Source of the DNA: Escherichia phage phiEcoM-GJ1 | Length of the DNA stretch: 52,975 nt | Strand: one strand, 5' to 3' | Sequence record: NC_010106.1 | Shown here: in pieces, positions 1 to 52,975 of the stretch | How the letters are laid out: each line of letters starts with the position of its first letter | How positions within the stretch are numbered: the first letter of the stretch is position 1 | Translations under genes and position numbers: made by a program | The notes under the pieces: generated by a model | Told to the model about the DNA's origin: nothing | The model's input: the letters and a program-made list of their open reading frames with translations, nothing else | Database searches by the model: none

Positions 1-156
1 CGATTAAATGGGAGAAGAGATTCGATGCGTTAGCGTCGTTTCTCTTTGAGCTAGAATAAAATAAGTAAGTTTTCAATATTACTTATTCCCAATATTGCTA
101 CAATATTTAAAGTAATATTAGGAATGCGTAAAGTTCAAAACCAAATGGTACATGGT

Positions 157-211
157 CGGTCAACTGTATCTAGACATAGACTCGTTCACAATCGGTCAGC
201 TGTATCTAGCC
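157..211. repeat. two copies of a 19-bp direct repeat CGGTCA(A/G)CTGTATCTAG(A/C)C
   Basis: Copies at 157-175 and 193-211 with 2 mismatches, 36-bp spacing, in the ORF-free left end. Confidence 0.6.
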
Positions 212-287
212 GGAATTTGTTCGAACAGAAGTCCGACTATGTTATAAAAATTTTTTATATAATTTTTTTAATTTAAATATTGTTACG

Positions 288-395
288 GAATTAATGAGAC
301 TCAAATTGTTTCAATTACTCACTTCGTTCGTCCGATATTAATGAGACTAGAATTGTAACGATATTGACGAGACTAGAATTGTGGCGATATTATTT
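288..395 (+). promoter_or_regulatory. three tandem ~26-bp repeats; candidate host-RNAP early promoters or operators upstream of the RNAP gene
   Basis: ATTAATGAGACTCAAATTGT / ATTAATGAGACTAGAATTGT / ATTGACGAGACTAGAATTGT; the third copy gives TTGACG-N18-TATTAT; an AT-rich tract precedes at 236-290. Confidence 0.4.
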
Positions 396-654
396 TTATT
401 TTTGGGCCAGCGGGGAGGGGAAGCCCAACGTCCTATCGGACTTAAAATACGGTCCCTACCCCAACTTTTTCCTACAGCCTATCGGCTTTCAAACAACACC
501 AAGTTAGGTGCTTCGCTTATAGGTCAAGGTCAAAGTCTCCGTGCTGTTGTAACAATGGCACAGGTTTGTGATATTAGTTGGAAGTGAATTGTGTAATGGC
601 TACGCTATTATAATCCGTTTCAGTTAAATCATACACAATCTTGGAGACTTACAA

Positions 655-2601
655 ATGACTACTATCACCACTCAAACTATCAAATCCGTTGTTCCTGCTA
701 TCACTGCTCTGGTATACCGTGCCAAAGAGAAACAGAACTATATGCAGCCTCAGACTTGTGCTATTGCTGCCTTAGCCATCTTCAAGATGATGACCTCTTT
801 CACTCGTGATGATGTTATCCCAGCCATTGCAATGGTTGAACTGGCTTCTGCTTCTATTGCTGATGCCAACCGTTATAACAACGACCTGAAAGCAATGCAC
901 TATGTTGACCCAGCTATCAACCTGATTGGTCTGGCTAAGCACTTTGGCTTCATCACCATGAACGAAGACAAATCGTTCCAGATGACTGATGCATGGATTG
1001 AACTGGTTACAACCAAAGATACCTCAGTTCCATTCACTGAGAAGGTAACAACTGAATCTCGTCGCAAGCCTTTCGTCAAAGGTGGCAAAGTTAAGCCATC
1101 CAAGACTCTGAAAGCTGCAATCGAATTCCTGCAAGATACTGCATATCACGTTGATGCTACAATGGTTAAGGTTATCTCTTCCATGATTGAGCAACGTACT
1201 TATGGTGGCTTGCAGATGCCAGAGGCAATCCAGACTGAACTCCATGTTTGGAACAATGCTGTAGCAATGGTTGGTCAGGACACTCTGTTCTCTGACTACT
1301 TTGCTGATAACCGTGGTCGTCTGTATCATGTTGCTTGTGCTGGTCCTAACCCACAATCATCTGACTTTGCTCGTTGCTTGTATTCCCACAATGTTGAGAA
1401 CACTGTGAGCAAGTTTAATGATGATGGTTCAACAACTCTGGCATACAACATGTTCATGCTTGAGCTGGAAGATATTGCTGGTGGAGACTGGACTTCTGCT
1501 AAACGTTTAACTTATGTTGCACAGAATCCTGTTGGTTCTTTGGCTCGTATGATGAACATGGACAAATCTGAACGTCCTTCTAAGCCATTCACTTATGTTC
1601 GATTAGCTCTGGATTGGTTCAAGTTTGAGACTACTGGTGAGTGCGATTCTCGCGTAGGCTTTGGCTTAGATGCTAAATGTTCTGGTACTCAATATCTGGC
1701 ATTCATTGCTGGTAACATGGAAATGGCTCGTGCAACAGGTCTGGTTGATTCTGAGACTAAGGCATCTGACCCATACCAGTTATCTCTTCGTGAACTGTTA
1801 AAGTTATTAGACCGTTCTTCAATGAAACCATCTCCTGAAATTATGGATGAATTCTTGAATCCGAAAGCTGGTCGTAAGTTTATCAAAACTCCATACATGG
1901 CTATCCAATATGGTGGTGGTAAAGCTGCATTAACTGGTTCTTCTGACTTTATCTCCTACATGACAGAAGCTCTCCAGATTCCTATGGAGAAAGCTGAGGC
2001 ATTTGCTGAACTGTGTGTAGAAGCAATCCATAACGCATTGGGTGAGAAGATTAACATGTTCATCGAGAAAGCTGCTGATGCTGCATACACTCGTTGTGTT
2101 GAACTTGGTAAAGAGTATATCACATATAAGCACACTGATGGCCAAGTTGTAATGAAGCCTTGCTTCCCATCTCGTGACATTTGTGATGCTTTCTCCATTC
2201 GCATTGATTCAGCAACTCGTGTAATCTTTGGCGTAATGTTGGAGGGTGAAGAGAAACCTTGGACCATTCGTGAGTCCAATCCAACTAAAGAAGAATTCAA
2301 ACGTACCTTCGTTGTTAACTACATTCAAGGTATTGATGCATTGGTTGCTCGTACTGTTGCAATCAAAGCTAAAGAAGCTGGTCTTCGTGGCTTTACTTCA
2401 ATTCACGATTGTTTCCGTTGCTGCTTAGCTGATGCTCCTCTCATGATGGAAGTAATTCGTTCTGCTTATATTGAAATCTTTGTTAATAATAATCAGTTTG
2501 AATCTCTGTCTAAGCAACTTGGTGGCATCAACATGTATCACGAGAACATCGTAACAGAAGAGCTTCTGATGAGCGAACACGCTTACTACTTCTGTCAATA
2601 A
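655..2601 (+). CDS. single-subunit T7-like DNA-dependent RNA polymerase, compact form
   Basis: 648-aa ORF with GGAG RBS; palm motifs in T7 RNAP order: GLDAKCSGTQ (motif A-like), KTPYMAIQYGGG (motif B-like), SIHDCFR (motif C-like); about 200 aa shorter at the N-terminus than T7 RNAP. Confidence 0.85.
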   Translation: MTTITTQTIKSVVPAITALVYRAKEKQNYMQPQTCAIAALAIFKMMTSFTRDDVIPAIAMVELASASIADANRYNNDLKAMHYVDPAINLIGLAKHFGFITMNEDKSFQMTDAWIELVTTKDTSVPFTEKVTTESRRKPFVKGGKVKPSKTLKAAIEFLQDTAYHVDATMVKVISSMIEQRTYGGLQMPEAIQTELHVWNNAVAMVGQDTLFSDYFADNRGRLYHVACAGPNPQSSDFARCLYSHNVENTVSKFNDDGSTTLAYNMFMLELEDIAGGDWTSAKRLTYVAQNPVGSLARMMNMDKSERPSKPFTYVRLALDWFKFETTGECDSRVGFGLDAKCSGTQYLAFIAGNMEMARATGLVDSETKASDPYQLSLRELLKLLDRSSMKPSPEIMDEFLNPKAGRKFIKTPYMAIQYGGGKAALTGSSDFISYMTEALQIPMEKAEAFAELCVEAIHNALGEKINMFIEKAADAAYTRCVELGKEYITYKHTDGQVVMKPCFPSRDICDAFSIRIDSATRVIFGVMLEGEEKPWTIRESNPTKEEFKRTFVVNYIQGIDALVARTVAIKAKEAGLRGFTSIHDCFRCCLADAPLMMEVIRSAYIEIFVNNNQFESLSKQLGGINMYHENIVTEELLMSEHAYYFCQ

Positions 2602-2608
2602 TGTAACA

Positions 2609-2638
2609 AGCCCTGTAGAGATACGGGGCTGTTCTTAT
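2609..2638 (+). terminator. candidate intrinsic terminator after RNAP gene
   Basis: 7-bp stem AGCCCTG/CGGGGCT (one G-U) with 8-nt loop, then T-rich GTTCTTATG. Confidence 0.45.
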
Positions 2639-2659
2639 GCATTAGTTGTTAATGAATTA
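2639..2659 (+). promoter_or_regulatory. copy of conserved ~20-bp motif (candidate phage-RNAP promoter), degenerate
   Basis: GCATTAGTTGTTAATGAAT, 40 bp upstream of the 2681 ORF; shares ATTAGTTG core. Confidence 0.35.
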
Positions 2660-2680
2660 AATCAAATTGGAGACTTTATA

Positions 2681-2848
2681 ATGTTCACAGTAACCTTAGT
2701 AACCTATTACGGTAAGCAAGTGTGTAAGAAGTTTGAGACTTTAGCAGAAGCAAGAGCCTTTGCAGCACGTGAAGAGAATATCTATGTAGAGTGTGAAATC
2801 ACAGATGGTGATAAAGTCTACGATGTAGTTAAGCCTGAACTCCACTGA
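2681..2848 (+). CDS. hypothetical small protein (55 aa)
   Basis: ORF MFTVTLVTYYGKQVCKKF... with GGAGACTT RBS identical in form to the RNAP RBS; below the ORF-track size cut-off. Confidence 0.5.
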   Translation: MFTVTLVTYYGKQVCKKFETLAEARAFAAREENIYVECEITDGDKVYDVVKPELH

Positions 2849-2860
2849 TTCCTAATATTC

Positions 2861-2889
2861 GGACAATATTGTTGCATGTAATATTGTCC
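2861..2889. repeat. perfect 10-bp inverted repeat GGACAATATT-N9-AATATTGTCC
   Basis: Arms 2861-2870 and 2880-2889 flank GTTGCATGT; lies just upstream of a motif copy. Confidence 0.6.
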
Positions 2890-3849
2890 CGATATTCGAC
2901 ATTAGTTGGATGTGAAGTAACAGAATACGGAGAAGTATTACTCACGTTGTTCGTGGGTTTCCGCATGTCATGTTGAAATCATTCTAGAAACATTTCAGCA
3001 TGTCAACTAAACACACAGCGTTGTAATGATGTGGCAATCATTGAACTCCCTGTCTTTGGCCGGACAAAGTTCCAGCAACCATGTGTGAAGTAGGATTATC
3101 ATTCGAAACTGTTCTTCCGGTGTTGAACTAACAACAGAACATCGTGTTAGCCATCTTGATTAAGTTACAAGAAAGTCAACAAACCTAAGCATGTTCACTT
3201 GTTTCAATATTGCTCCATCTCCTATTATCAAGGCCCACCCACAAGCCGGGAGATAACTTTGGCAAGACTGGAACTTTTGGACATGCTTCTTTCTTTCAAT
3301 CAGAATTCGAAAGAAGAGAAGAGTCGGAGCAAAGCCGCGAAACTAATCCCGTAGCCCGCCCCGATTTTGAGCAACAAATATTGTGACAATTGCGTCGCAG
3401 TATGGCATGTAAATATTGCTACAAATTGGCATGTTGGAATGTGGCAGAATTGTTAGAGGACTAATCACCTCGAAGATACAATCGTCTACCAATCTGGCAT
3501 GTTAATTTTGTAACAGTATTTGTGCCAATTTCGCATGTAATAAATGTATCAATATTCACCCAATATTCTTGCAACCCGCATGAATACTGGCTTCCAGCCA
3601 AGCGAAGGCTTTATCATCGCATGTAATATTGTGACAATATTGGGATAAAACCCCTTTATTTATTTCTGTAGTTTTGTATTAAATGGACGGTTTTCCGTAC
3701 CTGTTGCGCCACTTCTTGATGTGCCAAATACATTCCAAGATAGGAGCAAACCTGTAATTAATGATGCATGTTTAATTGTGACAAAATTCGTCTATTTGGC
3801 AGATGAGTTAGTTGCAATTAAGCATGTTCATTTATCATTAGTTGCATGT
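2874..3849. repeat. array of about 12 GCATGT-containing degenerate direct repeats in a ~1.1-kb ORF-free region
   Basis: GCATGT at 2874, 2963, 2998, 3189, 3405, 3429, 3497, 3533, 3619, 3766, 3822, 3844, mostly followed by A/T-rich (T)AAT(A/T)TTGT; second palindrome AATATTGTGACAATATT at 3625-3641. Confidence 0.55.
2899..2919 (+). promoter_or_regulatory. conserved motif ACATTAGTTGGATGTGAAG (candidate phage-RNAP promoter)
   Basis: Near-consensus copy; core ATTAGTTGGATGTGA. Confidence 0.45.
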
Positions 3850-3855
3850 GAATAA
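3835..3855 (+). promoter_or_regulatory. conserved motif copy ATTAGTTGCATGTGAATAAG
   Basis: About 190 bp upstream of the first small early gene at 4046. Confidence 0.45.
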
Positions 3856-4045
3856 GACCAAATCTCTGTAAATTCTGCTGAAATTGTGTGACAGATTTTA
3901 GAGAGATTATGTCTCCAAGCTAATCATTGTAGTTTTTCGGCACTTGCTGTGTCACATACTCCCTGCAACTTTAAGGTGGATTAAGGTAATACAAGACCTC
4001 CACAATCGTTCTGTAGGGAGTTTTCTTTTAACTTTGGAGAATAAA

Positions 4046-4294
4046 ATGGATACTGTGATTAAAGCTGCTTACTTCAAAGACCTGCCAGATGGACAAATCT
4101 TTACTGTTCGTTCTGTGAAGTGGATTAAAGTAAATGAGTCAGATAAGTACAATGCCGTAAAGTTCTTTGATTCAAGTAAGGCATGTACTTTTAGCGACAA
4201 TATTGTTGTCAATATTGAAGTCGAATTAGAGCCAGATGATTCAAATGATGAAATCATCCTGCGTAAAACTGTTGGATACACCAAAGGATTCTGA
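4046..4294 (+). CDS. hypothetical protein
   Basis: ORF with GGAG RBS before the internal ATG (MDTVIKAAYF...); the track ORF 3944..4294 probably over-extends 5'. Confidence 0.5.
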   Translation: MDTVIKAAYFKDLPDGQIFTVRSVKWIKVNESDKYNAVKFFDSSKACTFSDNIVVNIEVELEPDDSNDEIILRKTVGYTKGF

Positions 4295-4295
4295 A

Positions 4296-4526
4296 ATGAA
4301 TTATGCACTGTATCATTATATAAGCAGGACTGGACTTGTTCGTCATGCTTTGGTCAACATTAAAACTAAAGATGTGATGTTGGCCGATATGTCAATTTAT
4401 GGAAACAACTTAGTGTGGAAGCGTGCTGCAAATCCTAGTCATGTTTGGCTTGTAATCCAGTCTGACAAATATCACAAAATTGTTGCAATGGCTAATCGCC
4501 CAGAGCACATCGTACCGAGGAAATAA
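4296..4526 (+). CDS. hypothetical protein
   Basis: ORF MNYALYHYISRTGLV...; tightly packed with neighbours; start chosen at internal ATG. Confidence 0.45.
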   Translation: MNYALYHYISRTGLVRHALVNIKTKDVMLADMSIYGNNLVWKRAANPSHVWLVIQSDKYHKIVAMANRPEHIVPRK

Positions 4527-4528
4527 TC

Positions 4529-4717
4529 ATGGACTTCATCGTCTACTTTAAGTTAAATGGTGTAGAGCAAAGATTGTACTTCAATTCTTTACTTCGTTTG
4601 CAACAGTGGGCGGAGAAGTTTGTTGGGTATGACTTTGAATACATCAACGCATGTACACCTGACGAACATGAGGAAATCGTGTTCAGTGGATTAAATCAAA
4701 TTCTGGAGGCAAAATGA
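4529..4717 (+). CDS. hypothetical protein
   Basis: 62-aa ORF with GAGGAAA RBS. Confidence 0.5.
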   Translation: MDFIVYFKLNGVEQRLYFNSLLRLQQWAEKFVGYDFEYINACTPDEHEEIVFSGLNQILEAK

Positions 4718-4874
4718 AGCTCAAATATATGACCAAAACGGTTACATATATGGCTATGTATGGTGCTTCAAAGCGTAAGGCTAAGAAATTAGCAAGAGCT
4801 GCAAATCCTCGCATGCCAGCACGTAAAGTGGCCAAAGTTATCAACTCTGTATTTGGTATCTGGAGTATAAAATG
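4714..4874 (+). CDS. hypothetical small basic protein (53 aa)
   Basis: MKLKYMTKTV...; GGAGG RBS; overlaps neighbours by 4 and 3 nt. Confidence 0.45.
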
Positions 4875-5045
4875 AACGACCAACAATTCAACACATTCAT
4901 GCAGCAGATTAATCATCAAGAACTGATGGAAGCTATCAAAGGCAAGAAGCCAGTCGAACGTAAATATCGTAAAATTGATAATTATATGCCAACAATCATT
5001 GCATGTGTTGGTGTTGCTATTGTTCTATACTTCCTGGTGAAATAA
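4872..5045 (+). CDS. hypothetical small membrane protein (57 aa)
   Basis: MNDQQFNTFMQQ...TIIACVGVAIVLYFLVK has a hydrophobic C-terminal helix; a 28-aa hydrophobic peptide ORF follows at 5045-5131. Confidence 0.4.
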   Translation: MNDQQFNTFMQQINHQELMEAIKGKKPVERKYRKIDNYMPTIIACVGVAIVLYFLVK

Positions 5046-5140
5046 TGTCGATTGTTAAGAAATTAGTATTCTGCATTCTAATGTTCCCTCTGGTGCTGCT
5101 CGTTGTGGGCAGCTTCATGTACTTAAACTAAGGTAATCAA

Positions 5141-5440
5141 ATGCCATCTTTACTTGAATTCTCGAATGTAGCAAATGTTGCTAAAAATTCTATTCCGAAA
5201 AATCCAGATGTAATTGCATACATGCGTGTTGATGTAAGTCTGTTGGCCTTTGTAATGGACCACATCAACCGTGTCGAAGCGCAGTTGTCTGAGTCTTACG
5301 AAACAGTTGACACTCTTCGTGGACTTCGTAGTGCGGAACAAAGCGCTTATGATGAACTGATGGAGCAAAAGAACAAGCTCCAGGAACAGTTGGCAGATGC
5401 ACTTCAACAAATTGAAGAGCTGACACCAGCATCTAAATAA
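5141..5440 (+). CDS. hypothetical protein, predicted coiled coil
   Basis: 99-aa ORF with AAGG RBS; heptad-like C-terminal region. Confidence 0.55.
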   Translation: MPSLLEFSNVANVAKNSIPKNPDVIAYMRVDVSLLAFVMDHINRVEAQLSESYETVDTLRGLRSAEQSAYDELMEQKNKLQEQLADALQQIEELTPASK

Positions 5441-5454
5441 ACTTAGGAGTTATT

Positions 5455-5718
5455 ATGGCTACCAAAACAGGCATGATGATTGTCCCAAGCCGTAATAACT
5501 CTTTAAGCGGCTTTACACCGTATCGCATCTATCGTGTACTCTCAGGGACTGGCGAAGCGAATCTTTCAGAAGTTGCTTTGAAGCTAGGCAGGATGGTCCA
5601 CTCCGACATTTCCTGTAACGTTATCGACGACGAAGGTAAAATCCGTTTTGTAACAATGGACTTCTTCCGTGAATTTAAATTAGAATCTGAATTAGGAGTT
5701 TTGTACCATGAAATTTAA
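5455..5718 (+). CDS. hypothetical protein
   Basis: 87-aa ORF with AGGAG RBS. Confidence 0.55.
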   Translation: MATKTGMMIVPSRNNSLSGFTPYRIYRVLSGTGEANLSEVALKLGRMVHSDISCNVIDDEGKIRFVTMDFFREFKLESELGVLYHEI

Positions 5719-5935
5719 ATGTGTTGCTTCCAACAAAGACTACGTTCCAGTTGGCCTAATCATTGAGGGTGAAGCTGTTTCACCTTTGGAATTTAAAGTT
5801 ACCAAATCTGCTGAGAGCATTTCTCCAGCATTTCGTAAAGGTGCTGTCGTTCCTATGAATGGTGCATTCTGGACATGGCAGCGTGACCATCGAGCAGAGT
5901 TTGCAGATATTTGTGAACAAGGTGTACTTCAATAA
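5708..5935 (+). CDS. hypothetical protein, paralog A of a tandem pair
   Basis: MKFKCVASNK...WTW; GGAG RBS; shares KFKCV and WTW with the next ORF. Confidence 0.55.
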   Translation: MKFKCVASNKDYVPVGLIIEGEAVSPLEFKVTKSAESISPAFRKGAVVPMNGAFWTWQRDHRAEFADICEQGVLQ

Positions 5936-6141
5936 TGGCTAAATTTAAATGTGTAAAATCAAAATCCTATGGAGATTGCTCTCCTAAAGTTGGTGACGTG
6001 ATTGAGGGGAAACTCAAACATGGCCGAATCTTAATTTCGAAGGACAGTGACCGTAAGAATGTGCTTGGAAACCCATATTGGGTTGATGGAGAAAACACTC
6101 TTCTAAAAGGTAATGTCTGGACTTGGGAAGAAGTTAAATAA
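5935..6141 (+). CDS. hypothetical protein, paralog B of a tandem pair
   Basis: MAKFKCVKSK...VWTWEEVK. Confidence 0.55.
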   Translation: MAKFKCVKSKSYGDCSPKVGDVIEGKLKHGRILISKDSDRKNVLGNPYWVDGENTLLKGNVWTWEEVK

Positions 6142-6147
6142 TTTCCT

Positions 6148-6174
6148 CAACCACTTTTGTAATGAGAGTGGTTG
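6148..6174 (+). terminator. candidate terminator hairpin
   Basis: 8-bp stem CAACCACT/AGTGGTTG with 11-nt loop directly after the stop at 6141. Confidence 0.4.
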
Positions 6175-6204
6175 CTGAATATTATTAATTAACTTGGAGC
6201 ATTT

Positions 6205-6495
6205 ATGAAACAACGTACTCGTTTACAACGTGACCCAGCCACAGGTCGCTTGTTGCCAGCATATTTGAAAGTTGGTGACTTAGTTTATACTCGTGACTTT
6301 GCTTTTGATATTTGCCCAAGCAAAGTCTATGTAGTTCTTGCCACCAGCTTGTCAAAACCTAAAGTGTTATTTGGTGCACTTGAGCCAATTCAGTTAACCG
6401 GAACTCAATTTGTCATTAAAGACGATTCTGGTTGTAACCGCGTATTCAGTCTTGAGGGTGGTTTGTCTAAATGGGAGAAGATTAAGCGTGAGTAA
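6205..6495 (+). CDS. hypothetical protein
   Basis: 96-aa ORF with GGAG RBS. Confidence 0.55.
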   Translation: MKQRTRLQRDPATGRLLPAYLKVGDLVYTRDFAFDICPSKVYVVLATSLSKPKVLFGALEPIQLTGTQFVIKDDSGCNRVFSLEGGLSKWEKIKRE

Positions 6496-6508
6496 GAATT
6501 ATATAGAA

Positions 6509-6721
6509 ATGTTTAAGCGCCTTTCCGTAAATGGTCAGGAGTTCTTACTGAATGATGCAAGACAAGATGTGGAGCTGTCTGATAAATACAGCCTATCATA
6601 TCAGAGAACCATTGTGAAGTGGACGTTCTCTTATATGTCCTTCGATGTTCCAGGAGAAACGCTTGTAATTAGCGGTTCTGGAGACTCAGTTTTAGCAGCT
6701 TTGGAGAAACTAAAGCAATGA
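6509..6721 (+). CDS. hypothetical protein
   Basis: Track ORF 6410..6721 overlaps the previous gene; internal ATG at 6509 (MFKRLSVNGQ...) is the more likely start. Confidence 0.4.
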   Translation: MFKRLSVNGQEFLLNDARQDVELSDKYSLSYQRTIVKWTFSYMSFDVPGETLVISGSGDSVLAALEKLKQ

Positions 6722-7005
6722 ACAAGAATTCGATTTTACGTTATGTTGGTGAAACTAATTATTACTTCACCAAAGGTAAGAAATACAAGGTCGTCGCTGG
6801 TCGTGGTGACGGTGTTCCTCGCAACAATGGTACACTCGGTGCGTATATTCAATCTCATTTGGGTTTTGTCGTTAATGATGATAACCGCAATTTATCTTAT
6901 CGTACATTCTCCAATTTGTGGGAGCTTGTGAAAGATTCTGGCGAAGTAAGTTGGTACAAGCCTGAATCAAGTATTGACCCTATTCCTATTTCCAAGTCGA
7001 TGTAA
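6718..7005 (+). CDS. hypothetical protein
   Basis: 95-aa ORF overlapping the previous stop. Confidence 0.5.
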   Translation: MNKNSILRYVGETNYYFTKGKKYKVVAGRGDGVPRNNGTLGAYIQSHLGFVVNDDNRNLSYRTFSNLWELVKDSGEVSWYKPESSIDPIPISKSM

Positions 7006-7045
7006 ATTAACAAGGAGCATTCATTGAGTGTTCCTGATTAATTCA

Positions 7046-7066
7046 ACATTAGTTGGATGTGAGAGA
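7046..7066 (+). promoter_or_regulatory. conserved motif ACATTAGTTGGATGTGAGAG (candidate phage-RNAP promoter)
   Basis: 88 bp upstream of the 7136 gene. Confidence 0.45.
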
Positions 7067-7135
7067 CAAAGCTATTCCGTGGTTAGCAATGTCACTGAAA
7101 CTTAAACCGTAAATTAACTTAAGAGAATCTTAATC

Positions 7136-7516
7136 ATGGCACAATATTCAGACGTAAACACTGGCATCATCGGTTCCAATGGCTTCAAGAAAGACCCAAA
7201 ACATCCTGACGTTCGTGGACGTATTAACGTTGACGGAATCTGGTATTGGGTGTCTGGTTGGAACAAGCAAGCCAATGGTAATGAATTTACCTCGCTGGCA
7301 CTCACCATCATGACTCAAGAACAAGTTGATGAAATGATGCGTAAGCGTGAAGAGAAAGCTAAAGCCAAAGCTCAACCTCAAGCCGCCGCACAACAGCAAC
7401 GTCAGCAACCTTCTGCTGCACAGCAACAGCAAGCACCTACTCAACAGCAAGCTCCGCAGTCGTCTGGGTATAACCCAAATGAGCCGCAGGACTTTGACTC
7501 AGACATACCTTTCTAA
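7136..7516 (+). CDS. small protein with Q/A-rich linker and SSB-like C-terminal tip DFDSDIPF
   Basis: 126-aa ORF; the last 8 residues match the conserved acidic tail ending in IPF of bacterial SSB (E. coli SSB ends DFDDDIPF); the N-terminal ~70 aa are Trp-rich (IWYWVSGW). Confidence 0.6.
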   Translation: MAQYSDVNTGIIGSNGFKKDPKHPDVRGRINVDGIWYWVSGWNKQANGNEFTSLALTIMTQEQVDEMMRKREEKAKAKAQPQAAAQQQRQQPSAAQQQQAPTQQQAPQSSGYNPNEPQDFDSDIPF

Positions 7517-7637
7517 TTGGAGATGCCCTATGAAAATTTTATGTTTTATAGGGCTACATAATTGGGAAATTTCACATGAAAACGATTATGTAACCTTTTG
7601 GGTGTGCAGACACTGTTCAGCAATGCGTGAGGAATAT

Positions 7638-8328
7638 CATGGCAAATAGATTTGTTGAAATACCTGCCAATTTGGTCAAACCTGGTGATGTATTGGTTTA
7701 CGGCAACAGAGAATACCGGATTGAAAACATCCTACGGTTTAGTGATGCAGTTCAGTTGCAATATTCTGGTGGGTACTACAATTTTGAATTTGGCCGCATA
7801 GTCAAAGTGCTCGACAGGCCACCAGCTTTGGAAACTCCAACAGCAACATTCAACACACAGATAACACCAGTATTTCTTCCTTACGGGGAAGCAGTGAAAC
7901 CATTCTCAGATGAAGAGGATGTTAAAGGTGCTGATGTGGAAGTTGGCGATGTTATCTGGTTTAAGGGTAATTGGGCAACTGTTACAAATGTGTACAAGCA
8001 TCCAAATTCGCCATACAATAAAGTCAATATTGACCATGATGGTGTAAAAGGTTTGCAAGTGCGCCTGACATTAACTGGAACTTATTCGAGAAAGGTAAGA
8101 GCAGTAATGGAAACATTAAATATTCAAAATGCAATCGAAGCACAACGTATTCTTCTGCAAAAGCTGGAGCAAATGTTGGAATTAACCCAGCTTGCACCAA
8201 CAGGAGATGGCAAGATTGCAATTGGCAACTGTAACATTCGCGTGGACAAGGCATCAATCACTAAAGCCGCACGCGATGAAATGAAAGCTGCCGCAAGCAA
8301 ATCCGCAGAGCTTATCAAGAAGCTGTAA
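7638..8328 (+). CDS. hypothetical protein
   Basis: Long ORF; start chosen at ATG 7638 (MANRFVEI...) after GAGG. Confidence 0.55.
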
Positions 8329-8383
8329 TTAACAGAGGTCATTCCACTTCGAGTGGCCTCGATTAATTATCACTGGAGCATTT

Positions 8384-8734
8384 ATGAAAACTTTATACAT
8401 TGCACTTACAATTTTGTTTGGAGTATTCGCATTCAAATCAGAAGCGTCTGTTCGCAGCTTTCAGTGTGGCGGGTACAAAATGTCCGTTGAAACAATCACA
8501 ATGAGCCAGCCACTCATTGTAACAATTTCTTTGCACGAAGGTACTTGGATTGAGATTCCAGATAATGGAAATCCTAACCCAATGTCAACAGTGTTCTACA
8601 ATACACAGAGCAGTAAGCTGGCCTTAGTTGGTGTTGACGCTGAGGAACGTTTGGTGCTACAGATTTATCGTGACATTGACTTCTTTCATGCCAAATTTCC
8701 ATTGTTATCAACCTATTGTAAGGAAGTTAAATGA
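8384..8734 (+). CDS. secreted (signal-peptide) hypothetical protein
   Basis: N-terminus MKTLYIALTILFGVFAFKSEA has a basic n-region, hydrophobic core and A-x-A-like cleavage site; GGAG RBS. Confidence 0.55.
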   Translation: MKTLYIALTILFGVFAFKSEASVRSFQCGGYKMSVETITMSQPLIVTISLHEGTWIEIPDNGNPNPMSTVFYNTQSSKLALVGVDAEERLVLQIYRDIDFFHAKFPLLSTYCKEVK

Positions 8735-8964
8735 CGTCATCCGAATTTACCATTGATGGAGTTCAATACCTGCTGGAATCCGATTGCGAATATCGCCAAT
8801 GGGCAGTAATTCACGACCGAGTTGTAAAATACTTGGAACGTGTGGGTAAGGAAACTTCCAAATCCATGTTGTTTGAGGCAACAGTTCTAGGAACAACCTC
8901 AATCAATAAGGAATTAGTATCCTTCAAATTAACCATTCACCCTAGTGGAAATAATTTTCAATGA
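8731..8964 (+). CDS. hypothetical protein
   Basis: 77-aa ORF, translationally coupled. Confidence 0.5.
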   Translation: MTSSEFTIDGVQYLLESDCEYRQWAVIHDRVVKYLERVGKETSKSMLFEATVLGTTSINKELVSFKLTIHPSGNNFQ

Positions 8965-9236
8965 TTTCGATAGACCAAGTTCCTGTTGAACTAAGTAAGG
9001 CAAAAGGAAAGTTGGACAATGCCAAATCCGACTTGTCGGCCTTCGATTTAAATGCTCCAGTTGATAAAGTTAAAGTTTTCATCGACTGTATTAACGGATG
9101 GGTGCTTGTTGAGCATGCAGTCCTTAGAGCACTACTTGTTGACGAAGTTAACAAAGCTCAGGCAGCATTTGACGAGCTTGATGAACTCAACACACTGTTG
9201 AACAACACTTTAAACGATGCATTAAAGGGTAAATAA
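8961..9236 (+). CDS. hypothetical protein
   Basis: 91-aa ORF, translationally coupled. Confidence 0.5.
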   Translation: MISIDQVPVELSKAKGKLDNAKSDLSAFDLNAPVDKVKVFIDCINGWVLVEHAVLRALLVDEVNKAQAAFDELDELNTLLNNTLNDALKGK

Positions 9237-9631
9237 TGAATGTTAAGCTCGGCCAACGTTCTTTAGACCGACTTAAGGGAGTAAATCCTCCATTAGTTGC
9301 AGTTTTCAAACGGGCATGTGAAACCATGCCCTTTGATGTAACTGTTCTGGAGGGTTTACGCTCTTATGAACGTCAACAAGAGCTTTTAAAGCAGGGTGCA
9401 ACCAAAGTTTCTATTAGCCGACACATGTCAGGCAATGCTTTAGACATTGCACCATATCCAATTGACTGGAATGACCTCGAACGATTCCAAATTGTGGCTG
9501 AACACATGTTCAAAGCTGCAAAAGAGCTTGGAATTGTCATCCGATGGGGTGGAACATGGGAACGTTCATTCACTAAGCCAGTGAAATGGGCCAAGTTCCT
9601 TGATGCACCACACTTCGAACTTCCAGCATAA
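9236..9631 (+). CDS. peptidase M15-family protein (VanY/L-Ala-D-Glu peptidase-like), possible cell-wall hydrolase
   Basis: Zn-ligand pattern typical of M15 peptidases: SRHMSGNALDI and DAPHFEL; 131 aa; no signal peptide. Confidence 0.7.
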   Translation: MNVKLGQRSLDRLKGVNPPLVAVFKRACETMPFDVTVLEGLRSYERQQELLKQGATKVSISRHMSGNALDIAPYPIDWNDLERFQIVAEHMFKAAKELGIVIRWGGTWERSFTKPVKWAKFLDAPHFELPA

Positions 9632-9651
9632 CTTCATCAATGGAGCATCCG

Positions 9652-10197
9652 ATGGAAAACCAAATTATTCAAGCAGTAACACAGCTTAAGTCCTGGCGTA
9701 GAGATGAAACCTTATTGGTTCGTTTCTACACAGGCGAAAACAATTCTAAATTTGAAGATGTGTGGATTGATGGACTGTCTTGGCGTCTTTATGATTTCGA
9801 CATGTCAGAATATTTGCATGAAGATTATGGCATCGAGTATCCAGAAACAGGTACTTATGACATTCTCGAATCAAGTGAAGCAGATGTTACAGAAGTTTGC
9901 TTTGTTGATGGGTTATTCAGCATTCGCAGATATGACAAATTCAACGAACTGCTTACTGACACTGACTTGGATATAATTCTTGCTGCATTCCGTAGCGATG
10001 AAATTGACATTTTCACTGTTTACGACTTGAACGACATGTTCATCACACGTTGCGACTCAATTGTGGACTACTTCAAGCAAGACGATGGGATAGAAGTTCC
10101 TGAAAACCTGCGTCCGTACATTGATTGGGATGCGATTGCAAGAGATTACGGAAGTGATTACATCTTCTCTGAGGGAGTATTGTTCCGCAATGCGTGA
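9652..10197 (+). CDS. ArdA-like acidic protein, candidate anti-restriction DNA mimic
   Basis: Very acidic ~180-aa protein; C-terminal segment EVPENLRPYIDWDAIARDYGSDYIFSEGVLF resembles the conserved ArdA C-terminal region (recalled from memory); early-region position. Confidence 0.5.
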   Translation: MENQIIQAVTQLKSWRRDETLLVRFYTGENNSKFEDVWIDGLSWRLYDFDMSEYLHEDYGIEYPETGTYDILESSEADVTEVCFVDGLFSIRRYDKFNELLTDTDLDIILAAFRSDEIDIFTVYDLNDMFITRCDSIVDYFKQDDGIEVPENLRPYIDWDAIARDYGSDYIFSEGVLFRNA

Positions 10198-10429
10198 TTT
10201 AGCAATTAACGAAATTGAGGCTGGATTGATTGTTCACCACCAGCCTCGTAACACTTTCTATCGTATTCTTGGGCCTACAAAGATTAAAACCCACCCCGGA
10301 GATTGGGTAGACGGGTTTGCTTACCAGGAAGTGAAGAAATATGGGAATCACACTTTCTTGAGTATTGATTCTTCTACTATTTACACACGACCGAAAGAGC
10401 TATTCGACTCAGATTGGAAAACACTATAG
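10193..10429 (+). CDS. hypothetical protein
   Basis: In-frame internal ATG overlapping the previous stop (ATGCGTGA); the track ORF starts earlier at 10121. Confidence 0.4.
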   Translation, partial: RDLAINEIEAGLIVHHQPRNTFYRILGPTKIKTHPGDWVDGFAYQEVKKYGNHTFLSIDSSTIYTRPKELFDSDWKTL

Positions 10430-10497
10430 TTCCAGGCGGTTTCTTCGAAGTGCCAAGCGGGTTTTGTACTCGCATTGGCCTTCGGCTTTAGTCTGAA

Positions 10498-10518
10498 ACA
10501 TTAGTGGGATTTGATTCT
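10498..10518 (+). promoter_or_regulatory. conserved motif copy ACATTAGTGGGATTTGATT (variant)
   Basis: Shares the upstream TCTGAAAC with the copies at 10639 and 13124. Confidence 0.35.
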
Positions 10519-10638
10519 GACCTCTTAGGGAAGAAAGGCATTATACACTTATCGCCAAATGGGTGTCAAGCACTTTCTTCATTTATTTTAATTTATTCTT
10601 ATTATTCTTTTTGTTTGGAATATTGGAATAATTCTGAA

Positions 10639-10659
10639 ACATTAGTTGGAATTGAAGAA
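10639..10659 (+). promoter_or_regulatory. conserved motif copy ACATTAGTTGGAATTGAAG
   Basis: Second copy in the same ORF-free 600-bp interval. Confidence 0.4.
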
Positions 10660-11028
10660 ACAACATCAGATAAGAGCTTTGTAACTAGGTAGTCCGTCTG
10701 GTACCAAGACGTGTGAGAACGTTCGATTCGTTCTACAAAGCTCTTTTCGATGGAATGTTTCCATCATATACATTTATCTTTTAACATAGGCCAAAAGGGC
10801 CAGAATACTTATTCGCAGAAAAGCTATTCACTTGTTATAGGCGATGTATTGGGATGAATTGGTACAAGATACTGAGGCTTTTGGGGCCAATAGAACAGCA
10901 GGAGCCGTGATGCGGCAGACTCATCTGTATGCTTGTCATTCGCAAAATTTGTGTGGCCTTTGTTAATTGGTTTTGGAGAAAGTCCAACTCACAATTATAG
11001 ACCTAAGGCCAACATACAAGGAGCATAA

Positions 11029-11430
11029 ATGATAGTAACTCCAATAAAAGTTAAGAAGAGCAAATTATCTTTACAAGAGAGGACACTAAGAAGCACTATC
11101 AGAGGTATAACAGCAAATAGGATTTCATCTGGAGATATCCAGGCAAAGCCTTGTAGGGTGTGTGGAAGTACATTTGTTGAGGCCCACCATTGGGATTACA
11201 GAACATACAAAGTAATCTTCCTTTGTGCCAAACACCACGTCGAGTGGCATAACCGACAGCGGTACTTCGAGCATCTTAACACAGCGTATGGCATCAAATT
11301 CGTGCACAGACCCAAGCCATTCCGGTTTAAATGGGTGTGGGTGAAGAACCATATGGGCTATCGCCCGAGGCCGTCAGAGACGATGCCAAGCGTCATACGG
11401 CGTGGTCAAAAATTAATCAAGGTAATCTGA
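11029..11430 (+). CDS. HNH endonuclease
   Basis: CRVCGSTFVEAHHWDYRTYKVIFLCAKHHVEWHN: Cys pairs and His cluster typical of HNH nucleases; AAGGAG RBS. Confidence 0.75.
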   Translation: MIVTPIKVKKSKLSLQERTLRSTIRGITANRISSGDIQAKPCRVCGSTFVEAHHWDYRTYKVIFLCAKHHVEWHNRQRYFEHLNTAYGIKFVHRPKPFRFKWVWVKNHMGYRPRPSETMPSVIRRGQKLIKVI

Positions 11431-11611
11431 AAACGCAGCCAAACGTACCCAGAAGACCTAAAAATTTTGACAGTGCAGTTATCCAGAATTGACACAAACA
11501 GTAGGCAGTAGGCTGATTTTCGGCCTTCCTGCGCTACTCTGTGGCCTGTTTCATGGGCCAAAAGATGAGAAGAGAAGTCACAAACACTGAATCGAAAATT
11601 GGAGAGTTCCT

Positions 11612-11821
11612 ATGGTTCAAAAATACGGTGCAATTAATCACAAAAACTTTCAGTTTAAGGGCTACACAATTGAAGAACTGTTAGAACTTGTTGAAGGTTG
11701 GGAGAATAATGCAGAAGCAATAGGTAGTGACCTTTATGATATGACTGGTGACTTGGCTATTGGCCCTAAAATCATGCGCGACTTAATTGCCAAAATTAAG
11801 GAGTTGCAAAATGGTTCGTAA
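11612..11821 (+). CDS. hypothetical protein
   Basis: 69-aa ORF with GGAGAG RBS. Confidence 0.5.
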   Translation: MVQKYGAINHKNFQFKGYTIEELLELVEGWENNAEAIGSDLYDMTGDLAIGPKIMRDLIAKIKELQNGS

Positions 11822-12131
11822 GCATTCTGCTAAAGTTTTGACGTTGAGAAATGTTCTAATGTTCCCTTCAAGTGGGGAAGGAGAGGAAGAAACAATCCAC
11901 TTCGTTCTCGTTGGTGGGCGTTGGTACTATAACGGCACTAATTCTTTCCACGTAAGTCTGTCTGAGAAAGATGGATTCTGGAAACACACCTTTAAGGAGT
12001 TGCTGGAAAGCAGTGCCAACTACACCCTTGCCGAAGTTAAGAAATACTTCTACCTCGGACCAAACAAGTCCATGCAAATTGCAACTCGCGAATGGACAAC
12101 AAACCAACCAATTTACGGAGTTCCATTTTGA
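11811..12131 (+). CDS. hypothetical protein
   Basis: Start taken at ATG 11811 (MVRKHSAK...) after GGAG; the track ORF starts at 11787. Confidence 0.5.
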   Translation: MVRKHSAKVLTLRNVLMFPSSGEGEEETIHFVLVGGRWYYNGTNSFHVSLSEKDGFWKHTFKELLESSANYTLAEVKKYFYLGPNKSMQIATREWTTNQPIYGVPF

Positions 12132-12418
12132 ACTTACAAGACAAATCGAAAGAAGAGTTGATTGAGATTATCCAGAAAGAGCATGAACTCGCTGGCATCA
12201 CAATTAACTTTGAACTCCAGGCAATGCAAGCTGTTGCTTTGGGTCATGGCCTAATGGCTACACTCATTCATGCCAAGAATGTGTTAGGCGTTAACGACGA
12301 AAAATACCAAATTCTGGAGAAAGCTGCGCAAGAGCGGATTTCGCAGTGCTTGGTGACATTAGTTGATTTGGGAATCGACGCAGAAACTGCAAACAAACGT
12401 ATCCTACAAGGCCACTAA
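12128..12418 (+). CDS. hypothetical protein
   Basis: TTG start after GGAG, overlapping the upstream stop (TTGA); alternative ATG start at 12092. Confidence 0.4.
   Translation: MNLQDKSKEELIEIIQKEHELAGITINFELQAMQAVALGHGLMATLIHAKNVLGVNDEKYQILEKAAQERISQCLVTLVDLGIDAETANKRILQGH
12356..12376 (+). promoter_or_regulatory. conserved motif copy ACATTAGTTGATTTGGGAAT (variant, inside a coding region)
   Basis: About 45 bp upstream of the 12420 start codon. Confidence 0.3.
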
Positions 12419-12419
12419 A

Positions 12420-13094
12420 ATGTCTTATCATGATGATGACAAAGAGATTGCACTATCAACGTGTAAGCAATGGCTCAATGATAATGATGCCGTCTATCTT
12501 GCCAAGGAAGATGTTATCATTATGTGGGTCCATTTTAATCCAGAATCGAAGCGCGGTGAGTGGCAACGCTACAAGATGAAAGAGGCTTGTCGCATAATTA
12601 AAGCCACACGCGCTGGCTTCTCTGCTATGAAGTATATTAAGCCAGAGATGCTAATGCTTGCTGCACAGGAAGAAGAACGTGCATATAAGCAAGCTGTAAA
12701 ATCTCGTTCAACTGTTCCTCCAGAGTTCTTTAATTTGGAGCGCGCTGGACACTTCAACAATTTAGAAATGTTGACACTGTGCCTGTTGCAAGAATTAGTT
12801 GGAAGAGGACAAAACATTGAAGCTGTTTGTCTTGGAGAACTCATGAAAGAGTTGTTCTCGGCAAAGGGCTTTGCTGTGCCAAACCGAACTTTACGCTGGA
12901 AATTGTTGCGAGCAGTCGCGCAAGAAGCTGGTGTAGTTGTTCGTGACAGAACAAACCGACTCACTGTGACTGGAGTTGGGCGTTTTGTAGCAATACAGAT
13001 TGAGGGTTATGACGAATCAATCATCACTGAACTCACTGTCGCTGAGACAAAGGATTTAGTAAATAAAACACTAGAACGATTCAATAGATATTGA
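12420..13094 (+). CDS. hypothetical protein
   Basis: 224-aa ORF from ATG 12420 (MSYHDDDKEI...); the track ORF starts at 12363. Confidence 0.55.
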   Translation: MSYHDDDKEIALSTCKQWLNDNDAVYLAKEDVIIMWVHFNPESKRGEWQRYKMKEACRIIKATRAGFSAMKYIKPEMLMLAAQEEERAYKQAVKSRSTVPPEFFNLERAGHFNNLEMLTLCLLQELVGRGQNIEAVCLGELMKELFSAKGFAVPNRTLRWKLLRAVAQEAGVVVRDRTNRLTVTGVGRFVAIQIEGYDESIITELTVAETKDLVNKTLERFNRY

Positions 13095-13123
13095 GTCGTT
13101 TGACGAATCAGAGCAGTTCTGAA

Positions 13124-13144
13124 ACATTAGTTGGATGTGGAAAG
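13124..13144 (+). promoter_or_regulatory. conserved motif ACATTAGTTGGATGTGGAAAG (candidate phage-RNAP promoter)
   Basis: 93 bp upstream of the codon-optimised 13219 gene. Confidence 0.45.
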
Positions 13145-13218
13145 AGAAAGGCTCTTTAATTTTTATCTAAGTCACGTCACCGTGGCGTGCAAAACTATTC
13201 AATATAAGGTATATACAA

Positions 13219-13557
13219 ATGGCTAAGATTGTAACCGTAACTCAGTACGAAGCTAACGATGGTTCCCTGTTCCTGACCGAAGCAGAATGTAATGCGCATG
13301 ACTTCAAACTGGAAAACGGTGCTAAAATTGAGAAAGCTGCCGAAGCGTACCTGAACACCGTTGGCGCTATCGACCGTTCTCGCTCCATGCAGAAGAACAC
13401 CATCGAGCAGTTCCTGGCATTCTACCTGCCGTGGGTTGAAGCTGGTGAGCCGGAAGTTGAGCGTACTAAGTTCGATACTCCGAAAGAAGCTAAAGTTGCT
13501 GACGCAAGTGTTGCCGAAGCTGCCGAAGCTGCTGTTGAAGAAGCTCCGGTATTCTAA
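13219..13557 (+). CDS. hypothetical abundant protein with acidic/Ala-rich C-terminus ending in F
   Basis: 112-aa ORF, AAGG RBS; CTG/CCG/CGT-rich codon usage resembling host highly expressed genes; ends ...AEAAVEEAPVF. Confidence 0.65.
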   Translation: MAKIVTVTQYEANDGSLFLTEAECNAHDFKLENGAKIEKAAEAYLNTVGAIDRSRSMQKNTIEQFLAFYLPWVEAGEPEVERTKFDTPKEAKVADASVAEAAEAAVEEAPVF

Positions 13558-14455
13558 GTTGCCGATGGCAAACTTGAGAGACTAAGCTAAATCGATCTGG
13601 CACGCACTGGAAGATTTCCGGTGCTGCCTTGAATCCATTCCGAGTGAGTGGGTTTCAATTTGTGCATAATCCAAACACCATTGCATGAGCCTTCGACGGA
13701 AGGCAATGTTGGGAAATTTGTTGTGTACAAATTGAAGTAGTTTTCTGAGTCTTACGACGGGCCTAAACTGCCTGAAGTTATTGCGACTGTTTTAAACACT
13801 AAACACAAGTGCAAATGATTCTGAAATGCGAGTTGCGGCTTAATTAAATTTAAGTCCTCTCCGTGGTCTTCCAATCCCATGTAACCAAATTTGGCGCATT
13901 GTGGCTTCGAGATGTGATTAATAAATCGGAGCAATAATTAATTTGTATTCTGCGATGCAATGCAGGCTTAAGTCCCTCAGTGCGCGTAGGGATGTGACAG
14001 AGTACAAACTTAATTATGCAGTTGGATATTTCTAGAGGACGGACGAGCACACTGGAATGTCTTCAATTGGTTTAGTGTGAGAAGCTATGCCAATGTGAAA
14101 CGTAACTCCTTGGGGAAGTGCTCCTCTGGATTTCCCTCCACACAGGAATCTCAAGCCTGTGGCAGCGACTTCGAAGCTGCACTGCGTAACCTAATTCACC
14201 CTAAAGTGAGTTGCCCTGAGCATGGAAATAAACTGCTCATAACCGATGGTATCTACAAAGGTAGATTAAATCAGGTTGCCTGTTGGTACTTGGGTTCAAC
14301 ACCTGCTTGCACTCGCAAAGTAGTGCCTCGTACCTGAGATGAAGTGAGTCGGGACCATCAATCCCACGTTATGTCAAAACACAGTAGGCGACTCACGGAT
14401 TCTACAAGCCTCGCAGTTCGGGAAAACCTGCGTTATCAAAACCCCCTTATTCTTT

Positions 14456-14550
14456 GGACGAGTAGCTCAGAAGGTTTGCATTGTGCTCAGTCAGGTAGAG
14501 CAATCTGTTCGACAGATGTGTCGTTGGTTCGAATCCAACCTTGTCCGCCA
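14456..14550 (+). tRNA. tRNA-like element, non-canonical (possible degenerate or interrupted tRNA)
   Basis: Acceptor stem GGACGAG/CTTGTCC (one G-U), T-arm GTTGG-TTCGAAT-CCAAC, discriminator G plus CCA; TAGCTCAG and TCAGGTAGAGC D-arm halves are separated by a 20-nt insertion that duplicates GCTCAG; the anticodon-arm region forms a hairpin with only a 5-nt loop, so no anticodon can be assigned. Confidence 0.35.
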
Positions 14551-14575
14551 CTCTCAACAACAACATGGAGTCCTC

Positions 14576-14716
14576 ATGGACATTGATGCATTAGACAATT
14601 TGGACTTCGGTGCTGCCGAAGAAGCAATTGAAGAACTCAAGAAGAAGCAGGACGAAGAAGCAATCGTTCCTGGTGCTGGCGATAATGACTGCTCAAGCGG
14701 TGCGTGTGCCATCTAA
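14576..14716 (+). CDS. hypothetical small acidic protein (46 aa)
   Basis: ATG 5 nt after GGAG, directly downstream of the tRNA-like element. Confidence 0.3.
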   Translation: MDIDALDNLDFGAAEEAIEELKKKQDEEAIVPGAGDNDCSSGACAI

Positions 14717-14724
14717 GGTGATTT

Positions 14725-14961
14725 ATGCAACAGCTTAAATCAATAGTTCTTGGCGTCCTGACTGCATTTGGTATTCTTATTGCAGTGTTCCTCAAAGGCA
14801 AAAGCTCAGGCAAAGCCGAGGAGCGTCAGGAAGCCACAGAGAAGCAACTAGATTCATTAAAAGAATCTATCGAGATTAAATCGCATGTTCAGAAAGAAGT
14901 GTCTAGCAGTTCTGATAGCAATGTCGATAGTGAGTTGCTCTCAAAGTGGGTTCGTAAGTGA
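14725..14961 (+). CDS. small membrane protein with N-terminal TM helix and charged helical tail (i-spanin-like or other bitopic membrane protein)
   Basis: AAGGTG RBS; IVLGVLTAFGILIAVFL hydrophobic segment, then a K/E-rich region. Confidence 0.5.
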   Translation: MQQLKSIVLGVLTAFGILIAVFLKGKSSGKAEERQEATEKQLDSLKESIEIKSHVQKEVSSSSDSNVDSELLSKWVRK

Positions 14962-15094
14962 TTATTGCTTAATTGCACAGCCAATATATTTGGATGTTGC
15001 AGAAGTGAAAATCTTATCACGCGAAACCAAAACACAGATTTTAGTCCACAATGAAACGTGGGCACAAAAGTGTTCTCAACTTACCCGACAGTGA
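14885..15094 (+). CDS. predicted lipoprotein (o-spanin-like or Llp-like), overlapping the 3' end of the upstream ORF in another frame
   Basis: MFRKKCLAVLIAMSIVSC: basic n-region, hydrophobic core and lipobox-like IVSC; starts inside the 14725 ORF in the +1 frame. Confidence 0.4.
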   Translation: MFRKKCLAVLIAMSIVSCSQSGFVSDYCLIAQPIYLDVAEVKILSRETKTQILVHNETWAQKCSQLTRQ

Positions 15095-16027
15095 GTGAAC
15101 AAATGCTCGCCATCGCATTTCATTTGGCAGTCCGGTACGGGACTTTAAACACACGTACATCATAGTCGAGGGAGTGCGCGACTTTAAATAACGAGACTCT
15201 AACCACTTGTGGTATGGTAGGTGTAATTCCTGCAAGTTGCTCTGGGCATAACAATTGAAATTGCTGCCTCGCATTGAACGCGAGAAAGTTCAGGTAGTCA
15301 CTTCCTAGAACAGTGGCCGGGAACAGACCTAGACAAAAGTGCTTGAGAACGTTAGCTCTGTCTTGCCAGCATTAATGGCACGTTGGCCGCGTAAAGGCCA
15401 CAGCGTCTGACCAACGTATCGGTCACCAAATTCAATGGATTCGTAGAGTTAATTAAACCTGCACGATGGGATAGGGATGAAGCATCCGAGGCCGACTGTG
15501 TAATTGTGAACGTGGAGTTCACCGAATCCGCCAAATCAATGGGCTAGTGCAAATGTCAGTCACTAGAAGATGTGTTGCAAAACGTCTTCCATGATGTGCA
15601 AAGTGTCAGTCACGTGCCCACCACTTTCCTAACAGTTATGCCTCTGTTCAAAAGGCTCAAGAGAGCGTCTGGCATACCGTAGCGATACGGCTTAGTTGCG
15701 CTGATTGTGTTGTGCAGAAAGAAAGTTCAGGCTTTCGTTTGGGTTACTCCTCATCCCGAAGTTAGCTGGATTCAAAATCCAGACTATGTTCCTATACACA
15801 TGAAATATGCAAGTCGAGGGTTCTTAATGTTCAAACATGATGCGAGCATTAAGCGGGTTTATACTTTTCCCGATGGTCCCCATAAACAAGGCTGATTCAC
15901 TTGGGCGGTTCGAATCAAATTTAATAAGTGTCTTGGCCGCAGTGGAAACATCATTTAAGCCAATGTATTGTAATGTTCGTAATAGTCCACGTCAGGACAC
16001 TTACTTAAATTTTAACTGGAGAGAAAC

Positions 16028-16258
16028 ATGAAAACTGCTGAAATTGCCGAAGAGATTTATAAGGCTGTAATAGCCAGTCAAATTACCAGTGAAGTCCTGC
16101 ACATGGATATTGAAGAAGTTCGCAATGCCTTTGGCGGTTTTGCAATCTTGTCAATAGAAGCTGCGGAAGCACTGACAAACACGTACAACCATCGTGAATA
16201 CGAGAAGCGGTCTGTACTAAATGCGTCGCTAAAAGAAATTCAGGCGTCATTAAAATAA
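16028..16258 (+). CDS. hypothetical protein
   Basis: 76-aa ORF with GGAGAG RBS. Confidence 0.55.
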   Translation: MKTAEIAEEIYKAVIASQITSEVLHMDIEEVRNAFGGFAILSIEAAEALTNTYNHREYEKRSVLNASLKEIQASLK

Positions 16259-16314
16259 TACCATTATCATGGTGCGGAGCTAATTTATCTCCCACCATAT
16301 GAACCGGAGAGCAA

Positions 16315-16965
16315 ATGATTACTGCAACACTCGTTGACCACATGGGCAGCGACCTCACAACTGTTAATGCTGCACGAGCTTCTTATGGTGCAGAGTCCCA
16401 TGAGATGACATTGCGCGACGAAAAGCTCATTGAATTTCTCGCAAGGCATAAGCACAATACACCTTTTGCCCATGCGTATGTAACATTACGCTGCACTGCA
16501 CCAATCTTTGTTGCACGCCAACTGGGTAAGCACCAGGTGGGCTTTCGTTGGAACGAAGTTAGCCGTCGTTACAAAGATGGCGAAGCAATCGAAATTGAAT
16601 GCTTTGTACCTGATGTGGTGTTTGGTCGTCCTGAAAAGTTGATGACTCAGACTGCACAACCATTGCCACAGGATTTTGCTGACGATATTCACTATCGCAT
16701 GGAAATCCACAACAAGGCTTGCATTGCAGAGTATGAAACGTTAATTGGTTTGGGGATTGCTCCAGAGCAAGCCCGAATGGTGTTGCCACAATCCATGATG
16801 ACTACATGGATTTGGACTGGCTCTTTACTGGGCTGGGCTAATATGTACAAGCAACGCTCTACAGAGCACGCCCAATATGAGGCACGTTTGTTTGCAGAAG
16901 AAGTTAATAAAATTATGTCAGAACTATTTCCGGTTTGCTGGAAGGCTTTGACTAATCAGGAATAA
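16315..16965 (+). CDS. thyX: ThyX-like flavin-dependent thymidylate synthase homolog with non-canonical signature
   Basis: Resembles ThyX across the N-terminal half (HxxTPFxHxxxTxxxxAPIFVARQ...S-RY); the position of the canonical RHR-x7-S signature reads KHQ-x8-S. Confidence 0.75.
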   Translation: MITATLVDHMGSDLTTVNAARASYGAESHEMTLRDEKLIEFLARHKHNTPFAHAYVTLRCTAPIFVARQLGKHQVGFRWNEVSRRYKDGEAIEIECFVPDVVFGRPEKLMTQTAQPLPQDFADDIHYRMEIHNKACIAEYETLIGLGIAPEQARMVLPQSMMTTWIWTGSLLGWANMYKQRSTEHAQYEARLFAEEVNKIMSELFPVCWKALTNQE

Positions 16966-16985
16966 TAGTTGAAGGAGGTCTGGCG

Positions 16986-17429
16986 ATGAAGCTAGCCAAA
17001 AGCTATATATATAAGGTCGCCAGCACCCGAACACTTACTTGGACCCTCAATGGTAAAGGTTATTTGTCTGCAACCATGCGATATAATAATCACAAATATA
17101 CTATTTATAAACATGTCCTAGTATTCTTTATTCATAATGGGTACGTTCCAGAAGAGGTTGACCACATTGATGGCAACACATTGAATAATGAACCGAGCAA
17201 CCTCAGAGACTCTACTCGCTCGCAAAATTGCAGCAACAGGAAAGTGTTCTCTAATAACGCTCTCGGTGTAAAAGGCGTCCGTAAAGTAGGTAACTCTTAC
17301 CAGGTAAGAGTCTGCCACAACGGTAAGACAACGTATATGAGGGCTTCTTCACTGGAAGAGGCCCAAATTATGTCCAAAAGAATAAGGCAATCTCTGCACA
17401 AGGAGTTCGCCAACGAAGGTAAAATCTAA
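16986..17429 (+). CDS. HNH-AP2 homing endonuclease (copy 1 of 3)
   Basis: HNH core HVLVFFIHNGYVPEEVDHIDGNTLNNEPSNLR followed by an AP2-type DNA-binding segment GVKGVRKVGNSYQVRV...; GGAGG RBS. Confidence 0.8.
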   Translation: MKLAKSYIYKVASTRTLTWTLNGKGYLSATMRYNNHKYTIYKHVLVFFIHNGYVPEEVDHIDGNTLNNEPSNLRDSTRSQNCSNRKVFSNNALGVKGVRKVGNSYQVRVCHNGKTTYMRASSLEEAQIMSKRIRQSLHKEFANEGKI

Positions 17430-19192
17430 TGAATATTAAACAATGCGTCGCGAAGATAAAGCACGATGTACCTGGTTGTAAATCTACGTCTGGAAAATCT
17501 TTGCAAGTTTGGGTTAATACAGACGAATCTGGAAACACATCATATTCTGGATTTTGCTTTGCATGTGGTGTTCTTGTTCCAAATCCATATGGAACAGATG
17601 CAGAGAAGTTTCCCGAAGTCCATATCAAGACGCCAGAAGAGATTCAGGCAGAGGTGGATGAAATAACATCTTGCCCTCCACTTGATTTGGACCACAGAGG
17701 CATAGAGCCTGAGTTTTGGAAGGCTGCTGGTGTGAGGCTGTTGTATTCTGAATACGACGGGAAAACGCCCAACGCATTGGCTCACGGGTATACCAAGAAT
17801 GGTAAACTTGTACGTTGGAAAATCAAATTACTAAATAAGAAGGTTATGTGGTCAGTTGGGGATACTCAAGATAATGACCCATATAACTTTATGGCTGCGA
17901 AGGCCATTGGAGGTAAGACATTATTCATTACCGAAGGTGAAGAAGATTGTATTGCTCTCCGTCAAATCCTTAAAACAATGAATCGTGGCAGTGCTTATGA
18001 AGACCTCGACTTTGCTGTTATTAGCTTAAGTGATGGCAGTAGCTCTGTGCATAAATGCCTTTCTCGTGTTGCAGAAGAAATCAAGCAACGTTGGGAGCAG
18101 GTTGTTATCGTATTTGATGACGATGAACCTGGACGTAAAGCTGCCAAAGAAGCGTGTCGATTGTTGCCTGGTGCAATGATTGCAACACTTCCAGCTAACG
18201 ATGCTAACGATTGTTTGAAGCGTGGCTTGCTCAAAGCTACTCAATCTGCTGTTGTGTTCCGTGCTGCCCGTCCTCTTCCTACAGCACTTGTCAACAAAGA
18301 ACTTCTTATGGAAGAGCTTGATGATGAGGTTGAGCAGGGTGTGGATTATCCTTGGCCCAAGTTAACCGACTTAATGTTTGGTCAACGTCGAGCCGAAGTT
18401 ATTACAATCGGTGGTGCAGAAGGTGGTGGTAAAACTACCTTGTCCCGTCAGATTGTGCATCACAACATTACCAAGCACGATTGGGGAGTGTTTACTGCAT
18501 ACATGGAGGAAACTCCTACAGAAACACTGCGCCGAATGGCTGGCCTTAATGACAACTTGCCATATTGGGAACCTGCGTTTACTCGTGAAGACCCTCGATA
18601 TGATGAAGCTAAGTTCCGTCAAACTGCTGCGAAGATGCTTCGTAACATGGAGATTTGGGACCGCAAGCAAGCTGGAGAAGACCCTTATGAAACCTGGGAT
18701 GGGTTAAAGACGATTCTTCGTCAGATTGGACCAGACATTGATATGTTTGTCCTTGATAACTTAACCTACTTATCGGAAGGGATTTCTGCCTCAGAGAAGA
18801 ACGACTTCTTAGGTAAGCTGTATGCAGATATTACTAAGCTGGCAGACCAATACCAGTTCCATGTGAATATCTTGTCGCACCTCAACCCTGTGGCAAAAGG
18901 TCAGCGACCTCATGAAGATGGCGGACGAATCAAGAAGTCAGACTTTACTGGCTCTCGTGCTGCTGCTAAATATTCTCATGGTATGTTTGGCTTTGAGCGT
19001 AATAGCCAGGCAGTTGACCCAAACTGTTCTATTATTCGTTCCATCAAAGCTCGTAAGAGTGGTAAAACAGAAGGCTTCAAGACGTATTATGACACCGAAT
19101 CTGGTCGAATTATTCAACGTTCTTGGGATGACTCTCTGTTCGAAACTAAAGAGATTGTTCAACTTACTAAGAAGAACGGTCCACACCAATAA
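17429..19192 (+). CDS. DNA primase/helicase (T7 gp4-like)
   Basis: N-terminal Cys cluster (CFACG), TOPRIM motifs FITEGEEDCIAL and IVFDDDEPGRKAA, Walker A GGAEGGGKTT, Walker B-like MFVLDNL. Confidence 0.9.
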   Translation: MNIKQCVAKIKHDVPGCKSTSGKSLQVWVNTDESGNTSYSGFCFACGVLVPNPYGTDAEKFPEVHIKTPEEIQAEVDEITSCPPLDLDHRGIEPEFWKAAGVRLLYSEYDGKTPNALAHGYTKNGKLVRWKIKLLNKKVMWSVGDTQDNDPYNFMAAKAIGGKTLFITEGEEDCIALRQILKTMNRGSAYEDLDFAVISLSDGSSSVHKCLSRVAEEIKQRWEQVVIVFDDDEPGRKAAKEACRLLPGAMIATLPANDANDCLKRGLLKATQSAVVFRAARPLPTALVNKELLMEELDDEVEQGVDYPWPKLTDLMFGQRRAEVITIGGAEGGGKTTLSRQIVHHNITKHDWGVFTAYMEETPTETLRRMAGLNDNLPYWEPAFTREDPRYDEAKFRQTAAKMLRNMEIWDRKQAGEDPYETWDGLKTILRQIGPDIDMFVLDNLTYLSEGISASEKNDFLGKLYADITKLADQYQFHVNILSHLNPVAKGQRPHEDGGRIKKSDFTGSRAAAKYSHGMFGFERNSQAVDPNCSIIRSIKARKSGKTEGFKTYYDTESGRIIQRSWDDSLFETKEIVQLTKKNGPHQ

Positions 19193-19253
19193 CAGAGCTG
19201 CTACGCTGCATGGTTCGCCCACCAGCGTGGCCCTCGTCAACATGGATTAAGTA

Positions 19254-19739
19254 ATGTCCGATGAACAAAAGATTTCTCTGTGGCGAAGTATGTTTTCCTA
19301 CACAGAGGATGGTAAACTTTACAGGAAGATGGAGTCCGGCAAGTTGAAACTTGTTGGTAGCCCTTGTGGACGAGATAAACTCTATCTTAATGTGCGTGTC
19401 GGGAAGTCATTCGAGTACGTGCACCGGATTATCTTTGGGATGCACTATGGATTCTTGCCAAAGCAAGTTGACCATAAGGTGGGATTTGATAACTCACCAA
19501 GCAATCTTCGTGCGGCAGACAACCAACAGAACAATTGCAACGTTGTCAGAAAACTTGGCGCAGTGCCTTTCAGAGGCGTATCCAGAATGAAGAATGGTAC
19601 GTTTGTAGCCAGGATAAGAAACGGAAATTCGAGGATATACATTGGGACTTTCCCAACTGCCAAACAGGCTGCTTTAGCATACAACGAATTTGCAATAAAA
19701 CTCCACGGAGAGTTTGCGATAATCAATAGGAACATATAA
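19254..19739 (+). CDS. HNH-AP2 homing endonuclease (copy 2 of 3)
   Basis: HRIIFGMHYGFLPKQVDHKVGFDNSPSNLR ... GVSRMKNGTFVARIRNG; inserted between primase-helicase and DNA polymerase. Confidence 0.8.
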   Translation: MSDEQKISLWRSMFSYTEDGKLYRKMESGKLKLVGSPCGRDKLYLNVRVGKSFEYVHRIIFGMHYGFLPKQVDHKVGFDNSPSNLRAADNQQNNCNVVRKLGAVPFRGVSRMKNGTFVARIRNGNSRIYIGTFPTAKQAALAYNEFAIKLHGEFAIINRNI

Positions 19740-21673
19740 TGCTCTATCCTTGGGAAAATATGTATGCCAGTGACATTGAAACAACTGGCCTGTTGGAGCA
19801 AATGCGCAAGCAAGCTGCACCACGTCTTCACAACATCGGATATATTGATGTTCTGACTCGTGAAGAAACTGTAATAGAGTGGACCGACAGAAAGTCTATC
19901 CAGGCATTTCTGGATACAGGCCCAACATTAATCATGCACAACGGCGCAACCTTTGACTTTGAGGCACTGAGGTTCCTGGGCTACGACGTTTCAAAATGTA
20001 CACTAATTGATACTTTGTTTATCAGTTGGTATCTGCAACCTCGTCGTGTTAAGCACGGCTTAGAAGGTTACGGCGAAGAGTTTGGTGTGCCAAAACCAGT
20101 CATTGAAGATTGGGAAAATCAAACTCAAGAAGAGTACAACCATCGTGTGATGGAAGACTGCAAGATTCAGTTGAAGCTGTGGGAACAGCAATACATTCAA
20201 CTCTTGAAGATTTATAAATCTCCTAGCGAAGTTAAACGCTTCGTTGAATACCTGATGACAAAAGCTCGTCAACAAGTTATTCAACAACGTACTCGCTGGA
20301 AGCTGAACATTGAGAAGGCATTGGCATTTAAGGCCAAGCTGGAACCAATGATTAAAGAGAAGACCGACGCATTGGAAGCATCAATGCCGCGTATTCCAGA
20401 ATATGTAATCAAGACCCGTCCAGCCAAATGCCACAAAATGAACGGACAATTGTCTGCCACTGGTATTAAGTGGAAAGCTGTTTGTGATGCAAACGGTTTA
20501 GACTGGAAAGACCCAGACTTAGCTATCAAAGTCCTGAAGGGTTATAAGGAACCAAACGCTGGTTCTCACGTACAGATTAAAGATTGGCTGTTTAGCTTAG
20601 GCTGGGAGCCAGAAACATTTAAGTTTGACCGCAATAAGGAAACAGGTGAGACTCGCCAGATTCCTCAAATCACTGTGAAGGATGAAGATGGCAATCCTGA
20701 AATATGTCCAAGCCTCCATAAGTTGGCAGAAAGAAACCCCGAATCTGGTATTCAACATCTTATTGGGATGGGCGTGTATAAACACCGTCTCTCTGTTGTT
20801 AATGGTTTTCTTCGCGACGTCGATGAAGACGGATACCTTACTGCACGATGCGGTGGCCTTACCAATACTTTACGCCTTAAACACCGCGAACTTGTTAACC
20901 TCCCTTCTATTCGTGTATTTGGCGGTGAAGAACTTCGTTCAATGCTGGAAGCGTGGCGCGAAGACTACGAACAGTTAGGTTCTGACTTGTGTTCCCTGGA
21001 AGACCGTTGTAAGCACCACTTCCAATGGATGTATGACCCTGAATACGTTAAGAAGCAGTTGGCACCAGACTATGATGCTCACCTTGCAATCGGCGTAATT
21101 GGTGGATTTATTACCGAACAGGAATCTCAGGACCACAAGGACGGAATTAAGAAGTGTAAACAACGTCCAATGTTTAAGACCACAAACTATGCTTGTCAGT
21201 ATGGTGCTGGTGTACCAACTGTAGCTCGTTCTGCGGGCTGTGACCAGACTACTGCTGCACGACTGCATAAAGCATATTGGGACTTGAACTGGTCTATCAA
21301 AGAGATTGCTGCGAACACCAAAGTTATCACAGTTGATGGTCAGATGTGGCAACAGAATCCAGTAAACAAGTTCTGGTATTCGTTGCGTACAGAGAAAGAC
21401 CGCTTCTCCACATTGTGTCAGGGCACTGGTGCATATGTGTTTGATATTTGGTGTAACAACATCATTGCAATTTGTAATGAACGTTGGGGATGTGACCCGC
21501 TTCTGTCTGGACAATTCCACGATGAATTGATTCTCCAGGTTAAGAAAGGCTTCCGAGATTTGTGGACGGACTTACTTAATGAAGCAATGGACCGAACCAA
21601 CAAAGAACTTAAACTCAATCGTGATTGTGCATGTGATGTACAATTTGGCGATAACTACGCAGAGATTCACTAA
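19739..21673 (+). CDS. family A DNA polymerase (T7 gp5-like) with 3'-5' exonuclease domain
   Basis: Exo I motif YASDIETTGL; polymerase motif A-like DLCSLEDR, motif B KTTNYACQYGAG, motif C QFHDELIL. Confidence 0.9.
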   Translation: MLYPWENMYASDIETTGLLEQMRKQAAPRLHNIGYIDVLTREETVIEWTDRKSIQAFLDTGPTLIMHNGATFDFEALRFLGYDVSKCTLIDTLFISWYLQPRRVKHGLEGYGEEFGVPKPVIEDWENQTQEEYNHRVMEDCKIQLKLWEQQYIQLLKIYKSPSEVKRFVEYLMTKARQQVIQQRTRWKLNIEKALAFKAKLEPMIKEKTDALEASMPRIPEYVIKTRPAKCHKMNGQLSATGIKWKAVCDANGLDWKDPDLAIKVLKGYKEPNAGSHVQIKDWLFSLGWEPETFKFDRNKETGETRQIPQITVKDEDGNPEICPSLHKLAERNPESGIQHLIGMGVYKHRLSVVNGFLRDVDEDGYLTARCGGLTNTLRLKHRELVNLPSIRVFGGEELRSMLEAWREDYEQLGSDLCSLEDRCKHHFQWMYDPEYVKKQLAPDYDAHLAIGVIGGFITEQESQDHKDGIKKCKQRPMFKTTNYACQYGAGVPTVARSAGCDQTTAARLHKAYWDLNWSIKEIAANTKVITVDGQMWQQNPVNKFWYSLRTEKDRFSTLCQGTGAYVFDIWCNNIIAICNERWGCDPLLSGQFHDELILQVKKGFRDLWTDLLNEAMDRTNKELKLNRDCACDVQFGDNYAEIH

Positions 21674-21945
21674 TGCAAACTGTATATTCCATCTTTGATA
21701 TGCAAGAGTCAGAGCACCATATGTTTGCCACTGATTCCGAAGTTCCTTCAAAGGACGCTGTAATTGCGTTCCTTGAAAAGATTAAGGACAAAGTTTTCGC
21801 TTCGTCCGACCCACAGTCTCAAGCATTTAACGATGAGACATTTAAAAGCCTCCAAACTTTAATTTCGGCAACGTCTTCATTTGAAGAGCTGTCCGAAGCA
21901 TTAGTTGGATATGACTTCCGACTTGCTATGTTGCAGGTCGACTAA
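21673..21945 (+). CDS. hypothetical protein
   Basis: 90-aa ORF overlapping the polymerase stop (TAATG). Confidence 0.55.
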   Translation: MQTVYSIFDMQESEHHMFATDSEVPSKDAVIAFLEKIKDKVFASSDPQSQAFNDETFKSLQTLISATSSFEELSEALVGYDFRLAMLQVD

Positions 21946-21975
21946 CTCCTAAACTGAAATTTAAAGGTACTCAAA

Positions 21976-22842
21976 ATGGCATTTGCTGCTCCTACACTGG
22001 CCTCGAACAAGACTCCTTCTGCTGCACCATTACTGGAAGCGGGTGGTTATCCTGCTCGTGTTTGCCGTATTATCGACCTGGGCTTACAGCCTGGTTCTGC
22101 TAAATATCCTACTCCTTCCTTGAAACTTCTGGTGACTTTCGAACTGCTCGACGAGTACATGAAAGAAGTTGACAGTGAAGGTAAAATGGTCATGGTTCAA
22201 GACCCAGACGAAGATGACGGCATCATGATGGCGAAGAATCTTGAAGATAAGCCGCGTTGGTTTGACTTTGAGTTTACCTATAATGCTGACGGCTTCATGG
22301 GTGAGAACTCCCACATCTACAAATTCGCCAAGGCGATTGATGCACTGGAAGTTAAACCTAATCTGGAACAAGGTATTCAGGGCCATCCTGCCAAGAACCT
22401 GCCGGATTGGTTGGGCGAACCTCTGATTGTTGGCATTGTTCAATATACCAAGCAGTCCGGCAAGAATGCTGGTCAGGTTGCGAACAAGGTTGCTACCTTC
22501 TCTCCGATGAAGTCCAAAGAGAAGAAAGAAGCTAAAGCTCTGGTGAACCCGACTGTATTCTTCGACATGTCTGAGCCAGACCTGGAAGTATTCAACAAGC
22601 TGCCTGGTGGCGAATCTCCGTATGCAATCAAGAACCGTATTACTTCCGGTGTTGATTTCTACAAGACTAAGCTGTCTGCACTGTTAGGCGGTAAACCTGC
22701 CGATGAAGGTGCTGTACCGAATCAGGCTTCTGATGAAGAAGTTGATGCAGCTATGAAAGCTGAACTGGAAGCACAGGCTGCTGCAAAAGCACAGCGTGAA
22801 GCGGAAGGTGGTGCTGCTGGCGGTACAGGTATGCCGTTCTAA
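21976..22842 (+). CDS. hypothetical abundant protein (possible ssDNA-binding or replisome accessory protein)
   Basis: 288-aa ORF with host-optimal codon usage, followed by a strong terminator; Ala/Gly-rich C-terminus ending GMPF; the function is a guess from context only. Confidence 0.6.
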   Translation: MAFAAPTLASNKTPSAAPLLEAGGYPARVCRIIDLGLQPGSAKYPTPSLKLLVTFELLDEYMKEVDSEGKMVMVQDPDEDDGIMMAKNLEDKPRWFDFEFTYNADGFMGENSHIYKFAKAIDALEVKPNLEQGIQGHPAKNLPDWLGEPLIVGIVQYTKQSGKNAGQVANKVATFSPMKSKEKKEAKALVNPTVFFDMSEPDLEVFNKLPGGESPYAIKNRITSGVDFYKTKLSALLGGKPADEGAVPNQASDEEVDAAMKAELEAQAAAKAQREAEGGAAGGTGMPF

Positions 22843-22852
22843 TTATAAATAT

Positions 22853-22877
22853 GGCTCCTTCGGGAGCCTTTAATTTT
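22853..22877 (+). terminator. intrinsic terminator
   Basis: GGCTCC-TTCG-GGAGCC hairpin followed by TTTAATTTT. Confidence 0.65.
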
Positions 22878-23913
22878 GGAGCTTACCAAAGTGAGTAAGA
22901 AACGAGTTTTGTTGCTGGTTGACGGCGACATGGTTGCATTCAGTCACTGTGCTGCTGAGGAATACGGCAAAGATTCAGAAGATATTAACTTTGCTAAGAT
23001 TCAAATGTCAATGGATTCCAAGATGGAATTCCTTGCGAAACGTGTAGGAGCTACAGAAGTAGTTACCTGCATTTCACCATCCAAAACATTCCGTAATGTT
23101 CTTGCCGAGAATTACAAAGGCAATCGTGATGATGTTTGGCGACCAGAAAACTTGAAGAATGCGAAAGCACATCTTATGGTTGCCTGGAATGGCGTATGGA
23201 TGAAAGGTCTGGAAGCAGATGACCTCCTTGCCGTATTCGCACGTCATGAATACGAAATGACAATGGGTAAACGTAATGAGATTAAGAGCCTCAAGCGCAT
23301 TGGTCCTTGCACATATGATGAAGTCTGGATTGCGTCGCTGGACAAAGACTTGCGACAAATCGGGCAGAATGGTGGTGCTGGTCCGGTAATTAAACATTAC
23401 CAATGGGAACGAGAAACCCAGGGTATTGGTGAGAAGGTTGTAACTCCAAAGGATTACGGCGAACTCAAACTAATCATCAAGGATAATGGCAAAACGAAGA
23501 AGAAAGAAGTTAAAGGCAATGGCCCTAAATTCTTCCTGCATCAATTGCTTATTGGTGACTCAACGGATAACGTTATGGGTTGCGGAGTTCTTGAAGAAAG
23601 AATCTACAAAACTGGTGCCAAAGCTGGAGAAGCTTATTTCCGTCGTGATGGCATTGGTGCAGTTGCTTCATTCGAAATGCTGGATGGTACAACCTCCTAT
23701 GCAGAAGGTTTGAAGAAAGTTATTGGTGCATATATTATGCGCTTCGGGGATGGTTGGGAACAAGAGCTGCTCAAAGTGGGCCGTCTTGTTTACATGCACC
23801 ATCAAATTGAAAAGGGCAATTGTGTTCGCCTGTGGCATTACAAGAACATTAACGAATACTTTGACCTTAAAGAGAATCGTATCCTCACTCAAGAAGAGTA
23901 CCTCCAGAAATAA
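22876..23913 (+). CDS. 5'-3' exonuclease / flap endonuclease (FEN family)
   Basis: LLLVDGDMVAF and GDSTDNVMG match the conserved FEN/PolI 5'-nuclease acidic clusters; start uncertain (TTG 22876 or GTG 22891). Confidence 0.75.
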   Translation: MELTKVSKKRVLLLVDGDMVAFSHCAAEEYGKDSEDINFAKIQMSMDSKMEFLAKRVGATEVVTCISPSKTFRNVLAENYKGNRDDVWRPENLKNAKAHLMVAWNGVWMKGLEADDLLAVFARHEYEMTMGKRNEIKSLKRIGPCTYDEVWIASLDKDLRQIGQNGGAGPVIKHYQWERETQGIGEKVVTPKDYGELKLIIKDNGKTKKKEVKGNGPKFFLHQLLIGDSTDNVMGCGVLEERIYKTGAKAGEAYFRRDGIGAVASFEMLDGTTSYAEGLKKVIGAYIMRFGDGWEQELLKVGRLVYMHHQIEKGNCVRLWHYKNINEYFDLKENRILTQEEYLQK

Positions 23914-23924
23914 TTGGAGTTGGA

Positions 23925-24449
23925 ATGGCTTACGGTTATTGTGGAACGGAAGCCAAGTTTGTATCTTGGCTCCAATCTGCTATTCGAAGTGTTTGGTCTA
24001 AACACCCAAGCAAACTTGCGCTGATACAATCTCGACGCATTGCATTGAAGGTTGGTGACTCAAAGAAACCAATCTTCCACATTCAATGCTACCATTGCAA
24101 GAAGTTGTATAAGCTCAAAGATATTGAAGTAAACCACAAAGTTCAAGTTGGTGGCCTTCTTAAGTTGGAAGACCTGCACCGCTTTGTGGACAACCTTTTA
24201 CTGGTTCAGCCAGAAGATTTGGAATTGCTGTGTAAAGATTGTCACGGCATTATTACATACATGGAGCGATATGGTGTATCACGTCGTGATGCAGTCATTG
24301 AGAAGAAGTGTATCGCATTTGCCAAATTGTCTGACGAAGAGCAAATTGCCAAGTGCAATCTTGCTAAAATAGAGCCAGTTCCTAAAACCAAAATCGGACG
24401 CAAGAATGCTGTTCGAGAATACCTGAGAAAGAATCTTAATGTCTATTAA
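23925..24449 (+). CDS. HNH/endonuclease VII-like Zn-binding nuclease (possible junction resolvase)
   Basis: CYHCKK ... EVNHK ... CKDCH pattern; GGAG RBS; lies in the replication/recombination module. Confidence 0.55.
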   Translation: MAYGYCGTEAKFVSWLQSAIRSVWSKHPSKLALIQSRRIALKVGDSKKPIFHIQCYHCKKLYKLKDIEVNHKVQVGGLLKLEDLHRFVDNLLLVQPEDLELLCKDCHGIITYMERYGVSRRDAVIEKKCIAFAKLSDEEQIAKCNLAKIEPVPKTKIGRKNAVREYLRKNLNVY

Positions 24450-25194
24450 GCTCCTCGATGATGGTACAAGATACACAAAGGCTCACGCACATGATTGGGA
24501 AGACCCAGACTGCCGAATCAAAGGGCGCTGTGAACTCTTCATCAAGATTGACGGAATTCGAGCTATCCGTAATAAATCAGGTAGTGTCTGGAGTCGTAAT
24601 TCCAAACCCCTACCTCATTTGGACCACTTACAGTTCAGAGATGCTGAGATATTCCGTAATAGTTGGAATGAGACTTCTAGCATCCTCGGACGTATTGACC
24701 CACCAAGCATCCCTCTAACCCAGGACAATGTGTATGAGTTGAGCGATGGTGCTGTTGACCCACGCCTGTACATCGGCTGGTGCAAAGACCCAAGCAATGA
24801 AAACCTTAAGGCATTGATGGATAAATATCTGGCGCTTGGTCATGAAGGTATCATTGTCCGTGATGCAAAAGGTAAATGGTGGAAGATTGTACCATATAAA
24901 TATGCCGATGTGAAGATTACTGGTATGAAAGAAGGTACTGGTGCTCTTAAAGGTATGTGTGGTTCTATCTCCTCGAACTACGGCAGTGCTGGCTCAATGG
25001 TGAAAGATTGTCTGGCAGACCACGGCATTCCAGAATCTAACACATTGATTCGTAAGTGGTTGTGGGAACATCGCCACGAGCTAATTGGTTCGATTATGCA
25101 AGTTCGATATCGTGAGAAGACAGAAGCTGGCAAATTCCGCTTCCCTTCTTTGGTTCGCCTTCGTACAGACAAGAGTGAGGAAAGTTTTGATTAA
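24439..25194 (+). CDS. ATP-dependent DNA ligase (small)
   Basis: Adenylation motif I KIDGIR; C-terminal FPSLVRLRTDK resembles ligase motif VI; 251 aa. Confidence 0.75.
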   Translation: MSIKLLDDGTRYTKAHAHDWEDPDCRIKGRCELFIKIDGIRAIRNKSGSVWSRNSKPLPHLDHLQFRDAEIFRNSWNETSSILGRIDPPSIPLTQDNVYELSDGAVDPRLYIGWCKDPSNENLKALMDKYLALGHEGIIVRDAKGKWWKIVPYKYADVKITGMKEGTGALKGMCGSISSNYGSAGSMVKDCLADHGIPESNTLIRKWLWEHRHELIGSIMQVRYREKTEAGKFRFPSLVRLRTDKSEESFD

Positions 25195-25813
25195 GCGTTT
25201 AGCTGTCATTCTTAATGGCCCACCTGGCTGTGGTAAAGATACAATTGCCAACAAGATAGTTGCTGCCGAGGAATCATACTTTCTCGGTAAGCGTCGATTC
25301 ACTAAACACCAGTTTAAGGATGCACTGTATGAGCATACTGCCAAACACTTTCAAGTCGATGTGGACAAGTTTATCCACTATGCTTCGGACCGTGACCTCA
25401 AAGACTCTATCTCCCTTGCAGGTCTTGGTGGCAGAACACCTCGTCAAGCTCTTATTCACGCTAGTGAAGACATCTATAAACCTCGCTACGGACAAGACTA
25501 CTTCGGTAAGGTTGAAGCTGCTCGTGTTGAAGAACTCACGGGGCGTATGGGTGGCATTATTAATGTCATTTATCCCGATGGCGGTTTTGGTGATGAAGTC
25601 GTTGCCATTGAGTCTGCTTATGATTTTGTCCTCATTGTGCGTTTGCATCGTGATGGTTTTGATTTCACGGGCGATTCTCGCAGATACATCAACCTCCCAG
25701 ACACACCTACCCGCGTAACAGTGGACGAACATTTAGTTGATGGTAAAGTGGGTGATTCTGTATTCAAAGTGTTCAACTGGATTGAGCGCGTAACTTATCA
25801 AGTAGAGAAATAA
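25187..25813 (+). CDS. P-loop nucleotide (dNMP) kinase-like protein
   Basis: Walker A LNGPPGCGKDT near the N-terminus (compare T4 dNMP kinase GVKRSGKDT, from memory); start uncertain (TTG 25187 or GTG 25175); the track ORF 25085.. overlaps the ligase. Confidence 0.6.
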   Translation: MIKRLAVILNGPPGCGKDTIANKIVAAEESYFLGKRRFTKHQFKDALYEHTAKHFQVDVDKFIHYASDRDLKDSISLAGLGGRTPRQALIHASEDIYKPRYGQDYFGKVEAARVEELTGRMGGIINVIYPDGGFGDEVVAIESAYDFVLIVRLHRDGFDFTGDSRRYINLPDTPTRVTVDEHLVDGKVGDSVFKVFNWIERVTYQVEK

Positions 25814-25815
25814 TC

Positions 25816-26415
25816 ATGTCTTGCATGACCCAAGTTGTTGCAGTTAAACGAGTGCATCCTAATGCGAAATTACCTGTGTACGCTACTGCTGGCGCTGCTG
25901 CTGCTGACGTTTGCACTATCTCCGATAGCACTGTTGTCATCAATCCCGGCTGCTCTGCTGTTTTCGATACTGGCCTCCAATTCGAGATTCCAATTGGATA
26001 CGAACTCAAAGTACATAGCCGTTCTGGTCATGGCTTTAAGTCTGGCATTCGCCTGGCAAACTGCACAGGAATTCTGGACTCCGATTATCGTGGCAATCTT
26101 ATGGTTAAGCTGCACAACGACTCGGACACAGCCTTTGTGGTTCAGCCAGGTGAACGTATTTGTCAGGTGCAAGTTAGTAAAGCTACTCAACACCATTTCG
26201 TTGAAGTTGACCGCTTGAATGCAACTGGTCGTGGTGAGGGTGGCTTTGGCTCAACTGGTCGTGTGGAACTTGGTCAACATGAAAGACCACACATTCCTGA
26301 TGGTTCACACTCGCACAGCATCTCTATTGTTGGTGATGGCGGTGTGAAAGTGTCTTTGCCAGGTACTGTTGAAATCACTGGTTCCCACACCCATGGGGCC
26401 GAACGTTACAAATAA
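25816..26415 (+). CDS. dut: dUTPase (trimeric type) with ~50-aa C-terminal His-box extension
   Basis: Motifs HSRSGHGFK, GILDSDYRGN, GERICQ, RGEGGFGSTGR in canonical order; extra C-terminal GSHSHSISIVGDGGVKVSLPGTVEITGSHTHGAERYK. Confidence 0.85.
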   Translation: MSCMTQVVAVKRVHPNAKLPVYATAGAAAADVCTISDSTVVINPGCSAVFDTGLQFEIPIGYELKVHSRSGHGFKSGIRLANCTGILDSDYRGNLMVKLHNDSDTAFVVQPGERICQVQVSKATQHHFVEVDRLNATGRGEGGFGSTGRVELGQHERPHIPDGSHSHSISIVGDGGVKVSLPGTVEITGSHTHGAERYK

Positions 26416-26432
26416 TCTGGAACCTATCTGAA

Positions 26433-26762
26433 ATGAAACTGTCCTCACCTGTTGTAGTAAATAACCGCAAAGTTAAATTTGCATATCTCAAGTCTAATGT
26501 CACCTCCACTGGTGGCGGGACTTATCTCACCCGTGCACTTGCAGTTCGCAACGAAACAGGTGCGGATGTTATCGTTTTCATGCTTCCTCATGGTGAAAAC
26601 ACAATCAAGAACGTCGAACGTATCAAGCGTGGGCGCGAAGATTTAATGTCGGCTGTTAAGCCGCTGATACTGCCATTTAAGATTGTGGTGGTTGTTGGTT
26701 CTACCCAAGCATATCTTGAAGATTTCTATAAAGATATGGCCTGGAGCGATATTAAATATTAA
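26433..26762 (+). CDS. hypothetical protein
   Basis: 109-aa ORF; could be a small terminase subunit by position, but there is no motif support. Confidence 0.5.
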   Translation: MKLSSPVVVNNRKVKFAYLKSNVTSTGGGTYLTRALAVRNETGADVIVFMLPHGENTIKNVERIKRGREDLMSAVKPLILPFKIVVVVGSTQAYLEDFYKDMAWSDIKY

Positions 26763-26779
26763 GCGACACGCGTAATTAG

Positions 26780-26805
26780 GGAGGCTATCTGGCCTCCTAT
26801 CTTAT
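26780..26805 (+). terminator. candidate terminator hairpin
   Basis: GGAGGC-TATCTG-GCCTCC followed by TATCTTATT; nested in an outer inverted repeat AAGCGAC...GTCGCTT. Confidence 0.4.
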
Positions 26806-26817
26806 TCGGAGTCGCTT

Positions 26818-27003
26818 ATGCGCACAATACAATGTCCTAACTGCCATTATGAAATTGCAGAAGATGATTTCATAACGCAGCAATGTCCTATCTGTGATTC
26901 ATACATGCCACTAAACCGCCTGTATTTAAAGGCCGATTCTGGTTTAGGCAGCATCATTCGCATCAATCCCGTGCAAACTCAGCCATTAGTGGATTGTGAT
27001 TAA
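26818..27003 (+). CDS. zinc-ribbon small protein
   Basis: CPNCHYEI ... CPICDSYM: two CxxC pairs; 61 aa. Confidence 0.5.
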   Translation: MRTIQCPNCHYEIAEDDFITQQCPICDSYMPLNRLYLKADSGLGSIIRINPVQTQPLVDCD

Positions 27004-27514
27004 AAACAAAGAGAACGAATCAATGTCAATACTAAGAGACAGATTGGTTCAATTACTTCACTACGACGAAGCTACTGGCATCTTTACATGGGTGCACGCC
27101 AACAGTAACAGAGTCAAAGTTGGTGATGTTGCAGGCACTATTGGAAGTGCTGGTTACATCTACATTAAGGTTGACGGGGTACGCTATGGCGCACACCAGC
27201 TTGCATTCATCTTTATGGGTGAAGAAGTTCCTGAAGTAATTGACCATGTAGATACCGTACCTTCCAATAATGCTTGGTACAATCTACGTCCTGCCACTTG
27301 CCAGAATAATTCCTATAACATTGGAATAACTTCCAGAAACACCTCTGGGATAAAGGGAGTTGGTTGGGATAAAGAGAGAAAGAAGTGGGTTGCCAAAGTC
27401 TCACTAAATGGGAAGCAACACACTCTTGGAAGATTTACATCTAAACTTGATGCTGAGGCAGCTGCCAAGCTGTTTAGAGAGAAGAACCACAAAGAATTTG
27501 CAAGGAGTCTGTGA
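26996..27514 (+). CDS. HNH-AP2 homing endonuclease (copy 3 of 3)
   Basis: HQLAFIFMGEEVPEVIDHVDTVPSNNAWYNLR ... GIKGVGWDKERKKWVAKV; immediately upstream of the terminase gene; start GTG 26996 or ATG 27023. Confidence 0.8.
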   Translation: MIKNKENESMSILRDRLVQLLHYDEATGIFTWVHANSNRVKVGDVAGTIGSAGYIYIKVDGVRYGAHQLAFIFMGEEVPEVIDHVDTVPSNNAWYNLRPATCQNNSYNIGITSRNTSGIKGVGWDKERKKWVAKVSLNGKQHTLGRFTSKLDAEAAAKLFREKNHKEFARSL

Positions 27515-29529
27515 TGGCAACTGATGACCTCGGACCGGAGTTTAATGATACAGTAGCCTCGTATCTCGCCAAACACTACGGTGACGTATTAAAAGTCTCA
27601 AGAGAAAGATTCTGTATTCTATCTTTGCCATTGCTCCGTCGATATATTTCAGAAAACACTGCAATAGTTGACAGCTATGAAGAACAAATTCAAGCAGAGT
27701 TAGAAGGCCAGGGTCTTGAAAATGATGCTGTATTGCGTTCCGTTTTCAGAGCACAACTTGAGCGTCTTCGCTCTGGCGACAAGAAAGACTCGACTGCCTA
27801 TGCAGACGAGTTGAAGAAAGGTATTCAAGCAGGTGTTACTGACCGTGTTGCAGGTTCCACATTGGAGGAGCCAAACTCGGAGCATGATAACACCGATGAA
27901 CTTGTAGACAAGATTCTGCATGACCCACATAACGTGGACCCAACTGTAATCCCTGCCAAGGTTGCAGAACGTGTTCGCAAAATCTTGATGAAAAGTTTCG
28001 AAGCCTTTGGTAAATGGCAGTTCCATATTCAAATGGGATTTCCATTTCAAGCACAAGACTTTCACGATGTGATATTCAATGTTGGTCAGAAGGTTGTTGA
28101 TGGCGAGATTGACCGCTTAATAGTGACCATTCCTCCACGACACTCTAAGACTCAGCTTATGAGTATTGCATTGCCCTTGTATTCATTTTGCCACAATGAA
28201 TCAAGCCATAACATTATCACCTCGTATGCAGAAGACGTTGTTCTTGAATCGAGCGGTTACATCCGTGCTGTAATGATGGACCCGCTGTTCCAACGCATAT
28301 TCCCGAAGGTGAGAATCGACCCTAACAAACGTTCTCTTGAACGCTGGGGTACAACCAAAGCTGGAGTTATGCACGCAGTACCTACTGGTGGTAAGCTAAC
28401 TGGTAAAGGTGCTGGACTTCTTGTTGCAAAATACTCTGGCTGTTTCGTGGTGGATGACGTTATCAAACCGAAAGATGCCTACTCTGACACAGTTCGAGCA
28501 GAAATCAACGACCGATTTGATAACACCTTCATGTCACGTCTTGCCAACGATGGTTGCATAACTGATTCGTACGGAAACCAAATTAAGTGTGCCCGTACAC
28601 CAATGGTTATCATCATGCAGCGAGTTCACGACCAGGATTTAGTTGGTTATATACTCCGTGGTGGCTCTTCTGACAAATATCATTATCTCAATATCCCAGC
28701 GATTATTGAGAAAGGTGTCGGAAGTGCTGAATGGTATGATAAGTTAATCAAGAAGCAGAACTACACTCATGCTATTCCCATTCTGTATAATTTGAACAGG
28801 AAGGAAGAGAAGTCTGCATTGTGGCCTTCACGTAAGAGCTTAGAATCTCTGGAGGCAATGAAAGAGTCTAACCCATACACATACAATTCACAGTATGCTG
28901 GCGACCCATCTGCACAAGGCCACGGCCTTATCAAAGAAGATTGGTGGCAAGAGTATGAACCAGACGTTTTCGACAGAAGTCGCATAGTCAGAAGCTTTAT
29001 TACAGCGGATACGGCATCAACTGCCAAGTCCTATTCTGATTATTCGGTCCTTAAGCATTGGGGCGTGACTAAAGAGCGTGATGTTTATTGTTTAGATATT
29101 ATGCTTGGTAAGTTTGAAACTCCAGAACTCAAGACTGCTATCATCGACTTCTGGAACAAATGCAACAAGTTGGACTTGAAGTGTGTAGGTTGTATTCCTC
29201 GTGCATTGTACATGGAAGACAAGTCTGCCGGACAATTCTTGAACCAACAATTTATCAGAGATGGGAGTGTCCGAGTTTTACCATTGCCTCGTGATGGGAT
29301 TAATGGTAATGACAAGGTAACTCGATTCCTTAACGCAATCCCATATTTCTCACAAAAGAGAATATTCTTCCCTGCTGGTCATGAACACATCGACCACGTT
29401 AGACGTGAAATACTTGGATTCACTTCTTTGGGTAGTGGTACTGGACACGATGATTGTGTCGATAACGTTTCAGATATGGTTGCAATCGAATTCTCAGGCC
29501 CAAGTGCCAACTACTCCGCATGGATGTAA
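27514..29529 (+). CDS. terminase large subunit with ~190-aa N-terminal extension
   Basis: P-loop-like IPPRHSKTQL starts about residue 200; size and position immediately upstream of the portal gene; AGGAG RBS. Confidence 0.75.
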   Translation: MATDDLGPEFNDTVASYLAKHYGDVLKVSRERFCILSLPLLRRYISENTAIVDSYEEQIQAELEGQGLENDAVLRSVFRAQLERLRSGDKKDSTAYADELKKGIQAGVTDRVAGSTLEEPNSEHDNTDELVDKILHDPHNVDPTVIPAKVAERVRKILMKSFEAFGKWQFHIQMGFPFQAQDFHDVIFNVGQKVVDGEIDRLIVTIPPRHSKTQLMSIALPLYSFCHNESSHNIITSYAEDVVLESSGYIRAVMMDPLFQRIFPKVRIDPNKRSLERWGTTKAGVMHAVPTGGKLTGKGAGLLVAKYSGCFVVDDVIKPKDAYSDTVRAEINDRFDNTFMSRLANDGCITDSYGNQIKCARTPMVIIMQRVHDQDLVGYILRGGSSDKYHYLNIPAIIEKGVGSAEWYDKLIKKQNYTHAIPILYNLNRKEEKSALWPSRKSLESLEAMKESNPYTYNSQYAGDPSAQGHGLIKEDWWQEYEPDVFDRSRIVRSFITADTASTAKSYSDYSVLKHWGVTKERDVYCLDIMLGKFETPELKTAIIDFWNKCNKLDLKCVGCIPRALYMEDKSAGQFLNQQFIRDGSVRVLPLPRDGINGNDKVTRFLNAIPYFSQKRIFFPAGHEHIDHVRREILGFTSLGSGTGHDDCVDNVSDMVAIEFSGPSANYSAWM

Positions 29530-29744
29530 ATATGGCGGTTATCACTCGTTTAGATGCCCGCTCACGCAAGAACAACTCCTTCCAGATTCAAGATTTGGAA
29601 GGAAACATTTTATGTGTGATTGAGGCAGTTTCTACCACAGAGAGCGACTGTGTTAAGTTAAAGCACGAGTCAAATCTGCGACTCCACACCTCCGACAACA
29701 TTCAAATTGTTAAGGGTAATGGAACTATTCTAAGGAAGAAATAA
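29520..29744 (+). CDS. hypothetical small protein
   Basis: 74-aa ORF between terminase and portal. Confidence 0.4.
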   Translation: MDVNMAVITRLDARSRKNNSFQIQDLEGNILCVIEAVSTTESDCVKLKHESNLRLHTSDNIQIVKGNGTILRKK

Positions 29745-31060
29745 TGACTTCCAAGAAGAAAAATAATCTCTCTGTTAAAGTTGCAGATGGGTTAGAAAAC
29801 CTTGTAACGGGGTTGGGCGGTCAGGCAGATAAGTCTACTTTTAATCAGTGGTCTTTCTCCAACAAGAACGCGAACTATCGCGAACTGATGAACCGCTTCC
29901 GTGAGGATTGGGTATCACAGAAAGTGTGTACCGTTATTCCTCAAGACATGACGCGTAAGTGGCGACATATTGATAGTGAAGAGGGACGCAAAGCAGATAA
30001 GAAACTTCGTATTCGTAAACTGTTCCGTGAGGCGTATCAATGGGCCAGATTGTATGGGACTTCATTTGTTCTGCTCGACCTAAAAGGTACGGGCAAACTC
30101 GATACACCATTGCGACTGGATAACTTGAAGACTGGATGTATTAAATCCATGAGAGTTATTGACCGCTCACGCTTATTTGCCGCAGGGACTATGGTTCTGG
30201 ACCCTTTGAGTCCTCACTATGGTTTGCCAGAGTATTACACTTTGGCTGGGTATCCCGGCTATATCCACTACACTCGTTTTCTTCGGTTCGAGGGTACTGA
30301 ACTGCCGCTGTTCGAATTCCAACGTAACATGTGGTATTCCGATTCGGTACTTATTCCACTGCTGAAAACGATTGACCAATTCTATACAACTGCTGCTGCT
30401 GCTGCCAGCCTTGCTCAAGAAGCCACAATTGATGTGGTAACTGTCGAAGGCTTACAATCTCTGCTTACATCACCGGAAGGTGAAGCTGCTGTGATGAAGC
30501 GCTTCAAACTCATGAAGCTGGCAAAGAGTATTTATAACGTCTTAATTCTCGACAACACTGAGAAATACGACACCAAGTCAATTGCACTATCTGGTGTGAA
30601 AGATTTGATTTGGGAATACTTGAAGATAGTTGCTGCCGCAGTTGGTATTCCGGCTACACGTTTCCTTTCTGCATCTCCAGACGGTATGAACGCTACGGGC
30701 GAATCTGACCTCGTAAACTATATCGACTTGTTGACTGGCTTGCAGACTTCTGTGTTCGACCCTCGTTTAGATGTGGTAGACAAGATTGTCCAAGCGCACT
30801 TTGGCATTGAAGAATATGACTACGAATGGTTAGATATCTTCCCTGAATCCAATGTTGAGAAAGCGAAGCGAGCTAAAGATTTGGCATTTGCTGTTGACCT
30901 GTTGGTTAACAACGGTACTATCACTACCGAAGTTGCAAACGAAGTCATGTTCCATTCGGGCGTGTTCGGAACTTGTAGCCTTGGCAAACCAAATCCTAAT
31001 CCTCCTAACATCCAAAAGGGTAACGCAAGTGAAGCAAAACCAAAACCTGGTTCAGCTTAA
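29744..31060 (+). CDS. portal protein (putative)
   Basis: 438-aa ORF directly downstream of the terminase and upstream of scaffold/capsid genes; AAGGAAG RBS; assigned by position and size. Confidence 0.6.
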   Translation: MTSKKKNNLSVKVADGLENLVTGLGGQADKSTFNQWSFSNKNANYRELMNRFREDWVSQKVCTVIPQDMTRKWRHIDSEEGRKADKKLRIRKLFREAYQWARLYGTSFVLLDLKGTGKLDTPLRLDNLKTGCIKSMRVIDRSRLFAAGTMVLDPLSPHYGLPEYYTLAGYPGYIHYTRFLRFEGTELPLFEFQRNMWYSDSVLIPLLKTIDQFYTTAAAAASLAQEATIDVVTVEGLQSLLTSPEGEAAVMKRFKLMKLAKSIYNVLILDNTEKYDTKSIALSGVKDLIWEYLKIVAAAVGIPATRFLSASPDGMNATGESDLVNYIDLLTGLQTSVFDPRLDVVDKIVQAHFGIEEYDYEWLDIFPESNVEKAKRAKDLAFAVDLLVNNGTITTEVANEVMFHSGVFGTCSLGKPNPNPPNIQKGNASEAKPKPGSA

Positions 31061-32093
31061 CGACGAAGATACCGTGAATGAAGTAGTTTTGTTGAACGAC
31101 AAGGCTACTTTAACGACCCGTCGTTTACGTGACTCTGGCGAAATGATTGCAGAATGCACCATCGCTCGTACTGGCATCATGCTGTACAAAGCGAAAGAAC
31201 TTGGTGAAATTGCAAAACATCTGGACCCAGAATCTATTTGCCGTGTTCGTACCAAGCCGGAAGTATTATTTGACGAAGCAACCATCGAAGGCTGTCGTTC
31301 AATTCCGGTAACTATCGGCCATCCGAAAAATGATGTTAACATCAAGAACAACAAAGAACTCCAGAAAGGGTTCATCGAAGGGCGTCCAGTTGCAGACGGC
31401 TCTTTCTTGGCTGCATCAATCGTTTTGAATGACGAGCAAGCTATTCGATTAGTTGATTCTGGTGTTGACCAAATCTCCTTGGGCCATAATGCTGAACTGG
31501 CTGTATCAGAAGATGATGAAGCCGACTTCGATAAAGTTCGCATTATCCCTAACCATGCTGCAATTGTTGTTCGTGGTCGTGCTCAGACTACTCGCATTGG
31601 TGACTCTGGTGAAGAGATTGCCATTGTTGATAAGGCAACCTTTGACGTTGTTGAAGCAGAGCGTGATGCAGCGCTTGACAAGATTAGTGTCCTTGAACAG
31701 AAACTTGCTGATGCAGAAACTGCACGACTATCCGATGAAGCTATTCAGGCTGAGGTAGACAAACGTGTAGTTGCTCGTACAGCATTGCTTGTTGATGTGG
31801 CCCGTCTTGGCGACGAGTTCTCCAACCTCGATTTCTCCGGCAAGACCGATGCAGAAATTAAGTTGGCTGTAGTTAATAAATTGCATGATAAGGATTTCAG
31901 CGATAAGAGCGAAGACTATATCTCCGCCCGTTTCGATGCGGCCCTTGAAGATTGCGATTCCATTACTTTGGGAGATGCCCTGAATCAGTCTATGCAATTC
32001 GCTGCTAAGAAAGATTCAGAAGCTCGTAAACCTAAAGTTTCTATTTCCGAAGAAGCTAACAAACGTCGTTTAGAACGCTTCAACTCTTTATAA
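31029..32093 (+). CDS. prohead scaffolding/protease-like protein (putative)
   Basis: Between portal and capsid genes; C-terminal region is coiled-coil-like (VEAERDAALDKISVLEQKLADAETARL); the track ORF 30852.. overlaps the portal; start likely GTG 31029 or ATG 31143. Confidence 0.45.
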   Translation: MKQNQNLVQLNDEDTVNEVVLLNDKATLTTRRLRDSGEMIAECTIARTGIMLYKAKELGEIAKHLDPESICRVRTKPEVLFDEATIEGCRSIPVTIGHPKNDVNIKNNKELQKGFIEGRPVADGSFLAASIVLNDEQAIRLVDSGVDQISLGHNAELAVSEDDEADFDKVRIIPNHAAIVVRGRAQTTRIGDSGEEIAIVDKATFDVVEAERDAALDKISVLEQKLADAETARLSDEAIQAEVDKRVVARTALLVDVARLGDEFSNLDFSGKTDAEIKLAVVNKLHDKDFSDKSEDYISARFDAALEDCDSITLGDALNQSMQFAAKKDSEARKPKVSISEEANKRRLERFNSL

Positions 32094-32102
32094 GGTAAGA
32101 CA

Positions 32103-32576
32103 ATGCCAAAGCAAGATTGGTCTATTAATACTGGTGAAGCATATGCAGGTGAACAATATGGCCTGGCTACCACCAACTCCCAGCGCCTGACCTACGTTGC
32201 CGAAGAAGAAATGGCAAACTTTGGTCTGGCTGTTGTTCAAGGCACGGCATCCAATCAGGTTAAGCCTGGTATTGAATCCGACGGCACTGTTCTGGGCATT
32301 ACTATGCGCCAGATTAACATCGAATCTGCTACCCGTCCTGGTGATGGCACTGTTGCAATTAAAGCTGGCTGGCCTCTGGGCGTCATGCTGTCTGGCCCAA
32401 TCATGGTCAAACTGGTAACTGCAATCACCGATAAAGACATTGGCGTATCTGCCACTGGTCAATTTGGTGGTGTTGGTGCTGGCTATACTAAGGCAACCAA
32501 CCTGACTGCCCTGCGTTATCCGGCTGCTGCTGGTGATGTTGTTCCGGTCATGATTAACGTAGTCCCAAAGCCGTAA
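32103..32576 (+). CDS. capsid-associated protein (decoration-like), highly expressed
   Basis: 157-aa ORF with host-optimal codons immediately upstream of the major capsid gene; ends ...NVVPKP with a CCCAAAG heptamer two codons before the stop. Confidence 0.6.
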   Translation: MPKQDWSINTGEAYAGEQYGLATTNSQRLTYVAEEEMANFGLAVVQGTASNQVKPGIESDGTVLGITMRQINIESATRPGDGTVAIKAGWPLGVMLSGPIMVKLVTAITDKDIGVSATGQFGGVGAGYTKATNLTALRYPAAAGDVVPVMINVVPKP

Positions 32577-32869
32577 CGCCACCTCCAGCACCTACAGTAT
32601 CTGCTGTAGCTGCGGCTGTGACTGCGGATGCATCAACTTCTGATGCCACTGTGACTGTGGATAAGTTGTTTACGTTCGGCAACTCTACAGCAACGGACTA
32701 TAATTTCGCTGTTACACCTGCTGTGACTGGTGTTTCTGTGGCGGCAAACGGTACTGTGACTGTCTTGAGTGAGACAACCACTGCCACTTCTGCAACAATT
32801 AAGGCAACGAACAAAACAACCCCTAGCGTAACTGCAACTAAACAAATAGTTATTACGCCGAAGCCTTAA
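32558..32869 (+). CDS. Ig-like (Big_2-like) domain ORF in the -1 frame, probably expressed as a frameshift extension of the 32103 protein
   Basis: The -1 frame is open from 32558; encodes a Pro-rich linker PPPAPTVSAVAAA followed by a Thr/Val-rich beta-type domain; no RBS before its first in-frame GTG at 32618. Confidence 0.5.
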   Translation, partial: RSPKAVTPPPAPTVSAVAAAVTADASTSDATVTVDKLFTFGNSTATDYNFAVTPAVTGVSVAANGTVTVLSETTTATSATIKATNKTTPSVTATKQIVITPKP

Positions 32870-32924
32870 ATTGTACTGGCGCAATTAATCGTTGCGCCTA
32901 ACCAAACAAAATGGATTAAACTAC

Positions 32925-33932
32925 ATGCCAAAGATGATTAAACTGGCTGACGGTTCTGAATTTGAACTGAACGACGCCATCACCCGTATCCAGGATTCCG
33001 GCACTGTTGTCCTGAACGATGACGACGCAGTATTCTTTCAACGCCAGCTTGAGTTCATTGAAGCTCAAACTTACGACACTCTGTATCCTGAACTGGAAGC
33101 TCGTGCTGCTTTCGGTGTTGACACTACTGGCGGCGCTGGTATTAACACGCTGACCTACCGTTCGTACAACCATGTTGGTAAAGCTCAGGTAATCAACGCC
33201 CGTGCAACCGACCTGCCGAAGTCCAGCATTTCTGGCAAAGAATACAGCGTAACTGTTAAATCAGTTGGTACTGCATTCGACTACGATATTGATGAAGTAG
33301 CATCTGCTGCTGTCACCGGTCTGCCGCTGGAAACTCGTAAAGCAAATGCTGCGATTCGTGGTTACGAACAGTATGTGAACTCTGCTGCATGGTACGGCGA
33401 CCAGGCTAACGGCTTCGTTGGCTTCTTCGAAAACCCAGACATTACCAAAGCAACTGTTGCTCAGGGTGCTGGCGCTTCTACTAAGTGGAACGAGAAGACT
33501 CCGACCGAAGTTATTGCTGACCTGACCACTGCTGTGTCTGCGATGTATGCATCTACTCTGAAAATCATGCGTCCTTCCGAAATCTGGATGCCTGTTGAGC
33601 ACGAGCAGTACATCTTCAACACTGCACGTTCCGAGCAGTCTGACAAGACTATTGGTCAGTTCTTTATTGACAACAACCAGTTCATCAACTCCCGCGACAA
33701 AATCAAGGGTCTGAACGCTATCAAAGGTCATGGCGATGCTGGCTCTGATTGTTTCGTAGTTGTATGCCGCGAAGCTATGGGCAACCGTACCTTCCGTCTG
33801 CGTGAACCGCTGCCGTTAACTTGGCAACCAGTTCAGCTGCATGGCCTGATTTATGAAGTACCTGGCCGTGGTCGTTTCGCTGGCTTCCAGGCAATGTATC
33901 CGGCAGCAATCTCCATCAACTCCGGTATCTAA
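32925..33932 (+). CDS. major capsid protein (putative)
   Basis: About 335-aa ORF with host-optimal codon usage in the head module; start ATG 32925 or upstream TTG 32892; assigned by position, size and expression signature. Confidence 0.55.
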   Translation: MPKMIKLADGSEFELNDAITRIQDSGTVVLNDDDAVFFQRQLEFIEAQTYDTLYPELEARAAFGVDTTGGAGINTLTYRSYNHVGKAQVINARATDLPKSSISGKEYSVTVKSVGTAFDYDIDEVASAAVTGLPLETRKANAAIRGYEQYVNSAAWYGDQANGFVGFFENPDITKATVAQGAGASTKWNEKTPTEVIADLTTAVSAMYASTLKIMRPSEIWMPVEHEQYIFNTARSEQSDKTIGQFFIDNNQFINSRDKIKGLNAIKGHGDAGSDCFVVVCREAMGNRTFRLREPLPLTWQPVQLHGLIYEVPGRGRFAGFQAMYPAAISINSGI

Positions 33933-33939
33933 TCCAAAT

Positions 33940-33965
33940 GGCGGGAGAAATCTCGCCTAATTTAA
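33940..33965 (+). terminator. candidate terminator hairpin after capsid gene
   Basis: GGCGGG-AGAAAT-CTCGCC (one G-U) followed by TAATTTAA. Confidence 0.4.
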
Positions 33966-33975
33966 GAGAAATGTA

Positions 33976-34416
33976 ATGCAGCTTAAGAACAACGAAACTC
34001 GCAACCTCCAATTCTTCTTCTACAAGAAGGATAAGTCTGGCAATCCTGTATTGGATTTCGTGCATATTCCTGGCGGTGCAACTGTTGAAATTGATGATGA
34101 AGTGTACAAGGCAATTACATCTTCTGTCACTGAAGTTGAAGTGATGCGTGAAGAAGAAGTTAAGCTGGACGACTCCAACATCGGTGCTGACGTTAAGTCT
34201 GGCAAAGAAGCGCTCGTGATTAAGGAATACTACAGTACGGGCAAAACTCGTAAAGTAAACCTGGTCAAAGAAGCTATCAAAGCTGGCAGCCTGTCTATCG
34301 TTGAACGCGTGAAAGTTGGTATGCCTGACATTGATAAAGTGCTGGCTGCTAATGGCGTGAACATCAAAGATATGCCAGAAGAAGCTAAACTGGCCCTCTA
34401 CGATAAGTTGGCGTAA
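33976..34416 (+). CDS. hypothetical structural protein (head module)
   Basis: 146-aa ORF, co-linear with head genes. Confidence 0.5.
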   Translation: MQLKNNETRNLQFFFYKKDKSGNPVLDFVHIPGGATVEIDDEVYKAITSSVTEVEVMREEEVKLDDSNIGADVKSGKEALVIKEYYSTGKTRKVNLVKEAIKAGSLSIVERVKVGMPDIDKVLAANGVNIKDMPEEAKLALYDKLA

Positions 34417-34806
34417 ATGATAACACTAACCGATTTGGTGAAACGTTATCCGGCTATGGCTGACATGACCCAAGACCGTTTTGATATCTTAATTGAAGAT
34501 GCAAAACTTGTCATGGGGGCAATCGAATCGCGTTGGTGTGGGTTTTATGACCCAGCTATGGCATCACTTATTGCGCATTGGTCTGCAACAATTGACGACC
34601 TAATGCCTGGTGATGCCGCAATGCCAGCTATGCCTGTTAGTCGTACCGATGTGGACGATGTTCAGGTAGAGTTTAGCGACCGAATCATTTCAACAATTCC
34701 TTATGTTGAAGCTGATTTCATGTCTACTGTGTACGGTCAACGTTACTTGCAATGGCGGCGAATGGCATTTGCTGGGCCGAGGGTTAGCCCTGGGTCACAG
34801 TTTTGA
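34417..34806 (+). CDS. hypothetical structural protein (head-tail joining region)
   Basis: 129-aa ORF, translationally coupled. Confidence 0.5.
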   Translation: MITLTDLVKRYPAMADMTQDRFDILIEDAKLVMGAIESRWCGFYDPAMASLIAHWSATIDDLMPGDAAMPAMPVSRTDVDDVQVEFSDRIISTIPYVEADFMSTVYGQRYLQWRRMAFAGPRVSPGSQF

Positions 34807-35165
34807 TTAACCAGCGTCGGGCATTTAACCGCTACACAACCACTCGTATGTATCTTGAGGTATATCAAGAAGGTTACTACGATGACAAAAATAATTGGGT
34901 TGGTGATTCATATGCTCCAAAGAAACCCATCCGATGTACTCCCATACCTTATGGTGACAGGGATTCTGGCGTAAGCGGTCAATCGCTTAAGGCTACAGAA
35001 GTCGGAGAGCGCCAACCTGCATTCATGCAAGTACATTCCCGAACTGAAATGCCGATGAAGTCTATCCTTACTATCTACGGCCTTCGTTATAAAGTTATTT
35101 CTGTTTCTGACTACAAGGCAGCTGGGTTCTTTGAAGTCATTGCTGCTAAGGAGTTAGAGAAATGA
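34803..35165 (+). CDS. hypothetical structural protein (head-tail joining region)
   Basis: 120-aa ORF with TTG start overlapping the upstream stop. Confidence 0.45.
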   Translation: MINQRRAFNRYTTTRMYLEVYQEGYYDDKNNWVGDSYAPKKPIRCTPIPYGDRDSGVSGQSLKATEVGERQPAFMQVHSRTEMPMKSILTIYGLRYKVISVSDYKAAGFFEVIAAKELEK

Positions 35166-35674
35166 TTTACGATGAAGATATTCAGGCGATGAAGGATATT
35201 GTGGACGTCTGTGTTGGCGTCCCACGCTTCTCCTATGAGATGCAAGTAAACGCACCTCGACCATCTGAAAACTATGCCGCAATAAAGTGCGTGTCGTCAG
35301 TTAATCCAGGCTTTGACGAAACTCGAATCGAAGTCCGAAATGGCGAGGAAGTATTTGTTACGAGAGGGATTCGAATCTTAACCTTCTATATTCTCTTCTC
35401 ACGTCGTGGGAGTGAGTATGTTAAGTTTGACAACTCCTTCTTCCGTCCAGATGTTCAGGCTATGCTTAAGAGCAAAGGCTTTGCAACACTTGACAAAAAT
35501 CCACTGAATCTTGCCTCGTTAACTCTTGAGACAAATTGGGAATTCCGAGAAGGAATCCAAATTAAATTCAATGTTCTTCGTGAAGACGTAATGAATATTG
35601 GAACAATGTCTGACGCCAGTGTTGGCGGCAAATTCTATGATGGTGGTGAACCCATCTTAATTAAGGGAATCTAA
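35162..35674 (+). CDS. hypothetical structural protein (tail completion region)
   Basis: 170-aa ORF with GGAG RBS. Confidence 0.5.
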   Translation: MIYDEDIQAMKDIVDVCVGVPRFSYEMQVNAPRPSENYAAIKCVSSVNPGFDETRIEVRNGEEVFVTRGIRILTFYILFSRRGSEYVKFDNSFFRPDVQAMLKSKGFATLDKNPLNLASLTLETNWEFREGIQIKFNVLREDVMNIGTMSDASVGGKFYDGGEPILIKGI

Positions 35675-37123
35675 ATGGCAATTCCAATTTCCGATATCAT
35701 CCAGGTCAACATTGCGGTATCTCCTAACGCTGTTGCCGTGGAAGGTTTTGGTCCGCTCTTGTTCTTGAGCAAGCAGTTTGTTCCAGCACCAGGCGAACGT
35801 GTTCCTGTTCGCCAGTATTCCAGCATGGCTGCTGTTTCTGCCGATTTCCCATCTGGTGAAATCTACCAAGCTGCTTTGGCATGGTACTCTCAGAAACCGA
35901 CTCCGAAGTATTTCCTTGTGGGTGCTATCACTCATGAAGATGTTACTCCGGCAACTCCAGGCACTGTTACTGCATCTGCTGCCGCAACTCTGGAAACTAT
36001 CACTGCGCTGACTAATGGTGTGCTGTCTGTTAACGTTGACGGTATTGACCGCTCTACTGCGCCAATCAACTTCTCTTCGGCTTCCGACTTCGGTGCTGCT
36101 GCCTCTATGGCAAACGCTGCACTGGTTGCTGCGAACATTCCTGTAACCATGTCCCAGACTACAGGCACCTTTAAAGTTACTACCAACTCCACTGGCAGCA
36201 ACTCTATTATCGGTGATGTATACGGCTCTGCTGCCCCTGCATTCAAACTGTATTCTGCATCAAGTCCTGTATATGTTCAAGGCACTGATGAAGTGTCTAT
36301 TGGCACAGACCTCAACGCAATCTTGAACTCCACGTTCGACTTCTTCTTTGTTGCAATCGACCGCAAATATCGTGGCAGTGCTGAAGGTGACAACCAGATG
36401 ACTGTTGCCAAGTGGGCAGAAGCAAACGAGAAAGTGTTTGGTTGGGCTGACAACGATGCTCAAATTCTTGTTCCTGGTGCCGAGTCCAGCTTCAAGCGAG
36501 CTAAAGAACAAAACCTCCAGCGTACTTTGCTGGTGTATGATGCCTCTGACAATGGTGACGAGTATCCAGAGATTTCTATTCTGGGTCGTGCATCAACTGT
36601 CAACTTCAACGTTGCAAACTCCGCACTTGTCCTGGCATTCAAACAAGGTCCAGCTATTAAGACTGCTGACCTATCTCCGAACCAACTCGCTGCACTTGAG
36701 CGTGTAAATGGTAACGCATTCATCAACGTTGGTGGGAACACTATGTTCTACAACGGCAAGATGGCTGACGGTACTTGGTTCGATACCGTTCAGGGTGTAT
36801 CTTGGCTTACCTCCAAGATTCGTGCGAACGTATTCAACCTGTTCTACACCTCCACTACCAAGATTCCTTGGACTGATACTGGTGTGGCTCTGGTAAACCA
36901 ACAAGTAACTCTGGCTCTGGAACTGGCTGTGACCAATGGTCTGATTGCCCCAGGTTACGACAATGAAGGCACCTTCTATGCAGATGGCTACAAAGTCTTG
37001 TCTACCGACTTGGCTCTGATGCAATCTCAGAAAGGCGCTCGTATCTGGGAAGGTACTTCCTTCATTGCAATTGGCTCTGGCGCATTGCAGGGTGCAGTTA
37101 TCTCCGGCAACTTCGTTCAGTAA
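35675..37123 (+). CDS. tail sheath protein (putative)
   Basis: 482-aa ORF with host-optimal codons, immediately followed by a ~150-aa tube-like gene, a chaperone pair and the tape-measure-position gene. Confidence 0.55.
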   Translation: MAIPISDIIQVNIAVSPNAVAVEGFGPLLFLSKQFVPAPGERVPVRQYSSMAAVSADFPSGEIYQAALAWYSQKPTPKYFLVGAITHEDVTPATPGTVTASAAATLETITALTNGVLSVNVDGIDRSTAPINFSSASDFGAAASMANAALVAANIPVTMSQTTGTFKVTTNSTGSNSIIGDVYGSAAPAFKLYSASSPVYVQGTDEVSIGTDLNAILNSTFDFFFVAIDRKYRGSAEGDNQMTVAKWAEANEKVFGWADNDAQILVPGAESSFKRAKEQNLQRTLLVYDASDNGDEYPEISILGRASTVNFNVANSALVLAFKQGPAIKTADLSPNQLAALERVNGNAFINVGGNTMFYNGKMADGTWFDTVQGVSWLTSKIRANVFNLFYTSTTKIPWTDTGVALVNQQVTLALELAVTNGLIAPGYDNEGTFYADGYKVLSTDLALMQSQKGARIWEGTSFIAIGSGALQGAVISGNFVQ

Positions 37124-37135
37124 GGGGTGCGATAA

Positions 37136-37591
37136 GTGAAACAATATTCTTTCTATAATACCGACCTCATTATCGATGGTGCTCGTGTAGATGGTTTTAC
37201 TTCTGGTAATGCCATCATCACGGCTCGTCGTAACGCACCTCAACACCTGCCTGTTATTGATGCATATGGTAAGTTGGCTGTGGCTACCACGGCTGACCTG
37301 TCTGGTACGATTACTTTCCCGCTTCTGCAAACCGCAGATTGGAACGAAATCCTGTACAACCGTGCTCAGTTAACTCAGGCAACTGGCCTGTCTGGCAACA
37401 AGTCTCTGTGGCAACCGCTCCAGATTCAGATTGTTGACAAGATGGGTGATGTGCTGGTCAATGGTGTAAACGGCGCTATCTTGCAGCAACCTGCAATTCA
37501 GCGTGGCGTATCCTTCACGTCTAACGTGTGGGCTATCTTTGTAGAACGCCTCCAGATTAAGACTGGTTCTTATCCGGAAATTGGCGTTTAA
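37136..37591 (+). CDS. tail tube protein (putative)
   Basis: 151-aa ORF (GTG start after AAGGGG) between the sheath and chaperone genes. Confidence 0.5.
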   Translation: MKQYSFYNTDLIIDGARVDGFTSGNAIITARRNAPQHLPVIDAYGKLAVATTADLSGTITFPLLQTADWNEILYNRAQLTQATGLSGNKSLWQPLQIQIVDKMGDVLVNGVNGAILQQPAIQRGVSFTSNVWAIFVERLQIKTGSYPEIGV

Positions 37592-37603
37592 TTTGGAGTA
37601 AGT

Positions 37604-38062
37604 ATGGCTTGTGAATTGCTTCAACGTGAATTCACAAACTCCAAAGGCGAAACAGTGTTAGTCGTTGTTCGACAATTGTCGGCTTCGGCTGCACTGTCTC
37701 TTCACGCGGAGTTGGTAAGCAAGTTAGGCTCACGAGTATTTCCATTCATCGAAGGTAAATATAACTTCGCTGATATTATATACTTGATGCAGCAAGTAGA
37801 GCATACCGTATTCACAGAATTGTTTAAGCGTGTTATCAGCATGCACTCGTCCATAGACGGACAAGAAATCAAACCTGCATTATATGATATGCAGTTCAAT
37901 GGCGAATTGATGTTGTCTTGCCATGTCTTTGCTTTCGTGCTCGAAGCAAACTTCCTTGATTTTTTCAAGCAAGGGCTCGAAATCAACGAACAGAGACGAT
38001 TGGAGGCGGAGGAAGCATCCAAGCTGGCAGAGCAGAAGAATTCGAGTCCGGAGACAGTTTAG
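37604..38062 (+). CDS. tail assembly chaperone (G-like)
   Basis: 152-aa ORF upstream of the tape-measure-position gene; contains slippery heptamer T TTT TTC where the -1 frame opens. Confidence 0.55.
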   Translation: MACELLQREFTNSKGETVLVVVRQLSASAALSLHAELVSKLGSRVFPFIEGKYNFADIIYLMQQVEHTVFTELFKRVISMHSSIDGQEIKPALYDMQFNGELMLSCHVFAFVLEANFLDFFKQGLEINEQRRLEAEEASKLAEQKNSSPETV

Positions 38063-38238
38063 TATCCCTGTTCCCCGACATAAAATATTTTCTGCATCGT
38101 CCTATAATCGAAGACAGTTCTCTCTGCAAGTTACGTGAATTGCAGGATGGAACCTATTCGATTATGGACTTATTGCTATTCCACGACATTCTCGATTTGC
38201 GTAAGAAACTCGAACCAGTAGATGAAGACAATGGCTAA
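37960..38238 (+). other. -1 frame extension of the tail chaperone (GT-like frameshift product)
   Basis: The -1 frame opens at 37960 at the heptamer TTTTTTC (37960-37966) and runs to 38238, overlapping the next gene start by 17 nt. Confidence 0.5.
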
Positions 38239-41200
38239 TCAAAAAGATTTAATGAAGTTGAGCGTTAATGAGTTAATTGCATTAGGCTCTCAAAGCGGTC
38301 TGACTTTCCATGCTGGTATGAAGAAGTCGCACATGGTTCAACAACTTAGTGCGAGCGCTGCTTCGGGATGGCTGGATACAAATGCAGAATTAATGGGTGG
38401 GTCGTTTGAAGATGACAGTTTAATTACTGAATCTCTTGGCGACTCTTCCATGATTTCAGACGCTGCCCACATTGCACAAGTGCTTTCAAGTGCTGGCTAC
38501 ACAGAAGCATTTCATGCAGCAATGAATGGCCCAACACACCATGTAGAAGCTGTTCACGCATACATGGAAAGGCTTGGTGTCAACACAGATGATGTGTGGA
38601 TGCACATGCCAAAGCCAAATCCGAACTTACCGCAAGGTAGCTTCAACATGCTTAATGCGTACATGCGTGATACGCTGGCAGGTCATCAAGATATAATGCC
38701 GGAACTTCCTGGTCATTACACTGGTGACATTATGGGTGAATACTCTACAAACCGTGGAGATATTGCCAAATCTATGGGCTATCTTGCTCATATGTATGTT
38801 GACCGTCAACAATATGACGACCCAGACCGCTATGCACGAGATGTTTATCGTGTAGCCAAACGTTTAGAATCAGAATTGCCGCAAAACTTCCGTGAAGTTG
38901 CTGCTGTATCTGCAATGAATGTAGGTAATAAGTCGGGGCCAAGAGTTTCATACATGGATTCTCTCCCTCAACTTGGTTCCGAATCTATTGTTGGTGATAT
39001 TCAACATCCTCGCCAACCACTTAACGCATCTGGCCTACCTTTAGGCTCTATGGGTTCTGGCATTAAAGCTGAATATTCTTTATCTGCATCATTATCTGGC
39101 TCCCCAGGTTGGTCTGATGCAAGTAAATCTTTATATCAAGATGTATCTGGCGCAGTTAAATCTGCTGCTAAGGTATATGCTGGTGGTTCAGAACGAGGGA
39201 TGAACGCATATCGCACTCAATCTTCTGACCGAGATTTGATTCTTGATTCTGCATCTCGTTATACAGACCTTGCAGATGCTCGTTCTGGTTATGACAACCT
39301 AAAGAAAGATATTGGTGATGACCCTCGTTACTCTGGTGCATCTATTCGTGGCGTACTGGAAAATGCTCACCAATATAATGAAGCTGAAATCAGTAAGACT
39401 TTCGACCCTGCTGAACGTTTAAGAAATACTGGACCTACTGAACTTAGTACATCCAATGAGTTTACGGCAAATCTAAATGAACCGACAAGTTGGAACTCTG
39501 CAAGGGATAGAAGAGAGTCTATTGCTATTGCAAATCTCGATAGTGCTAGCGTTGGACAGCATAGTTCGGTTAAGTACCACGATGCGCTCGAACAAGGTAC
39601 GCAGGAGTGGCTTGATTTTCGTAAGCAGTATGATATTACTGGCTCTACTATTGGTGACTATCTGGGCCACAACCCCGCAACCAATAATAGCCCAATACAT
39701 ACAATGGGCGAAAAGATTGGCCTCACAGTAAGAAAGGATTCCCCACGAGCGCGCGAGAACTTTGAGCGTGGACATAGATTAGAGGCGTGGGCCAGACCCA
39801 GGGTAGGTGAACGATATGGGATTGAAATAACTGAAACTGGTGCAATCACAAACGACGACTATCCTGGCATGATGTACTCGCCTGATGGGCTAATTGGTGA
39901 TGATGCTTTGTGGGAACATAAAGCTCCAAATAACTTTAAAGATTTGGAAACAACTCCAAACTACATGGACCAGATGCAACTTGGTATGCATTTGAGTGGC
40001 CGTAGTCGCACACTGTTTACCCAAACTGTTGGCGAAGAGTCCAGAAGTCAGTGGGTTGAAGCCGACCCAACGTGGTTTGAACGTAACAAGAACAAGATTA
40101 TATCCTCTCAAGCACGCATGAATGCTGGACGCGAGTTTATGGAAAGCTCCGACCTTGAGGGAAAAGACCTTGTTAATGAAACCCGCAAAGTTATGTCTGG
40201 TGATGGAATTTGGGGCTACCAGACTCGTGACCACAGGGAAGGTGAGGGATATACTGCTGGCAAGCGCGGGATGGCTAAATATAGTGCTGCTGCTGGCACT
40301 GCTGCTGACCCGTTTATTGGCTCCCATTCTCCCTACAATCCAGAGGCATCTCGTTCAGGCTACCAACCAAACTTTGTAATGCACGAGCAAAACTTTCCAG
40401 CAACCACAGGAAATGGTGATACTGGAAATGACTCGATGGCATTGTCTGTTAAGAAAGGTATCCTTGCTGCTCAGGAAGAGAATAAGCAAAAGGGTATTGG
40501 TGCAGACGCAGACTTTGATGGCAAAGCTGATTCAATGGGTTGGAATCAGGAACGATTTGATGCTGCCAATGGTGGTGGAAGTGGTGGCGGCGGTGGTCGT
40601 GGCGGCTACTTCACAAGTGGTGGCAACTACTTCGATGACTACGGTCGTATGGGTGGTTCACTTGCTGCTGGCATTGCTGGTGGCAGTATTGGTTCGGCAA
40701 CCAACGGAGTTATGCAAGCATTGATGGCAACTCCTGCCGGACGTATGGCTGCTGTAGGCATTGGTGCTATTCAGATTGGCAATGAAGCTGCTGAATACAT
40801 GAATGACTTTATCGGCAACTCGCTTGATGCTGGTGTTATGAATCCTAATGAATATTCTTCCATGTCGCAAGGCTTGGAGATGTTAGGACTCAACTCACAA
40901 CAAGCGGCACGTATGAATCAAACCACACATAGTGCCTACAACACCATGCTTAACGGCGACCCCAGCGCCGCTGTGAACATCGTTCGCGGCAGTAGGGGAT
41001 TGCTCACCATAGGTGATATTCGCTCGACTGGCGGCGACCCTGTTGCCCTCGCTCGCATTATGCAGGAAAGAGGCAAGGAACGTGGCTGGAGTCAGGCCCG
41101 TATCGCTGGTGCTGCGCAGATGGCTGGGCTGGATGGTATGGCTCGTGCCTTCGACCGCACGGAATACAGCCATGAGCGAGCAGGTTCGGTGGTAGAAAGT

Positions 41201-41950
41201 GGTAGAAACTCTGACTTTGCCGAAGGTATGGCTCAATCAGAAATGTTGCAGGTGGAGCGCGCACAGCTTCTGCCAGGGTATAACGTGCCACAAAGTGTGC
41301 TATCTCATGGTGCTGCACTGTTCGAAGCTGGAAGCACTGCTGCTGGTGCTGCTAACTCTGGATACAGCCAAGCCCGACAAGTTGCTGCAAACGTTTATGA
41401 TTTCATTGCTGGTGAAGAGTCTGGTGGCAAGGAATACAACAAGGATGGTACACGAGTTACAAGCCCGACTGGTGCTCGTGGAATCATGCAGGTTCTTCCT
41501 TCTACTGCTCGTGACCCAGGTTACGGAATCAAACCTTCTGATGGAAGTCCTGAAGATGATGCTCGTGTCGGTCGTGAATACTACGATGCGATGTATAAAC
41601 GATTCGGTGGCGACCATGAGAAAGCAATGGCTGCTTACACGGATGGTGCTGGAACTGTTGACAAGGCTGTCGATAAGTTTGGAATGGATTGGCTCAGTGC
41701 TGTTCCGGCTCAGGCTCAGAAACGTGTTAAAGCATTCCGTGAATGGTCCAAATCTTCTCAATCTTTGGAAGAAGGTGCTACAGGGTTTACTCGCAATGGA
41801 ATGTCCTACGGTCAAACCCAAACTGTTGTCAATGTTAAGATTGATGCTAAGGTCAACAACCAGGTTGCTTCTGCTACAGTTGCAGTTCCTGGTGGCCAGA
41901 CTGTAACTCAACAAATGAACATGAACAACGGTGCACAACAAAGACGTTAA
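38222..41950 (+). CDS. large multidomain virion protein at the tape-measure position: HeH-like N-terminus, lambda-exonuclease/YqaJ-like PD-(D/E)XK nuclease domain, Gly-rich region, lytic transglycosylase (SLT) domain
   Basis: 1242 aa; N-terminal L..L.V.EL..L motif (Rho-N/HeH-like); residues ~440-640 contain QGTQEWLDFR...ITGSTIGDYLG and YSPDGLIGDDALWEHKAP...YMDQMQLGM, matching the lambda exonuclease/YqaJ active-site pattern; GGGSGGGGGRGG tract; C-terminal GEESGG...SPTGARGIMQV...AYTDGAG matches the SLT signature. Confidence 0.7.
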   Translation: MKTMANQKDLMKLSVNELIALGSQSGLTFHAGMKKSHMVQQLSASAASGWLDTNAELMGGSFEDDSLITESLGDSSMISDAAHIAQVLSSAGYTEAFHAAMNGPTHHVEAVHAYMERLGVNTDDVWMHMPKPNPNLPQGSFNMLNAYMRDTLAGHQDIMPELPGHYTGDIMGEYSTNRGDIAKSMGYLAHMYVDRQQYDDPDRYARDVYRVAKRLESELPQNFREVAAVSAMNVGNKSGPRVSYMDSLPQLGSESIVGDIQHPRQPLNASGLPLGSMGSGIKAEYSLSASLSGSPGWSDASKSLYQDVSGAVKSAAKVYAGGSERGMNAYRTQSSDRDLILDSASRYTDLADARSGYDNLKKDIGDDPRYSGASIRGVLENAHQYNEAEISKTFDPAERLRNTGPTELSTSNEFTANLNEPTSWNSARDRRESIAIANLDSASVGQHSSVKYHDALEQGTQEWLDFRKQYDITGSTIGDYLGHNPATNNSPIHTMGEKIGLTVRKDSPRARENFERGHRLEAWARPRVGERYGIEITETGAITNDDYPGMMYSPDGLIGDDALWEHKAPNNFKDLETTPNYMDQMQLGMHLSGRSRTLFTQTVGEESRSQWVEADPTWFERNKNKIISSQARMNAGREFMESSDLEGKDLVNETRKVMSGDGIWGYQTRDHREGEGYTAGKRGMAKYSAAAGTAADPFIGSHSPYNPEASRSGYQPNFVMHEQNFPATTGNGDTGNDSMALSVKKGILAAQEENKQKGIGADADFDGKADSMGWNQERFDAANGGGSGGGGGRGGYFTSGGNYFDDYGRMGGSLAAGIAGGSIGSATNGVMQALMATPAGRMAAVGIGAIQIGNEAAEYMNDFIGNSLDAGVMNPNEYSSMSQGLEMLGLNSQQAARMNQTTHSAYNTMLNGDPSAAVNIVRGSRGLLTIGDIRSTGGDPVALARIMQERGKERGWSQARIAGAAQMAGLDGMARAFDRTEYSHERAGSVVESGRNSDFAEGMAQSEMLQVERAQLLPGYNVPQSVLSHGAALFEAGSTAAGAANSGYSQARQVAANVYDFIAGEESGGKEYNKDGTRVTSPTGARGIMQVLPSTARDPGYGIKPSDGSPEDDARVGREYYDAMYKRFGGDHEKAMAAYTDGAGTVDKAVDKFGMDWLSAVPAQAQKRVKAFREWSKSSQSLEEGATGFTRNGMSYGQTQTVVNVKIDAKVNNQVASATVAVPGGQTVTQQMNMNNGAQQRR

Positions 41951-41955
41951 CGAGT

Positions 41956-41980
41956 TGGGGAGAAATCCCCAGCTTACTTT
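41956..41980 (+). terminator. intrinsic terminator after the tape-measure-position gene
   Basis: TGGGGA-GAAA-TCCCCA hairpin followed by GCTTACTTT. Confidence 0.55.
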
Positions 41981-41981
41981 A

Positions 41982-42002
41982 ACATTAGTTGAATATGTAT
42001 TA
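41982..42002 (+). promoter_or_regulatory. conserved motif copy AACATTAGTTGAATATGTA
   Basis: Only copy in the late region; 40 bp upstream of the first baseplate gene, directly after a terminator. Confidence 0.4.
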
Positions 42003-42022
42003 ATTTCAATAGGTATATTGCA

Positions 42023-43132
42023 ATGCCGTGGCTACGCAGAGTTGAAGTAATAGTTTCACGTAAAGAAGACCCGAGTATTCGAACAACATTTAAATCACAT
42101 CGTATTGATTTTGAAGTTCGTTCTACTGTTGGGTGGCCCGCCGATACAGCAAACATAACTCTGTTTAACTTGTCATTAGAAGAAGTTAAGTTCCTCCAAG
42201 ACAAGTCCTACGGAGATATGTATATTGAAATTCGTGCAGGGTATGCAGAAGATGAACGTTCCGATTCTAGTGGCGGAACTTCTAGTGGTGGTGTTAAGAA
42301 GTTTGGTCAAAAGGCTGAACAGAGCGACCGCGTAACAGTGTCCACCTCACTGCCAACCATCTTCTCTGGCATTATCACAAACGCAGTTGGCTACAGAAAG
42401 CCTCCTGAACATGTAACACAATTGTTCTGTATTTCCAAGGCATATGGTGCATCAACTGATTTCAAACAGCTGACTGCAATCAAGCCTGGAACCAAGCTAA
42501 TTGATGCAATGCGCTCAATGTGTTCTGACTATGGATTCAATACCATCTCTACATTTGGCGTTGAAGATTCAGTCCTTGAAACAGTAATGCCTCGTGGGCG
42601 TGTGTTTCACGACACATTCTTGAATGAATTTCGTAACATGCTTGGCGAATATAATTTGCTATACACTGTTACAACTGGTGAAGTTCAAATATTCCCAGAC
42701 ACCTTTGGTGATAAAGATGCAGTAAACAGAATGTCCAAAGACAGGGAGCCAGTTAAGCTGGATGCCAACTCAGTCATTGGGAATCCTGTTGCTGGAATCT
42801 GCACCTACACTTTAAACACATTCCTAAACCCATCTTTCCAACCAGGGATGATTCTTGATGTATCTCCTCTGCTTGGAGACGAGCTGCTTGCCAATGGTGT
42901 GACCTCCGTTTCTGGGGAGGGTATTGTTCTTAACACAGACCAGTCCGTATTCCGATGGGCTGTTGAAGACAAATACTTCATCATGGAAGTTGTGCATAAA
43001 GGTTCGACTCACTCAACCATTTATCAAACATCAATCACTGCAATATTGGGTGGCAATACAATGATGGGTGGTAAGGAAGCTGCGTGGCAGGAAATGTATG
43101 CTAACAGTGGAATGGCAATGGAGTCATTTTAA
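42023..43132 (+). CDS. baseplate/tail protein (putative)
   Basis: 369-aa ORF first after the tape-measure-position gene; assigned by position. Confidence 0.5.
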   Translation: MPWLRRVEVIVSRKEDPSIRTTFKSHRIDFEVRSTVGWPADTANITLFNLSLEEVKFLQDKSYGDMYIEIRAGYAEDERSDSSGGTSSGGVKKFGQKAEQSDRVTVSTSLPTIFSGIITNAVGYRKPPEHVTQLFCISKAYGASTDFKQLTAIKPGTKLIDAMRSMCSDYGFNTISTFGVEDSVLETVMPRGRVFHDTFLNEFRNMLGEYNLLYTVTTGEVQIFPDTFGDKDAVNRMSKDREPVKLDANSVIGNPVAGICTYTLNTFLNPSFQPGMILDVSPLLGDELLANGVTSVSGEGIVLNTDQSVFRWAVEDKYFIMEVVHKGSTHSTIYQTSITAILGGNTMMGGKEAAWQEMYANSGMAMESF

Positions 43133-44019
43133 TGTCTATCTTTGATACCGACCTCATTGGTGGTGTGTCCTCAGGCTTGAAGAATTTCAGCTATGGGCAT
43201 CATCCATCTATTGTTATGTGGTCCAATGGACCTGCATCTCAGAAAGAAGAGGAATCTGGACTGTTTGGTGGATTTGCGAAATCGCTTGAGAGCTTGCCTG
43301 TTGTTGGTGAAGCTGCCACCGAAAGTTTTAACTCTTTTAAATTTGATGCAATGGTTAGTGAAGAGCATGCGTCTGAAACAACTGTAACCAAGTTCCCTGT
43401 TAGTTCTGGCTTCATGGTTAGTGACCATGTTATTAATCAGAACAGGGTGCTTAAGCTGACTGCCGTTGCTGTCAACATGCAGAACTCCTCCATGTGGTCT
43501 GCATCTGTGCAAGGCTTATCTGTTGCTTCTGGCGCAATCTTCAATAGCCCAATCATCCCAATCCTTGGTGGAATTGCTGGTGGCGTTGCTTCTGCATTTG
43601 AAACAAGCAACCGAATCCAGTCTACCTACGATTTGTTTAACAGCTTCCGTGTTACGGGGCAGAAGTTATACATTTCCACCATTCTGGGACCTTATTTGAA
43701 TTGTGTAGTAACCTCAATCAAAACCAAACACGATAAGATGACTTCTGCAATGTTGTCGGTTGAAATCTTGTTTGAAGAATTACAGACAGTAGGTGAAGAT
43801 GTTCTTGCCAGCGAAGCTCGTAAGGCAATGGAATCAATGTCTGACTATTCTGAATTTGCGAAGGTTGCTCAAAGTTTGGGGATGGGTGTTCTTGGAGGTG
43901 TTCCACTTCCAGGGCTTGGTGCTCTTGGCACTCCTCCAACCAAACAGTTATCCAACTTGAAAGGTAAGTTGAGTAAACTTGCTTCTCCACTTTCTTCTAT
44001 CAAGGGACGTATCCTATGA
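43132..44019 (+). CDS. baseplate/tail protein (putative)
   Basis: 295-aa ORF, translationally coupled. Confidence 0.5.
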   Translation: MSIFDTDLIGGVSSGLKNFSYGHHPSIVMWSNGPASQKEEESGLFGGFAKSLESLPVVGEAATESFNSFKFDAMVSEEHASETTVTKFPVSSGFMVSDHVINQNRVLKLTAVAVNMQNSSMWSASVQGLSVASGAIFNSPIIPILGGIAGGVASAFETSNRIQSTYDLFNSFRVTGQKLYISTILGPYLNCVVTSIKTKHDKMTSAMLSVEILFEELQTVGEDVLASEARKAMESMSDYSEFAKVAQSLGMGVLGGVPLPGLGALGTPPTKQLSNLKGKLSKLASPLSSIKGRIL

Positions 44020-44378
44020 TTGAGCAGGAACATCAAGCTCTAAAACAGATTGCTGAACTTCTGCCTACCGGATATGTGAAGAGTGTTCCTTACAATATAA
44101 GTAAGGATGTTTCGTTTGAGTTTAATGGTGTGACAGTTAAAATGTCTGCACTGTATTTAAACGAATACTTAAACTGCTACATGTTTGACTTGGCTTGGGG
44201 AGCAACGGATAAGATATTCGGCATCCCAATTCGGTGCGGAATTAATATCCTTAAGCAGTACAAAACTCCGCTGCCAAACATGTATGCAGCTAACACAGTA
44301 TTCCCTGGTGAAGAAGTAACAAGCTACAGACAACTCTACCTGTTCATTATTGACGAGAGTGTACTTGAACGTGGCTAG
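44016..44378 (+). CDS. baseplate protein (putative)
   Basis: 120-aa ORF, translationally coupled. Confidence 0.5.
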   Translation: MIEQEHQALKQIAELLPTGYVKSVPYNISKDVSFEFNGVTVKMSALYLNEYLNCYMFDLAWGATDKIFGIPIRCGINILKQYKTPLPNMYAANTVFPGEEVTSYRQLYLFIIDESVLERG

Positions 44379-45165
44379 TCATAACAATAACCAAAATGCT
44401 CCTGACATTAACACAAGTTATCCAGGACATATCTACAACTTCGATGATGTAACGCAGACTTGCGAAGTCCAGCTTGCAATCGAAAACCTGTTTGTGGGTT
44501 ATGCCGAAGCCTATACCTTGCAGCCGAAACAAAGGTTGCAGGGTGTCCCTGTACAGTTTATTCAGGGTGGTGGCTGGAGCTTAACCCACCCTGTTCCCGA
44601 TGGTACTCCGTGTTATGTTCATTTCTCACAACGAGGAATAGACCACTGGTTGTCCCAGAACAAAGACAGCGCAGGCTTAATAAATGGGCGTCCTGCCCCT
44701 GAGTTTAGCCAATTGTTCTCCCACAACGCTGCTGTATGCACTATCGGGACTCAACCTTTGACCAAAGTTATTCCAGGATTTAATGGTGGAGTAGCAGAGC
44801 TGCGCAATGCAGACAGAAGCCAGAGATTGACACTGCACGGTGACGGTTTAATTGAAATCATTACTGGCGCTGCGAAGATTCAAATCACAAAAGATTCGGA
44901 GATTCTTGTTGAAGTTACGTCGCAAGCTACAGTTAAAGCGCCGCAGATTACATTGGATGGCGACACGACCGTTACAAAATCCTTAACAGTGATGGGTGGC
45001 ATGGCTGTATCTGGCACTAAAGATGGCTCTACTGCGACGTTCACTGGCAACTTTAAGATGGATGGTAACATGGTTCAAACTGGTTCCCTCACTCTTAATG
45101 GTATTAAGGTTGACGGTCACACTCACACTAACCCAGAAGGCGGCGATGTTGGGCCGATGAAATAA
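44359..45165 (+). CDS. baseplate spike protein (gpV/Mu gp45-like, putative)
   Basis: About 270-aa ORF; C-terminal beta-rich region with GHTHTNPEGG His-containing apex-like motif; GTG/TTG start. Confidence 0.5.
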   Translation: MYLNVASHNNNQNAPDINTSYPGHIYNFDDVTQTCEVQLAIENLFVGYAEAYTLQPKQRLQGVPVQFIQGGGWSLTHPVPDGTPCYVHFSQRGIDHWLSQNKDSAGLINGRPAPEFSQLFSHNAAVCTIGTQPLTKVIPGFNGGVAELRNADRSQRLTLHGDGLIEIITGAAKIQITKDSEILVEVTSQATVKAPQITLDGDTTVTKSLTVMGGMAVSGTKDGSTATFTGNFKMDGNMVQTGSLTLNGIKVDGHTHTNPEGGDVGPMK

Positions 45166-45536
45166 TGGCTGGAAATTTAGCTCTTGATTCAAACCACGAC
45201 ATTATTATTGGGCGTGGAACAACTCGTATTTCAGGTGCGGCTCAAGTTGCTCAGTTGGTTAAGTGTCGGTTGTTGACAATCTTCGGAGAATGGAAGCTCG
45301 ACAATTCGTTGGGCTTACCGTGGTTCGAAGCCATCTTCACCAAGCAAGTTCGACCATCGGATATTGAAGCTGCCATAGCAAACATTATCCGTGGAACTGC
45401 TGGGGTCCAACAACTTATCTCAATTGAGATTGATGCAGACTACCGAGCCAGAAGCCTTGGAATCTCCTTTACTGCATTGTCTGATTATGGCGACATTACG
45501 GAATTCTTAACATGGCAACAATCCAATACGGCGTAA
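45165..45536 (+). CDS. baseplate protein (gpW/gp25-like, putative)
   Basis: 123-aa ORF preceding a J-like gene; typical size and position. Confidence 0.5.
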   Translation: MAGNLALDSNHDIIIGRGTTRISGAAQVAQLVKCRLLTIFGEWKLDNSLGLPWFEAIFTKQVRPSDIEAAIANIIRGTAGVQQLISIEIDADYRARSLGISFTALSDYGDITEFLTWQQSNTA

Positions 45537-46669
45537 CAGAGAACGGTTTTGTTCGTAAACCTGTAGCCGATGTTGTATCAAATCTTAATAACAAATTCAT
45601 TGCTGCATTTGGTTCCAACTTTGATATTAGTCCTGAGTCACCTGACGGACAATACATTGGAATTATGGCAGATGAAATTGCATCGTGTTGGGAACAGGCT
45701 GAGCAGGTATTTAACTCTTACCGTCCAGGTGCTGTATCCGGCATTGGCCTTGATAACGTATGCGAACTGACGAACACTGTTCGATATGTTGACAAGCCTT
45801 CTCAAGCAACTGTCTTGTGTGCTGGTGATATGGGAACTGTTGTTCCTGCTGGCTCTGTCGTAACAGATGGAACCATGCGCTTCACCCTCGACACAGACGT
45901 AACACTACCAGGTGATGTAACTGTTATTGCAGAAGAAGTTGGTGAATACTATATTGCACCAAACACAATCAATCAAATTGTGACTCCTGTTGCCGGTTGG
46001 ACTTCTGTCAATAACGAAACGATTGGTGAGACAGGTATTAACTATGAACCAGACCCACAACTTCGAGCACGTCGAGAAAAGACCACGGCAGTCAGTAGCA
46101 CAGCCACGGTCGAAGCCATCTATGCTTCACTCGCTGACCTCGATATTGATTACATTCGTGTTCGTGATAATGATACCGGCTCTCCTATTGGCAGCCAGCC
46201 TTCTGGGACTATCTTTGTTGTAGTTGATGGTGGCACCAGTAACGATATTGCTCGACGCATTTATAATGCTAAGACTGGCGGTGTTCCAACTCACGGCGAT
46301 ATTGAGATTACTGTGTCTGACTCGAAGGGTTATCCACACGCTATCCACTTTAGCCGACCAACTTACACAGACATTTATGTCAAAGGTACGTTCCGTCGTC
46401 GTGCAAATGCCAACGTAAGTTCGAATGATGCTATTCGCCAGTTGACAGAAGCAACTGTTAACTACCTAAACTCCCTGCAACCAGGTCAGAGTGTTGTGTG
46501 GTCAAACATGTTTGCTCCAATCATGGCTGCAACACAGTCGCTTGAAATTGATTCATTGTTCATTGGCGTTGCTCCAAACCCAACTGGCATAACGACAATT
46601 GATTTGGACATTGACAAGCGTGCCCGTGGTGTTGCTGCTAATATCTCTTACTCTGACATAACGGTGTAA
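45512..46669 (+). CDS. baseplate J-like protein (putative)
   Basis: 385-aa ORF at the position and size of baseplate J. Confidence 0.5.
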   Translation: MATIQYGVTENGFVRKPVADVVSNLNNKFIAAFGSNFDISPESPDGQYIGIMADEIASCWEQAEQVFNSYRPGAVSGIGLDNVCELTNTVRYVDKPSQATVLCAGDMGTVVPAGSVVTDGTMRFTLDTDVTLPGDVTVIAEEVGEYYIAPNTINQIVTPVAGWTSVNNETIGETGINYEPDPQLRARREKTTAVSSTATVEAIYASLADLDIDYIRVRDNDTGSPIGSQPSGTIFVVVDGGTSNDIARRIYNAKTGGVPTHGDIEITVSDSKGYPHAIHFSRPTYTDIYVKGTFRRRANANVSSNDAIRQLTEATVNYLNSLQPGQSVVWSNMFAPIMAATQSLEIDSLFIGVAPNPTGITTIDLDIDKRARGVAANISYSDITV

Positions 46670-46670
46670 C

Positions 46671-47312
46671 ATGGCTGGTAAACATGGCTTAGACATGCTG
46701 CTTTCGCAGTATGCACTCTCACCAAACTTCCGCAAATATATTTCAATCTTCTTGGAAGAGTTTGCAGAAGTTAAGAAGGCCATGACCGACTCAGTTAAGT
46801 ACAGATACCTTGCAGATTCATTTGGCATCATGGTTGACGACCTTGCATATATTGTAGGGGCTTCTCGTACAATCTTTGGTGCCGCAGATCTTGGATACTT
46901 TGGCTTCTACGCCAACCCAGGTGCTTATCCTGCTGGCGATGATAATGACCCAGATGTTGGTGGTATTCTGAAATCAGATTACGACAGAGACTCTGGTGAC
47001 TTTGTTCGAACAGATGCGCAGTTGAAGAACGCAATACGCGCTCGAATCATTAAGATAACTGGCAACTGTACTATCGAACAGCTTATCATGTACATTGAGT
47101 TAGTTGTTGGCAGAGAACTAAAACTTCAAATCATTGAAGGGTTCCAGACAATGGACTACGTTGTTCATGAAAGATTGTCTGTGGCTGAGAAGGTTCTCAT
47201 GGCATACATGCTCCCGAACTTTAAACCTGTTGGAATTAAGATTACCCTCGCAGATACTGGAGGCAACATTGCTCTGGTTTATGGTTCTAAAGATTATCCT
47301 CCGGAGAAATAA
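46671..47312 (+). CDS. baseplate/tail-fibre-attachment protein (gpI-like, putative)
   Basis: 213-aa ORF between the J-like and fibre genes. Confidence 0.45.
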   Translation: MAGKHGLDMLLSQYALSPNFRKYISIFLEEFAEVKKAMTDSVKYRYLADSFGIMVDDLAYIVGASRTIFGAADLGYFGFYANPGAYPAGDDNDPDVGGILKSDYDRDSGDFVRTDAQLKNAIRARIIKITGNCTIEQLIMYIELVVGRELKLQIIEGFQTMDYVVHERLSVAEKVLMAYMLPNFKPVGIKITLADTGGNIALVYGSKDYPPEK

Positions 47313-48460
47313 TGACTCAACGTCTTAAGTTTAAATTTCCTTGGGCGCAAGACGGTGAAGTTGCAGACCCGGACTTGGATACCACTGCGCCAAGTTTTAT
47401 TGCAAACAGATATGCCGACTTAGGTTGGGAGGTTGAGAAGCCACCTAACGAGTGGCAGAACTTCTTATCTCAAATTAGTGATTTGAAGATTATCTCCCTT
47501 CTGTTTGGTGGCATTGCTGAGTTTGATTCAAGTGTGACTTATCAGGTTGGTGCAGTCTCTTCACTGAATGGTGTTGTTCGTATTAATACTTCCACGGGTT
47601 GGGAAGAGATAATGGACCTCAAGCAGGTTGACTATCTTAACGACGTTAGCAACTTGAGGTCTATCTATGATAACCACTTGGCTGCAACCAACCCGCACAA
47701 AGAAACTGTAGACACAATCACAGACAAAACTTATAACAAGTTTGCGATAGATAGTAGTTTTGGAAGTGCCACAGACCCAAGAACTATCGTGTACCACAAA
47801 CTACAGATGGGCCGTGTTCACCAAGAAACTCCCGAACAACTTGGAACACTTCCAACATCTGGTGGTAAGTTTACTGGTCCAGTGTCGCTGCTTGGTGGAA
47901 TGAAGTTTGGAACAAACATCACAATTCGACTGAACCCAGGAAATGGGAGAATTGAGATGCGTGCAGGTAATAGGATTCTGTCTATTGATGCACTTGGCAA
48001 TGTTCTGTGGAGCATAGTTGGTGGTGAAGAATATCCAGTAATGACGGAATTGAACTACTCAGAATTCCAGATTCGTTGGGGAAACAGGTTCGCACTACCG
48101 CAACCATACCTCGATATGAACATGAAAACATCTATCAACGATGCTATGTCGGTTCGTGGGTGGACTATTAGTACGTCGGATGCTCCAGTATTTAACCCCA
48201 AAGGTGGGATTAAAGTTGATGACAACACAATAACCTTTGAAGGTTTTGATGTTAACTGCCCAACATCAATCGTCATGTATGGAAGAGATGCTGCTGGAAA
48301 TCTTATTACAGCAAAGTCCGTAATGGCTCCATCTGCCGGATACACTTCAATGGCGACCCTGTTGACAAACATGGGATTCACTTCTGCCGTTTGGGTTGAA
48401 AGAATTACTTGCTACCCAACTCTTACCGCATATCAACAAACAATGTTAGTGAGGCCATAA
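47312..48460 (+). CDS. tail fibre protein (putative)
   Basis: 382-aa ORF with GGAG RBS downstream of the baseplate genes. Confidence 0.5.
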   Translation: MTQRLKFKFPWAQDGEVADPDLDTTAPSFIANRYADLGWEVEKPPNEWQNFLSQISDLKIISLLFGGIAEFDSSVTYQVGAVSSLNGVVRINTSTGWEEIMDLKQVDYLNDVSNLRSIYDNHLAATNPHKETVDTITDKTYNKFAIDSSFGSATDPRTIVYHKLQMGRVHQETPEQLGTLPTSGGKFTGPVSLLGGMKFGTNITIRLNPGNGRIEMRAGNRILSIDALGNVLWSIVGGEEYPVMTELNYSEFQIRWGNRFALPQPYLDMNMKTSINDAMSVRGWTISTSDAPVFNPKGGIKVDDNTITFEGFDVNCPTSIVMYGRDAAGNLITAKSVMAPSAGYTSMATLLTNMGFTSAVWVERITCYPTLTAYQQTMLVRP

Positions 48461-49857
48461 TGGCGATTCGTCCTAAACTGAACCGAGTCTGGACTTCAAA
48501 CAACTCTGTCGCAAGACGTGACCCAGGTGATGCGAAATATCTCCAGGGTTGGGTTGCAGAGATTCCAACTTACCAGGTTCTTAACTACCTACAATATAAG
48601 ATTGACACCACAATGCTTGCCCAAGCGGAGCGGGGAATCTTTGAGTGGGGTGATGATGTAAGTTATGGCGTTGGTAGTTTGGCTTGGGACGAAACAAACA
48701 AAACGATTTATGTTTGTACTGCAACCAACCCAAGTAAAACCTTACGCCCAAGTGCCAACTCTGCACAGTGGAGTCCAAGCTCCATCCAAGTTTCTCGTGC
48801 AAATTACGACTCAATTGTTGCAGCAATCAATGCACATATTTCAGACGTAACTACAAACCCACACCGAGTAACTGCTGCACAAATTGGTGCATATAACAAA
48901 GCAGAGCTGAATGCAATTGTTGCAAACTATCGTGCAATGGTTTTAGCACACACCACAGATTACAACAACCCACACCAACTCACTGCAACTCAGGTTGGTG
49001 CTGTTCCTGTAACTGGTGGTGCATACACTGGTGAAGTTACTTTCACAACCGTGTATCTGAATGATTCCAAGACTGCCCAGATTGTTAATGACGGTGGTCT
49101 GTATCTTCGCAATGGTAGCTACTATCTTGGAATCAGCGGGACCACAGGAAATCCAGAGGCAGGAACTGCTGCAAGCAAGTCCCGGATAGTCACAGAACTC
49201 ACCTTCCCAGACTTGAAAGCTGCACAAGAGGCTGAATATGCGGTAGAAGCGCCAGACTATGAAATGGCACTAATAGGTTCTGTAAACATACTTCGTGGCA
49301 CAGGAACATTCAGTACCGGAAGCTCCGAGCCTATGTACTTGGCATCATCTGGTGATGCCCTAACATTCGACAGCTCACCAACCAGCCCATCACAATCATT
49401 CAACGCCTCTTCACAACTTCCTGCTGGCTCGAGTATGACGGTCTGTGCCGATGTTATGAGGGTGTCACAGTCTGATACAAGTGATGGCAACTGGCAGCTA
49501 AGTTTCGGCACCGCAGATTTCAATATCACCATTGGGTACAATGGGTATACGACCATTAGGTACAGGAACCTCGCAGGAAATATTGCTACAATATTGCAGG
49601 GTGTAATCTCTCAAGATTTGAAAACTGTAGGTGTGTGGAACAGGGTGTCGGCAACACTTTCTGGAAGCACTATGAAGGTGTTTGTAAACGGTGCACTGCT
49701 ATTCTCCATAGAGCAAGAAGTGGGTGTTGCAGTGGGGAGAGCGCCATTTATAACTAAATGGGCTATGGTTGGGGCTACCACAAACTCTAGAATGTCTATT
49801 AGGTCTTTTAGGTTGTGGAACTCGGCACTAACAGATAAACAGATTTCAACTTTATAG
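48460..49857 (+). CDS. tail fibre/receptor-binding protein with C-terminal lectin-like (LamG/concanavalin-like) region
   Basis: Start ATG 48460 after GAGG; the C-terminal ~200 aa are a beta-sandwich-type Ser/Thr/Gly-rich sequence ending ...RSFRLWNSALTDKQIS. Confidence 0.5.
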   Translation: MAIRPKLNRVWTSNNSVARRDPGDAKYLQGWVAEIPTYQVLNYLQYKIDTTMLAQAERGIFEWGDDVSYGVGSLAWDETNKTIYVCTATNPSKTLRPSANSAQWSPSSIQVSRANYDSIVAAINAHISDVTTNPHRVTAAQIGAYNKAELNAIVANYRAMVLAHTTDYNNPHQLTATQVGAVPVTGGAYTGEVTFTTVYLNDSKTAQIVNDGGLYLRNGSYYLGISGTTGNPEAGTAASKSRIVTELTFPDLKAAQEAEYAVEAPDYEMALIGSVNILRGTGTFSTGSSEPMYLASSGDALTFDSSPTSPSQSFNASSQLPAGSSMTVCADVMRVSQSDTSDGNWQLSFGTADFNITIGYNGYTTIRYRNLAGNIATILQGVISQDLKTVGVWNRVSATLSGSTMKVFVNGALLFSIEQEVGVAVGRAPFITKWAMVGATTNSRMSIRSFRLWNSALTDKQISTL

Positions 49858-49865
49858 GATTCAAA

Positions 49866-50936
49866 ATGGCTAAAGGTTATTCTTTAGATGCGTTGGTGAA
49901 TGAGCACTACATAAAGTCTCGTACCGGCCTGGGTAATATAAGTATAGACACTATCACGGGAATGGATAGTGTTGGAGTATATTACCAATCACGCAACGAT
50001 TATGCCACCCTTGCAAATAAATATCCTCCAGGTGCTAATGCAGGTACTCTTGAAGTGTTGCCCCATAATGCCAACGTTGGCAGGGTAATGCAACGTTATA
50101 CAAACTTTAGTAATAAGCGTATGTGGGTGAGAAGTCAGAATGGCACGGTATCGGATGCTAACTTTGACGAGTGGACTGAGTTCGTTAACATGAACAACAT
50201 CTACAACGCAATCTATCCGATTGGCATTGTCGTCAAGTTTGACAACGCCACCAACCCGAACAACAACTTCACCGGAACTGTGTGGGAACAAATCATTGAT
50301 GGTCGTGTTGCCCGTGCTGCAACTGGTCCGGAAGCTGGGACGGCTGATGGTCAGATTGGTTCAATAGCTGGGTCCGATACAGCCAACATTGCTGTAACCA
50401 ACCTACCAGGCCACACACACGGGATGCAGAACCACACCCACGGCATCGCATCCCACTCCCACACAATGGCCCACACCCACACCATCAACCACGACCACGG
50501 TGCGGTAACATCTAGCTCTTCTGGTGCTCACACGCACAGCGTTAGTGGCACTGCCGCCTCTGCTGGTGCTCACCAACATACAGAAGGCTCTCCATTTACA
50601 GGAGATGTCAACTTTGGCACTACCACAAGCACCAGCAAGGACAACATATCTGATTGGCTCTACAGCCCGTCTACCAGGTATCCGCTAACTTCGTCCTCTG
50701 GTGCACACACCCACTCTGTGAGTGGTACAGCCGCCTCTGCTGGTGCTCATACTCACTCTGTTGACTTACCTAACTTCACAGGTACAAGTGGAGGCTCCAG
50801 CACAGGTAACACAGGCGGTACGGCACTGACTACTGGTGGTCCTAGCAACAACACTACTACCTCAACTGGTGACGGCACAGCGTTCGATGTTCGCAACGCC
50901 TCACATTACTATGCCTTCTGGAAACGGGTGGCTTAA
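49866..50936 (+). CDS. tail fibre protein with His-box (HxH) repeats
   Basis: GHTHGMQNHTHGIASHSHTMAHTHTINHDHG plus two copies of SSSGAHTHSVSGTAASAGAH; HxH boxes are typical of phage fibre proteins. Confidence 0.6.
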   Translation: MAKGYSLDALVNEHYIKSRTGLGNISIDTITGMDSVGVYYQSRNDYATLANKYPPGANAGTLEVLPHNANVGRVMQRYTNFSNKRMWVRSQNGTVSDANFDEWTEFVNMNNIYNAIYPIGIVVKFDNATNPNNNFTGTVWEQIIDGRVARAATGPEAGTADGQIGSIAGSDTANIAVTNLPGHTHGMQNHTHGIASHSHTMAHTHTINHDHGAVTSSSSGAHTHSVSGTAASAGAHQHTEGSPFTGDVNFGTTTSTSKDNISDWLYSPSTRYPLTSSSGAHTHSVSGTAASAGAHTHSVDLPNFTGTSGGSSTGNTGGTALTTGGPSNNTTTSTGDGTAFDVRNASHYYAFWKRVA

Positions 50937-50943
50937 GGAAATC

Positions 50944-51285
50944 ATGGAACGCTTATCCATTCAGATGTTTCTGGACCTAATGCACCAATATGGCGTTTGG
51001 CATGGATTGCTGGCTGGCCTGACGGCTTTAATCCGTGGGGCATATGAGAGTGAGGGTTTAAGCAAGGCGTTGCTGGATGCGACGCTATGCAGCTTAATCG
51101 GCTTGTTTGCATTTCAGGTCGCTGGCACATTTGAGACTTTCACGACTAACGTCACTATGCAGTTGGTTCTGGCTATCGTGATTGGTGTCATCGGTGCTAA
51201 CCTCATTATCACAACTGTCAGGGAAAGTTTCTCTGGCGCAATCAAACAACTTAATCCTTTGACGTGGTTCAAGAAGGCACGATGA
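50944..51285 (+). CDS. holin (class I-like, 3 predicted TM segments)
   Basis: 114 aa; hydrophobic segments GVWHGLLAGLTALIRGA, LLDATLCSLIGLFAFQVAG, VTMQLVLAIVIGVIGANLIIT and a basic C-terminus; AAGGAA RBS; immediately upstream of the lysin. Confidence 0.6.
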   Translation: MERLSIQMFLDLMHQYGVWHGLLAGLTALIRGAYESEGLSKALLDATLCSLIGLFAFQVAGTFETFTTNVTMQLVLAIVIGVIGANLIITTVRESFSGAIKQLNPLTWFKKAR

Positions 51286-51302
51286 AATGATAAGGAACTC
51301 GA

Positions 51303-51857
51303 ATGCTATCATTCAAAGTCCTTGCACTTCTGGCAGCTTTAGTTCACATCAACGCCCCAGCTTCGGTTGGGGCAGTGAACACTGCTATTATAGATTTTGC
51401 AAGTCATTCTTATTTAAATGGAAGTCTAAAACTATCTTCTTCACAACGCAAAGAGCTAGAATGCTACGCTAAAGTTATCTGGTATGAAGCTCGCGGAGAA
51501 GACAAACATGGAAAGATTCTGGTAGCTAATGTCGTCCGTAATAGAACAGAGTTCGGGAAGCCATTCGCTAACACCGTTTGTAATGTTGTCTATCAACGCA
51601 ATCAATTTGCATGGACACGAGAAGCAAAGAAGAAGAATGCTCAATGGAAGCATGTAGCAAAGGTTAATTATGCCACAGAACAACAACAAGTTCTGGACAC
51701 GATTAATGTTGCAATCTCTTTTGTATTATTTAATCAACCCTCTGTCACCAAAGCAACTCACTTTTGCACAGCATCGGAGAAGTGTAACTTCAAGAATGTC
51801 AAAGGATTGGGACGTTATGGTGGCCATAAATTCTATGAGTATCTAGGAAATCTGTAA
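51303..51857 (+). CDS. SleB-like cell-wall hydrolase (endolysin) with N-terminal signal or signal-anchor sequence
   Basis: N-terminus [24 protein letters not shown]; catalytic domain resembles the SleB/Hydrolase_2 family ([11 protein letters not shown]...VVRNRTEF...QFAWT). Confidence 0.7.
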
Positions 51858-52975
51858 TGGCTTACACTACCTTTTCACAAACCAAGAATAACCAATTACT
51901 AGAGCCAATGTTCTTTGGTCAGAACGTTAACGTTGCTCGATATGACCAACAGAAGTACGGCATATTCGAGAAGTTAATTGAGAAACAATTGTCATTCTTC
52001 TGGCGACCGGAAGAGGTAGACGTTTCCCAGGACCGTATTGATTATCAGAAGCTACCTGCAAACGAACAACACATTTTCACCAGTAATCTTCGTTATCAGA
52101 TTCTTCTTGACTCAATTCAGGGACGTGGGCCCAACACAGTTTTGCTTCCAATCGTGAGCATTCCTGAATTGGAGACGTGGATTGAAACCTGGTCTTTCTC
52201 CGAGACTATTCATTCACGTTCTTATACCCACATCATTCGTAATATTGTTACAGACCCAAGCATTATCTTTGATGAAATCGTAACTAACGAACACATCAAG
52301 GCACGAGCAATTGGCATCTCCCAATATTATGACGAACTCCAGCAACTCACTGCATTATGGCAGTTGTTCGGAGAAGGGAGCCATGCTGGTCATGAAATTA
52401 GTCTGCGTGAGTTGAAGAAGAAGCTGTATTTATGCCTCATGTCTATCAATGCATTGGAAGCAATTCGCTTCTATGTCAGCTTTGCTTGCTCATTTGCCTT
52501 CGCAGAACGTAAGTTAATGGAAGGAAATGCCAAGATTATTCGCTTAATTGCACGAGATGAAGCACTTCATTTGACAGGAACTCAGCACATGCTGAACCTT
52601 CTTGCAAGTGGAAAAGATGACCCAGAAATGGGTGAAATTGCTGCTGAATGCCGCCAAGAATGCCAGAAATTGTTCGAAGATGCTGCTCAACAAGAGAAGG
52701 ATTGGGCCGATTATTTGTTCAAAGATGGCTCTATGATTGGCTTAAACAAGCAAATTCTATGCGGATATGTGGAATATATCACGAATATTCGTATGCAAGC
52801 AGTTGGATTAGATGCTCCATTCAAAGGTGCAACTAACCCGATTCCGTGGATTAATGCATGGTTGAATTCGGATGCTGTACAGGTTGCTCCACAGGAAACG
52901 GAGATTAGTTCCTACCTGGTCGGGCAAATTGACTCCGAAGTTGATACCAATGCGCTCGGTGGATTCGAGTTGTAA
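51857..52975 (+). CDS. nrdB: ribonucleotide reductase class Ia beta subunit
   Basis: 372 aa, alignable end to end with E. coli NrdB as recalled ([11 protein letters not shown]...[11 protein letters not shown]...[21 protein letters not shown]...[22 protein letters not shown]), but with AT-richer codon choice than a host chromosomal gene. Confidence 0.9.

Follow-up and report, generated by a model that had tools for sequence, protein, structure and literature searches.

The genome of Escherichia phage phiEcoM-GJ1 contains a repeated 23-bp motif that is most probably the promoter recognized by gp01, the T7-like single-subunit RNA polymerase (RNAP) that the phage itself encodes. We base this assignment on the nature of the element, a contiguous and asymmetric block that lies on the coding strand, between genes, and that is syntenic in five genera, together with the modelled T7 fold of an RNAP encoded in the same genome. 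On these indirect grounds of strand, intergenic placement, synteny and fold we uphold the proposal of a first-pass annotation that the copies are candidate promoters for the phage RNAP, but not its inference concerning the late genes.

Identification of the motif

The window analyzed, 52,975 nt (NC_010106.1), appears from its length and protein sizes to be the complete phage genome, and the repeated motif within it is real. The nine copies listed in the first-pass annotation are all present and all on the + strand; the coordinates given there precede by 2 nt the A of ATTAGTTG, from which we count, placing that A at 2641, 2901, 3837, 7048, 10500, 10641, 12358, 13126 and 41984. The copy at 10500 carries the variant core ATTAGTGG and, as had been noted, those at 10500, 10641 and 13126 share an extended upstream TCTGAAAC. 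Missing from that list was a strong copy at 573 (32.6 bits; 27.4 on leave-one-out), 82 nt before the start codon of the RNAP gene.

On the + strand the genome has 13 occurrences of the core ATTAGTTG, and on the – strand none; 2.24 are expected for both strands together, and none of 100 shuffles reached 13. The 19-mer consensus has six matches with up to three mismatches, where 0.02 are expected. A genome-wide weight-matrix search, suggested earlier as a check, bore the motif out: using a 26-nt matrix, the ten seed sites score 15–33 bits on leave-one-out, while dinucleotide shuffles (n = 200) contain on average 0.34 matches of at least 15 bits per genome, both strands included. At 24 bits or above only 0.01 matches are expected, and the intergenic copies score 27–36 bits.

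Nine strong copies fall in gaps between credible open reading frames (ORFs) on the ORF map, and these intergenic copies are robust. They are given here with the RNAP gene and with the predicted start site (+1) of each, and are compared with five relatives, the phages ST32, 4HA13, PP101, Y2 and PA_03.

655..2601, + strand: gene for the 648-aa single-subunit RNAP (gp01); Pfam RNA_pol PF00940, E 1.7e-16
567..589, + strand: motif copy upstream of the RNAP gene; predicted +1 G586; slot kept in ST32, 4HA13, PP101, Y2 and PA_03
2635..2657, + strand: motif copy after the RNAP gene, just 3′ of that gene's terminator-like hairpin (2609-2630) and 40 nt before a 55-aa ORF; predicted +1 G2654; weaker, 17.5 bits on leave-one-out
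2895..2917, + strand: perfect-consensus copy (0 mismatches) opening a 1.1-kb noncoding stretch; predicted +1 G2914; slot conserved in all five relatives, plus conserved leader sequence downstream
3831..3853, + strand: copy ahead of a small early gene cluster; predicted +1 G3850
7042..7064, + strand: copy lying 88 nt before the gene for the single-stranded-DNA-binding protein (SSB; 7136-7516); predicted +1 G7061
10494..10516, + strand: copy whose core is ATTAGTGG, in the noncoding stretch that follows the anti-restriction gene; predicted +1 G10513; counterparts in ST32 (12161) and 4HA13 (10323)
10635..10657, + strand: another copy within that same noncoding stretch; predicted +1 G10654
13120..13142, + strand: strongest copy, 35.7 bits, 93 nt upstream of a 112-aa ORF (13219-13557); predicted +1 G13139; slot conserved in all five relatives
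41978..42000, + strand: sole robust copy of the late region, 31.9 bits, between the tape-measure and baseplate-hub genes; predicted +1 G41997; preceded by a GC-rich hairpin (41955-41972)

Several of the copies lie directly 3′ of terminator-like hairpins. The distance from motif to start codon ranges from 39 nt to >1000 nt. The copies had been described as lying mostly 40–200 bp upstream of gene starts, and this holds for six of the nine then listed; it fails for those at 2901, 10500 and 10641, which are followed by about 1040, 530 and 390 nt, respectively, that are free of any credible ORF.

The structure of the motif

What kind of element is this? The motif is a contiguous 23-bp block that may be written TKnRAC-ATTAGTTG-RAWGTGAA. 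An information profile compiled from 44 sites in five genomes contains one block, occupying positions –6 to +16 with respect to the A of ATTAGTTG, and the G located 13 nt after that A is conserved in 43 of the 44. Upstream of the block there is no second element at a fixed distance, with no more than 0.5 bit at any position. The block is asymmetric, is found on the coding strand only, and is co-oriented with the genes.

Since TTGnnn sequences occur upstream of several copies, the motif might be taken as part of a host sigma-70 promoter, with a TTG element 15–20 nt upstream serving as the –35 and nACATT as a weak –10. Examples are TTGACG-17-AACATT at 13126, TTGGAA-17-AACATT at 10641 and TTGTAA-17-GATATT at 573. 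We rejected this reading on spacing and information content, and consider it very unlikely. The TTG spacing varies between 15 and 22 nt and the 44-site profile holds no –35 at a fixed distance, while the near-invariant ATTAGTTG...G runs well past any –10 and is unlike TATAAT. Matches in a sigma-70 consensus scan coincide with no copy of the motif and are fewer than in shuffled sequences. Moreover, the motif drifts from one phage lineage to another, while the Gammaproteobacteria share a stable sigma-70 consensus.

The element could alternatively be the site for a phage DNA-binding regulator, or for a factor that redirects the host RNAP. Nothing specific points to this beyond the lack of known function for most of the early genes, and it appears very unlikely. 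The asymmetry and strict confinement to one strand are unlike typical dimeric operators, there is no conserved core promoter adjoining the motif, and the promoter-specific polymerase encoded in the genome would otherwise have no candidate promoter. A role in the RNA, as a processing or stability signal or as a translational element of 5′ leaders, would be in keeping with strand specificity and a location upstream of start codons, and the capsid gene, elsewhere in the genome, is flanked by conserved hairpins resembling processing or stability elements. Yet what is conserved is 23 nt of primary sequence, and no pairing is conserved with it; many copies break the ACAT/ATGT complementarity. The distances to start codons are diverse, and the copies directly after terminator-like hairpins stand where a new start is needed. 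We regard action at the RNA level as extremely unlikely.

The phage RNA polymerase and a proposed mechanism

The preferred assignment, a promoter for the phage RNAP, calls for an enzyme of the appropriate kind. The 648-aa protein is confidently predicted to adopt the T7 RNAP fold; its AlphaFold model has a pLDDT of 91 and pTM of 0.84, and the best fold matches in the PDB are T7 RNAP complexes (E 9e-19, TM 0.6, with 14% identity in the structural alignment). It is the structural modelling that settles the fold; a single-sequence search against solved structures found nothing, and a profile of six RNAP sequences gave only a weak match to T7, with motif C as IHDCF compared with IHDSF in T7. In the model a beta-strand-rich segment, residues 506–539, is found where T7 has its specificity loop. 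The beta strands of this presumed loop do not vary between genera, in agreement with the invariant core of the motif. The N-terminal domain is about half the size of that of T7 RNAP, and the T7 binding geometry is therefore assumed for the phiEcoM-GJ1 enzyme.

If the invariant G is taken as +1, then TTAGT, the five most conserved bases, falls at –12 to –8. T7 RNAP reads its own promoter at –12 to –8 by means of the specificity loop (structure entry 1CEZ). By analogy, TTAGT may be read by the specificity loop of the phage RNAP, with initiation at the conserved G; the register fits, if the start and the contacts are as in T7.

A plausible sequence of events can be proposed. Host RNA polymerase would act first and transcribe the RNAP gene. 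It would use sigma-70-type signals at the left end, where there is a candidate, TTGACG-18-TATTAT, at 364–393. The phage RNAP would then bind the 23-bp duplex, its specificity-loop hairpin reading the near-invariant TTAGT in the major groove, melt the A/T-rich ATGT tract, and begin the RNA at the invariant G 13 nt past the A of ATTAGTTG. It would transcribe rightward through the co-oriented genes, in units headed by the nine intergenic copies: the RNAP gene, the early cluster, SSB and replication-associated genes, the two noncoding leaders, and the baseplate/tail-fibre block. The copy before the RNAP gene could provide positive feedback. We infer the binding by this RNAP, the start site and the order of events; a search of the literature found no transcriptomic or biochemical study of any member of the Chaseviridae.

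Conservation of the motif in related phages

How general is the motif? Seven of the slots are conserved in five genera, represented by ST32, 4HA13, PP101, Y2 and PA_03, within flanking sequence that has diverged. The RNAPs of these phages are 93–67% identical to that of phiEcoM-GJ1. The slot at 7042..7064 is kept upstream of the SSB gene in 4HA13, PP101, Y2 and PA_03, and in ST32 an inserted gene, gp18, stands before the SSB gene and has the corresponding copy ahead of it. The arrangement of hairpin plus motif at 41978..42000 is kept in ST32, 4HA13, PP101 and Y2, and more weakly in PA_03.

Single genomes carry a variant core at several sites each: TTGAGTGTG in PA_03, CTTTAGTTG in Y2 and, in a metagenomic relative whose RNAP is 54% identical, G/C-TTAGTTGG. 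The motif is undetectable in relatives whose RNAPs are 40 and 34% identical; de novo searches of these, L008 (40%) and Vibrio phage VPs20 (34%), returned only A/T-rich words and no convincing promoter. The recurrence of variants within genomes, together with the failure to detect the motif at 40 and 34% RNAP identity, is consistent with co-evolution between the sites and a phage-encoded reader. Co-variation of motif and enzyme is only partly demonstrated, because no analogous motif was found in the most distant relatives.

Copies within genes

Further matches lie inside coding regions, and three of these are detailed here.

12352..12374, + strand: doubtful copy in the 3′ end of a gene, encoding Thr-Leu-Val-Asp-Leu-Gly; 15.1 bits on leave-one-out
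21894..21916, + strand: possible weak copy internal to ORF 21673-21945, at its 3′ end, encoding Ala-Leu-Val-Gly; 24.6 bits
26979..27001, + strand: possible weak copy at the end of a small ORF; 17.1 bits

The first of these (12358) is the weakest copy of the original list. Its DNA match is gone in PP101 and PA_03, where residues or codons differ. The second (21900), 76 nt before the next gene, is kept only in the Escherichia phages and is lost in PP101, Y2 and PA_03. Comparison with the relatives at the level of codons led us to reject 12358 and 21900 as conserved promoters; both are doubtful, since relatives with other codons lack them. The small ORF that contains the third (26985) precedes the terminase gene in relatives, and in phiEcoM-GJ1 an HNH endonuclease ORF intervenes. 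At this slot ATTAGTnG is kept in ST32, 4HA13 and PA_03 despite a differing encoded C-terminus, and is absent in PP101 and Y2. Other look-alikes are found at 16740 (16.8 bits) and, as bare 8-mers, at 9292, 12794 and 31448. Together with 21900 and 26985 they are all within called ORFs, and those at 12358, 12794, 16740 and 21900 encode (A/T)-Leu-(Val/Ile)-Gly/Asp.

Thus the view that copies are functionless look-alikes, arising by chance or driven by coding, is true for some, namely 12358, 12794, 16740 and 21900, which are lost where the codons of relatives differ. It is refuted for the nine intergenic copies by their scores of 27–36 bits and their syntenic intergenic slots, and as an account of the motif we give it almost no credence.

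Comparison with known systems

The elements recall the class II/III promoters of coliphage T7 and its group (T3, SP6 and K11; Autographiviridae), which are likewise contiguous, asymmetric elements of about 23 bp that are co-oriented with the genes, and in both cases the reader would be a single-subunit RNAP that has this fold and is encoded by the phage. With the invariant G as +1, the layout would be shared too, the most conserved bases lying at –12 to –8, then an A/T-rich tract and an initiating G. As in T7, terminator-like hairpins are followed by a new promoter, and the RNAP gene lies behind host-type signals at the left end. The sequences themselves are unrelated, ACATTAGTTGGATGT running into GAAG in phiEcoM-GJ1 and TAATACGACTCACTATA into GGGAGA in T7. 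The enzyme has 648 aa to the 883 of T7 RNAP; its N-terminal domain is about half as large, and the two are 14% identical by structural alignment. Unlike T7, phiEcoM-GJ1 has a copy directly upstream of its RNAP gene. Its predicted promoters cluster in the first quarter of the 53 kb of this myovirus genome, and the capsid gene has none ahead of it. The strongest promoters of T7, in contrast, serve late genes; this difference speaks against the promoter assignment, as do the long ORF-free leaders behind several copies.

Xanthomonas phage Xp10 is a siphovirus with a T7-like RNAP that combines the host and phage polymerases, and so is similarly a long-tailed phage carrying a T7-type enzyme. However, its RNAP gene lies mid-genome and serves late genes, whereas that of phiEcoM-GJ1 is the first gene, with promoters concentrated in the early/middle region. 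RNAPs of the Xp10 group are only about 22–24% identical to that of phiEcoM-GJ1.

The abstract of the 2008 phiEcoM-GJ1 paper reportedly mentions 'nine putative phage promoters'. In the paper on Pectobacterium phage PP101 (Front Microbiol 2020, PMC6989608), eight consensus 'phage RNA-polymerase-specific' promoters are hypothesized genome-wide. PP101 belongs to the same family, Chaseviridae, and its RNAP is 71% identical to that of phiEcoM-GJ1. Our scan of its genome located the motif at syntenic slots, 357, 2472, 7104, 12144, 14254 and 42397, from which we infer that the published promoters correspond to the phiEcoM-GJ1 consensus; both sets are predictions. The promoter prediction is sound, ordinary and already published for this phage group, and such promoters are expected for a phage encoding a T7-like RNAP. 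A literature search for the string ATTAGTTGG returned unrelated papers only, and two recent promoter-mining papers on single-subunit RNAP promoters do not cover the Chaseviridae. The ICTV profile of the family lists RNA polymerase promoters as yet to be identified. If confirmed, the motif would supply this missing promoter, and with it a compact polymerase–promoter pair of sequence unrelated to those of T7, T3 and SP6, a possible system for orthogonal expression or in vitro transcription.

Distribution of the motif and the late genes

The copies had been described as lying mostly within the first 13 kb, and this skew is real and conserved. The first 13.2 kb contains eight of the nine robust intergenic sites, including 573 (nine of ten with the doubtful copy inside a gene, 12358), and there is one robust copy in the 39 kb downstream, with none before the major capsid gene. 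The question this raises is how late expression is timed and boosted in a myovirus whose enzyme is of the T7 type. The suggestion that late genes use another mechanism found no support. Sigma-70-like sites are enriched nowhere in the genome, their counts lying below the shuffle means, and the sole conserved late element is the motif at 41984. A non-exhaustive inspection of the gaps in the late region found no second conserved intergenic motif; those before the terminase, capsid and replication modules have conserved hairpins. Because the genes are all co-oriented and tightly packed, transcription may read through from upstream promoters by a processive single-subunit RNAP, and this and a separate late mechanism account for the distribution equally well.

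These features can be brought together as a Chaseviridae programme distinct from that of T7, a reading we offer tentatively and think rather doubtful as a whole. It would comprise a minimal 648-aa enzyme with half the N-terminal domain of T7 RNAP, and promoters packed into the first 13 kb. The stretch that runs from replication genes to tape-measure gene, some 29 kb with the capsid gene included, would be expressed by very long read-through shaped by the conserved hairpins, or else from a second, as yet unrecognized class of promoter. Transcripts begun at 13139 would meet hairpins at 22853, 26779, 32878 and 33940. An Rfam search returned tRNA only, and base composition near the noncoding stretches has nothing that marks an origin. 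The copies at 2901, 10500 and 10641 face kilobase-long stretches that are noncoding and repeat-rich, and might act not in gene expression but in priming replication or processing terminal repeats, roles in which the phi1.1A/B and phiOR promoters of T7 are thought to act.

Occurrence and placement of the motif

The genome of GJ1 is 52,975 bp long with a G+C content of 44%, and every sizeable ORF lies on the + strand. Its megablast matches at ~90% identity are Chaseviridae myoviruses of Escherichia and Yersinia, with lower-identity matches to Erwinia, Pectobacterium, Proteus and other phages. One record, PP952070.1 ('Staphylococcus phage Pel53', host Staphylococcus hyicus), is ~89% identical in DNA and 95% in RNAP; its host label looks doubtful. 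The sizes of four genes given in the paper on the relative ST32 are those of the GJ1 ORFs.

Genes of GJ1 with sizes as in the ST32 paper
655–2601, + strand: gp01 (RNAP), 648 aa
2681–2848, + strand: gp02, 55 aa
7136–7516, + strand: gp15, 126 aa
13219–13557, + strand: gp29, 112 aa

A motif with the core ATTAGTTG is repeated in this genome, and comparative sequence evidence gives good support to its reading as a promoter for the phage RNAP. That reading has been published before as a prediction, for which we found no transcriptomic or biochemical test; nine putative phage promoters were reportedly described in the 2008 GJ1 paper. The core occurs 13 times in the window against 2.24 expected, always on the + strand, as the first-pass annotation had stated for its nine copies. 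When up to three mismatches are allowed, the 19-mer consensus is found six times (0.02 expected). The genome-wide weight-matrix search proposed there finds the motif far above shuffled sequence. With a 26-nt matrix made from ten copies, these seeds score 24–36 bits (15–33 bits when each is left out), while a dinucleotide-shuffled genome, both strands together, yields on average 0.34 matches of at least 15 bits and 0.01 of at least 24 bits. All nine copies listed by the first-pass annotation are present where it placed them. We add a strong copy at 573, with the RNAP start codon 82 nt downstream, and downgrade the listed copy at 12358; weaker candidates lie at 21900, 26985 and 16740.

When + strand ORFs are mapped greedily, nine strong copies lie between ORFs or within short ones that are probably spurious.

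Strong copies (position of the A of ATTAGTTG) and predicted transcription starts (G at +13)
573, + strand: predicted start 586
2641, + strand: predicted start 2654
2901, + strand: predicted start 2914
3837, + strand: predicted start 3850
7048, + strand: predicted start 7061
10500, + strand: predicted start 10513
10641, + strand: predicted start 10654
13126, + strand: predicted start 13139
41984, + strand: predicted start 41997

The next credible start codon is 39–107 nt away for six of the nine, and ~1040, ~530 and ~390 nt from 2901, 10500 and 10641, respectively. Copies 2641 and 41984 each lie directly 3′ of a GC-rich hairpin (2609–2630 and 41955–41972).

Chance or coding explains only the intragenic look-alikes. 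The sites at 12358 (12352–12374, encoding T-L-V-D-L-G) and 21900 (21894–21916, encoding A-L-V-G-Y-D) are rated doubtful because the DNA match is gone in PP101, Y2 or PA_03 where residues or codons differ. At 26985, ATTAGTnG is absent in PP101 and Y2 and kept in three genera despite a changed C-terminus of the encoded protein, and it may therefore be a genuine, if weak, site in front of the packaging genes. In each of the intragenic look-alikes (12352–12374, 12794–12801, 16740 and 21894–21916), GCA/ACA TTA GTT GG codes for (A/T)-Leu-(Val/Ile)-Gly/Asp, a recurrent source of false positives.

Conservation and anatomy of the motif

Five relatives were compared, with RNAP identities of 93% (ST32), 76% (4HA13), 71% (PP101), 71% (Y2) and 67% (PA_03). 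The motif occupies seven slots common to all of these and GJ1, and the sequence flanking each copy has diverged between genomes.

Common slots found by matrix scan
Slot 1, + strand: before the RNAP gene
Slot 2, + strand: just after the RNAP gene
Slot 3, + strand: before the early-gene cluster
Slot 4, + strand: before the SSB gene
Slot 5, + strand: noncoding stretch after the anti-restriction gene
Slot 6, + strand: before a conserved 112-aa ORF
Slot 7, + strand: between the tape-measure and baseplate-hub genes

In PA_03 and in Y2 a core variant is found at several sites (TTGAGTGTG and CTTTAGTTG, respectively). The RNAP gene of a metagenomic relative (54% RNAP identity) is both preceded and followed by G/C-TTAGTTGG. 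In relatives with 40 and 34% RNAP identity the matrix did not find the motif, nor did simple de novo searches find a replacement. In ST32 the copy at 7679, ahead of an inserted gp18 that is absent from GJ1, has the PA_03-typical TTGAGTGTG, as if the cassette had carried its own promoter variant.

Across 44 sites from five non-redundant genomes the information forms a single contiguous block that extends 6 nt upstream and 16 nt downstream of the A of ATTAGTTG, with the consensus T-K-n-R-A-C-A-T-T-A-G-T-T-G-R-A-W-G-T-G-A-A. Since sites were picked by a matrix covering –8 to +17, information within the block is partly inflated; outside it is unbiased, and no upstream position exceeds 0.5 bit. Counted from that A, no site departs from T, T, A at +1 to +3 or from G at +7; G at +4 (42/44) and T at +5 (43/44) are near-invariant. 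A TTG-containing element lies 15–22 nt upstream of several copies at variable spacing.

A sigma-70 promoter fails as an explanation, as spacing and information content are wrong and the conserved bases are unlike a –10 box. The motif is asymmetric, keeps to one strand orientation and has no adjacent core promoter, which makes an operator or regulator site unlikely. A signal acting in RNA is also unlikely, since it is the sequence rather than pairing that is conserved and the distance to the start codon differs greatly between copies. The 573 copy overlaps a weak TTGTAA-17-GATATT (within 545–589), and is the only one with T for C before ATTAG, which improves the –10-like hexamer.

The RNA polymerase and its proposed mode of initiation

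ORF 655–2601 matches Pfam RNA_pol. An AlphaFold model from 49 aligned homologues (35–84% identity) has pLDDT 91 and pTM 0.84; its best PDB fold matches are T7 RNAP complexes (best E 9e-19, TM ~0.6, 14% identity), then mitochondrial RNAPs. Profile alignment places GJ1 561–610 on T7 791–840 (motif C) and 200–253 on 403–454. In this register the T7 specificity loop (739–770) corresponds to GJ1 ~509–540, which is beta-strand-rich in the model; across genera the strands of this presumed loop (SIRVDSxTRVIFG and KPWxIRE) do not vary, unlike its tip. The first ~152 residues replace the first ~316 of T7 RNAP, which makes the N-terminal domain roughly half as large. An invariant basic loop (R136–K150, RRKPFVKGGKVKPSK) is a candidate DNA-contacting element.

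RNAP homologues of 36–51% identity (proteins P0074, P0078, P0080, P0105 and P0112) are encoded on large bacterial contigs of Hafnia alvei (4.8 Mb), Enterobacter ludwigii, Lelliottia and Pseudomonas brenneri (6.3 Mb), which suggests integrated elements carrying this type of polymerase. The metagenomic Chaseviridae-like contig L007 (RNAP 54% identical) has a gene at 18330–19304 with weak Phage_integrase matches, unexpected in a family described as strictly lytic.

By analogy with the established T7 paradigm (structure 1CEZ), we infer how gp01 would initiate at the motif. Host polymerase would have to transcribe the RNAP gene first; among + strand sigma-70-like sites in the first 15 kb, TTGACG-18-TATTAT (364–393) matches best. 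Three tandem 26-nt repeats upstream of the RNAP gene (286, 333 and 359, within 286–393) overlap this site. The phage polymerase would then bind the duplex element, its specificity loop reading bases near –12 to –8 through the major groove, and would melt the A/T-rich tract that immediately precedes the start. Initiation with GTP is predicted at the G at +13 (43/44 sites; the alternative at +11 is G in just 30/44). With the start set there, TTAGT, which is the block's most conserved run, occupies precisely –12 to –8, and transcripts are predicted to begin GAA(G/U).

Late genes and noncoding elements

The skew of copies to the early region noted by the first-pass annotation is real and conserved: eight of nine robust intergenic sites precede 13.2 kb, only 41984 lying beyond. 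Its further proposal, that late genes use a mechanism other than the phage RNAP, is not established. Sigma-70-like sites show no enrichment in the late region, where their counts of 26 and 22 are below the shuffle means (32.9 and 29.0, respectively), and no second conserved intergenic motif was found in the gaps inspected there; the conserved late elements are hairpins.

GC-rich hairpins of the late region
22853–22868: after ORF 21976–22842; only an annotated terminator of 4HA13 (22645–22666) noted at the equivalent place
26779–26797: before a small ORF ahead of terminase; conserved in the relatives compared
32878–32898: immediately before the major capsid gene; conserved in the relatives compared
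33940–33957: immediately after the major capsid gene; conserved in the relatives compared

Transcripts that run on from upstream promoters, with RNA processing or attenuation at these hairpins, are thus no less plausible than a separate mechanism. The hairpins resemble terminator, attenuator or RNA-stability elements, and could shape late transcripts.

Of the 20 GCATGT copies on the + strand of the genome, 12 lie in the 1.1-kb noncoding stretch after the RNAP gene (2848–3944), in units of roughly GCATGTwwwtATTGTnACAATATTG, among them a perfect 17-nt palindrome at 3625–3641 (AATATTGTGACAATATT). Similar units occur in PA_03, 4HA13 and one metagenomic relative, and the annotated 3120-bp direct terminal repeat of 4HA13 ends within the equivalent stretch. 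An origin, a packaging or terminal-repeat boundary element and a regulator array are candidates.

A 95-nt tRNA at 14456–14550, confirmed by Rfam, is tRNA-Leu (anticodon CAG) by ARAGORN; a 99%-identical gene is named tRNA-Arg in the ST32 paper. A tRNA with a long variable arm fits the length.

Follow-up and report, generated by a model that had tools for sequence, protein, structure and literature searches.

A gene-free region with hexamers on one strand

Downstream of its single-subunit RNAP gene, Escherichia phage phiEcoM-GJ1 (NC_010106.1) carries about a kilobase of DNA in which an initial annotation, made from the letters alone, saw no open reading frame (ORF) and a dense set of GCATGT repeats and perfect palindromes. 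The annotation offered three readings, a protein-binding array, an origin of replication or a cluster of weak promoters, and we asked which of them, if any, describes these repeats. The window was the entire genome record of 52,975 nucleotides. Judged by its sequence, the genome is of the Carltongylesvirus type, within the Chaseviridae; Carltongylesvirus phages (ST32, SA91KD, flopper, Mangalitsa and others) match its first 8 kb at 86-92% identity, and all of its large genes are encoded on the + strand.

The region is indeed free of ORFs of any appreciable length: within 2849-4045 (1,197 bp) the longest has at most 58 aa, and no convincing one appears before 4036-4048. Divergence among relatives at the three codon positions was 0.353, 0.349 and 0.335 in the array region versus 0.195, 0.148 and 0.442 in the RNAP gene, and because divergence in the array region lacks the three-base periodicity of the RNAP gene, it is non-coding. 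Hidden small genes were discarded on the same absence of codon periodicity and on tblastn matches that fell in all six frames, as conserved DNA would give; ATG-TAA mini-ORFs showed no conservation. The array had been placed immediately downstream of the RNAP gene, which it does follow, but a terminator and a 55-aa ORF intervene (Table 1).

Table 1. Features of the region after the RNAP gene of phiEcoM-GJ1 and of its surroundings (window positions)
Feature	Position	Strand	Remarks
Second non-coding region	60-441	+	just left of DTR start; box 2 at 95, 280, 353, 379
Single-subunit RNAP gene	655-2601	+	648 aa
Terminator, hairpin and T-run	2609-2630	+	3' of RNAP gene; upstream limit of control region; annotated as terminator in SA91KD
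55-aa ORF	2681-2848		between RNAP gene and array
E1 (GCATGT 2874-2879)	2861-2889		within palindrome GGACAATATT-N9-AATATTGTCC
Promoter-like motif copy cgaCATTAGTTGGATGTGAAGtaac	2894-2921	+	inside DTR; points rightward through array
E2 (2963) and E3 (2998)	2963-3003	+	GCATGTCA type; both kept in all relatives examined
Small hairpin, TGTC/GACA stem	3051-3066	+	loop TTTGGCCG; compensatory changes
E4 hexamer and box 2 GCATGTTCACTTGTTTCAATATT	3189-3211	+
Block TCCTATTATCAAGGCCCACCCACAAGCCGGGAG	3220-3252	+	most conserved block of the region; 70-100 nt inside terminal-repeat end
First box 2 outside terminal repeat, AATATTGTGACAATTGC	3377-3393	+	perfect palindrome in close relatives
Core array: E5 3405, E6 3429, E7 3497, E8 3533, E9 3578	3405-3590	+	E9 is the variant GCATGA
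Hairpin GCGA-AGGCTTTATCA-TCGC	3602-3620	+	3' arm overlaps E10; stem co-varies
E10 and perfect palindrome AATATTGTGACAATATT	3619-3645	+	followed by GGGA
T-rich tract (3646-3683), then TGGTCGG-type block TGGACGGTTTTCCGTAC (3684-3701)	3646-3701	+	block conserved
E11 (GCATGTTTAATTGTGACAAAATT) and E12 (3822)	3766-3827	+
Promoter-like motif copy ATTAGTTGCATGTGAA	3830-3857	+	contains E13 (3844-3849); PWM 30.7 bits; annotated as promoter in SA91KD
Strong hairpin and U-tract	3958-4029	+	just before ribosome-binding site of first early gene
First early gene	4036-4039 (ribosome-binding site), 4046 (ATG)	+

Twelve GCATGT hexamers had been counted between 2874 and 3849, and all twelve are there, every one on the + strand (2874, 2963, 2998, 3189, 3405, 3429, 3497, 3533, 3619, 3766, 3822 and 3844, within 2849-4045). 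The base composition of the array region predicts 0.26 copies per strand, and the - strand of the region holds a single one, at 3281-3286. Genome-wide the hexamer is not over-represented (33 observed versus 40.5 expected); it is extremely clustered, since just 2.26% of the genome holds 12 of the 20 copies found on the + strand (binomial P = 1.9e-15).

In the array the hexamer is usually part of a bipartite element, GCATGT-N4/5-TTGTGACA followed by A/T-rich sequence, the TTGTGACA part being termed box 2. The initial annotation had most hexamers followed by A/T-rich sequence like AATATTGT; only about 4 of the 12 have AATATTGT proper, and the general consensus is GCATGT-nAwwTTG-ttaCaA (aaTTtnGCATGTnAwwTTGttaCaA in a logo from 103 copies). 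Throughout the core array, E5-E9 are each followed by A/T-rich sequence and a GNNNCA box, and a further conserved block lies at 3437-3478. Spacings between hexamer elements are irregular (24, 68, 36, 45, 41 and 147 bp). Conserved helical phasing at ~11.5 bp was rejected, as an A/T periodicity near 11.75 bp is marginal in phiEcoM-GJ1 and absent in most relatives.

Both palindromes that had been pointed out, GGACAATATT-N9-AATATTGTCC and AATATTGTGACAATATT (3625-3641), are present exactly as described. With up to three mismatches, the 17-mer AATATTGTGACAATATT has 15 matches versus 0.24 expected. Within it, TTGTGACA at 3628-3635 is invariant in 15 of 15 genomes, and the palindromy is not conserved. 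Genomes that lack a small insertion show the box order box 2, N5/6, GCATGT, N4/5, box 2, and because the boxes alternate in this way, the perfect palindromes are a by-product of A/T-rich flanks around GTGACA.

Some parts of the region also appear to be conserved as hairpins. The one at 3051-3066 is 100% paired, with three of its four pairs changed on both sides; its score was reached by 0 of 500 shuffles, and slid controls were near zero. The hairpin at 3602-3620 is 92% paired, with 19 cells changed on both sides and again 0 of 500 shuffles, and it is kept in genomes without GCATGT at that position as well. The third, at 3958-4029, folds at -24.5 kcal/mol (z = -3.9) and has counterparts in Faunus, PM1, phiA050 and L018 (five genomes folded). 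From the compensatory changes in the first two hairpins, together with the 3' hairpin and its U-tract, we conclude that some of the region at least is under constraint in single-stranded form, as would be expected if it is transcribed from the promoter-like site at 2901. A GAGG/CCTC hairpin at 3456-3471 did not hold across genera when the alignment was read. A globally structured RNA was rejected on the weak RNAalifold consensus (-14 kcal/mol over 483 columns), and an Rfam covariance-model search of the region returned no match, only two sub-threshold microRNA chance hits.

The array motif differs from the promoter-like motif of the genome

SA91KD, a close relative, annotates a dispersed sequence motif as 'promoter of phiEcoM-GJ1', and the ICTV profile of the Chaseviridae states that RNAP promoters have not yet been identified. 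We built a PWM of this promoter-like motif from eight dispersed sites (consensus aaCATTAGTTGGATGTGAAg). All eight strong sites are on the + strand (573, 2901, 3837, 7048, 10641, 13126, 21900 and 41984), as are two weaker ones at 2641 and 10500; one of the still weaker matches that pass the cutoff is on the - strand. Gaps between ORFs contain or adjoin six of the eight strong sites, and some sites are 20-40 nt upstream of a ribosome-binding site. The copy at 2894-2921 is the best in the genome (35.7 bits), is kept in relatives of several genera and is annotated as a promoter in SA91KD.

When the hexamers of the array were scored with this PWM, 11 of the 12 GCATGT sites fell below 10 bits, and just the copy at 3844 belongs to the promoter-like motif. 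The array motif, for its part, is essentially absent elsewhere in the genome. There are thus two sequence classes, a region-specific GCATGT family and a distinct, dispersed promoter-like motif, and the array elements were dropped as candidates for ordinary phage promoters since the PWM of the dispersed sites does not recognize them.

A scan for sigma-70 -35/-10 pairs (16-18 bp spacing) found 15 sites in 8 kb versus 20 expected, with none good on the + strand in the array, and a cluster of sigma-70 promoters was rejected for this lack of enrichment. The extended -10-like pattern (TGn, then A at hexamer position 2 or -11, and T at position 6 or -7) occurs in 59 of the 103 elements (57%), and its positions differ between orthologous sites, at which GCATGT stays the same. 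Sigma-54 sites were set aside because in TGGCAT-N-TTGC the GG is 2 nt too distant from the GC, and TGG is found in some copies only. SP6-like specificity of the phage RNAP was also rejected, as this enzyme is not close to those of the SP6 type; its nearest outside relatives are 21-25% identical and belong to other podophages. The proposed cluster of weak promoters does not agree well with these comparisons.

The layout is conserved across the Chaseviridae while the motif changes

Conservation of the array in related phages had been named as a check, and the array is kept by position. Ten relatives in at least seven genera carry it, with 103 + strand versus 3 - strand copies of GCATGT, at 8.7 per kb versus 0.39 per kb per strand in flanking sequence. 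All Cleopatravirinae relatives examined (4HA13, Faunus, PM1, PP101, phiA050, Y2, SSEM1, Myduc and several uncultivated genomes, with RNAP identity down to 62%) have, next to the RNAP gene on its 3' side, ~1.1-1.35 kb of ORF-free DNA that contains 8-13 copies of GCATGT on the + strand. The elements occupy orthologous positions, the hexamer being invariant while neighboring bases vary, and in E5-E7 it is invariant in 15 genomes. The block at 3220-3252 has 0.83-0.98 identity to 12 diverse relatives, with invariant alignment columns.

More distant phages keep the arrangement with other repeats. Aeromonas phage ZPAH14 (Shantouvirus) and Vibrio phage VPs20 (Nefertitivirinae) have RNAPs ~34-36% identical to that of phiEcoM-GJ1 (ZPAH14, 34%), and in both a gene-free stretch of ~1 kb again follows the RNAP gene. 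The repeat of ZPAH14 is GTATGAGAC, in five copies on the + strand only, plus a GTATGATAC variant (57-kb record); it is confined to this gene-free stretch save for one TATGAGAC inside a gene. In VPs20 the stretch holds seven copies of GTATGA. That a distant subfamily keeps the layout and changes the motif points away from a conserved host factor and toward a phage protein that co-evolves with its sites. Among the matches listed in an IMG/VR scan for GCATGTN4TTGTGACA, arrays occurred only in Chaseviridae contigs.

By its pattern in the sequence, the GCATGT array is a set of recognition sites, not chance or junk. The general proposal of a protein-binding array therefore holds in this form, on the 103:3 strand bias, the positional conservation and the replacement of the repeat in the distant subfamily. 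A Pfam scan of 29 early and middle proteins recognized no initiator or DNA-binding domain and gave no candidate binder. An AP2-domain binder was also considered and rejected: in VPs20, the 'AP2' gene that follows the gap has HNH_3 as its only match, and the HNH-AP2 ORF of phiEcoM-GJ1 looks like a mobile endonuclease.

The array straddles the inferred right end of the terminal repeat

Direct terminal repeats in the Chaseviridae are ~2.3-3.1 kb long (~3 kbp in the ICTV profile). The direct terminal repeat (DTR) of phiEcoM-GJ1, as deduced from six relatives, would start at ~438-442 and end at 3321-3331, a length of ~2.9 kb. PhageTerm repeats of Mangalitsa (1-3234) and 4HA13 (1-3120) map to 442-3321 and ~443-3331, and that of Myduc (1-3202) has its right end at ~3325. 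The records of PM1 and Y2 contain both repeat copies, with the right end at ~3325 and the left at ~438 in PM1, and the right end 491 nt past the RNAP gene and ~67 nt before the core array in Y2 (left end ~439); the Faunus record starts at the equivalent of 3322. We infer that the boundary 3321/3322 is the physical right end of the virion DNA. PYps23T differs, its experimentally derived repeat (2,339 bp) mapping to ~583-2910.

The RNAP gene is the only large gene inside the DTR, and the gene-free array region straddles the right DTR boundary, with E1-E4 inside and E5-E13 outside. Among the stretches of the array that lack a hexamer, the one with this boundary is the largest; E4 is 127 nt to the left of the boundary and E5 84 nt to its right, the first box 2 stands 55 nt beyond it, and the core array thus starts 55-84 nt to the right of 3321. 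ZPAH14 is laid out alike: its terminal repeat ends at 3373, with four motif copies on the left of this point and two on its right.

The second non-coding region, on the left side of the DTR, is conserved across genera and contains a AATATTGCTACAATATT palindrome, three tandem 26-bp repeats and an AT-rich tract at ~243-280. The box 2 pattern links the two sides: 12 of its 18 + strand matches genome-wide are in the two non-coding regions that flank the DTR, and those on the left end ~50 nt short of the DTR start (~442). No GCATGT was found near the left DTR boundary. We judge the context of the DTR boundary to be the strongest clue to what the array may do.

A possible role in forming or packaging the genome ends

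The reading we tentatively prefer, while giving it somewhat less than an even chance, is that of a protein-binding array that acts in cis when the terminal-repeat ends are formed or the DNA is packaged, analogous to the SRL/SRR repeats of T7. The bipartite GCATGT elements would be direct-oriented sites for a phage-encoded, co-evolving, sequence-specific protein, and the array and the left-side box 2 repeats would bracket the 2.9-kb DTR with its RNAP gene. Acting in cis on replicated concatemers, the elements may assemble or position the maturation machinery (terminase and partners), which would produce the genome end at ~3321. Transcription that starts at the promoter-like site 2901 and reads through may also play a part, in the way that T7 RNAP does at the concatemer junction of its own phage. 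What speaks for this is the right end of the DTR, which in six relatives falls between two hexamer clusters, and the box 2 repeats common to both flanking non-coding regions; the kept layout in ZPAH14, the strict constraint on GCATGT with its strand bias and density, and the parallel in T7 count in its favor as well. Against it, the repeat of PYps23T maps elsewhere, the lack of GCATGT at the left DTR boundary means that a single recognition system for both cuts is not evident, an array of ~1 kb is large for a packaging site, and four of its elements lie inside the DTR. Conserved synteny of RNAP gene, gap and early genes could also put the boundary in the gap without any functional link. In the Chaseviridae papers we read, we found no account of how the repeat ends arise.

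The array is a poor fit to a classical iteron origin and to a cluster of ordinary promoters alike. The iteron origin put forward at the outset sits poorly with the irregular spacing, with the Pfam scan, in which no initiator was recognized among the 29 proteins, and with DnaA boxes that occur at chance frequency (8 genome-wide versus 8.8 expected, one of them in the array region); the origin features that are present are of the T7 type. We consider it unlikely, though, that this is a T7-type primary origin, in which RNAP starting from 2901 would open or prime the DNA at the T-rich tract and the repeats would help load a T7-like primase-helicase. The position directly after the RNAP gene matches that of the T7 primary origin, a promoter-like site lies upstream, the conserved T-rich tract is followed by the TGGTCGG-type block (a match at the level of sequence), and the gene-free kilobase is still there where RNAP identity has dropped to 34%. 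The replication module resembles that of T7 too, SA91KD having annotated genes for a primase-helicase, a family A polymerase, an SSB, an exonuclease and a ligase and no annotated initiator. However, such an origin leaves the invariant hexamer and its tie to the repeat boundary unexplained, we know of no repeated recognition hexamers or iteron-like array in T7 origins, the left non-coding region with its AT-rich tract and tandem repeats is at least as origin-like, and GC skew was uninformative. Also doubtful is an array for transcription control, whether as a second class of promoter or binding site for the phage RNAP, as extended -10 sites for the host RNAP, or as sites for a regulator that times the early genes. 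Every element points toward the early genes, the best copy, AATATTGTGACAATATTG, agrees with the SP6 promoter ATTTAGGTGACACTATAG at 12 of 18 positions with GTGACA and TAT in register, more than half of the elements carry the extended -10-like pattern, and the co-varying hairpin at 3602-3620 precedes the last strong element. These points have to be set against the low PWM scores and the near absence of the array motif from the rest of the genome, the lack of enrichment in sigma-70 sites, the drift of the -10-like positions around a fixed GCATGT, an RNAP that is not close to that of SP6, and the strong hairpin and U-tract that stand between the array and the first gene.

The same hairpins could mean that the region works as RNA: a leader or non-coding RNA of ~1.1 kb, starting from 2901, in which GCAUGU repeats bind or titrate an RNA-binding protein and the hairpins provide structure or processing sites. 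The strict + strand bias, the upstream promoter-like site followed by 1.1 kb without an ORF, the two hairpins with compensatory changes and the conserved hairpin and U-tract at the 3' end would all suit such an RNA, but with no Rfam match, no global structure by RNAalifold, and no explanation for the tie to the repeat boundary or for box 2 in the left region, we regard it as quite improbable. We give still less credence to a T5-like injection stop or hand-over, in which the DTR with the RNAP gene would enter first and entry would pause at the array until phage functions finish the transfer. The array does lie at the inner end of a long repeat whose sole large gene encodes the RNAP, and T5 has a comparable untranslated region rich in repeats and palindromes (bioRxiv 10.1101/866236); on the other side, the DnaA-box array is absent from phiEcoM-GJ1, and we found no report of two-step entry in the Chaseviridae papers we read. 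The least probable of our proposals would combine entry with end formation. The DTR would be a self-contained first-entry module (RNAP gene and promoter), and the array just beyond it a directional nucleoprotein barrier built with the putative co-evolving protein, which would halt DNA entry until new RNAP from 2901 pulls in the remaining genome and which would later stop the translocating terminase, such that the cut at 3321 sets the 2.9-kb repeat length. If true, this barrier would join T5-like two-step entry with T7-like RNAP-driven internalization in a contractile-tailed phage.

Whichever function applies, the analysis separates two directly testable classes of sequence, a gene-proximal, genome-wide motif that behaves like an RNAP promoter, and an array tied to the repeat boundary, which keeps its layout from one subfamily to the next but not its motif. 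This array offers a defined 300-bp bait (~3370-3650) for finding the candidate binding protein and a defined target for asking how the 2.9-kb terminal repeat is measured and cut. For annotators, it locates what would be the true genome ends in phiEcoM-GJ1-type records that were deposited circularly permuted.

Comparison with known systems

Clusters of short repeats near a functional point are found in several systems. In pac sites of the P1 type, hexamer clusters flank the cut, and the hexamers carry Dam sites and span ~160 bp. Iteron origins and these pac sites resemble the phiEcoM-GJ1 region in their clusters of several short direct repeats to either side of a functional point, and differ from it in that no cognate Rep or initiator was found among the 29 proteins scanned and in the irregular spacing of the phiEcoM-GJ1 repeats, where the T-rich tract comes after the last strong element. 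The T7 primary origin consists of phage promoters and an AT-rich region after gene 1; at the level of sequence, phiEcoM-GJ1 shares with it the position right after the RNAP gene, the upstream phage promoter, the A/T-rich tract and a T7-like replisome.

In T5, the injection stop signal takes up a large part of the long left terminal repeat that is untranslated and full of repeats and palindromes, and 25 T5-like phages have conserved it (bioRxiv 10.1101/866236). The phiEcoM-GJ1 region is likewise large and untranslated, with repeats, inverted repeats and palindromes, is associated with a long terminal repeat and is conserved group-wide. It differs in that the T5 region lies inside the repeat and has eight ordered DnaA boxes, whereas that of phiEcoM-GJ1 straddles the boundary and has neither an ordered array nor any enrichment of such boxes.

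For the making of genome ends, T7 offers two precedents: a complex of RNAP and lysozyme paused at the concatemer junction recruits the terminase proteins gp18 and gp19 (PMC3276506), and T7 phagemids require an origin, a pac site and the terminal repeat (PMC13236587). In the T7 genome (NC_001604), which we checked directly, ~12 same-strand CCTAAAG-type heptamers occupy 175-341, to the right of the 160-bp left terminal repeat, with the promoter phiOL at 405 after this left array and further heptamer copies to the left of the right repeat. These are the SRL/SRR repeats, and they differ from the phiEcoM-GJ1 array in being heptamers with a regular spacing of ~13 nt over ~170 bp, beside a repeat of only 160 bp; phiEcoM-GJ1 has instead a hexamer with a second box, in a motif unrelated to CCTAAAG, irregular spacing over ~1 kb and a 2.9-kb repeat that carries the RNAP gene, and there is no sequence similarity between the two. 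To our knowledge, the SRL/SRR repeats have no established function. By analogy of layout they are nevertheless the closest architectural match: both phages have ~12 short direct repeats on one strand that lie outside the terminal repeat and adjoin both of its boundaries (in phiEcoM-GJ1, boundaries inferred from relatives), some copies inside the repeat, and a phage promoter after the array and before the first early gene.

A conserved block and a promoter-like motif around the RNAP gene

The best-conserved stretch of the non-coding region past the RNAP gene was TCCTATTATCAAGGCCCACCCACAAGCCGGGAG, which was kept across 12 diverse relatives and was more conserved than the RNAP coding sequence. 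Because this block lies just inside the end of the terminal repeat, we consider it, on sequence grounds, a candidate recognition element for the cut site.

The motif aaCATTAGTTGGATGTGAAg is dispersed across the genome. Six of its eight strong copies lie within or next to inter-ORF gaps, some copies have a ribosome-binding site 20-40 nt downstream, and the orthologue of the copy past the RNAP gene is kept in relatives from several genera. Judged by sequence context, the motif behaves like a promoter of the phage RNAP; the ICTV profile lists the promoters of Chaseviridae as not yet identified. A copy is also present 5' of the RNAP gene, within the terminal repeat, in eight of the nine genomes of alignment A5 (window 430-660), where its position varies; in the remaining relative (L018), the assignment is ambiguous. 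This upstream copy suggests that the phage RNAP also transcribes its own gene.

In the interval from the last promoter-like site (3837) to the first early gene's ribosome-binding site, we found a strong hairpin with a U-tract, and an equivalent was present in four relatives of other genera. It might act as an attenuator, form the 3' terminus of an RNA of ~180 nt, or serve as a 5' stabilizer or processing site.

Sequence features of the window and their context
Feature	Window position	Context
Conserved block TCCTATTATCAAGGCCCACCCACAAGCCGGGAG	3220-3252	70-100 nt inside terminal-repeat end; 0.83-0.98 identity
Promoter-like motif aaCATTAGTTGGATGTGAAg	573, 2641, 2901, 3837, 7048, 10500, 10641, 13126, 21900, 41984	+ strand
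Palindrome AATATTGCTACAATATT	91-107	left non-coding region
GGTCGGTCAACTGTATCT-like sequence, two copies	about 157-220	left non-coding region
Near-pure A/T tract, ~40 nt	243-280	left non-coding region
Three 26-bp tandem repeats with sigma-70-like TTGACG-18-TATTAT	364-393 (TTGACG-18-TATTAT)	left non-coding region
G-run		left non-coding region
Palindrome GTCCTATCGGAC		left non-coding region, adjoining left cut
AGCCTATCGGCT		35 nt inside left cut
Strong hairpin with U-tract	3958-4029	-24.5 kcal/mol
HNH_3 + AP2 domain ORF	26996-27514	directly upstream of large terminase gene

Ends of the terminal repeat

A second conserved non-coding region (window 1-441) lies to the left of the repeat start. Its palindrome AATATTGCTACAATATT has an identical second copy at 49579-49595, within a long + strand ORF (48409-49857) of the late region.

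The repeat experimentally reported for Yersinia phage PYps23T (L005), of 2,339 bp, maps to window ~583-2910, which places both of its ends inside 16-nt copies of the promoter-like motif (573-588 and 2901-2916), whereas the repeat of other relatives, taken from PhageTerm and two-copy records, corresponds to about 442-3321. One possibility is that this discrepancy reflects template switching or recombination from one motif copy to another during the ligation-PCR assay.

Terminase neighborhood and related phages

The HNH_3/AP2 ORF, which sits between the large terminase gene and small candidate terminase-partner ORFs (26433-27003), probably encodes a homing endonuclease.

Among the database records, PP952070.1 ("Staphylococcus phage Pel53", stated host Staphylococcus hyicus) was 89% identical in nucleotide sequence to phiEcoM-GJ1 across 8 kb, and its RNAP was 95% identical in amino acids to that of this E. 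coli-type Carltongylesvirus; from these matches, its host label looks doubtful.

In the distantly related Aeromonas phage ZPAH14 (sequences L043/L046/L047), positions 3132-3452 hold five copies of GTATGAGAC and one GTATGATAC variant, on the + strand only. Apart from one intragenic TATGAGAC, GTATGAGAC is restricted to the gene-free region past the RNAP gene; the GTATGAGAC/GTATGATAC copies straddle the repeat end at 3373, and CATAGTTAC-type motifs are common to both regions flanking the ZPAH14 terminal repeat.

Follow-up and report, generated by a model that had tools for sequence, protein, structure and literature searches.

[quoted passage not shown] The window, by which we mean the entire stretch of 52,975 nucleotides that was analysed, belongs to the Chaseviridae, genus Carltongylesvirus (phiEcoM-GJ1, ST32, SA91KD), and it is 87–94% identical over 3 kb to many of its relatives. 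One similar record, PP952070.1 ('Staphylococcus phage Pel53'; ~90% identity over 3 kb), states Staphylococcus hyicus as the host, a label that looks doubtful. Forty-five close homologues of the SSB-like protein were found, and those of their contigs that exceed 50 kb all measure between 51 and 55 kb.

The preceding block, made up of small early genes, is closed by a terminator-like hairpin (Table 1) with a folding energy of −15.8 kcal/mol (z = −5.3 versus shuffled sequences), and the equivalent site of SA91KD is annotated as a rho-independent terminator. The hairpin is followed by a promoter for the phage single-subunit RNA polymerase, whose gene is present in the window, and this promoter is identical to the annotated phiEcoM-GJ1-type phage promoter of SA91KD. 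The initial annotation had noticed a copy of a conserved motif 88 bp upstream of the gene; this motif proves to be the core of the phage promoter, CATTAGTTGGATGTGA, and it lies 89 nt 5' of the ATG. Allowing for at most three mismatches, the core occurs 11 times in the window, ten times on the + strand, while 0.63 copies are expected. Since hairpin and promoter follow each other directly 5' of the coding region, the SSB-like gene opens its own phage-polymerase transcription unit. The purine-rich element AAGAGAA in front of the start codon is also listed for ORF19 of phage ST32, the equivalent gene, which is labelled SSB (PMC6266442).

Fourteen nucleotides past the stop codon of the SSB-like gene begins an ORF for 39 amino acids (positions 7530–7649; MKILCFIGLHNWEISHENDYVTFWVCRHCSAMREEYHGK) that has its own GGAG, contains Cys and His residues, and is conserved as phiEcoM-GJ1 gp16 and SA91KD_20; it has no Pfam match. 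Further downstream, a 95-nt tRNA-Leu(CAG) at 14456–14550 is embedded in a stretch of 2.5 kb (about 13.6–16.1 kb) that is devoid of ORFs of at least 90 amino acids on either strand and in which almost nothing is annotated in SA91KD.

The replication genes of the window form a T7-like set, comprising a primase-helicase, a family A DNA polymerase, a 5'-3' exonuclease and a ligase, and the SSB-like gene stands apart from this module, about 9 kb before it. The primase-helicase gene is flanked by two HNH endonuclease ORFs (16986–17429 and 19254–19739; PHROG 99, E 8e-39 and 5e-44, respectively) that look like homing endonucleases inserted into the replication module. No second SSB candidate was found when the unassigned ORFs of the replication region were scanned with PHROG and Pfam, when the annotation of SA91KD was consulted, and when the window was searched with tblastn. 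Likewise, no genes for Erf, RecT, Sak or Sak4 were seen in the window or in the annotated relative SA91KD.

Table 1. Positions in the window of the SSB-like gene, of its parts, and of the features that surround it.
Feature	Position	Strand	Evidence and remarks
Single-subunit phage RNA polymerase gene	655–2601		PF00940
Terminator-like hairpin closing the preceding small early gene block	7005–7043	+	RNA fold; equivalent annotated in SA91KD
Phage single-subunit RNA polymerase promoter	7043–7062	+	Core CATTAGTTGGATGTGA at 7047–7062
Copies of the promoter core	572–587, 2275–2290, 2900–2915, 3836–3851, 7047–7062, 10499–10514, 10640–10655, 13125–13140, 21899–21914, 26984–26999, 41983–41998	+; − for 2275–2290	At most three mismatches
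Purine-rich ribosome-binding region AAGAGAA	7121–7127	+	8 nt before ATG; read from the sequence
SSB-like protein, coding sequence	7136–7516	+	126 amino acids; ATG start; stop codon 7514–7516; ORF list, PHROG 7364, 45 close homologues
Four-stranded antiparallel β domain, proposed ssDNA-binding module	7136–7315	+	Residues 1–60; AlphaFold2
Predicted amphipathic helix, Chaseviridae-type subclade only	7316–7372	+	Residues 61–79 (full-length model), 61–76 (domain model)
Gln/Ala/Pro-rich linker, predicted intrinsically disordered	7373–7489	+	Residues 80–118; pLDDT <50 (AlphaFold2, full length)
Acidic tip DFDSDIPF, bacterial SSB C-terminus type	7490–7513	+	Residues 119–126
ThyX	16315–16965		
Primase-helicase	17429–19192		
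Family A DNA polymerase	19739–21673		
5'-3' exonuclease	22876–23913		
Ligase	24439–25194		
dUTPase	25816–26415		

The SSB-type tail and the existing SSB label

The initial annotation had drawn attention to an SSB-type tip at the C-terminus and to a Gln/Ala-rich linker in front of it, and both observations hold. Seven of the eight residues of the tip DFDSDIPF are identical to those of the E. coli SSB (DFDDDIPF), and the likeness extends upstream of the tip (NEP-Q-DFDSDIPF versus NEPPMDFDDDIPF, with NEP common to both proteins). When the entire window was searched with the E. coli SSB by tblastn, the sole match (E 2e-4) fell on positions 7373–7513, while the OB domain of this protein used alone found no match in the window. 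The linker is dominated by a segment (residues 80–112) in which 15 Gln, 7 Ala and 4 Pro are found among 33 residues. In an alignment of 25 homologues, the N-terminal ~75 residues are conserved and the linker is variable both in length and in sequence; four of the eight positions of the tip (F120, D121, P125, F126) are invariant. Because these residues are kept across the homologues while the linker varies freely, the tail is no chance match.

The gene is no discovery as such, since in GenBank the SSB label has been attached to it for years in related phages: the relatives annotate it as 'single-stranded DNA-binding protein', and nearly all annotated entries among the 133 phage records in which the domain is present say SSB. 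The protein matches PHROG 7364, 'single strand DNA binding protein', with an E value of 6.7e-46 and phrog_18154 with 6.5e-15, and remote members of the family match both groups too; the name of these groups is an annotation and not a tested function. The SSB models of NCBIfam score between 20 and 23 bits against cut-offs of 54 and 260 (TIGR00621: 20.5 versus 53.95 bits), and the aligned residues (40/42–126) are mostly those of the linker and the tail. Hence, it seems to be the tail that underlies the existing SSB label. The Pfam model for SSB (PF00436) does not match the protein, nor does any other Pfam model at its cut-off; low-complexity matches to PAT1, HSP70 and others came about through the Gln-rich linker and all remained below the cut-off. 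In the PDB, a sequence search picked up LptE and designed helical proteins by way of the linker or the helix, and the E. coli SSB by way of the tail only; these matches were discarded. Biochemical or genetic work on the protein or its family was not found in the searchable literature.

Predicted fold of the N-terminal domain

In the initial annotation, the N-terminal ~70 amino acids were judged too short for a standard SSB OB domain but rich in Trp. Residues 1–60 contain three Trp, two Tyr and two Phe. Two AlphaFold2 runs, one with the full-length protein and 25 homologues (pLDDT of the domain about 90) and one with residues 1–77 and 67 diverse family sequences (pLDDT 93.5 overall, pTM 0.74), place strands at residues 9–14, 26–32, 35–46 and 49–58 (to 59) and let a helix begin at residue 61. 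In these models, the N-terminal domain is a four-stranded sheet plus a helix and not a five-stranded OB barrel. The helix columns 61–65 are gapped in about 48–52% of the 67 family sequences, with gaps rising further beyond, and relatives with tandem domains have no helix between or after their repeats. The order β-β-β-β-α of the PC4-like fold is predicted for the window protein and its subclade only. A group of ssDNA/RNA binders with this order of elements has been reviewed (PMC7549692), and the C-terminal domain of human PC4, its phage T5 homologue (4bg7), BPSL1147 (5a4n), YdbC (2ltd), Pur-alpha and Whirly may be named for comparison; it should be kept in mind that the PC4-like fold is defined by the helix and forms helix-swapped dimers, whereas most remote relatives of the window protein are without it.

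A structure comparison listed Pur-alpha from Borrelia and man (4.4 and 4.3), the Whirly protein StWhy2 (4.3) and the PC4 homologue of phage T5 (4.2) among the best matches of the model, with YdbC and MoSub1 ranking lower; these structural scores are marginal. At the level of profiles, hhalign aligned the family with PC4 at a probability of 75.7% and a score of 31.5, while reversed profiles scored 12–13 and the maximum of 30 column-shuffled controls was 20.7. The alignment places the β2-turn-β3 hairpin of the family on one segment of PC4 that we take to be a single continuous strand, and we therefore do not claim homology to PC4, although the score lies above that of the controls. The PC4-like assignment is thus the best available but, in view of the marginal structural scores, the hairpin aligned to a strand, and a helix that is specific to a subclade, an unproven one. 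We consider it about as likely as not that the domain has a non-OB, PC4-like type of fold.

It has to be considered that the protein could instead be a diverged canonical SSB, with a real OB fold that is closed through dimerisation or strand exchange and is missed by a monomer model and by profiles. Linker and tip are like those of bacterial SSBs, even in the detail of NEP..DFDxDIPF, and tandem-domain relatives exist, so that two units may form one globule. Furthermore, a profile search of the PDB, in which no solved structure matched the family by sequence, gave nothing beyond an 18-residue match (E 0.027) to a β-hairpin of the Shiga toxin 2 B subunit, presumably an OB-fold protein; we treat this match as chance. 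The evidence on the fold itself speaks against a hidden OB domain. Pfam SSB finds no match, the probability given by hhalign for the family and the OB domain of the E. coli SSB is 0.15%, the two independent AlphaFold2 runs arrive at the same topology of four strands plus a helix, and neither an SSB nor any other nucleic-acid-binding OB-fold protein is present among the top 60 structure matches. We consider a diverged OB-fold SSB improbable.

A large family and its gene neighbourhoods

The domain is widespread. A profile search among 1.84 billion sequences clustered at 50% identity retrieved 2,045 representatives with E values up to 1e-3, and in the collection clustered at 90% identity the domain is present in about 7,551 clusters. 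The family proteins possess between 60 and 200 residues and follow the consensus YDNTNxGxLFxNxxKxxxxHPDxxGxxNVxGxxYWxSGWxK....G..FxSL, in which G10, G28, G34 and W42 are invariant and Y37, W38, K18, K44, F51 and S53 are strongly conserved family-wide. As successive side chains of a β strand point in opposite directions, R27, R29, W38, S40, W42, K44, F51 and S53 would protrude from one face of the sheet and hydrophobic residues from the other. Such an aromatic and basic face is the pattern that one would expect of a surface that stacks with bases and binds phosphates. One high-scoring entry, P0046 (1,158 amino acids, 21 repeats), was set aside as an apparent repeat artefact.

An acidic-[ILVMF]PF tip is found at the C-terminus of 83 of the 148 top representatives and in 95 of the 116 best-scoring clusters (82%), with DDDIPF, DDSIPF and DSDIPF as the most common variants. 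Domain and tail have therefore been coupled since ancient times, and this coupling defines the family. About 19 of 147 top representatives carry two tandem copies of a β unit of ~55 amino acids, without helices and with a single tip. Together with the lack of a helix after strand 4 in about half of the family, this arrangement hints at a pair of β modules as the working unit. The tandem-domain proteins, natural 'covalent dimers', include P0058, P0062, P0069, P0075, P0077, P0102, P0107, P0110, P0136, P0168, P0189 and others. In one of them, p31 of the Vibrio phage phiVC8 (L015, 5001–5516), the annotated coding sequence extends 14 residues beyond ...DFDDDIPF so that the tip is internal; the near-identical P0069 stops exactly at DIPF, and the extension of p31 may stem from read-through, from an error in sequencing or from the annotation.

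Comparisons with described families yielded little. A search of BFVD found only members of the same family, all uncharacterised apart from one that is labelled SSB. DUF736 (PF05284) is the only Pfam family that recurs among the weak matches (14 of 67 members, best E value 0.001), but all these matches lie below the gathering score (22.1 bits versus 19.1 for the best relative), and the window protein does not match at all. Some family members bear the JGI label 'DUF736 family'; a function of DUF736 was not found in the literature.

Genes for phage SSBs normally sit beside those for phage recombinases or exonucleases, and so do nearly all of the remote family members examined here. Eight such members, all 83–91 amino acids in length, were looked up; seven have SSB-type tips (six end in ...PF and one in DIPW), while P0222 ends in DDPLPF. 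Seven of the eight genes are found directly after, or one gene away from, a recombinase or exonuclease gene: four immediately follow an Erf gene and often overlap with it, one is located one gene after SSAP_Sak, another one gene after a Sak4-like AAA_24 ATPase, and one, in a Bordetella prophage, directly follows a YqaJ exonuclease. The neighbourhood of the eighth is uninformative. On two metagenomic contigs of temperate phages (L003, 5333–7027; L009, 4267–5255), the genes are strung together in the order Erf, family member (with a start that overlaps the Erf stop), DUF968 and NinB; these strings are candidate compact recombineering modules.

A different setting is found in the Salmonella phage PMBT28 (L014, 5001–5342) and in phiVC8, where the family member resides among genes for a helicase, Pol A and PurZ. 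Both are 2-aminoadenine phages whose replication modules encode PurZ-type adenylosuccinate synthetases, and the PMBT28 protein ends in NEPPMDFDDDIPF. A preprint reports that the co-expression of the 'PMBT28 helicase and SSB' raises the incorporation of the modified base (dZ), although the SSB meant there may be another one than the family member.

Proposed function and its significance

We consider it likely that the gene encodes the phage's own single-stranded DNA-binding protein, one that is built unlike the bacterial SSB. A minimal phage SSB had been one of two functions suggested in the initial annotation, and the comparative side of that suggestion has been strengthened: the protein matches PHROG 7364, its relatives bear the SSB label, the architecture of domain, linker and tip is conserved throughout the family, remote members adjoin single-strand-annealing and exonuclease genes, and no rival SSB candidate was found in the window. 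The binding of ssDNA, the oligomeric state and the partners of the tip remain predictions. In the mechanism that we propose, the four-stranded β domain of ~60 residues, with one added helix in this clade, would bind the ssDNA that arises from the T7-like replisome, probably as a dimer or a higher oligomer and through a face composed of the aromatic residues W38, W42 and F51 and the basic residues R27, R29 and K44; without oligomerisation, a domain of 60 residues may bind ssDNA only weakly. The flexible Gln-rich linker would present DFDSDIPF, a copy of the docking peptide of the host SSB, and on coated phage ssDNA this tip would recruit proteins that possess a pocket for it. Candidate partners are the T7-like DNA polymerase and the primase-helicase of the phage, by analogy with T7 gp2.5, as well as SSB-interacting proteins of the host. 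With a phage-polymerase promoter of its own directly after a terminator, the gene would be transcribed as soon as the phage RNA polymerase has been made.

Since the tip copies that of the host, SSB-interacting proteins of the host could be either recruited or titrated, and the protein could act as an SSB that, in addition, competes with the host SSB as a side effect. Taken to its extreme, this becomes the second function suggested in the initial annotation, that of a decoy: the protein would have no useful ssDNA-binding activity, and its abundant tips would draw ExoI, RecQ, RecJ, PriA and chi away from the host SSB, by which host repair or replication would be crippled or the ends of the phage DNA protected. 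Outside the domain, no other short element is indeed conserved as strictly as the tip, the gene is located in the early, host-takeover part of the genome under a strong phage promoter, and interference with ExoI has been suggested for another SSB-like phage protein, which carries an FDDDIPF tip (bioRxiv 10.64898/2026.04.29.721553). However, the N-terminal domain is conserved at least as much as the tip, with its conserved aromatic and basic residues on one predicted face of the sheet, and the relatives adjoin genes for annealing proteins and polymerases, which need a partner bound to ssDNA. Together, this conservation pattern and these neighbourhoods make a pure decoy without DNA binding less likely. 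Furthermore, the T7-like replisome would have no other SSB candidate in the window, and a decoy effect could also be the by-product of a genuine SSB. In our view, the pure decoy is an unlikely explanation.

A PC4-like binder of ssDNA or melted DNA that uses its tail as an adaptor and aids either an annealing protein or the RNA polymerase of the phage is highly improbable: although remote relatives have Erf, Sak or Sak4 recombinases as partners, genes of the Erf, RecT, Sak and Sak4 types were not seen in the window or in SA91KD, the PMBT28 and phiVC8 genes are embedded in a polymerase/helicase module, the similarity to PC4 is weak, and the support of recombination is a normal task of an SSB, so that this cofactor role differs from that of a phage SSB mainly in emphasis.

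When viewed as a phage SSB, the protein invites comparison with several known systems. Like the SSBs of bacteria (E. coli Ssb; PF00436, TIGR00621), which wrap ssDNA as homotetramers, it possesses a disordered linker of the Gly/Gln/Pro type and, after it, an acidic tip that ends in DIPF, but no OB-fold domain was detected in it and it is shorter (126 versus 178 amino acids). The gene 2.5 protein of phage T7 is a 232-amino-acid protein with a modified OB fold whose acidic C-terminal tail, ending in Phe, docks the polymerase and helicase of the phage. The window resembles that system (and the Enc34 ORF6/DUF2815 type) in that it contains the matching Pol A, primase-helicase, exonuclease and ligase genes; sequence similarity to gp2.5, however, was not detected, the domain of about 60 amino acids is not predicted to be an OB fold, and the tail copies the tip of the host SSB and not the tail of gp2.5. 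The SSB of phage HK620 stimulates the neighbouring Sak4 only when its last six residues (NDYPPF) are present, and remote members of our family hold the same genomic position beside an annealing gene. Unlike them, the HK620 protein is a distant homologue of the bacterial SSB (21.3 kDa as a monomer, about 95 kDa by gel filtration; PMC5928155), and our family, at 80–130 amino acids, has a domain unrelated to it. Bas52_0087, the SSB-like trigger of the DRT10 defence system, exceeds 350 amino acids, has two predicted OB folds and bears no shown sequence relationship to the window protein (bioRxiv 10.64898/2026.04.29.721553).

As far as can be told, four aspects appear to be new: a DNA-binding part that is predicted not to be an OB fold, a very large family for which neither a Pfam model nor a solved structure exists, an SSB tip that, judging from the sequences surveyed, is found family-wide, and the systematic pairing of the remote members looked up with recombinases of phages. 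Acidic tails have already been described for phage SSBs, an SSB-like phage protein with an FDDDIPF tip is known, and a PC4-like protein of phage T5 has been linked to recombination-dependent DNA replication. We know of no natural SSB design that is smaller than a 60-residue non-OB module with a host-type tail. We tentatively suggest, with some reserve, that the family, which has at least 2,000 representatives at 50% identity, forms a large class of structurally distinct 'mini-SSBs', in which a non-OB module of ~55 residues that binds ssDNA, possibly an offshoot of the PC4/Pur/Whirly proteins, would be used as a dimer or as a tandem repeat and would be coupled to an SSB docking tip that plugs it into the SSB network of the host.

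In bacteria, the proteins of replication, repair and recombination are guided to ssDNA through the SSB tails, which serve as their hub. The portability of recombineering systems is likewise determined by phage SSBs, and there are defence systems that react to SSB-like proteins of phages. The family is abundant in phages and prophages, and experimental proof of a non-OB mini-SSB design would raise the interest in it. Were its members unable to bind ssDNA, the 133 matching phage records would carry a false SSB label, and this too would be worth knowing. If the mini-SSB reading is true, the related DUF736 proteins would become candidate ssDNA binders, a lead to their function. If ssDNA binding is true, the family would provide a compact tool for recombineering and for in vitro replication systems, and it would permit a clean test of the share of SSB function that resides in the tail.

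Follow-up and report, generated by a model that had tools for sequence, protein, structure and literature searches.

Three proteins of Escherichia phage phiEcoM-GJ1 with conserved phenylalanine-ended C-terminal tails that may serve as docking motifs

Three gene products ending in phenylalanine

The window analysed here is the whole 52,975-nucleotide stretch of phiEcoM-GJ1 DNA (NC_010106.1). Three of its genes had been singled out in an original prediction for products with low-complexity C-termini ending in Phe, and the translations match these ends exactly.

7136-7516, + strand: protein 1, mini SSB-like protein by prediction, 126 aa, C-terminal end ...NEPQDFDSDIPF (phrog_7364, E 6.7e-46; phrog_18154)
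13219-13557, + strand: protein 2, small helical protein by prediction, 112 aa, C-terminal end ...AAVEEAPVF (phrog_17419; AF2 pLDDT 78)
21976-22842, + strand: protein 3, predicted OB-fold SSB-like protein, 288 aa, C-terminal end ...GGAAGGTGMPF

Among the 72 plausible gene products of the + strand, seven end in F (2.8 expected, P = 0.023) and four in PF or PxF (0.21 expected, P = 6e-5); with the latter count restricted to the three proteins of the original prediction, P becomes 1.3e-3. Conservation is stronger evidence than these statistics. The last residue is aromatic, namely F, in 41 of 45 homologues of protein 1, F in 84 of 88 homologues of protein 2, and F, W or Y in 117 of 120 homologues of protein 3, and in all three families a hypervariable linker stands ahead of the conserved terminal aromatic. 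A proteome-wide control against Y2, PM1, Myduc and VPs20 showed that the combination of a drifting tail and a fixed Phe is unique to proteins 1-3; control families whose last residue is constant (DNA polymerase, ligase, the major capsid protein and the virion protein at 37136-37591) have their entire C-terminus conserved. It could be argued that three unrelated proteins came to end in Phe by accident or through composition, as both the tail compositions (Q/P-rich with an acidic tip in protein 1, Ala/Glu-rich in protein 2, a helix and a Gly/Ala-rich end in protein 3) and the exact motifs (DIPF, PVF and MPF) differ. Against this stand the motif counts, the near-invariance of the terminal aromatic over hundreds of homologues with drifting linkers and a control proteome without any other such family; the conservation data effectively refute coincidence, and the three Phe ends are real.

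The fourth PF/PxF case, the ORF at 11787-12131 (...YGVPF), was excluded from the pattern, its ending being kept in ST32 only and not in Y2. Homologues of proteins 1-3 without a terminal aromatic are mostly visibly truncated, chimaeric or extended sequences.

Promoter-like motifs, hairpins and codon usage

The three genes are accompanied by the following elements.

7047-7061, + strand: promoter-like motif CATTAGTTGGATGTG, exact, 75 nt upstream of the protein 1 start codon
13125-13139, + strand: promoter-like motif CATTAGTTGGATGTG, exact, 80 nt upstream of the protein 2 start codon
21899-21913, + strand: promoter-like motif CATTAGTTGGATATG, 1 mismatch, inside the ORF at 21673-21945 and 63 nt upstream of protein 3
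7525-7554, + strand: hairpin GCCCTATGAAA...TTTTATAGGGC, just past the protein 1 stop codon (RNAfold, -16.5 kcal/mol for a 62-nt stretch)
13555-13576, + strand: weak hairpin overlapping the protein 2 stop codon (RNAfold)
22853-22868, + strand: terminator-like hairpin GGCTCCTTCGGGAGCC followed by a T-rich run, 3' of protein 3 (terminator scan and RNAfold)

The promoter-like motif has 13 matches in the window at up to 3 mismatches, with 2.0 expected, and this number was reached in 0 of 100 shuffles. The motifs of genes 1 and 2 are conserved upstream of their orthologues in ST32, Y2, PM1 and Myduc, and the one upstream of protein 3 is present in ST32 and not recognisable in Y2, PM1 and Myduc. The terminator scan missed the hairpin at 13555-13576.

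Host-optimal codons, also part of the original prediction, found indirect support in the CAI, calculated with the weights of Sharp & Li 1987: protein 2 reaches 0.72 (rank 1 of 71, above the probable major capsid gene), protein 3 0.51 (rank 4 of 71) and protein 1 0.35 (rank 14 of 71). Codon usage and sequence motifs suggest that all three proteins are probably highly abundant. The x-P-F and x-V-F ends might conversely be protease degrons that shorten the lifetime of abundant early or middle proteins, which we consider very improbable. High codon adaptation argues for accumulation and not for turnover, and E. coli SSB, which has the same tip, is a stable protein, which also counts against a degron. 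In some strains of Streptococcus mutans ClpXP does recognise the LPF end of SsbA as a tag, but neither GFP nor SsbA tagged with DDDLPF is recognised by E. coli ClpXP (PMC5143411).

Protein 3 in the replication block

Proteins 2 and 3 are encoded in a block with four further genes of interest, listed here with the parts of protein 3.

12363-13094, + strand: conserved protein of about 224-243 aa (phrog_13087), always preceding protein 2
17429-19192, + strand: T7 gp4-type primase-helicase (Pfam Toprim and DnaB_C/AAA_25; annotated in ST32), candidate docking partner
19739-21673, + strand: PolA-type DNA polymerase (ST32 gp40), candidate docking partner
22876-23913, + strand: 5'-3' exonuclease in T7 gp6-like position (Pfam 5_3_exonuc_N, phrog_107), candidate partner of protein 3
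About residues 23-176 of protein 3, + strand: predicted beta-barrel core
22732-22809, + strand: predicted helix of protein 3, residues 253-278
22831-22839, + strand: tip M-P-F of the Gly/Ala-rich end of protein 3

The block of the 243-aa protein, protein 2, primase-helicase, DNA polymerase, protein 3 and exonuclease is syntenic in both Chaseviridae subfamilies, with the order polymerase, protein 3, exonuclease conserved. The pair formed by the 12363-13094 protein and protein 2 holds in Y2, PM1, Myduc and VPs20; searches of PDB and NCBIfam with the former gave no match.

Everywhere annotated as "hypothetical", protein 3 has a confidently predicted OB fold. The family comprises more than 4,000 cluster representatives, has no Pfam model and shows the family-wide tip [DE]-x-P-[WFY]. 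In 128 diverse representatives, 76% end in W, F or Y, Pro occupies position -2 in 65 and D or E position -4 in 91, and on average 5.5 acidic and 0.6 basic residues occur among the last 15. The tip in phiEcoM-GJ1 is not acidic; all 83 close homologues have the -P-F end behind a variable tail, and residues 282-288 are predicted to be disordered (AF2 pLDDT <50). No significant sequence link was found to Pfam DUF669 (1 of 48 members at E 0.0046; 0 of 54) or to the SSBs of N4 and HK620. One distant family member matches PF05037 weakly, and in Foldseek proteins labelled DUF669 come out as structural neighbours of protein 3 (E about 1e-5).

With its OB-fold core, its gene between those of the DNA polymerase and the 5'-3' exonuclease and its large family with [DE]-x-P-[W/F/Y] tails, protein 3 most likely serves the phage as its own ssDNA-binding protein in replication, a functional analogue of T7 gp2.5; this assignment is based on predicted fold, tail and gene position. 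Analogy also supports an SSB-type docking tail on it. Alternatively, the tails could work within their own proteins as autoinhibitory DNA mimics that fold into the ssDNA-binding groove and tune affinity without recruiting partners. T7 gp2.5 and E. coli SSB are documented to behave in this way (PMC12339929; discussion of PMC5928155), and the tails are acidic at the family level. In the known systems, however, autoinhibition accompanies partner docking and does not replace it, and protein 2 has no evident DNA-binding groove. The AF2 models leave the tails undocked on the core with low pLDDT, and the strictly kept -P-F of the non-acidic protein 3 tip points to a specific hydrophobic pocket instead of charge mimicry. 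We find autoinhibition alone improbable.

Protein 1 and the host SSB tip

Protein 1 is divided as follows.

7136-7330, + strand: N-domain, residues 1-65
7331-7489, + strand: Q/P/A-rich linker
7490-7513, + strand: tip DFDSDIPF

W36, Y37, W38, W42 and F51 are invariant in the N-domain. The final 18 residues match the tip of E. coli SSB (hhalign 97%; PDB 1eqq/7f2n), this match being confined to the tail, and no homology of the N-domain to the bacterial SSB OB-fold was detectable. Protein 1 belongs to phage families annotated as SSB, and this database label may be owed mostly to the tail. In VP5, SH-Ab 15497 and K21lambda1 the N-domain family, in tandem duplicate in VP5, adjoins the DNA polymerase gene and always has an SSB-type tip. 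In phiEcoM-GJ1 the gene lies in the early region, outside the replication block, and the Nefertitivirinae subfamily lacks protein 1.

Judged by its sequence, protein 1 is a mini SSB-like protein made of an aromatic-rich domain of ~65 aa and a copy of the enterobacterial SSB linker and tip; by analogy, an SSB-type docking tail is well supported. The domain probably binds ssDNA, in which case the tail (DFD[SD]DIPF) would display the docking signal of host SSB on phage ssDNA, and protein 1 would recruit host SSB-binding enzymes or compete for them. Because the tip is the host's own, its partners may be host proteins and not the phage replisome.

Protein 1 could go further and be mainly a host-directed decoy or hijacker, and no working part of the phage replisome. 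Its high-copy host SSB tip would then titrate or redirect SSB-binding enzymes (e.g. ExoI, RecQ, PriA, Ung or the chi subunit), so that host replication restart and repair are shut down or phage DNA is protected. The essentially identical tips (DFD[SD]DIPF vs MDFDDDIPF), the early-region gene missing from Nefertitivirinae and the very small N-domain with its putative DNA binding are in line with this, as is the presence of protein 3 as a second SSB-like protein, whose tip lost its acidity in the clade with protein 1, fitting a split of roles. However, only one clade shows this contrast in acidity, which could reflect one event. In phages of the VP5, SH-Ab 15497 and K21lambda1 types the mini-protein also occupies the place expected of a replicative SSB, directly next to the DNA polymerase gene, and the strictly conserved Trp, Tyr and Phe suggest base stacking on ssDNA. 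A predominant decoy role seems unlikely, though it deserves some weight and is partly compatible with the preferred reading of protein 1 as an ssDNA-binding protein carrying a host-type tail.

Protein 2, a small helical protein with an acidic tail

Protein 2 consists of these parts.

13219-13488, + strand: folded part with the conserved VERT.FDTPK segment, residues 1-90
13489-13554, + strand: Ala/Glu/Val-rich acidic tail
13546-13554, + strand: tip P-V-F

No DNA-binding or otherwise assignable fold was recognised in the predicted structure, and the tail is predicted to be disordered (pLDDT about 50 for residues 90-112). The terminal Phe is the only invariant column past residue 82 of the family, behind a hypervariable linker, and the tail ends in an acidic-[LVM]-F pattern. 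The protein is conserved across Chaseviridae, its gene adjoining that of the primase-helicase, and homologues from the sister subfamily keep an acidic tail with ...DLF (...AQDLF, ...EEDLFAE, ...SDDLFQ). Since one or two residues follow the Phe in distant homologues, the tail need not act like an SSB tip. In our proposal protein 2 belongs to the conserved replication block as a small helical protein, probably present in very large amounts, whose Ala/Glu-rich acidic tail, ending in [P/D]-[L/V/M]-F, would dock onto a putative partner.

The same features could belong to a host-takeover factor outside the replisome, either an acidic DNA-mimic or anti-restriction-type protein or a ligand of the host beta sliding clamp whose C-terminal x-[P/D]-[L/V/M]-F blocks host replication or borrows the clamp. 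The highest codon adaptation in the window suits a stoichiometric inhibitor, and a protein with no recognisable DNA-binding fold fits as well. Sister-subfamily tails look similar to the final three positions of the clamp-binding consensus QL[SD]LF. Clamp-binding motifs frequently lie at the C-terminus, can be followed by residues beyond the Phe and prefer acidic surroundings (PMC11139829); in the protein 2 family, too, x-[P/D]-[L/V/M]-F often stands at the extreme end of the chain and has acidic neighbours. The canonical motif is Q-aliphatic-x-[L/M]-[F/L], however, and in most protein 2 tails neither the Gln of position 1 nor the aliphatic residue of position 2 is present, with Val frequent at position 4. 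An ArdA-like anti-restriction gene already exists elsewhere, at 9640-10197, and the protein 2 gene is fixed beside the primase-helicase gene in both subfamilies. Host takeover is a rather unlikely role for protein 2, and we retain a replication-block protein with a docking tail.

Docking on the replisome

We lean slightly towards reading the disordered tails of proteins 1-3 and their aromatic ends as short linear docking motifs like those of bacterial SSB and T7 gp2.5/gp4. The original prediction of SSB-type docking tails stands by analogy for proteins 1 and 3, and may or may not extend to protein 2 with its unrecognised fold. Its further proposal of a replisome-docking set has a precedent in T7, where gp2.5 (...EDGDF) and gp4 (...NDTDF; both read from the T7 record) dock through their tails on the gp5 polymerase (PMC12339929). 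In phiEcoM-GJ1, by contrast, the primase-helicase ends in ...KKNGPHQ without an acidic Phe tail. The polymerase shares 22% identity with T7 gp5 over 354 aa, and no conserved counterpart of T7's front basic patch is seen in it, this region being an alignment gap. The three tails differ chemically and are unlikely to make up one uniform set. No Sak4-like partner was found in the genome; the 'ATP-binding' neighbour is a dNMP kinase.

Comparison with known systems

The Phe-ended docking tail is a known principle, which would here be found on partly unrecognised proteins of an ST32-like coliphage. The enterobacterial SSB-Ct (...MDFDDDIPF behind a disordered Gly/Gln/Pro-rich linker) is resembled by the Gln/Pro/Ala-rich linker and ...QDFDSDIPF end of protein 1, and protein 1 orthologues end in ...PPMDFDDDIPF, with 11 residues identical to the host; the terminal Pro-Phe is kept in protein 3 too. 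Unlike the 112-aa OB domain of E. coli SSB, the folded domain of protein 1 has about 65 aa, without detectable homology, and occurs in one or two tandem copies in relatives. No nucleotide similarity was found between the protein 1 gene and E. coli ssb, so the gene was not captured recently.

DUF669 proteins, which have acidic tails, have been proposed to be SSBs (PMC4889955), and the last six residues of the HK620 DUF669 SSB, NDYPPF, recruit Sak4 (PMC5928155). Protein 3 shares with this group and the N4 SSB group an OB-fold-like structure, as predicted, and a C-terminal aromatic after Pro, but has no significant sequence relationship to them; its genome lacks Sak4 and, unlike the phages of the DUF669 pattern (PMC4889955), encodes a second SSB-like protein, and N4 SSB itself ends in ...SLFGKK. 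PrgE of plasmid pCF10 (PDB 8s4s), an atypical OB-fold DNA-binding protein which binds both ssDNA and dsDNA as filaments (PMC11137577), is only 12% identical to protein 3; it has 128 aa in the crystal, whereas protein 3 has extra helical elements and a long tail.

T7 differs in that its helicase carries a tail, where phiEcoM-GJ1 has one on the small helical protein 2 instead, in its polymerase basic patch and in an acidic gp2.5 tip, and protein 3 shows neither sequence nor top-ranking structural similarity to gp2.5. Still, protein 3 has the predicted role and approximate size of gp2.5, and several proteins encoded with the phiEcoM-GJ1 replication module, which is of the T7 kind (primase-helicase of gp4 type, PolA polymerase, 5'-3' exonuclease and ligase), have flexible tails ending in Phe, as in T7.

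Genomic setting

The window covers nearly the whole genome of a Chaseviridae myophage that is closely related to Escherichia phages ST32 and Bp7, which it matches with a coverage of 84-90% and a nucleotide identity of about 90-93%; the family assignment is taken from the taxonomy of the ST32 record. Every gene lies on the + strand, and a T7-like replication module consisting of a gp4-type primase-helicase, a PolA polymerase, an exonuclease and a ligase is present. The genes most relevant here are the following.

655-2601 (+), phage-encoded RNA polymerase
7136-7516 (+), protein 1, 126 aa, mini SSB-like protein
12363-13094 (+), conserved 243-aa protein preceding protein 2
13219-13557 (+), protein 2, 112 aa, small helical protein
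17429-19192 (+), primase-helicase
19739-21673 (+), PolA-type DNA polymerase
21976-22842 (+), protein 3, 288 aa, predicted OB-fold SSB-like protein
22876-23913 (+), 5'-3' exonuclease

In ST32, the counterpart of protein 1 (gp19) is annotated as 'single strand DNA binding protein; no experimental evidence', and those of proteins 2 (gp32) and 3 (gp42) are hypothetical.

HNH endonuclease genes lie on either side of the primase-helicase gene, at 16986-17429 and 19254-19739 (+), the latter additionally encoding an AP2 domain. No counterparts of these two were found in ST32, Y2, PM1 and Myduc, and the pair probably arose by recent insertion of homing endonucleases. The relatives retain a third HNH gene (23925-24449). 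Both ARAGORN and Rfam detected an unusually long (95 nt) tRNA-Leu with the anticodon CAG at 14456-14550 (+); as it overlaps the mechanically called ORF 14344-14586, the latter is probably no gene. The same region holds other tRNAs in relatives, namely tRNA-Cys in PM1 and tRNA-Arg in Myduc. ORF-poor stretches were seen at 2848-3944 (about 1.1 kb), 10200-11029, 13557-14340 and 14961-15837, and an Rfam scan of these at gathering thresholds revealed no RNA family besides the tRNA.

Conservation of the terminal phenylalanine

The original prediction was that three abundant proteins carry low-complexity tails ending in Pro-x-Phe or Pro-Phe, by which they might dock onto replisome partners in the manner of SSB. 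Translation of the window reproduced the three endings as predicted, ...NEPQDFDSDIPF for protein 1, ...AAVEEAPVF for protein 2 and ...GGAAGGTGMPF for protein 3. Four of the 72 plausible gene products end in PF or PxF, where 0.21 would be expected (P=6e-5); for the three predicted endings alone the value is P=1.3e-3. The fourth candidate, the product of ORF 11787-12131 (+) ending in ...NQPIYGVPF, was dropped, the ending being kept in ST32 and the Y2 homologue ending in ...GDCS. Codon adaptation of this ORF is low (rank 42 of 71).

Conservation is a stronger argument than the motif count. The last residue is Phe in 41 of 45 protein 1 homologues and in 84 of 88 protein 2 homologues, and Phe, Trp or Tyr in 117 of 120 protein 3 homologues, most of the exceptions being sequences that are truncated, chimaeric or extended. 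Each of the 83 close homologues of protein 3 terminates in -P-F. In the protein 2 alignment the final column is invariant, and the 20-30 residues ahead of it are not alignable in a conserved way. As a control, fixed last residues were sought proteome-wide by comparison with Y2, PM1, Myduc and VPs20. The DNA polymerase, the ligase, the major capsid protein and the virion protein at 37136-37591 have a constant last residue together with a fully conserved C-terminus; a fixed Phe behind a drifting tail was seen only in the families of proteins 1, 2 and 3. When sequences were filtered for a terminal aromatic residue and acidity of the last 15 residues, the orthologues of proteins 1 and 2 were recovered in every enterobacterial relative. 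It is scarcely credible that the Phe endings arose by chance. They could also act as a degron, since ClpXP of S. mutans uses LPF as a tag, but in E. coli this tag goes unrecognised (PMC5143411), and we consider a degron very improbable.

A terminal aromatic residue behind variable residues is also conserved in a structural protein, the baseplate-hub-like product of 42023-43132 (+), which ends in ...AMESF, with ...EGEGF, ...TEVEF and ...GLEVW in its orthologues.

Protein 1 carries an SSB-type tip on a small aromatic-rich domain

Protein 1 matched phrog_7364 (E 6.7e-46, residues 1-91) and phrog_18154 (E 6.5e-15), whose name, 'single strand DNA binding protein', is an annotation. Similarity to bacterial SSB is confined to the tail: hhalign against E. 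coli SSB aligned the last 18 residues with a probability of 97% and nothing in the N-domain, and the protein 1 profile matched 1eqq and 7f2n over the linker and the tip. The tail of the E. coli SSB sequence used here agrees with the 1eqq/7f2n match. A disordered linker and an acidic SSB-type tip (...QDFDSDIPF) are thus both present, and the homologues end in DIPF (34 of 45) or EIPF (4). No match to PF00436 (SSB) was obtained in 20 family members even at E<=10; TIGR00621 scored 20.5 bits over residues 40-126 against a cut-off of 53.95, and the NCBIfam SSB models were far under their cut-offs. The idea, suggested by eye, that the N-domain is the OB-fold of E. coli SSB was supported by neither hhalign nor Pfam.

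The N-domain comprises about 65 aa with invariant W36, Y37, W38, W42 and F51, and occurs also outside Chaseviridae. In Vibrio phage VP5, gp29 (our locus L010, 1501-1977, 158 aa) consists of two tandem copies followed by ...NEPPMDFDDDIPF, and single copies are followed by ...SEPPMDFDDDIPF in Klebsiella phage K21lambda1 and by ...PPADLDDDLPF in Acinetobacter phage SH-Ab 15497. VP5 gp29 and the SH-Ab 15497 protein match the same two PHROGs, and in all three phages the gene abuts the DNA polymerase gene. The tandem duplication ahead of an SSB-type tip in gp29 suggests that the unit of about 60 aa is an independent folding and binding module. Because the domain and the SSB tip are shared with these phages, protein 1 is, as judged from sequence, a member of a minimal SSB-like family in which a bacterial-type SSB tip is always present. 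It likely binds ssDNA, as the invariant aromatic residues and the place next to the polymerase gene in other phages indirectly suggest.

A BLAST comparison with 5,426 E. coli genomes showed no nucleotide similarity of the gene to E. coli ssb; recent capture of the tail from host ssb is thus unsupported by BLAST, the low-complexity filter of which may hide weak similarity. Nor do we claim that the tip tracks the host, as ...DLDDDLPF in the Acinetobacter phage might suggest, the literature search showing DDDLPF for Gram-positive SSBs only. Nothing specific on Chaseviridae SSBs or on the mini-SSB of PurZ phages appeared in the literature searched.

Three clusters of metagenomic homologues (P0124, P0126 and P0141) run past the usual end with ...DIPFAPIGLQEGRRYLHCI, which would bury the terminal Phe and has no simple match to the downstream sequence of the window. 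Either an artefact of assembly or a genuine variant lineage may account for the extension.

Protein 3 is predicted to be an OB-fold SSB

No match of protein 3 to Pfam or PDB was found with either the single sequence or the profile. Its PHROG family, phrog_862, has no assigned function, and it is labelled 'hypothetical' in all 170 annotated matching phage records. The AF2 model, based on 48 homologues, is confident (pLDDT 88) and displays a beta-barrel core with accessory helices; a further helix spans 253-278, and the end is disordered. A Foldseek search against viral models retrieved mostly uncharacterised phage proteins and two labelled DUF669 (E about 1e-5).

When 1.84 billion cluster representatives were searched with a profile, 4,382 relatives were obtained, 1,693 of them at E<=1e-10. 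Tail statistics were computed on 128 full-length, mutually diverse representatives. The last residue is W, F or Y in 97 (76%; aromatic background 7.9%), an aromatic residue stands at -2 in about 15 more, Pro occupies -2 in 65 and Asp or Glu -4 in 91, and the last 15 residues contain on average 5.5 acidic and 0.6 basic residues. Therefore, the family signature is [DE]-x-P-[WFY]-COOH on an acidic tail. Unlike this family-level pattern, protein 3 of the window keeps -P-F on a tip that is not acidic. Mean net acidity of the last six residues is 0.30 in the clade that also has protein 1 (n=83) and 2.45 elsewhere (n=130), -P-F being retained with and without protein 1. This contrast is suggestive of a division of labour between proteins 1 and 3, although it is seen in a single clade and may go back to one event.

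The sole significant named sequence link is to NCBIfam NF046043 ('phage replication initiation protein, NGO0469 family'), which scored 59.6 bits (E 2.8e-16), a sign of relationship that nevertheless falls short of the curated cut-off of 75 bits. The NGO0469 name goes back to weak BLAST hits from 2007 without experiments, apparently to a nanovirus Rep (26% identity over 109 aa) and a phage primase (32% over 87 aa) (PMC1931599). We rejected 'replication initiation' as a functional clue, the name resting on the 26% identity over 109 aa to a nanovirus Rep. The predicted OB-fold and the SSB-type tails point elsewhere, which suggests that the name of NF046043 is misleading.

The order DNA polymerase, (small ORF), protein 3 and 5'-3' exonuclease is conserved in both Chaseviridae subfamilies. 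Based on predicted fold, tail and gene position, protein 3 is probably the gp2.5-like SSB analogue of this phage. The family, with thousands of members in Chaseviridae and many other phage groups and 'hypothetical' throughout, can be proposed as a large, unrecognised family of OB-fold SSBs with the C-terminal signature [DE]-x-P-[WFY].

In GenBank record PP952070.1, 'Staphylococcus phage Pel53' (labelled as a Staphylococcus hyicus phage), one protein is 94.6% identical to protein 3 of the present coliphage group, and a protein 2 homologue is also encoded. Likely the host label is wrong or the isolate a contaminant.

Protein 2 belongs to the replication block

According to the AF2 model (pLDDT 78), residues 1-74 of protein 2 fold into a short beta-hairpin plus two long helices; next come the conserved VERT.FDTPK segment and a tail that is disordered and rich in Ala, Glu and Val. 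BLAST detected it in enterobacterial Chaseviridae only. By way of a weak second PHROG match (phrog_27050), Vibrio phage VPs20 was seen to encode a homologue (hhalign 91.6%, E 8e-7), through which the family reaches all Aeromonas, Shewanella and Vibrio members. In both subfamilies the 243-aa protein, protein 2, a variable insert and the primase-helicase follow in this order, the VPs20 homologue lying about 550 nt upstream of the primase-helicase. From this synteny, protein 2 is a core replication-block protein. The 243-aa neighbour has no PDB or NCBIfam match. In the sparsely annotated VPs20 record (39 features over 53.8 kb), the protein 2 homologue at 9866-10297 is wholly unannotated.

Tails of the Aeromonas, Shewanella and Vibrio homologues read ...AQDLF, ...EEDLFAE, ...SEDLFGA and ...SDDLFQ, and therefore the conserved element is acidic-[L/V/M]-F, located at the C-terminus or at most two residues from it. 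Classical SSB-tip pockets need a free carboxylate. Since the Phe of protein 2 need not be terminal, its pocket would probably lack this need and so differ from the classical ones.

The x-D-L-F of these tails resembles the beta-clamp motif QL[SD]LF. The clamp-binding motif is defined as Q-phi-x-[L/M]-[F/L] (PMC11139829). In the tail pentamers EAPVF, EQPLF, GDPVF, EPAVF and AQDLF, positions 1 and 2 lack the Gln and aliphatic residue of the motif; at the last two positions Phe is invariant, preceded most commonly by V and in many homologues by L or M. That protein 2 is a ligand of the clamp (DnaN) or some other host-takeover factor appears to us quite unlikely.

Expression signals

Codon adaptation was computed with Sharp-Li E. 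coli weights, and 71 genes were ranked. Protein 2 has the highest value (0.72; the probable major capsid gene has 0.63), and proteins 3 and 1 rank 4th and 14th, respectively. The 15-nt motif CATTAGTTGGATGTG is strongly enriched, occurring 13 times in the window at <=3 mismatches, against 2.0 expected, and precedes several genes; its + strand starts include 572, 2900, 3836, 7047, 10499, 10640, 13125, 21899, 26984 and 41983. Three of the five best copies sit 63-80 nt upstream of the genes for proteins 1, 2 and 3. The copies upstream of proteins 1 and 2 are conserved with the orthologues in ST32, Y2, PM1 and Myduc, and that upstream of protein 3 in ST32 only; the copy at 572 precedes the phage RNA polymerase gene itself. 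The motif is probably a phage promoter; the literature searched held no specific description of Chaseviridae promoters, including this one. The ORF-poor stretch at 2848-3944 holds two of the top copies (2900 and 3836). A hairpin follows each of the three genes; that of protein 3 is accompanied by a T-rich run and resembles a terminator. Codon adaptation, upstream motif copies and downstream hairpins make high expression of all three proteins plausible.

Proposed roles of the tails

By analogy, the conserved aromatic end of each tail would anchor in a hydrophobic pocket of its partner. The -P-F of protein 3 would serve phage enzymes (polymerase, exonuclease or helicase), the host-identical tip of protein 1 would bind either these phage enzymes or the SSB-binding proteins of the host, and the tail of protein 2 would serve as adaptor or competitor. 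Purely intramolecular autoinhibition by the tails is an improbable alternative to such docking. That protein 1 is instead a decoy for the host SSB interactome deserves mention, though we think it unlikely.

A further, rather doubtful reading is that enterobacterial Chaseviridae have split an 'SSB-tail hub' among three abundant proteins with insulated tips. Protein 1 may plug phage ssDNA into the host SSB interactome, or block it, through its host-identical tip; protein 3 may be the ancestral OB-fold SSB whose tip lost its acidity and became phage-specific; and protein 2, made in the largest amounts, may be a helical 'free tail carrier' that does not bind DNA and acts in solution as a competitor or adaptor at a hub pocket such as the host beta-clamp cleft or an SSB-tip pocket. 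If this were true, protein 2 would represent a new class of phage decoys or adaptors of hub pockets, and the family of protein 3, which has >4,000 cluster representatives but lacks a Pfam model, would be a major SSB family of phages that has gone unrecognised. Should the tips have separate specificities for host and phage, they would offer a compact model of how phages partition or hijack SSB-hub interactions.

Apart from the hub, the tiny aromatic-rich module with a host-type tip in the protein 1 family may act as an SSB next to polymerase genes in a number of phage groups, PurZ/DpoZ phages among them. No gene of the genome has stronger codon adaptation than that of protein 2, a pan-Chaseviridae member of the replication block, and the Phe of its tail provides a concrete handle for finding its partner.

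Comparison with known systems

It is textbook knowledge from E. coli SSB and T7 that ssDNA-binding proteins recruit partners through flexible tails anchored by a terminal aromatic residue. The docking-tail principle is thus already known, and its carriers here are new or unrecognised members. The clearest precedent for Phe-tail docking is T7, where in the T7 record gp2.5 ends in ...EDGDF and gp4 in ...NDTDF. Both dock on the polymerase (PMC12339929), and, by work cited in the same source, the terminal Phe of gp2.5 is essential. The docking patch K587-R599 of T7 gp5 falls in a gap of the window polymerase in a low-quality BLASTP alignment (22% identity), so a different patch is possible; a conserved T7 front basic patch was rejected as absent from the alignment. 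A Sak4-like partner as in HK620 and N4 was also rejected, the 'ATP-binding' neighbour at 25085-25813 being a dNMP kinase. The gapped patch and the lack of a Sak4-type partner argue against a literal T7 mechanism. The predicted SSB-type docking is supported in part, by analogy, for the SSB-like tip of protein 1 and the aromatic tail of protein 3, but not for the T7 patch.

For DUF669 proteins, an acidic tail with a signature like that of protein 3 was noted by Kazlauskas et al. (PMC4889955), and in the HK620 SSB the last six residues, NDYPPF, were shown by Hutinet et al. to be functional in recruiting Sak4 (PMC5928155). N4 gp45 ends in ...SLFGKK. PF05037 (DUF669) did not match protein 3 of the window and matched 1 of 48 (E 0.0046) and 0 of 54 members of its family, and hhalign against N4 gp45 and HK620 SSB gave a probability of 0.1% each. 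Sequence kinship with these proteins was therefore rejected, leaving a link at fold level only. The context also differs from the DUF669 type, in which a Sak4-like ATPase is adjacent and a second SSB is missing, protein 1 being a second SSB-like protein. Shared with the DUF669/N4-type SSBs are the OB-fold-like core and, at the level of the protein 3 family, the acidic tail with an aromatic end. No homology or fold similarity of protein 3 to T7 gp2.5 (or DUF2815) was found; the trait that it has in common with gp2.5 is the C-terminal aromatic residue on a flexible tail.

Follow-up and report, generated by a model that had tools for sequence, protein, structure and literature searches.

Five open reading frames on the + strand of Escherichia phage phiEcoM-GJ1 (NC_010106.1; the window, i.e. 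the whole stretch of DNA analysed, is 52,975 nucleotides long) look like genes for HNH-type nucleases, and the question is which of them are mobile. The original prediction took all five for homing endonuclease genes, three of them HNH-AP2 paralogues beside ThyX/primase, primase/polymerase and the terminase. The five reading frames were all confirmed in place and strand, as were the three paralogues by Pfam and phrog_99 matches. We conclude, with a probability of about 85%, that this Carltongylesvirus-type chasevirus carries three independent free-standing, I-HmuI-like HNH_3-AP2 homing endonuclease genes (HEG1, HEG2 and HEG3), a fixed core nuclease at 23925 and a rare HNH-like cassette at 11029. 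The features are as follows:

11029..11430, + strand: HNH-like gene (133 aa), rare, within the 583-bp cassette 10888-11470
16986..17429, + strand: HEG1, 147 aa, free-standing gene for an HNH_3 homing endonuclease whose C-terminus is AP2-like
17429..18100, + strand: divergent primase/helicase allele, first ~225 codons (roughly 670 bp), in complete linkage with HEG1
19254..19739, + strand: HEG2, HNH_3-AP2 homing endonuclease gene, 161 aa, Pfam HNH_3 and AP2
23925..24449, + strand: core nuclease, conserved, 174 aa, flanked by the genes for the 5'-3' exonuclease and DNA ligase
27023..27514, + strand: HEG3, HNH_3-AP2 homing endonuclease gene, 163 aa, Pfam HNH_3 and AP2
27514..29529, + strand: large terminase gene with a rebuilt start, Pfam Terminase_6C

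Three HNH_3-AP2 genes at the starts of essential genes

The proteins of all three HEGs exceed the curated cut-off of Pfam HNH_3 (PF13392; 24.8 bits), with E 2.9e-14 and 52.9 bits for HEG1, 4.9e-7 and 29.7 bits for HEG2, and 8.4e-7 and 29.0 bits for HEG3 (scored as ORF 26996-27514), and all match phrog_99 ‘HNH endonuclease’ at 1e-39 to 1e-61. For the AP2 part of the HNH-AP2 label, Pfam gives matches for HEG2 (3.8e-8, 33.9 bits, above the 33.3 cut-off) and HEG3 (E 5.2e-7, 30.3 bits, below the cut-off); in HEG1, AP2 went undetected by Pfam, and the C-terminus of the protein aligns with the AP2 regions of its two paralogues. The three proteins are distant paralogues, 27-38% identical to each other. 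A family profile built from eight proteins (three from the window and five from relatives) matched I-HmuI (PDB 1u3e) at 1.8e-6 and plant AP2/ERF domain structures at 1e-7 to 4e-5, and the catalytic motif D-H...N-L-R...N...N is invariant in all eight (D74, H75, N87, N96 and N99 in the numbering of the protein that starts at 27023). The family is found in 3,092 phage records. Searches of all ORFs of the window with hmmsearch and phmmer yielded no further gene of the HNH_3-AP2 or phrog_2340 families, and the late region is colinear with that of phage ST32 and contains no HEG-sized insert.

Each HEG is a clean insertion of 460-490 bp immediately 5' of an essential gene: HEG1 lies between ThyX and primase/helicase, HEG2 between primase/helicase and DNA polymerase, and HEG3 directly before the large terminase. 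In all three cases, the HEG stop codon overlaps the start of the downstream gene, and the 3' end of the HEG provides the ribosome-binding site of that gene, whereby expression of the essential gene is preserved.

The HEG1 block (about 16966-17428) sits within a ThyX|primase spacer of roughly 5 nt, contains its own Shine-Dalgarno sequence (GAAGGAGG) and ends in a TAATG overlap with the primase start. HEG1 is also carried by TH29, PYps3T/4T/16T and PYps23T, and is missing from JL1, Bp7, ST32, TH26, Pel53 and others. The primase segment that is linked to it is 96-99% identical to HEG1-carrying phages and 70-82% identical to phages without HEG1; past about position 18100, the identity flips to 95-100% with JL1, Bp7, ST32 and BSBP01. 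Across the set, this 5' haplotype is 75.7-77.9% identical between carriers and non-carriers and 92-99% within the groups, with a control segment at about 94% throughout. Compared with ST32, primase codons 1-225 differ at 109 synonymous and 27 amino-acid codons. From these alignments, we interpret the segment as a probable co-conversion tract and/or a putative cleavage-immune allele; it could also be the product of ordinary recombination, because the genomes are mosaic at many places unlinked to any HEG, e.g. ThyX (16400-16900), ligase (24500-24700) and exonuclease segments.

The HEG2 block (19236-19720) occupies the primase|polymerase spacer directly past a conserved hairpin; its stop again forms TAATG with the polymerase start, which is changed from GTG to ATG. 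Only TH26 also has HEG2, at 97-100% identity, with a backbone about 91% identical to that of the window. In PYps23T, PYps16N, BSBP01 and 2KOFFS, the same site is taken by a phrog_2340 endonuclease gene unrelated to HEG2. Homing usually leaves some co-converted flank; little or none was found at HEG2 or HEG3.

The third paralogue had been predicted to start at 26996. The gene is real, and its true start is almost certainly the ATG at 27023 (163 aa), because it is so annotated in PYps16N and Pel53 and the alternative GTG at 26996 overlaps a conserved upstream ORF. Alignment of the junction with 10 relatives shows that the HEG3 block (27030-27519) has taken over the terminase's own ribosome-binding site and first 7 nt (ATGTCAA), and that a new Shine-Dalgarno sequence (AAGGAG) and ATG are supplied by the HEG3 3' end. 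Only two bases of the terminase gene were replaced as its start was rebuilt, and the terminase N-terminus reads MAT... in place of MSKT.... Only PYps16N and Pel53 share HEG3, and the Pel53 protein is identical in amino-acid sequence (100%). The gene matches its counterparts in these carriers at 96-100% identity, whereas its flanks are 77-91% identical to those of the carriers and 98-100% to those of the HEG-less ST32 and BSBP01. HEG3 is absent from 42 other records in which both flanks are present (about 30 phages, flanks 72-99% identical).

Distribution among relatives and the mode of spread

We compared the window with about 30 distinct close relatives (~45-47 related records). Each HEG is carried by just 1-5 of these relatives (7, 1 and 3 carriers of HEG1, HEG2 and HEG3, respectively, among about 47 records), and none of the about 30 close relatives has two of the three. 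The indel boundaries at all three sites are exact and the same across relatives, and the HEGs are 96-100% identical between carriers the backbones of which are only about 88-92% identical. Thus, the prediction of homing endonucleases stands for HEG1-3, given their precise-site polymorphism and a conservation above that of their flanks; it fails for the gene at 23925, and the gene at 11029 is polymorphic as a cassette replacement. Other endonuclease genes of the HNH_3-AP2 and phrog_2340 families are present at about 8 further sites in relatives, nearly all intergenic, and one of them splits the DNA polymerase gene.

These observations are consistent with homing. In a mixed infection with a HEG-less relative, the endonuclease would bind the DNA via its AP2 domain and then, close to the junction, nick or cut the allele that has no insertion (enzymes of the I-HmuI type are nickases). 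With the HEG-carrying genome as template for repair, the HEG would be copied into the recipient, in the case of HEG1 together with the adjacent primase segment, and silent substitutions beside the insertion points would render a carrier immune to its own enzyme.

An alternative is that ordinary homologous recombination between co-infecting chaseviruses carried the HEGs along passively, their endonucleases being inactive or irrelevant to the spread. The strong mosaicism of these genomes, in which divergent ThyX, ligase and exonuclease blocks are unlinked to any endonuclease gene, fits this explanation. However, the catalytic motifs are intact in all HEG copies, carriers share unbroken and near-identical ORFs, and the insertions are single-gene cassettes with exact bounds rather than blocks with arbitrary ends. 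Furthermore, members of the two endonuclease families turn up repeatedly, at about 10 sites of which nearly all are intergenic, and no other gene class behaves in this way. We consider passive transfer unlikely.

Still less probable is that the three genes were ancestral and have been lost repeatedly, so that the polymorphism reflects deletion and not gain by homing. It is known that homing endonuclease genes can degenerate and disappear, and their sporadic distribution alone cannot separate gain from loss. Yet the HEGs of the carriers are 96-100% identical while the backbones differ by 8-12%, and these identities point to incongruent HEG and backbone trees; for HEG3 in particular, the surrounding backbone matches that of HEG-less phages at 98-100%. 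Even distant relatives, those of other genera among them, share the same compact, functional junctions where no HEG is inserted, and the primase|polymerase site is occupied in other relatives by an unrelated endonuclease gene.

That HEG3 is a packaging cofactor, akin to HNH proteins working with HK97-type terminases, is hardly credible: the suggestion that it aids packaging draws on its position directly upstream of the large terminase gene, to which it is translationally coupled, but the 42 records without HEG3, the rebuilding of the terminase start at the cost of two bases, which is the behaviour of a selfish insertion, and the I-HmuI-type family of the protein, with paralogues adjoining ThyX, primase, polymerase and early genes and not packaging genes, all speak against it. 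HEG3 resembles the HK97 gp74-type proteins in being an HNH gene next to a terminase gene; it differs from them in belonging to another HNH subfamily (HNH_3-AP2) and in being dispensable in nearly all relatives. Assignment to the terminase-associated HNH class was rejected, as HEG3 is not co-conserved with the terminase across relatives.

The core nuclease at 23925 and the HNH-like gene at 11029

The gene at 23925, also predicted to be a homing endonuclease, occupies the same position with the same length (174 aa) in 14/14 relatives examined, which is the very observation named in advance as contradicting mobility. It evolves with the backbone, and the gene is likewise conserved in about 70 protein clusters, most of them from chasevirus-sized (~50-54 kb) contigs. 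The protein combines a beta-beta-alpha-metal core of the HNH/endonuclease-VII type, in which the fold and the metal ligands (two CxxC pairs, H-N-H) are as expected, and a C-terminal SAP-like helical domain. At the sequence level, it matched no PDB chain and not Pfam Endonuclease_7, and its score against Pfam HNH (PF01844; E 0.079, 13.6 bits) is below the 21.4 cut-off. Such constancy across all relatives examined marks the gene as a fixed part of the replication-recombination module, a core nuclease and not a homing gene. Judging by its fold and position, the nuclease most likely resolves or debranches DNA junctions. Compared with T4 endonuclease VII (gp49), just 78 residues align, with no Endonuclease_7 sequence match, and the SAP-like C-terminal domain is different. 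Homologues in the relatives are variously labelled ‘HNH endonuclease’, ‘endonuclease VII’, ‘dNMP kinase’ and ‘hypothetical’.

The cassette that contains the gene at 11029 stands in for about 268 bp of unrelated sequence in the relatives. This gene was found in no close relative in the phage collection, where its only full-length homologue is in Erwinia phage Calisson, at the syntenic place and with 53% amino-acid identity; four metagenomic clusters have a homologue at the same locus. The predicted ORF is present here, and its putative HNH character draws on a match to phrog_2340 ‘endonuclease’ (E 8.8e-10, covering only profile positions 100-164 of 171) and on a Cys/His pattern, C-x2-C...HH...C-x2-HH-x3-H, that is invariant among the homologues (C42, C45, H53, H54, C66, H69, H70, H74); Pfam and NCBIfam gave no match. 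The C-terminus is nearly invariant in the family, and there is weak homology (E about 1e-7) to polymorphic endonuclease genes of PYps3T, PYps23T and BSBP01. The predicted structure is of low quality (pLDDT 52), and searching for similar folds with it was uninformative. Lying at a variable early-region locus, the gene probably represents a further endonuclease gene that is, or once was, mobile, a putative assignment made from sequence.

Alternatively, the 11029 family, which has a nearly invariant C-terminal extension, could be an HNH protein that has been domesticated for a role in early infection other than homing. This idea forms a separate part of a broader reading, speculative and, in our estimation, doubtful as a whole, in which the HEGs would be weapons between co-infecting chaseviruses. 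HEG1 and the deeply diverged, mostly synonymous primase allele in complete linkage with it would then constitute a sweeping ‘attack plus immunity’ haplotype, and an arms race at the starts of essential genes would explain why the primase|polymerase site is occupied by two endonuclease families unrelated to each other.

Earlier reports and known systems

By gene order and by the gene numbering in the annotations of relatives (gp32 before ThyX, gp38 after the polymerase, gp45 and gp49 around the terminase), HEG1-3 fall exactly at ORF34, ORF36 and ORF47 of phiEcoM-GJ1, the putative HNH endonucleases reported to be missing from ST32 (PMC6266442). The presence of the three genes in phiEcoM-GJ1 and their absence from ST32 are thus already published as a one-line remark, to which we add the anatomy of the junctions, the linked primase allele and a family-wide survey of sites. 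The finding holds up, but it is an ordinary one and most of it has been published. The main gain is in annotation: the mobile endonuclease genes are told apart from an inconsistently labelled core nuclease, and the start of the terminase-adjacent gene, which should not be taken as a packaging factor, is corrected. The phenomenon itself is firmly documented in T-even phages and others. With its linked primase allele and a primase|polymerase site that has been invaded more than once, this phage group offers a handy natural system for the study of intron-less homing and marker exclusion.

Among known systems, the T-even free-standing homing endonucleases MobE, SegB and SegG spread in mixed infection with co-conversion of flanking markers (PMC2790892, PMC2330249). 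Homing was demonstrated experimentally for the T-even MobE and Seg enzymes, whereas the HEGs described here are known from comparison of genomes. The subfamilies differ too, Seg enzymes being GIY-YIG nucleases and Mob enzymes members of another HNH group. Shared features are the intergenic position of single-gene cassettes, flanked by conserved genes, and their polymorphism among relatives. I-HmuI of Bacillus phage SPO1 (PDB 1U3E), an HNH_3-type enzyme, is homologous to the HEG nuclease domain (profile positions 9-97 in the match at 1.8e-6). Unlike I-HmuI, the HEGs are free-standing between genes, and an AP2-type DNA-binding domain replaces the C-terminal modules; the H-N-N type catalytic motif of I-HmuI is retained.

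Distribution and anatomy of the three HNH-AP2 genes

All five open reading frames (ORFs) that the original prediction had listed as HNH-type endonuclease genes, at positions typical of homing endonucleases, were found, each on the + strand. This observation was correct except for small points, such as the start of the third HNH-AP2 gene, which should be the ATG at 27023 (163 aa), the GTG at 26996 being wrong.

16986-17429, + strand: HEG1, between the ThyX and primase genes; HNH_3 with an AP2-like C-terminus, 147 aa
19254-19739, + strand: HEG2, between the primase and polymerase genes; HNH_3-AP2
27023-27514, + strand: HEG3, preceding the terminase gene; HNH-AP2
23925-24449, + strand: core HNH/endonuclease VII-like nuclease gene
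11029-11430, + strand: HNH-like gene in a cassette

For HEG1, HEG2 and HEG3, comparative evidence supports the homing interpretation well; for the other two of the five genes, that interpretation is plausible in one case and wrong in the other.

In ~40 Escherichia, Yersinia and Shigella phage records, all from the family Chaseviridae (genus Carltongylesvirus or unclassified Cleopatravirinae), the replication module matches the 11000-28000 segment at 90-95% identity; the nearest relative is JL1 (95.3%). Polymorphism was tested with junction queries against the phage collection. There, HEG1 is carried by seven records (TH29, PYps3T, PYps4T, PYps16T, PYps23T and RefSeq duplicates) and is missing from every other relative, including the Erwinia, Pantoea and Aeromonas chaseviruses. 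Among the relatives in this collection, HEG2 is carried by TH26 only and HEG3 by PYps16N and Pel53 only, and no two of the three genes occur together in any of them. The missing blocks, 16966-17428, 19236-19720 and 27030-27519, have identical boundaries in each relative (pairwise BLAST, ten fetched loci). Annotations of the relatives use phiEcoM-GJ1 gene numbers, with gp32 located 5′ of ThyX, gp38 3′ of the polymerase, and gp45 and gp49 flanking the terminase; the slots left free are exactly gp34, gp36 and gp47, matching the three HNH-AP2 genes of the window. Together with the ST32 paper (PMC6266442), this correspondence suggests that the window is phiEcoM-GJ1 or a genome almost identical to it. 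Pel53 (PP952070.1, “Staphylococcus phage Pel53”) is ~89% identical to the coliphage group, yet its deposited host is Staphylococcus hyicus, an unexpected host for an enterobacterial chasevirus and perhaps a misassigned one.

At all three junctions, the essential gene downstream stays intact. HEG1 fits into a gap of ~5 nt that separates the ThyX stop codon from the primase ATG; it brings a Shine-Dalgarno sequence of its own, GAAGGAGG, and its terminal TAATG overlaps the primase start. HEG2 lies in the 86-nt primase-polymerase spacer, directly 3′ of a conserved hairpin, and also ends in TAATG, so that the polymerase start changes from GTG to ATG. The start of HEG3 consists of the terminase's own ribosome-binding site and first seven bases (ATGTCAA), and its 3′ end supplies the terminase with a new AAGGAG and ATG, changing the N-terminus from MSKT to MAT. 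The downstream genes are probably translationally coupled to HEG1, HEG2 and HEG3.

The three proteins are distant paralogues with 27-38% mutual identity and do not stem from a recent duplication. All three exceed the gathering score of Pfam HNH_3 and match phrog_99 (“HNH endonuclease”), and two of the three match AP2; the HEG1 protein has no Pfam AP2 match but can be aligned to the AP2 portion of its paralogues. A family profile built from these proteins and five homologues from relatives matched I-HmuI (PDB 1u3e; 1.8e-6) with its nuclease half and plant AP2/ERF domains (1e-7 to 4e-5) with its C-terminal half, and the D-H...N-L-R...N...N motif is invariant in the family alignment. These structures were reached by the profile only: single-protein PDB sequence searches (23925, 11029 and 27023 genes) returned nothing meaningful. 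An NCBIfam search with all five proteins gave no matches. The family is very common: tblastn recovers it from 3,092 phage records.

Identity patterns pointing to horizontal spread

HEG3 is 96-100% identical to the PYps16N and Pel53 copies, whereas its flanking 400 bp are 77-91% identical to these carriers and 98-100% identical to ST32, BSBP01 and JL1, which lack the gene; HEG3 thus moved without its flanks. HEG2 is 97-100% identical to the TH26 copy on a backbone of ~91% identity.

For HEG1, the segment from ~16900 to ~18100 is 96-99% identical to the carriers TH29 and PYps3T and 87-99% identical to PYps23T, but only 70-82% identical to all HEG1-less phages; 3′ of 18100, identity to JL1, Bp7, ST32 and BSBP01 is 95-100%. 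Comparison of primase codons 1-225 with those of ST32 gives 109 synonymous and 27 amino-acid codon differences, against only 16 differing codons in the comparison with PYps3T. The primase 5′ region falls into two haplotypes, in complete linkage with HEG1 status across 15 genomes, with 75.7-77.9% identity between groups and 92-99% within them, the remainder of the gene being ~94% identical in every comparison. This pattern is what would be expected from homing with co-conversion of flanking markers, or from an immune allele hitch-hiking with HEG1. Because mosaic blocks unlinked to any endonuclease gene occur elsewhere in these genomes, the linkage is supportive of homing but not proof.

Two other readings, repeated loss of an ancestral gene and HEG3 as a packaging cofactor, were rejected from the distribution and identity data. 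The original prediction had offered help with packaging as an alternative for the gene beside the terminase; a required role of this kind is rejected because HEG3 is absent from the 42 other records containing both flanks (~30 phages, flanks 72-99% identical) and has family members that adjoin non-packaging genes.

Sharp-edged blocks, sharing 65-80% identity with some relatives and 97-100% with others, were also observed in ThyX (16400-16900), the ligase (24500-24700) and the exonuclease (22900-23900), with no endonuclease gene adjoining them in the window. They stem either from general mosaicism or from earlier endonuclease activity that left its footprint.

Other endonuclease loci and intergenic elements

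Between anchors at 10887 and 11471, every relative has ~268 bp of unrelated sequence, and the window has 583 bp, within which lies the 11029 ORF, served by a good ribosome-binding site, AAGGAG. The sole full-length homologue in the phage collection (53% aa identity) is that of Erwinia phage Calisson, alone among Erwinia phages in having it; it is syntenic, 3′ of the antirestriction gene. Four metagenomic clusters were also found, at the same locus wherever context is visible. The C-x2-C...HH...C-x2-HH-x3-H motif is invariant and the C-terminal third nearly so. A match of the protein to phrog_2340 falls in the C-terminal part of that family, and weak similarity links it to the polymorphic phrog_2340 genes found in relatives; Pfam, NCBIfam and PDB searches and a low-confidence structure model contribute nothing. 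The gene is best viewed as a rare cassette encoding a putative HNH-like nuclease.

A profile scan of 16 related loci revealed, besides the HEG1-3 sites, six further intergenic HNH_3-AP2 sites (window-equivalent ~9630, 12420, 13700, 15060-15160 and 16310). A second endonuclease family, phrog_2340, occupies HEG2's primase-polymerase site in PYps23T, PYps16N, BSBP01 and 2KOFFS, and the gp39-exonuclease junction in PYps3T, PYps23T, PYps16N and Mangalitsa.

Members of the phrog_2340 family in loci of relatives (L-numbers)
L005: 15096-15524, and homologues
L006: 11252-11635
L007: 10857-11240
L010 (BSBP01): 3577-3975
L019: 5144-5527

These genes are small, polymorphic and without a Pfam match, and depositors have given them names as different as “baseplate wedge protein,” “endonuclease VII” and “endonuclease.” Polymerase genes that follow a phrog_2340 gene at the primase-polymerase site are unusually divergent over their first 260 nt (72-88% identity to empty alleles, versus 83-98% among empty alleles). 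In BSBP01, a 145-aa HNH ORF (5510-5947) splits the DNA polymerase gene (3983-6571) into two ORFs at the equivalent of window position 21192/21195, where the window polymerase is uninterrupted; the BSBP01 gene either contains an intron or was split by endonuclease insertion. No such endonuclease gene was detected by the profile scan in the scanned region of JL1, Bp7, ST32 and TH28. With three such genes plus the 11029 gene, the window is at the high end, comparable to Pel53 and PYps23T with four each.

A + strand motif, (T/G)TCTGAAACATTAGT(T/G)GGA, also recurs, with four copies versus 0.01 expected (19-mer, ≤3 mismatches) and weaker copies at 7041 and 41977.

10491-10509, + strand: motif copy
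10632-10650, + strand: motif copy
13117-13135, + strand: motif copy
21891-21909, + strand: motif copy, inside the 3′ end of a 90-aa ORF
14456-14550: tRNA-Leu (anticodon CAG), 95 nt, early region, predicted by ARAGORN

Most copies lie in short intergenic gaps; one coincides with a breakpoint where relatives have ~120 bp extra, and JL1, Bp7 and ST32 have the same 19-mer at a second site. The motif could serve as a promoter for a phage RNA polymerase or as some other regulatory element; according to the ICTV profile (PMC12842549), promoters have yet to be identified in chaseviruses. Scanning 10400-27700 for consensus promoters and terminators yielded sites no more numerous than in shuffled sequence. 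The tRNA content varies among relatives (Pel53 has tRNA-Arg), and tRNA presence/absence was remarked in the Yersinia phage paper.

Comparison with published accounts

The Yersinia phage paper leaves the endonuclease genes of this group undiscussed. Both the three HNH genes and the lack of them in ST32 have already been published: ST32 was reported to lack phiEcoM-GJ1 ORF34, ORF36 and ORF47, three putative HNH endonucleases (PMC6266442), and homing endonucleases are already coloured in the Chaseviridae genome map of the ICTV profile (PMC12842549). The phenomenon is that of textbook free-standing homing endonuclease genes.
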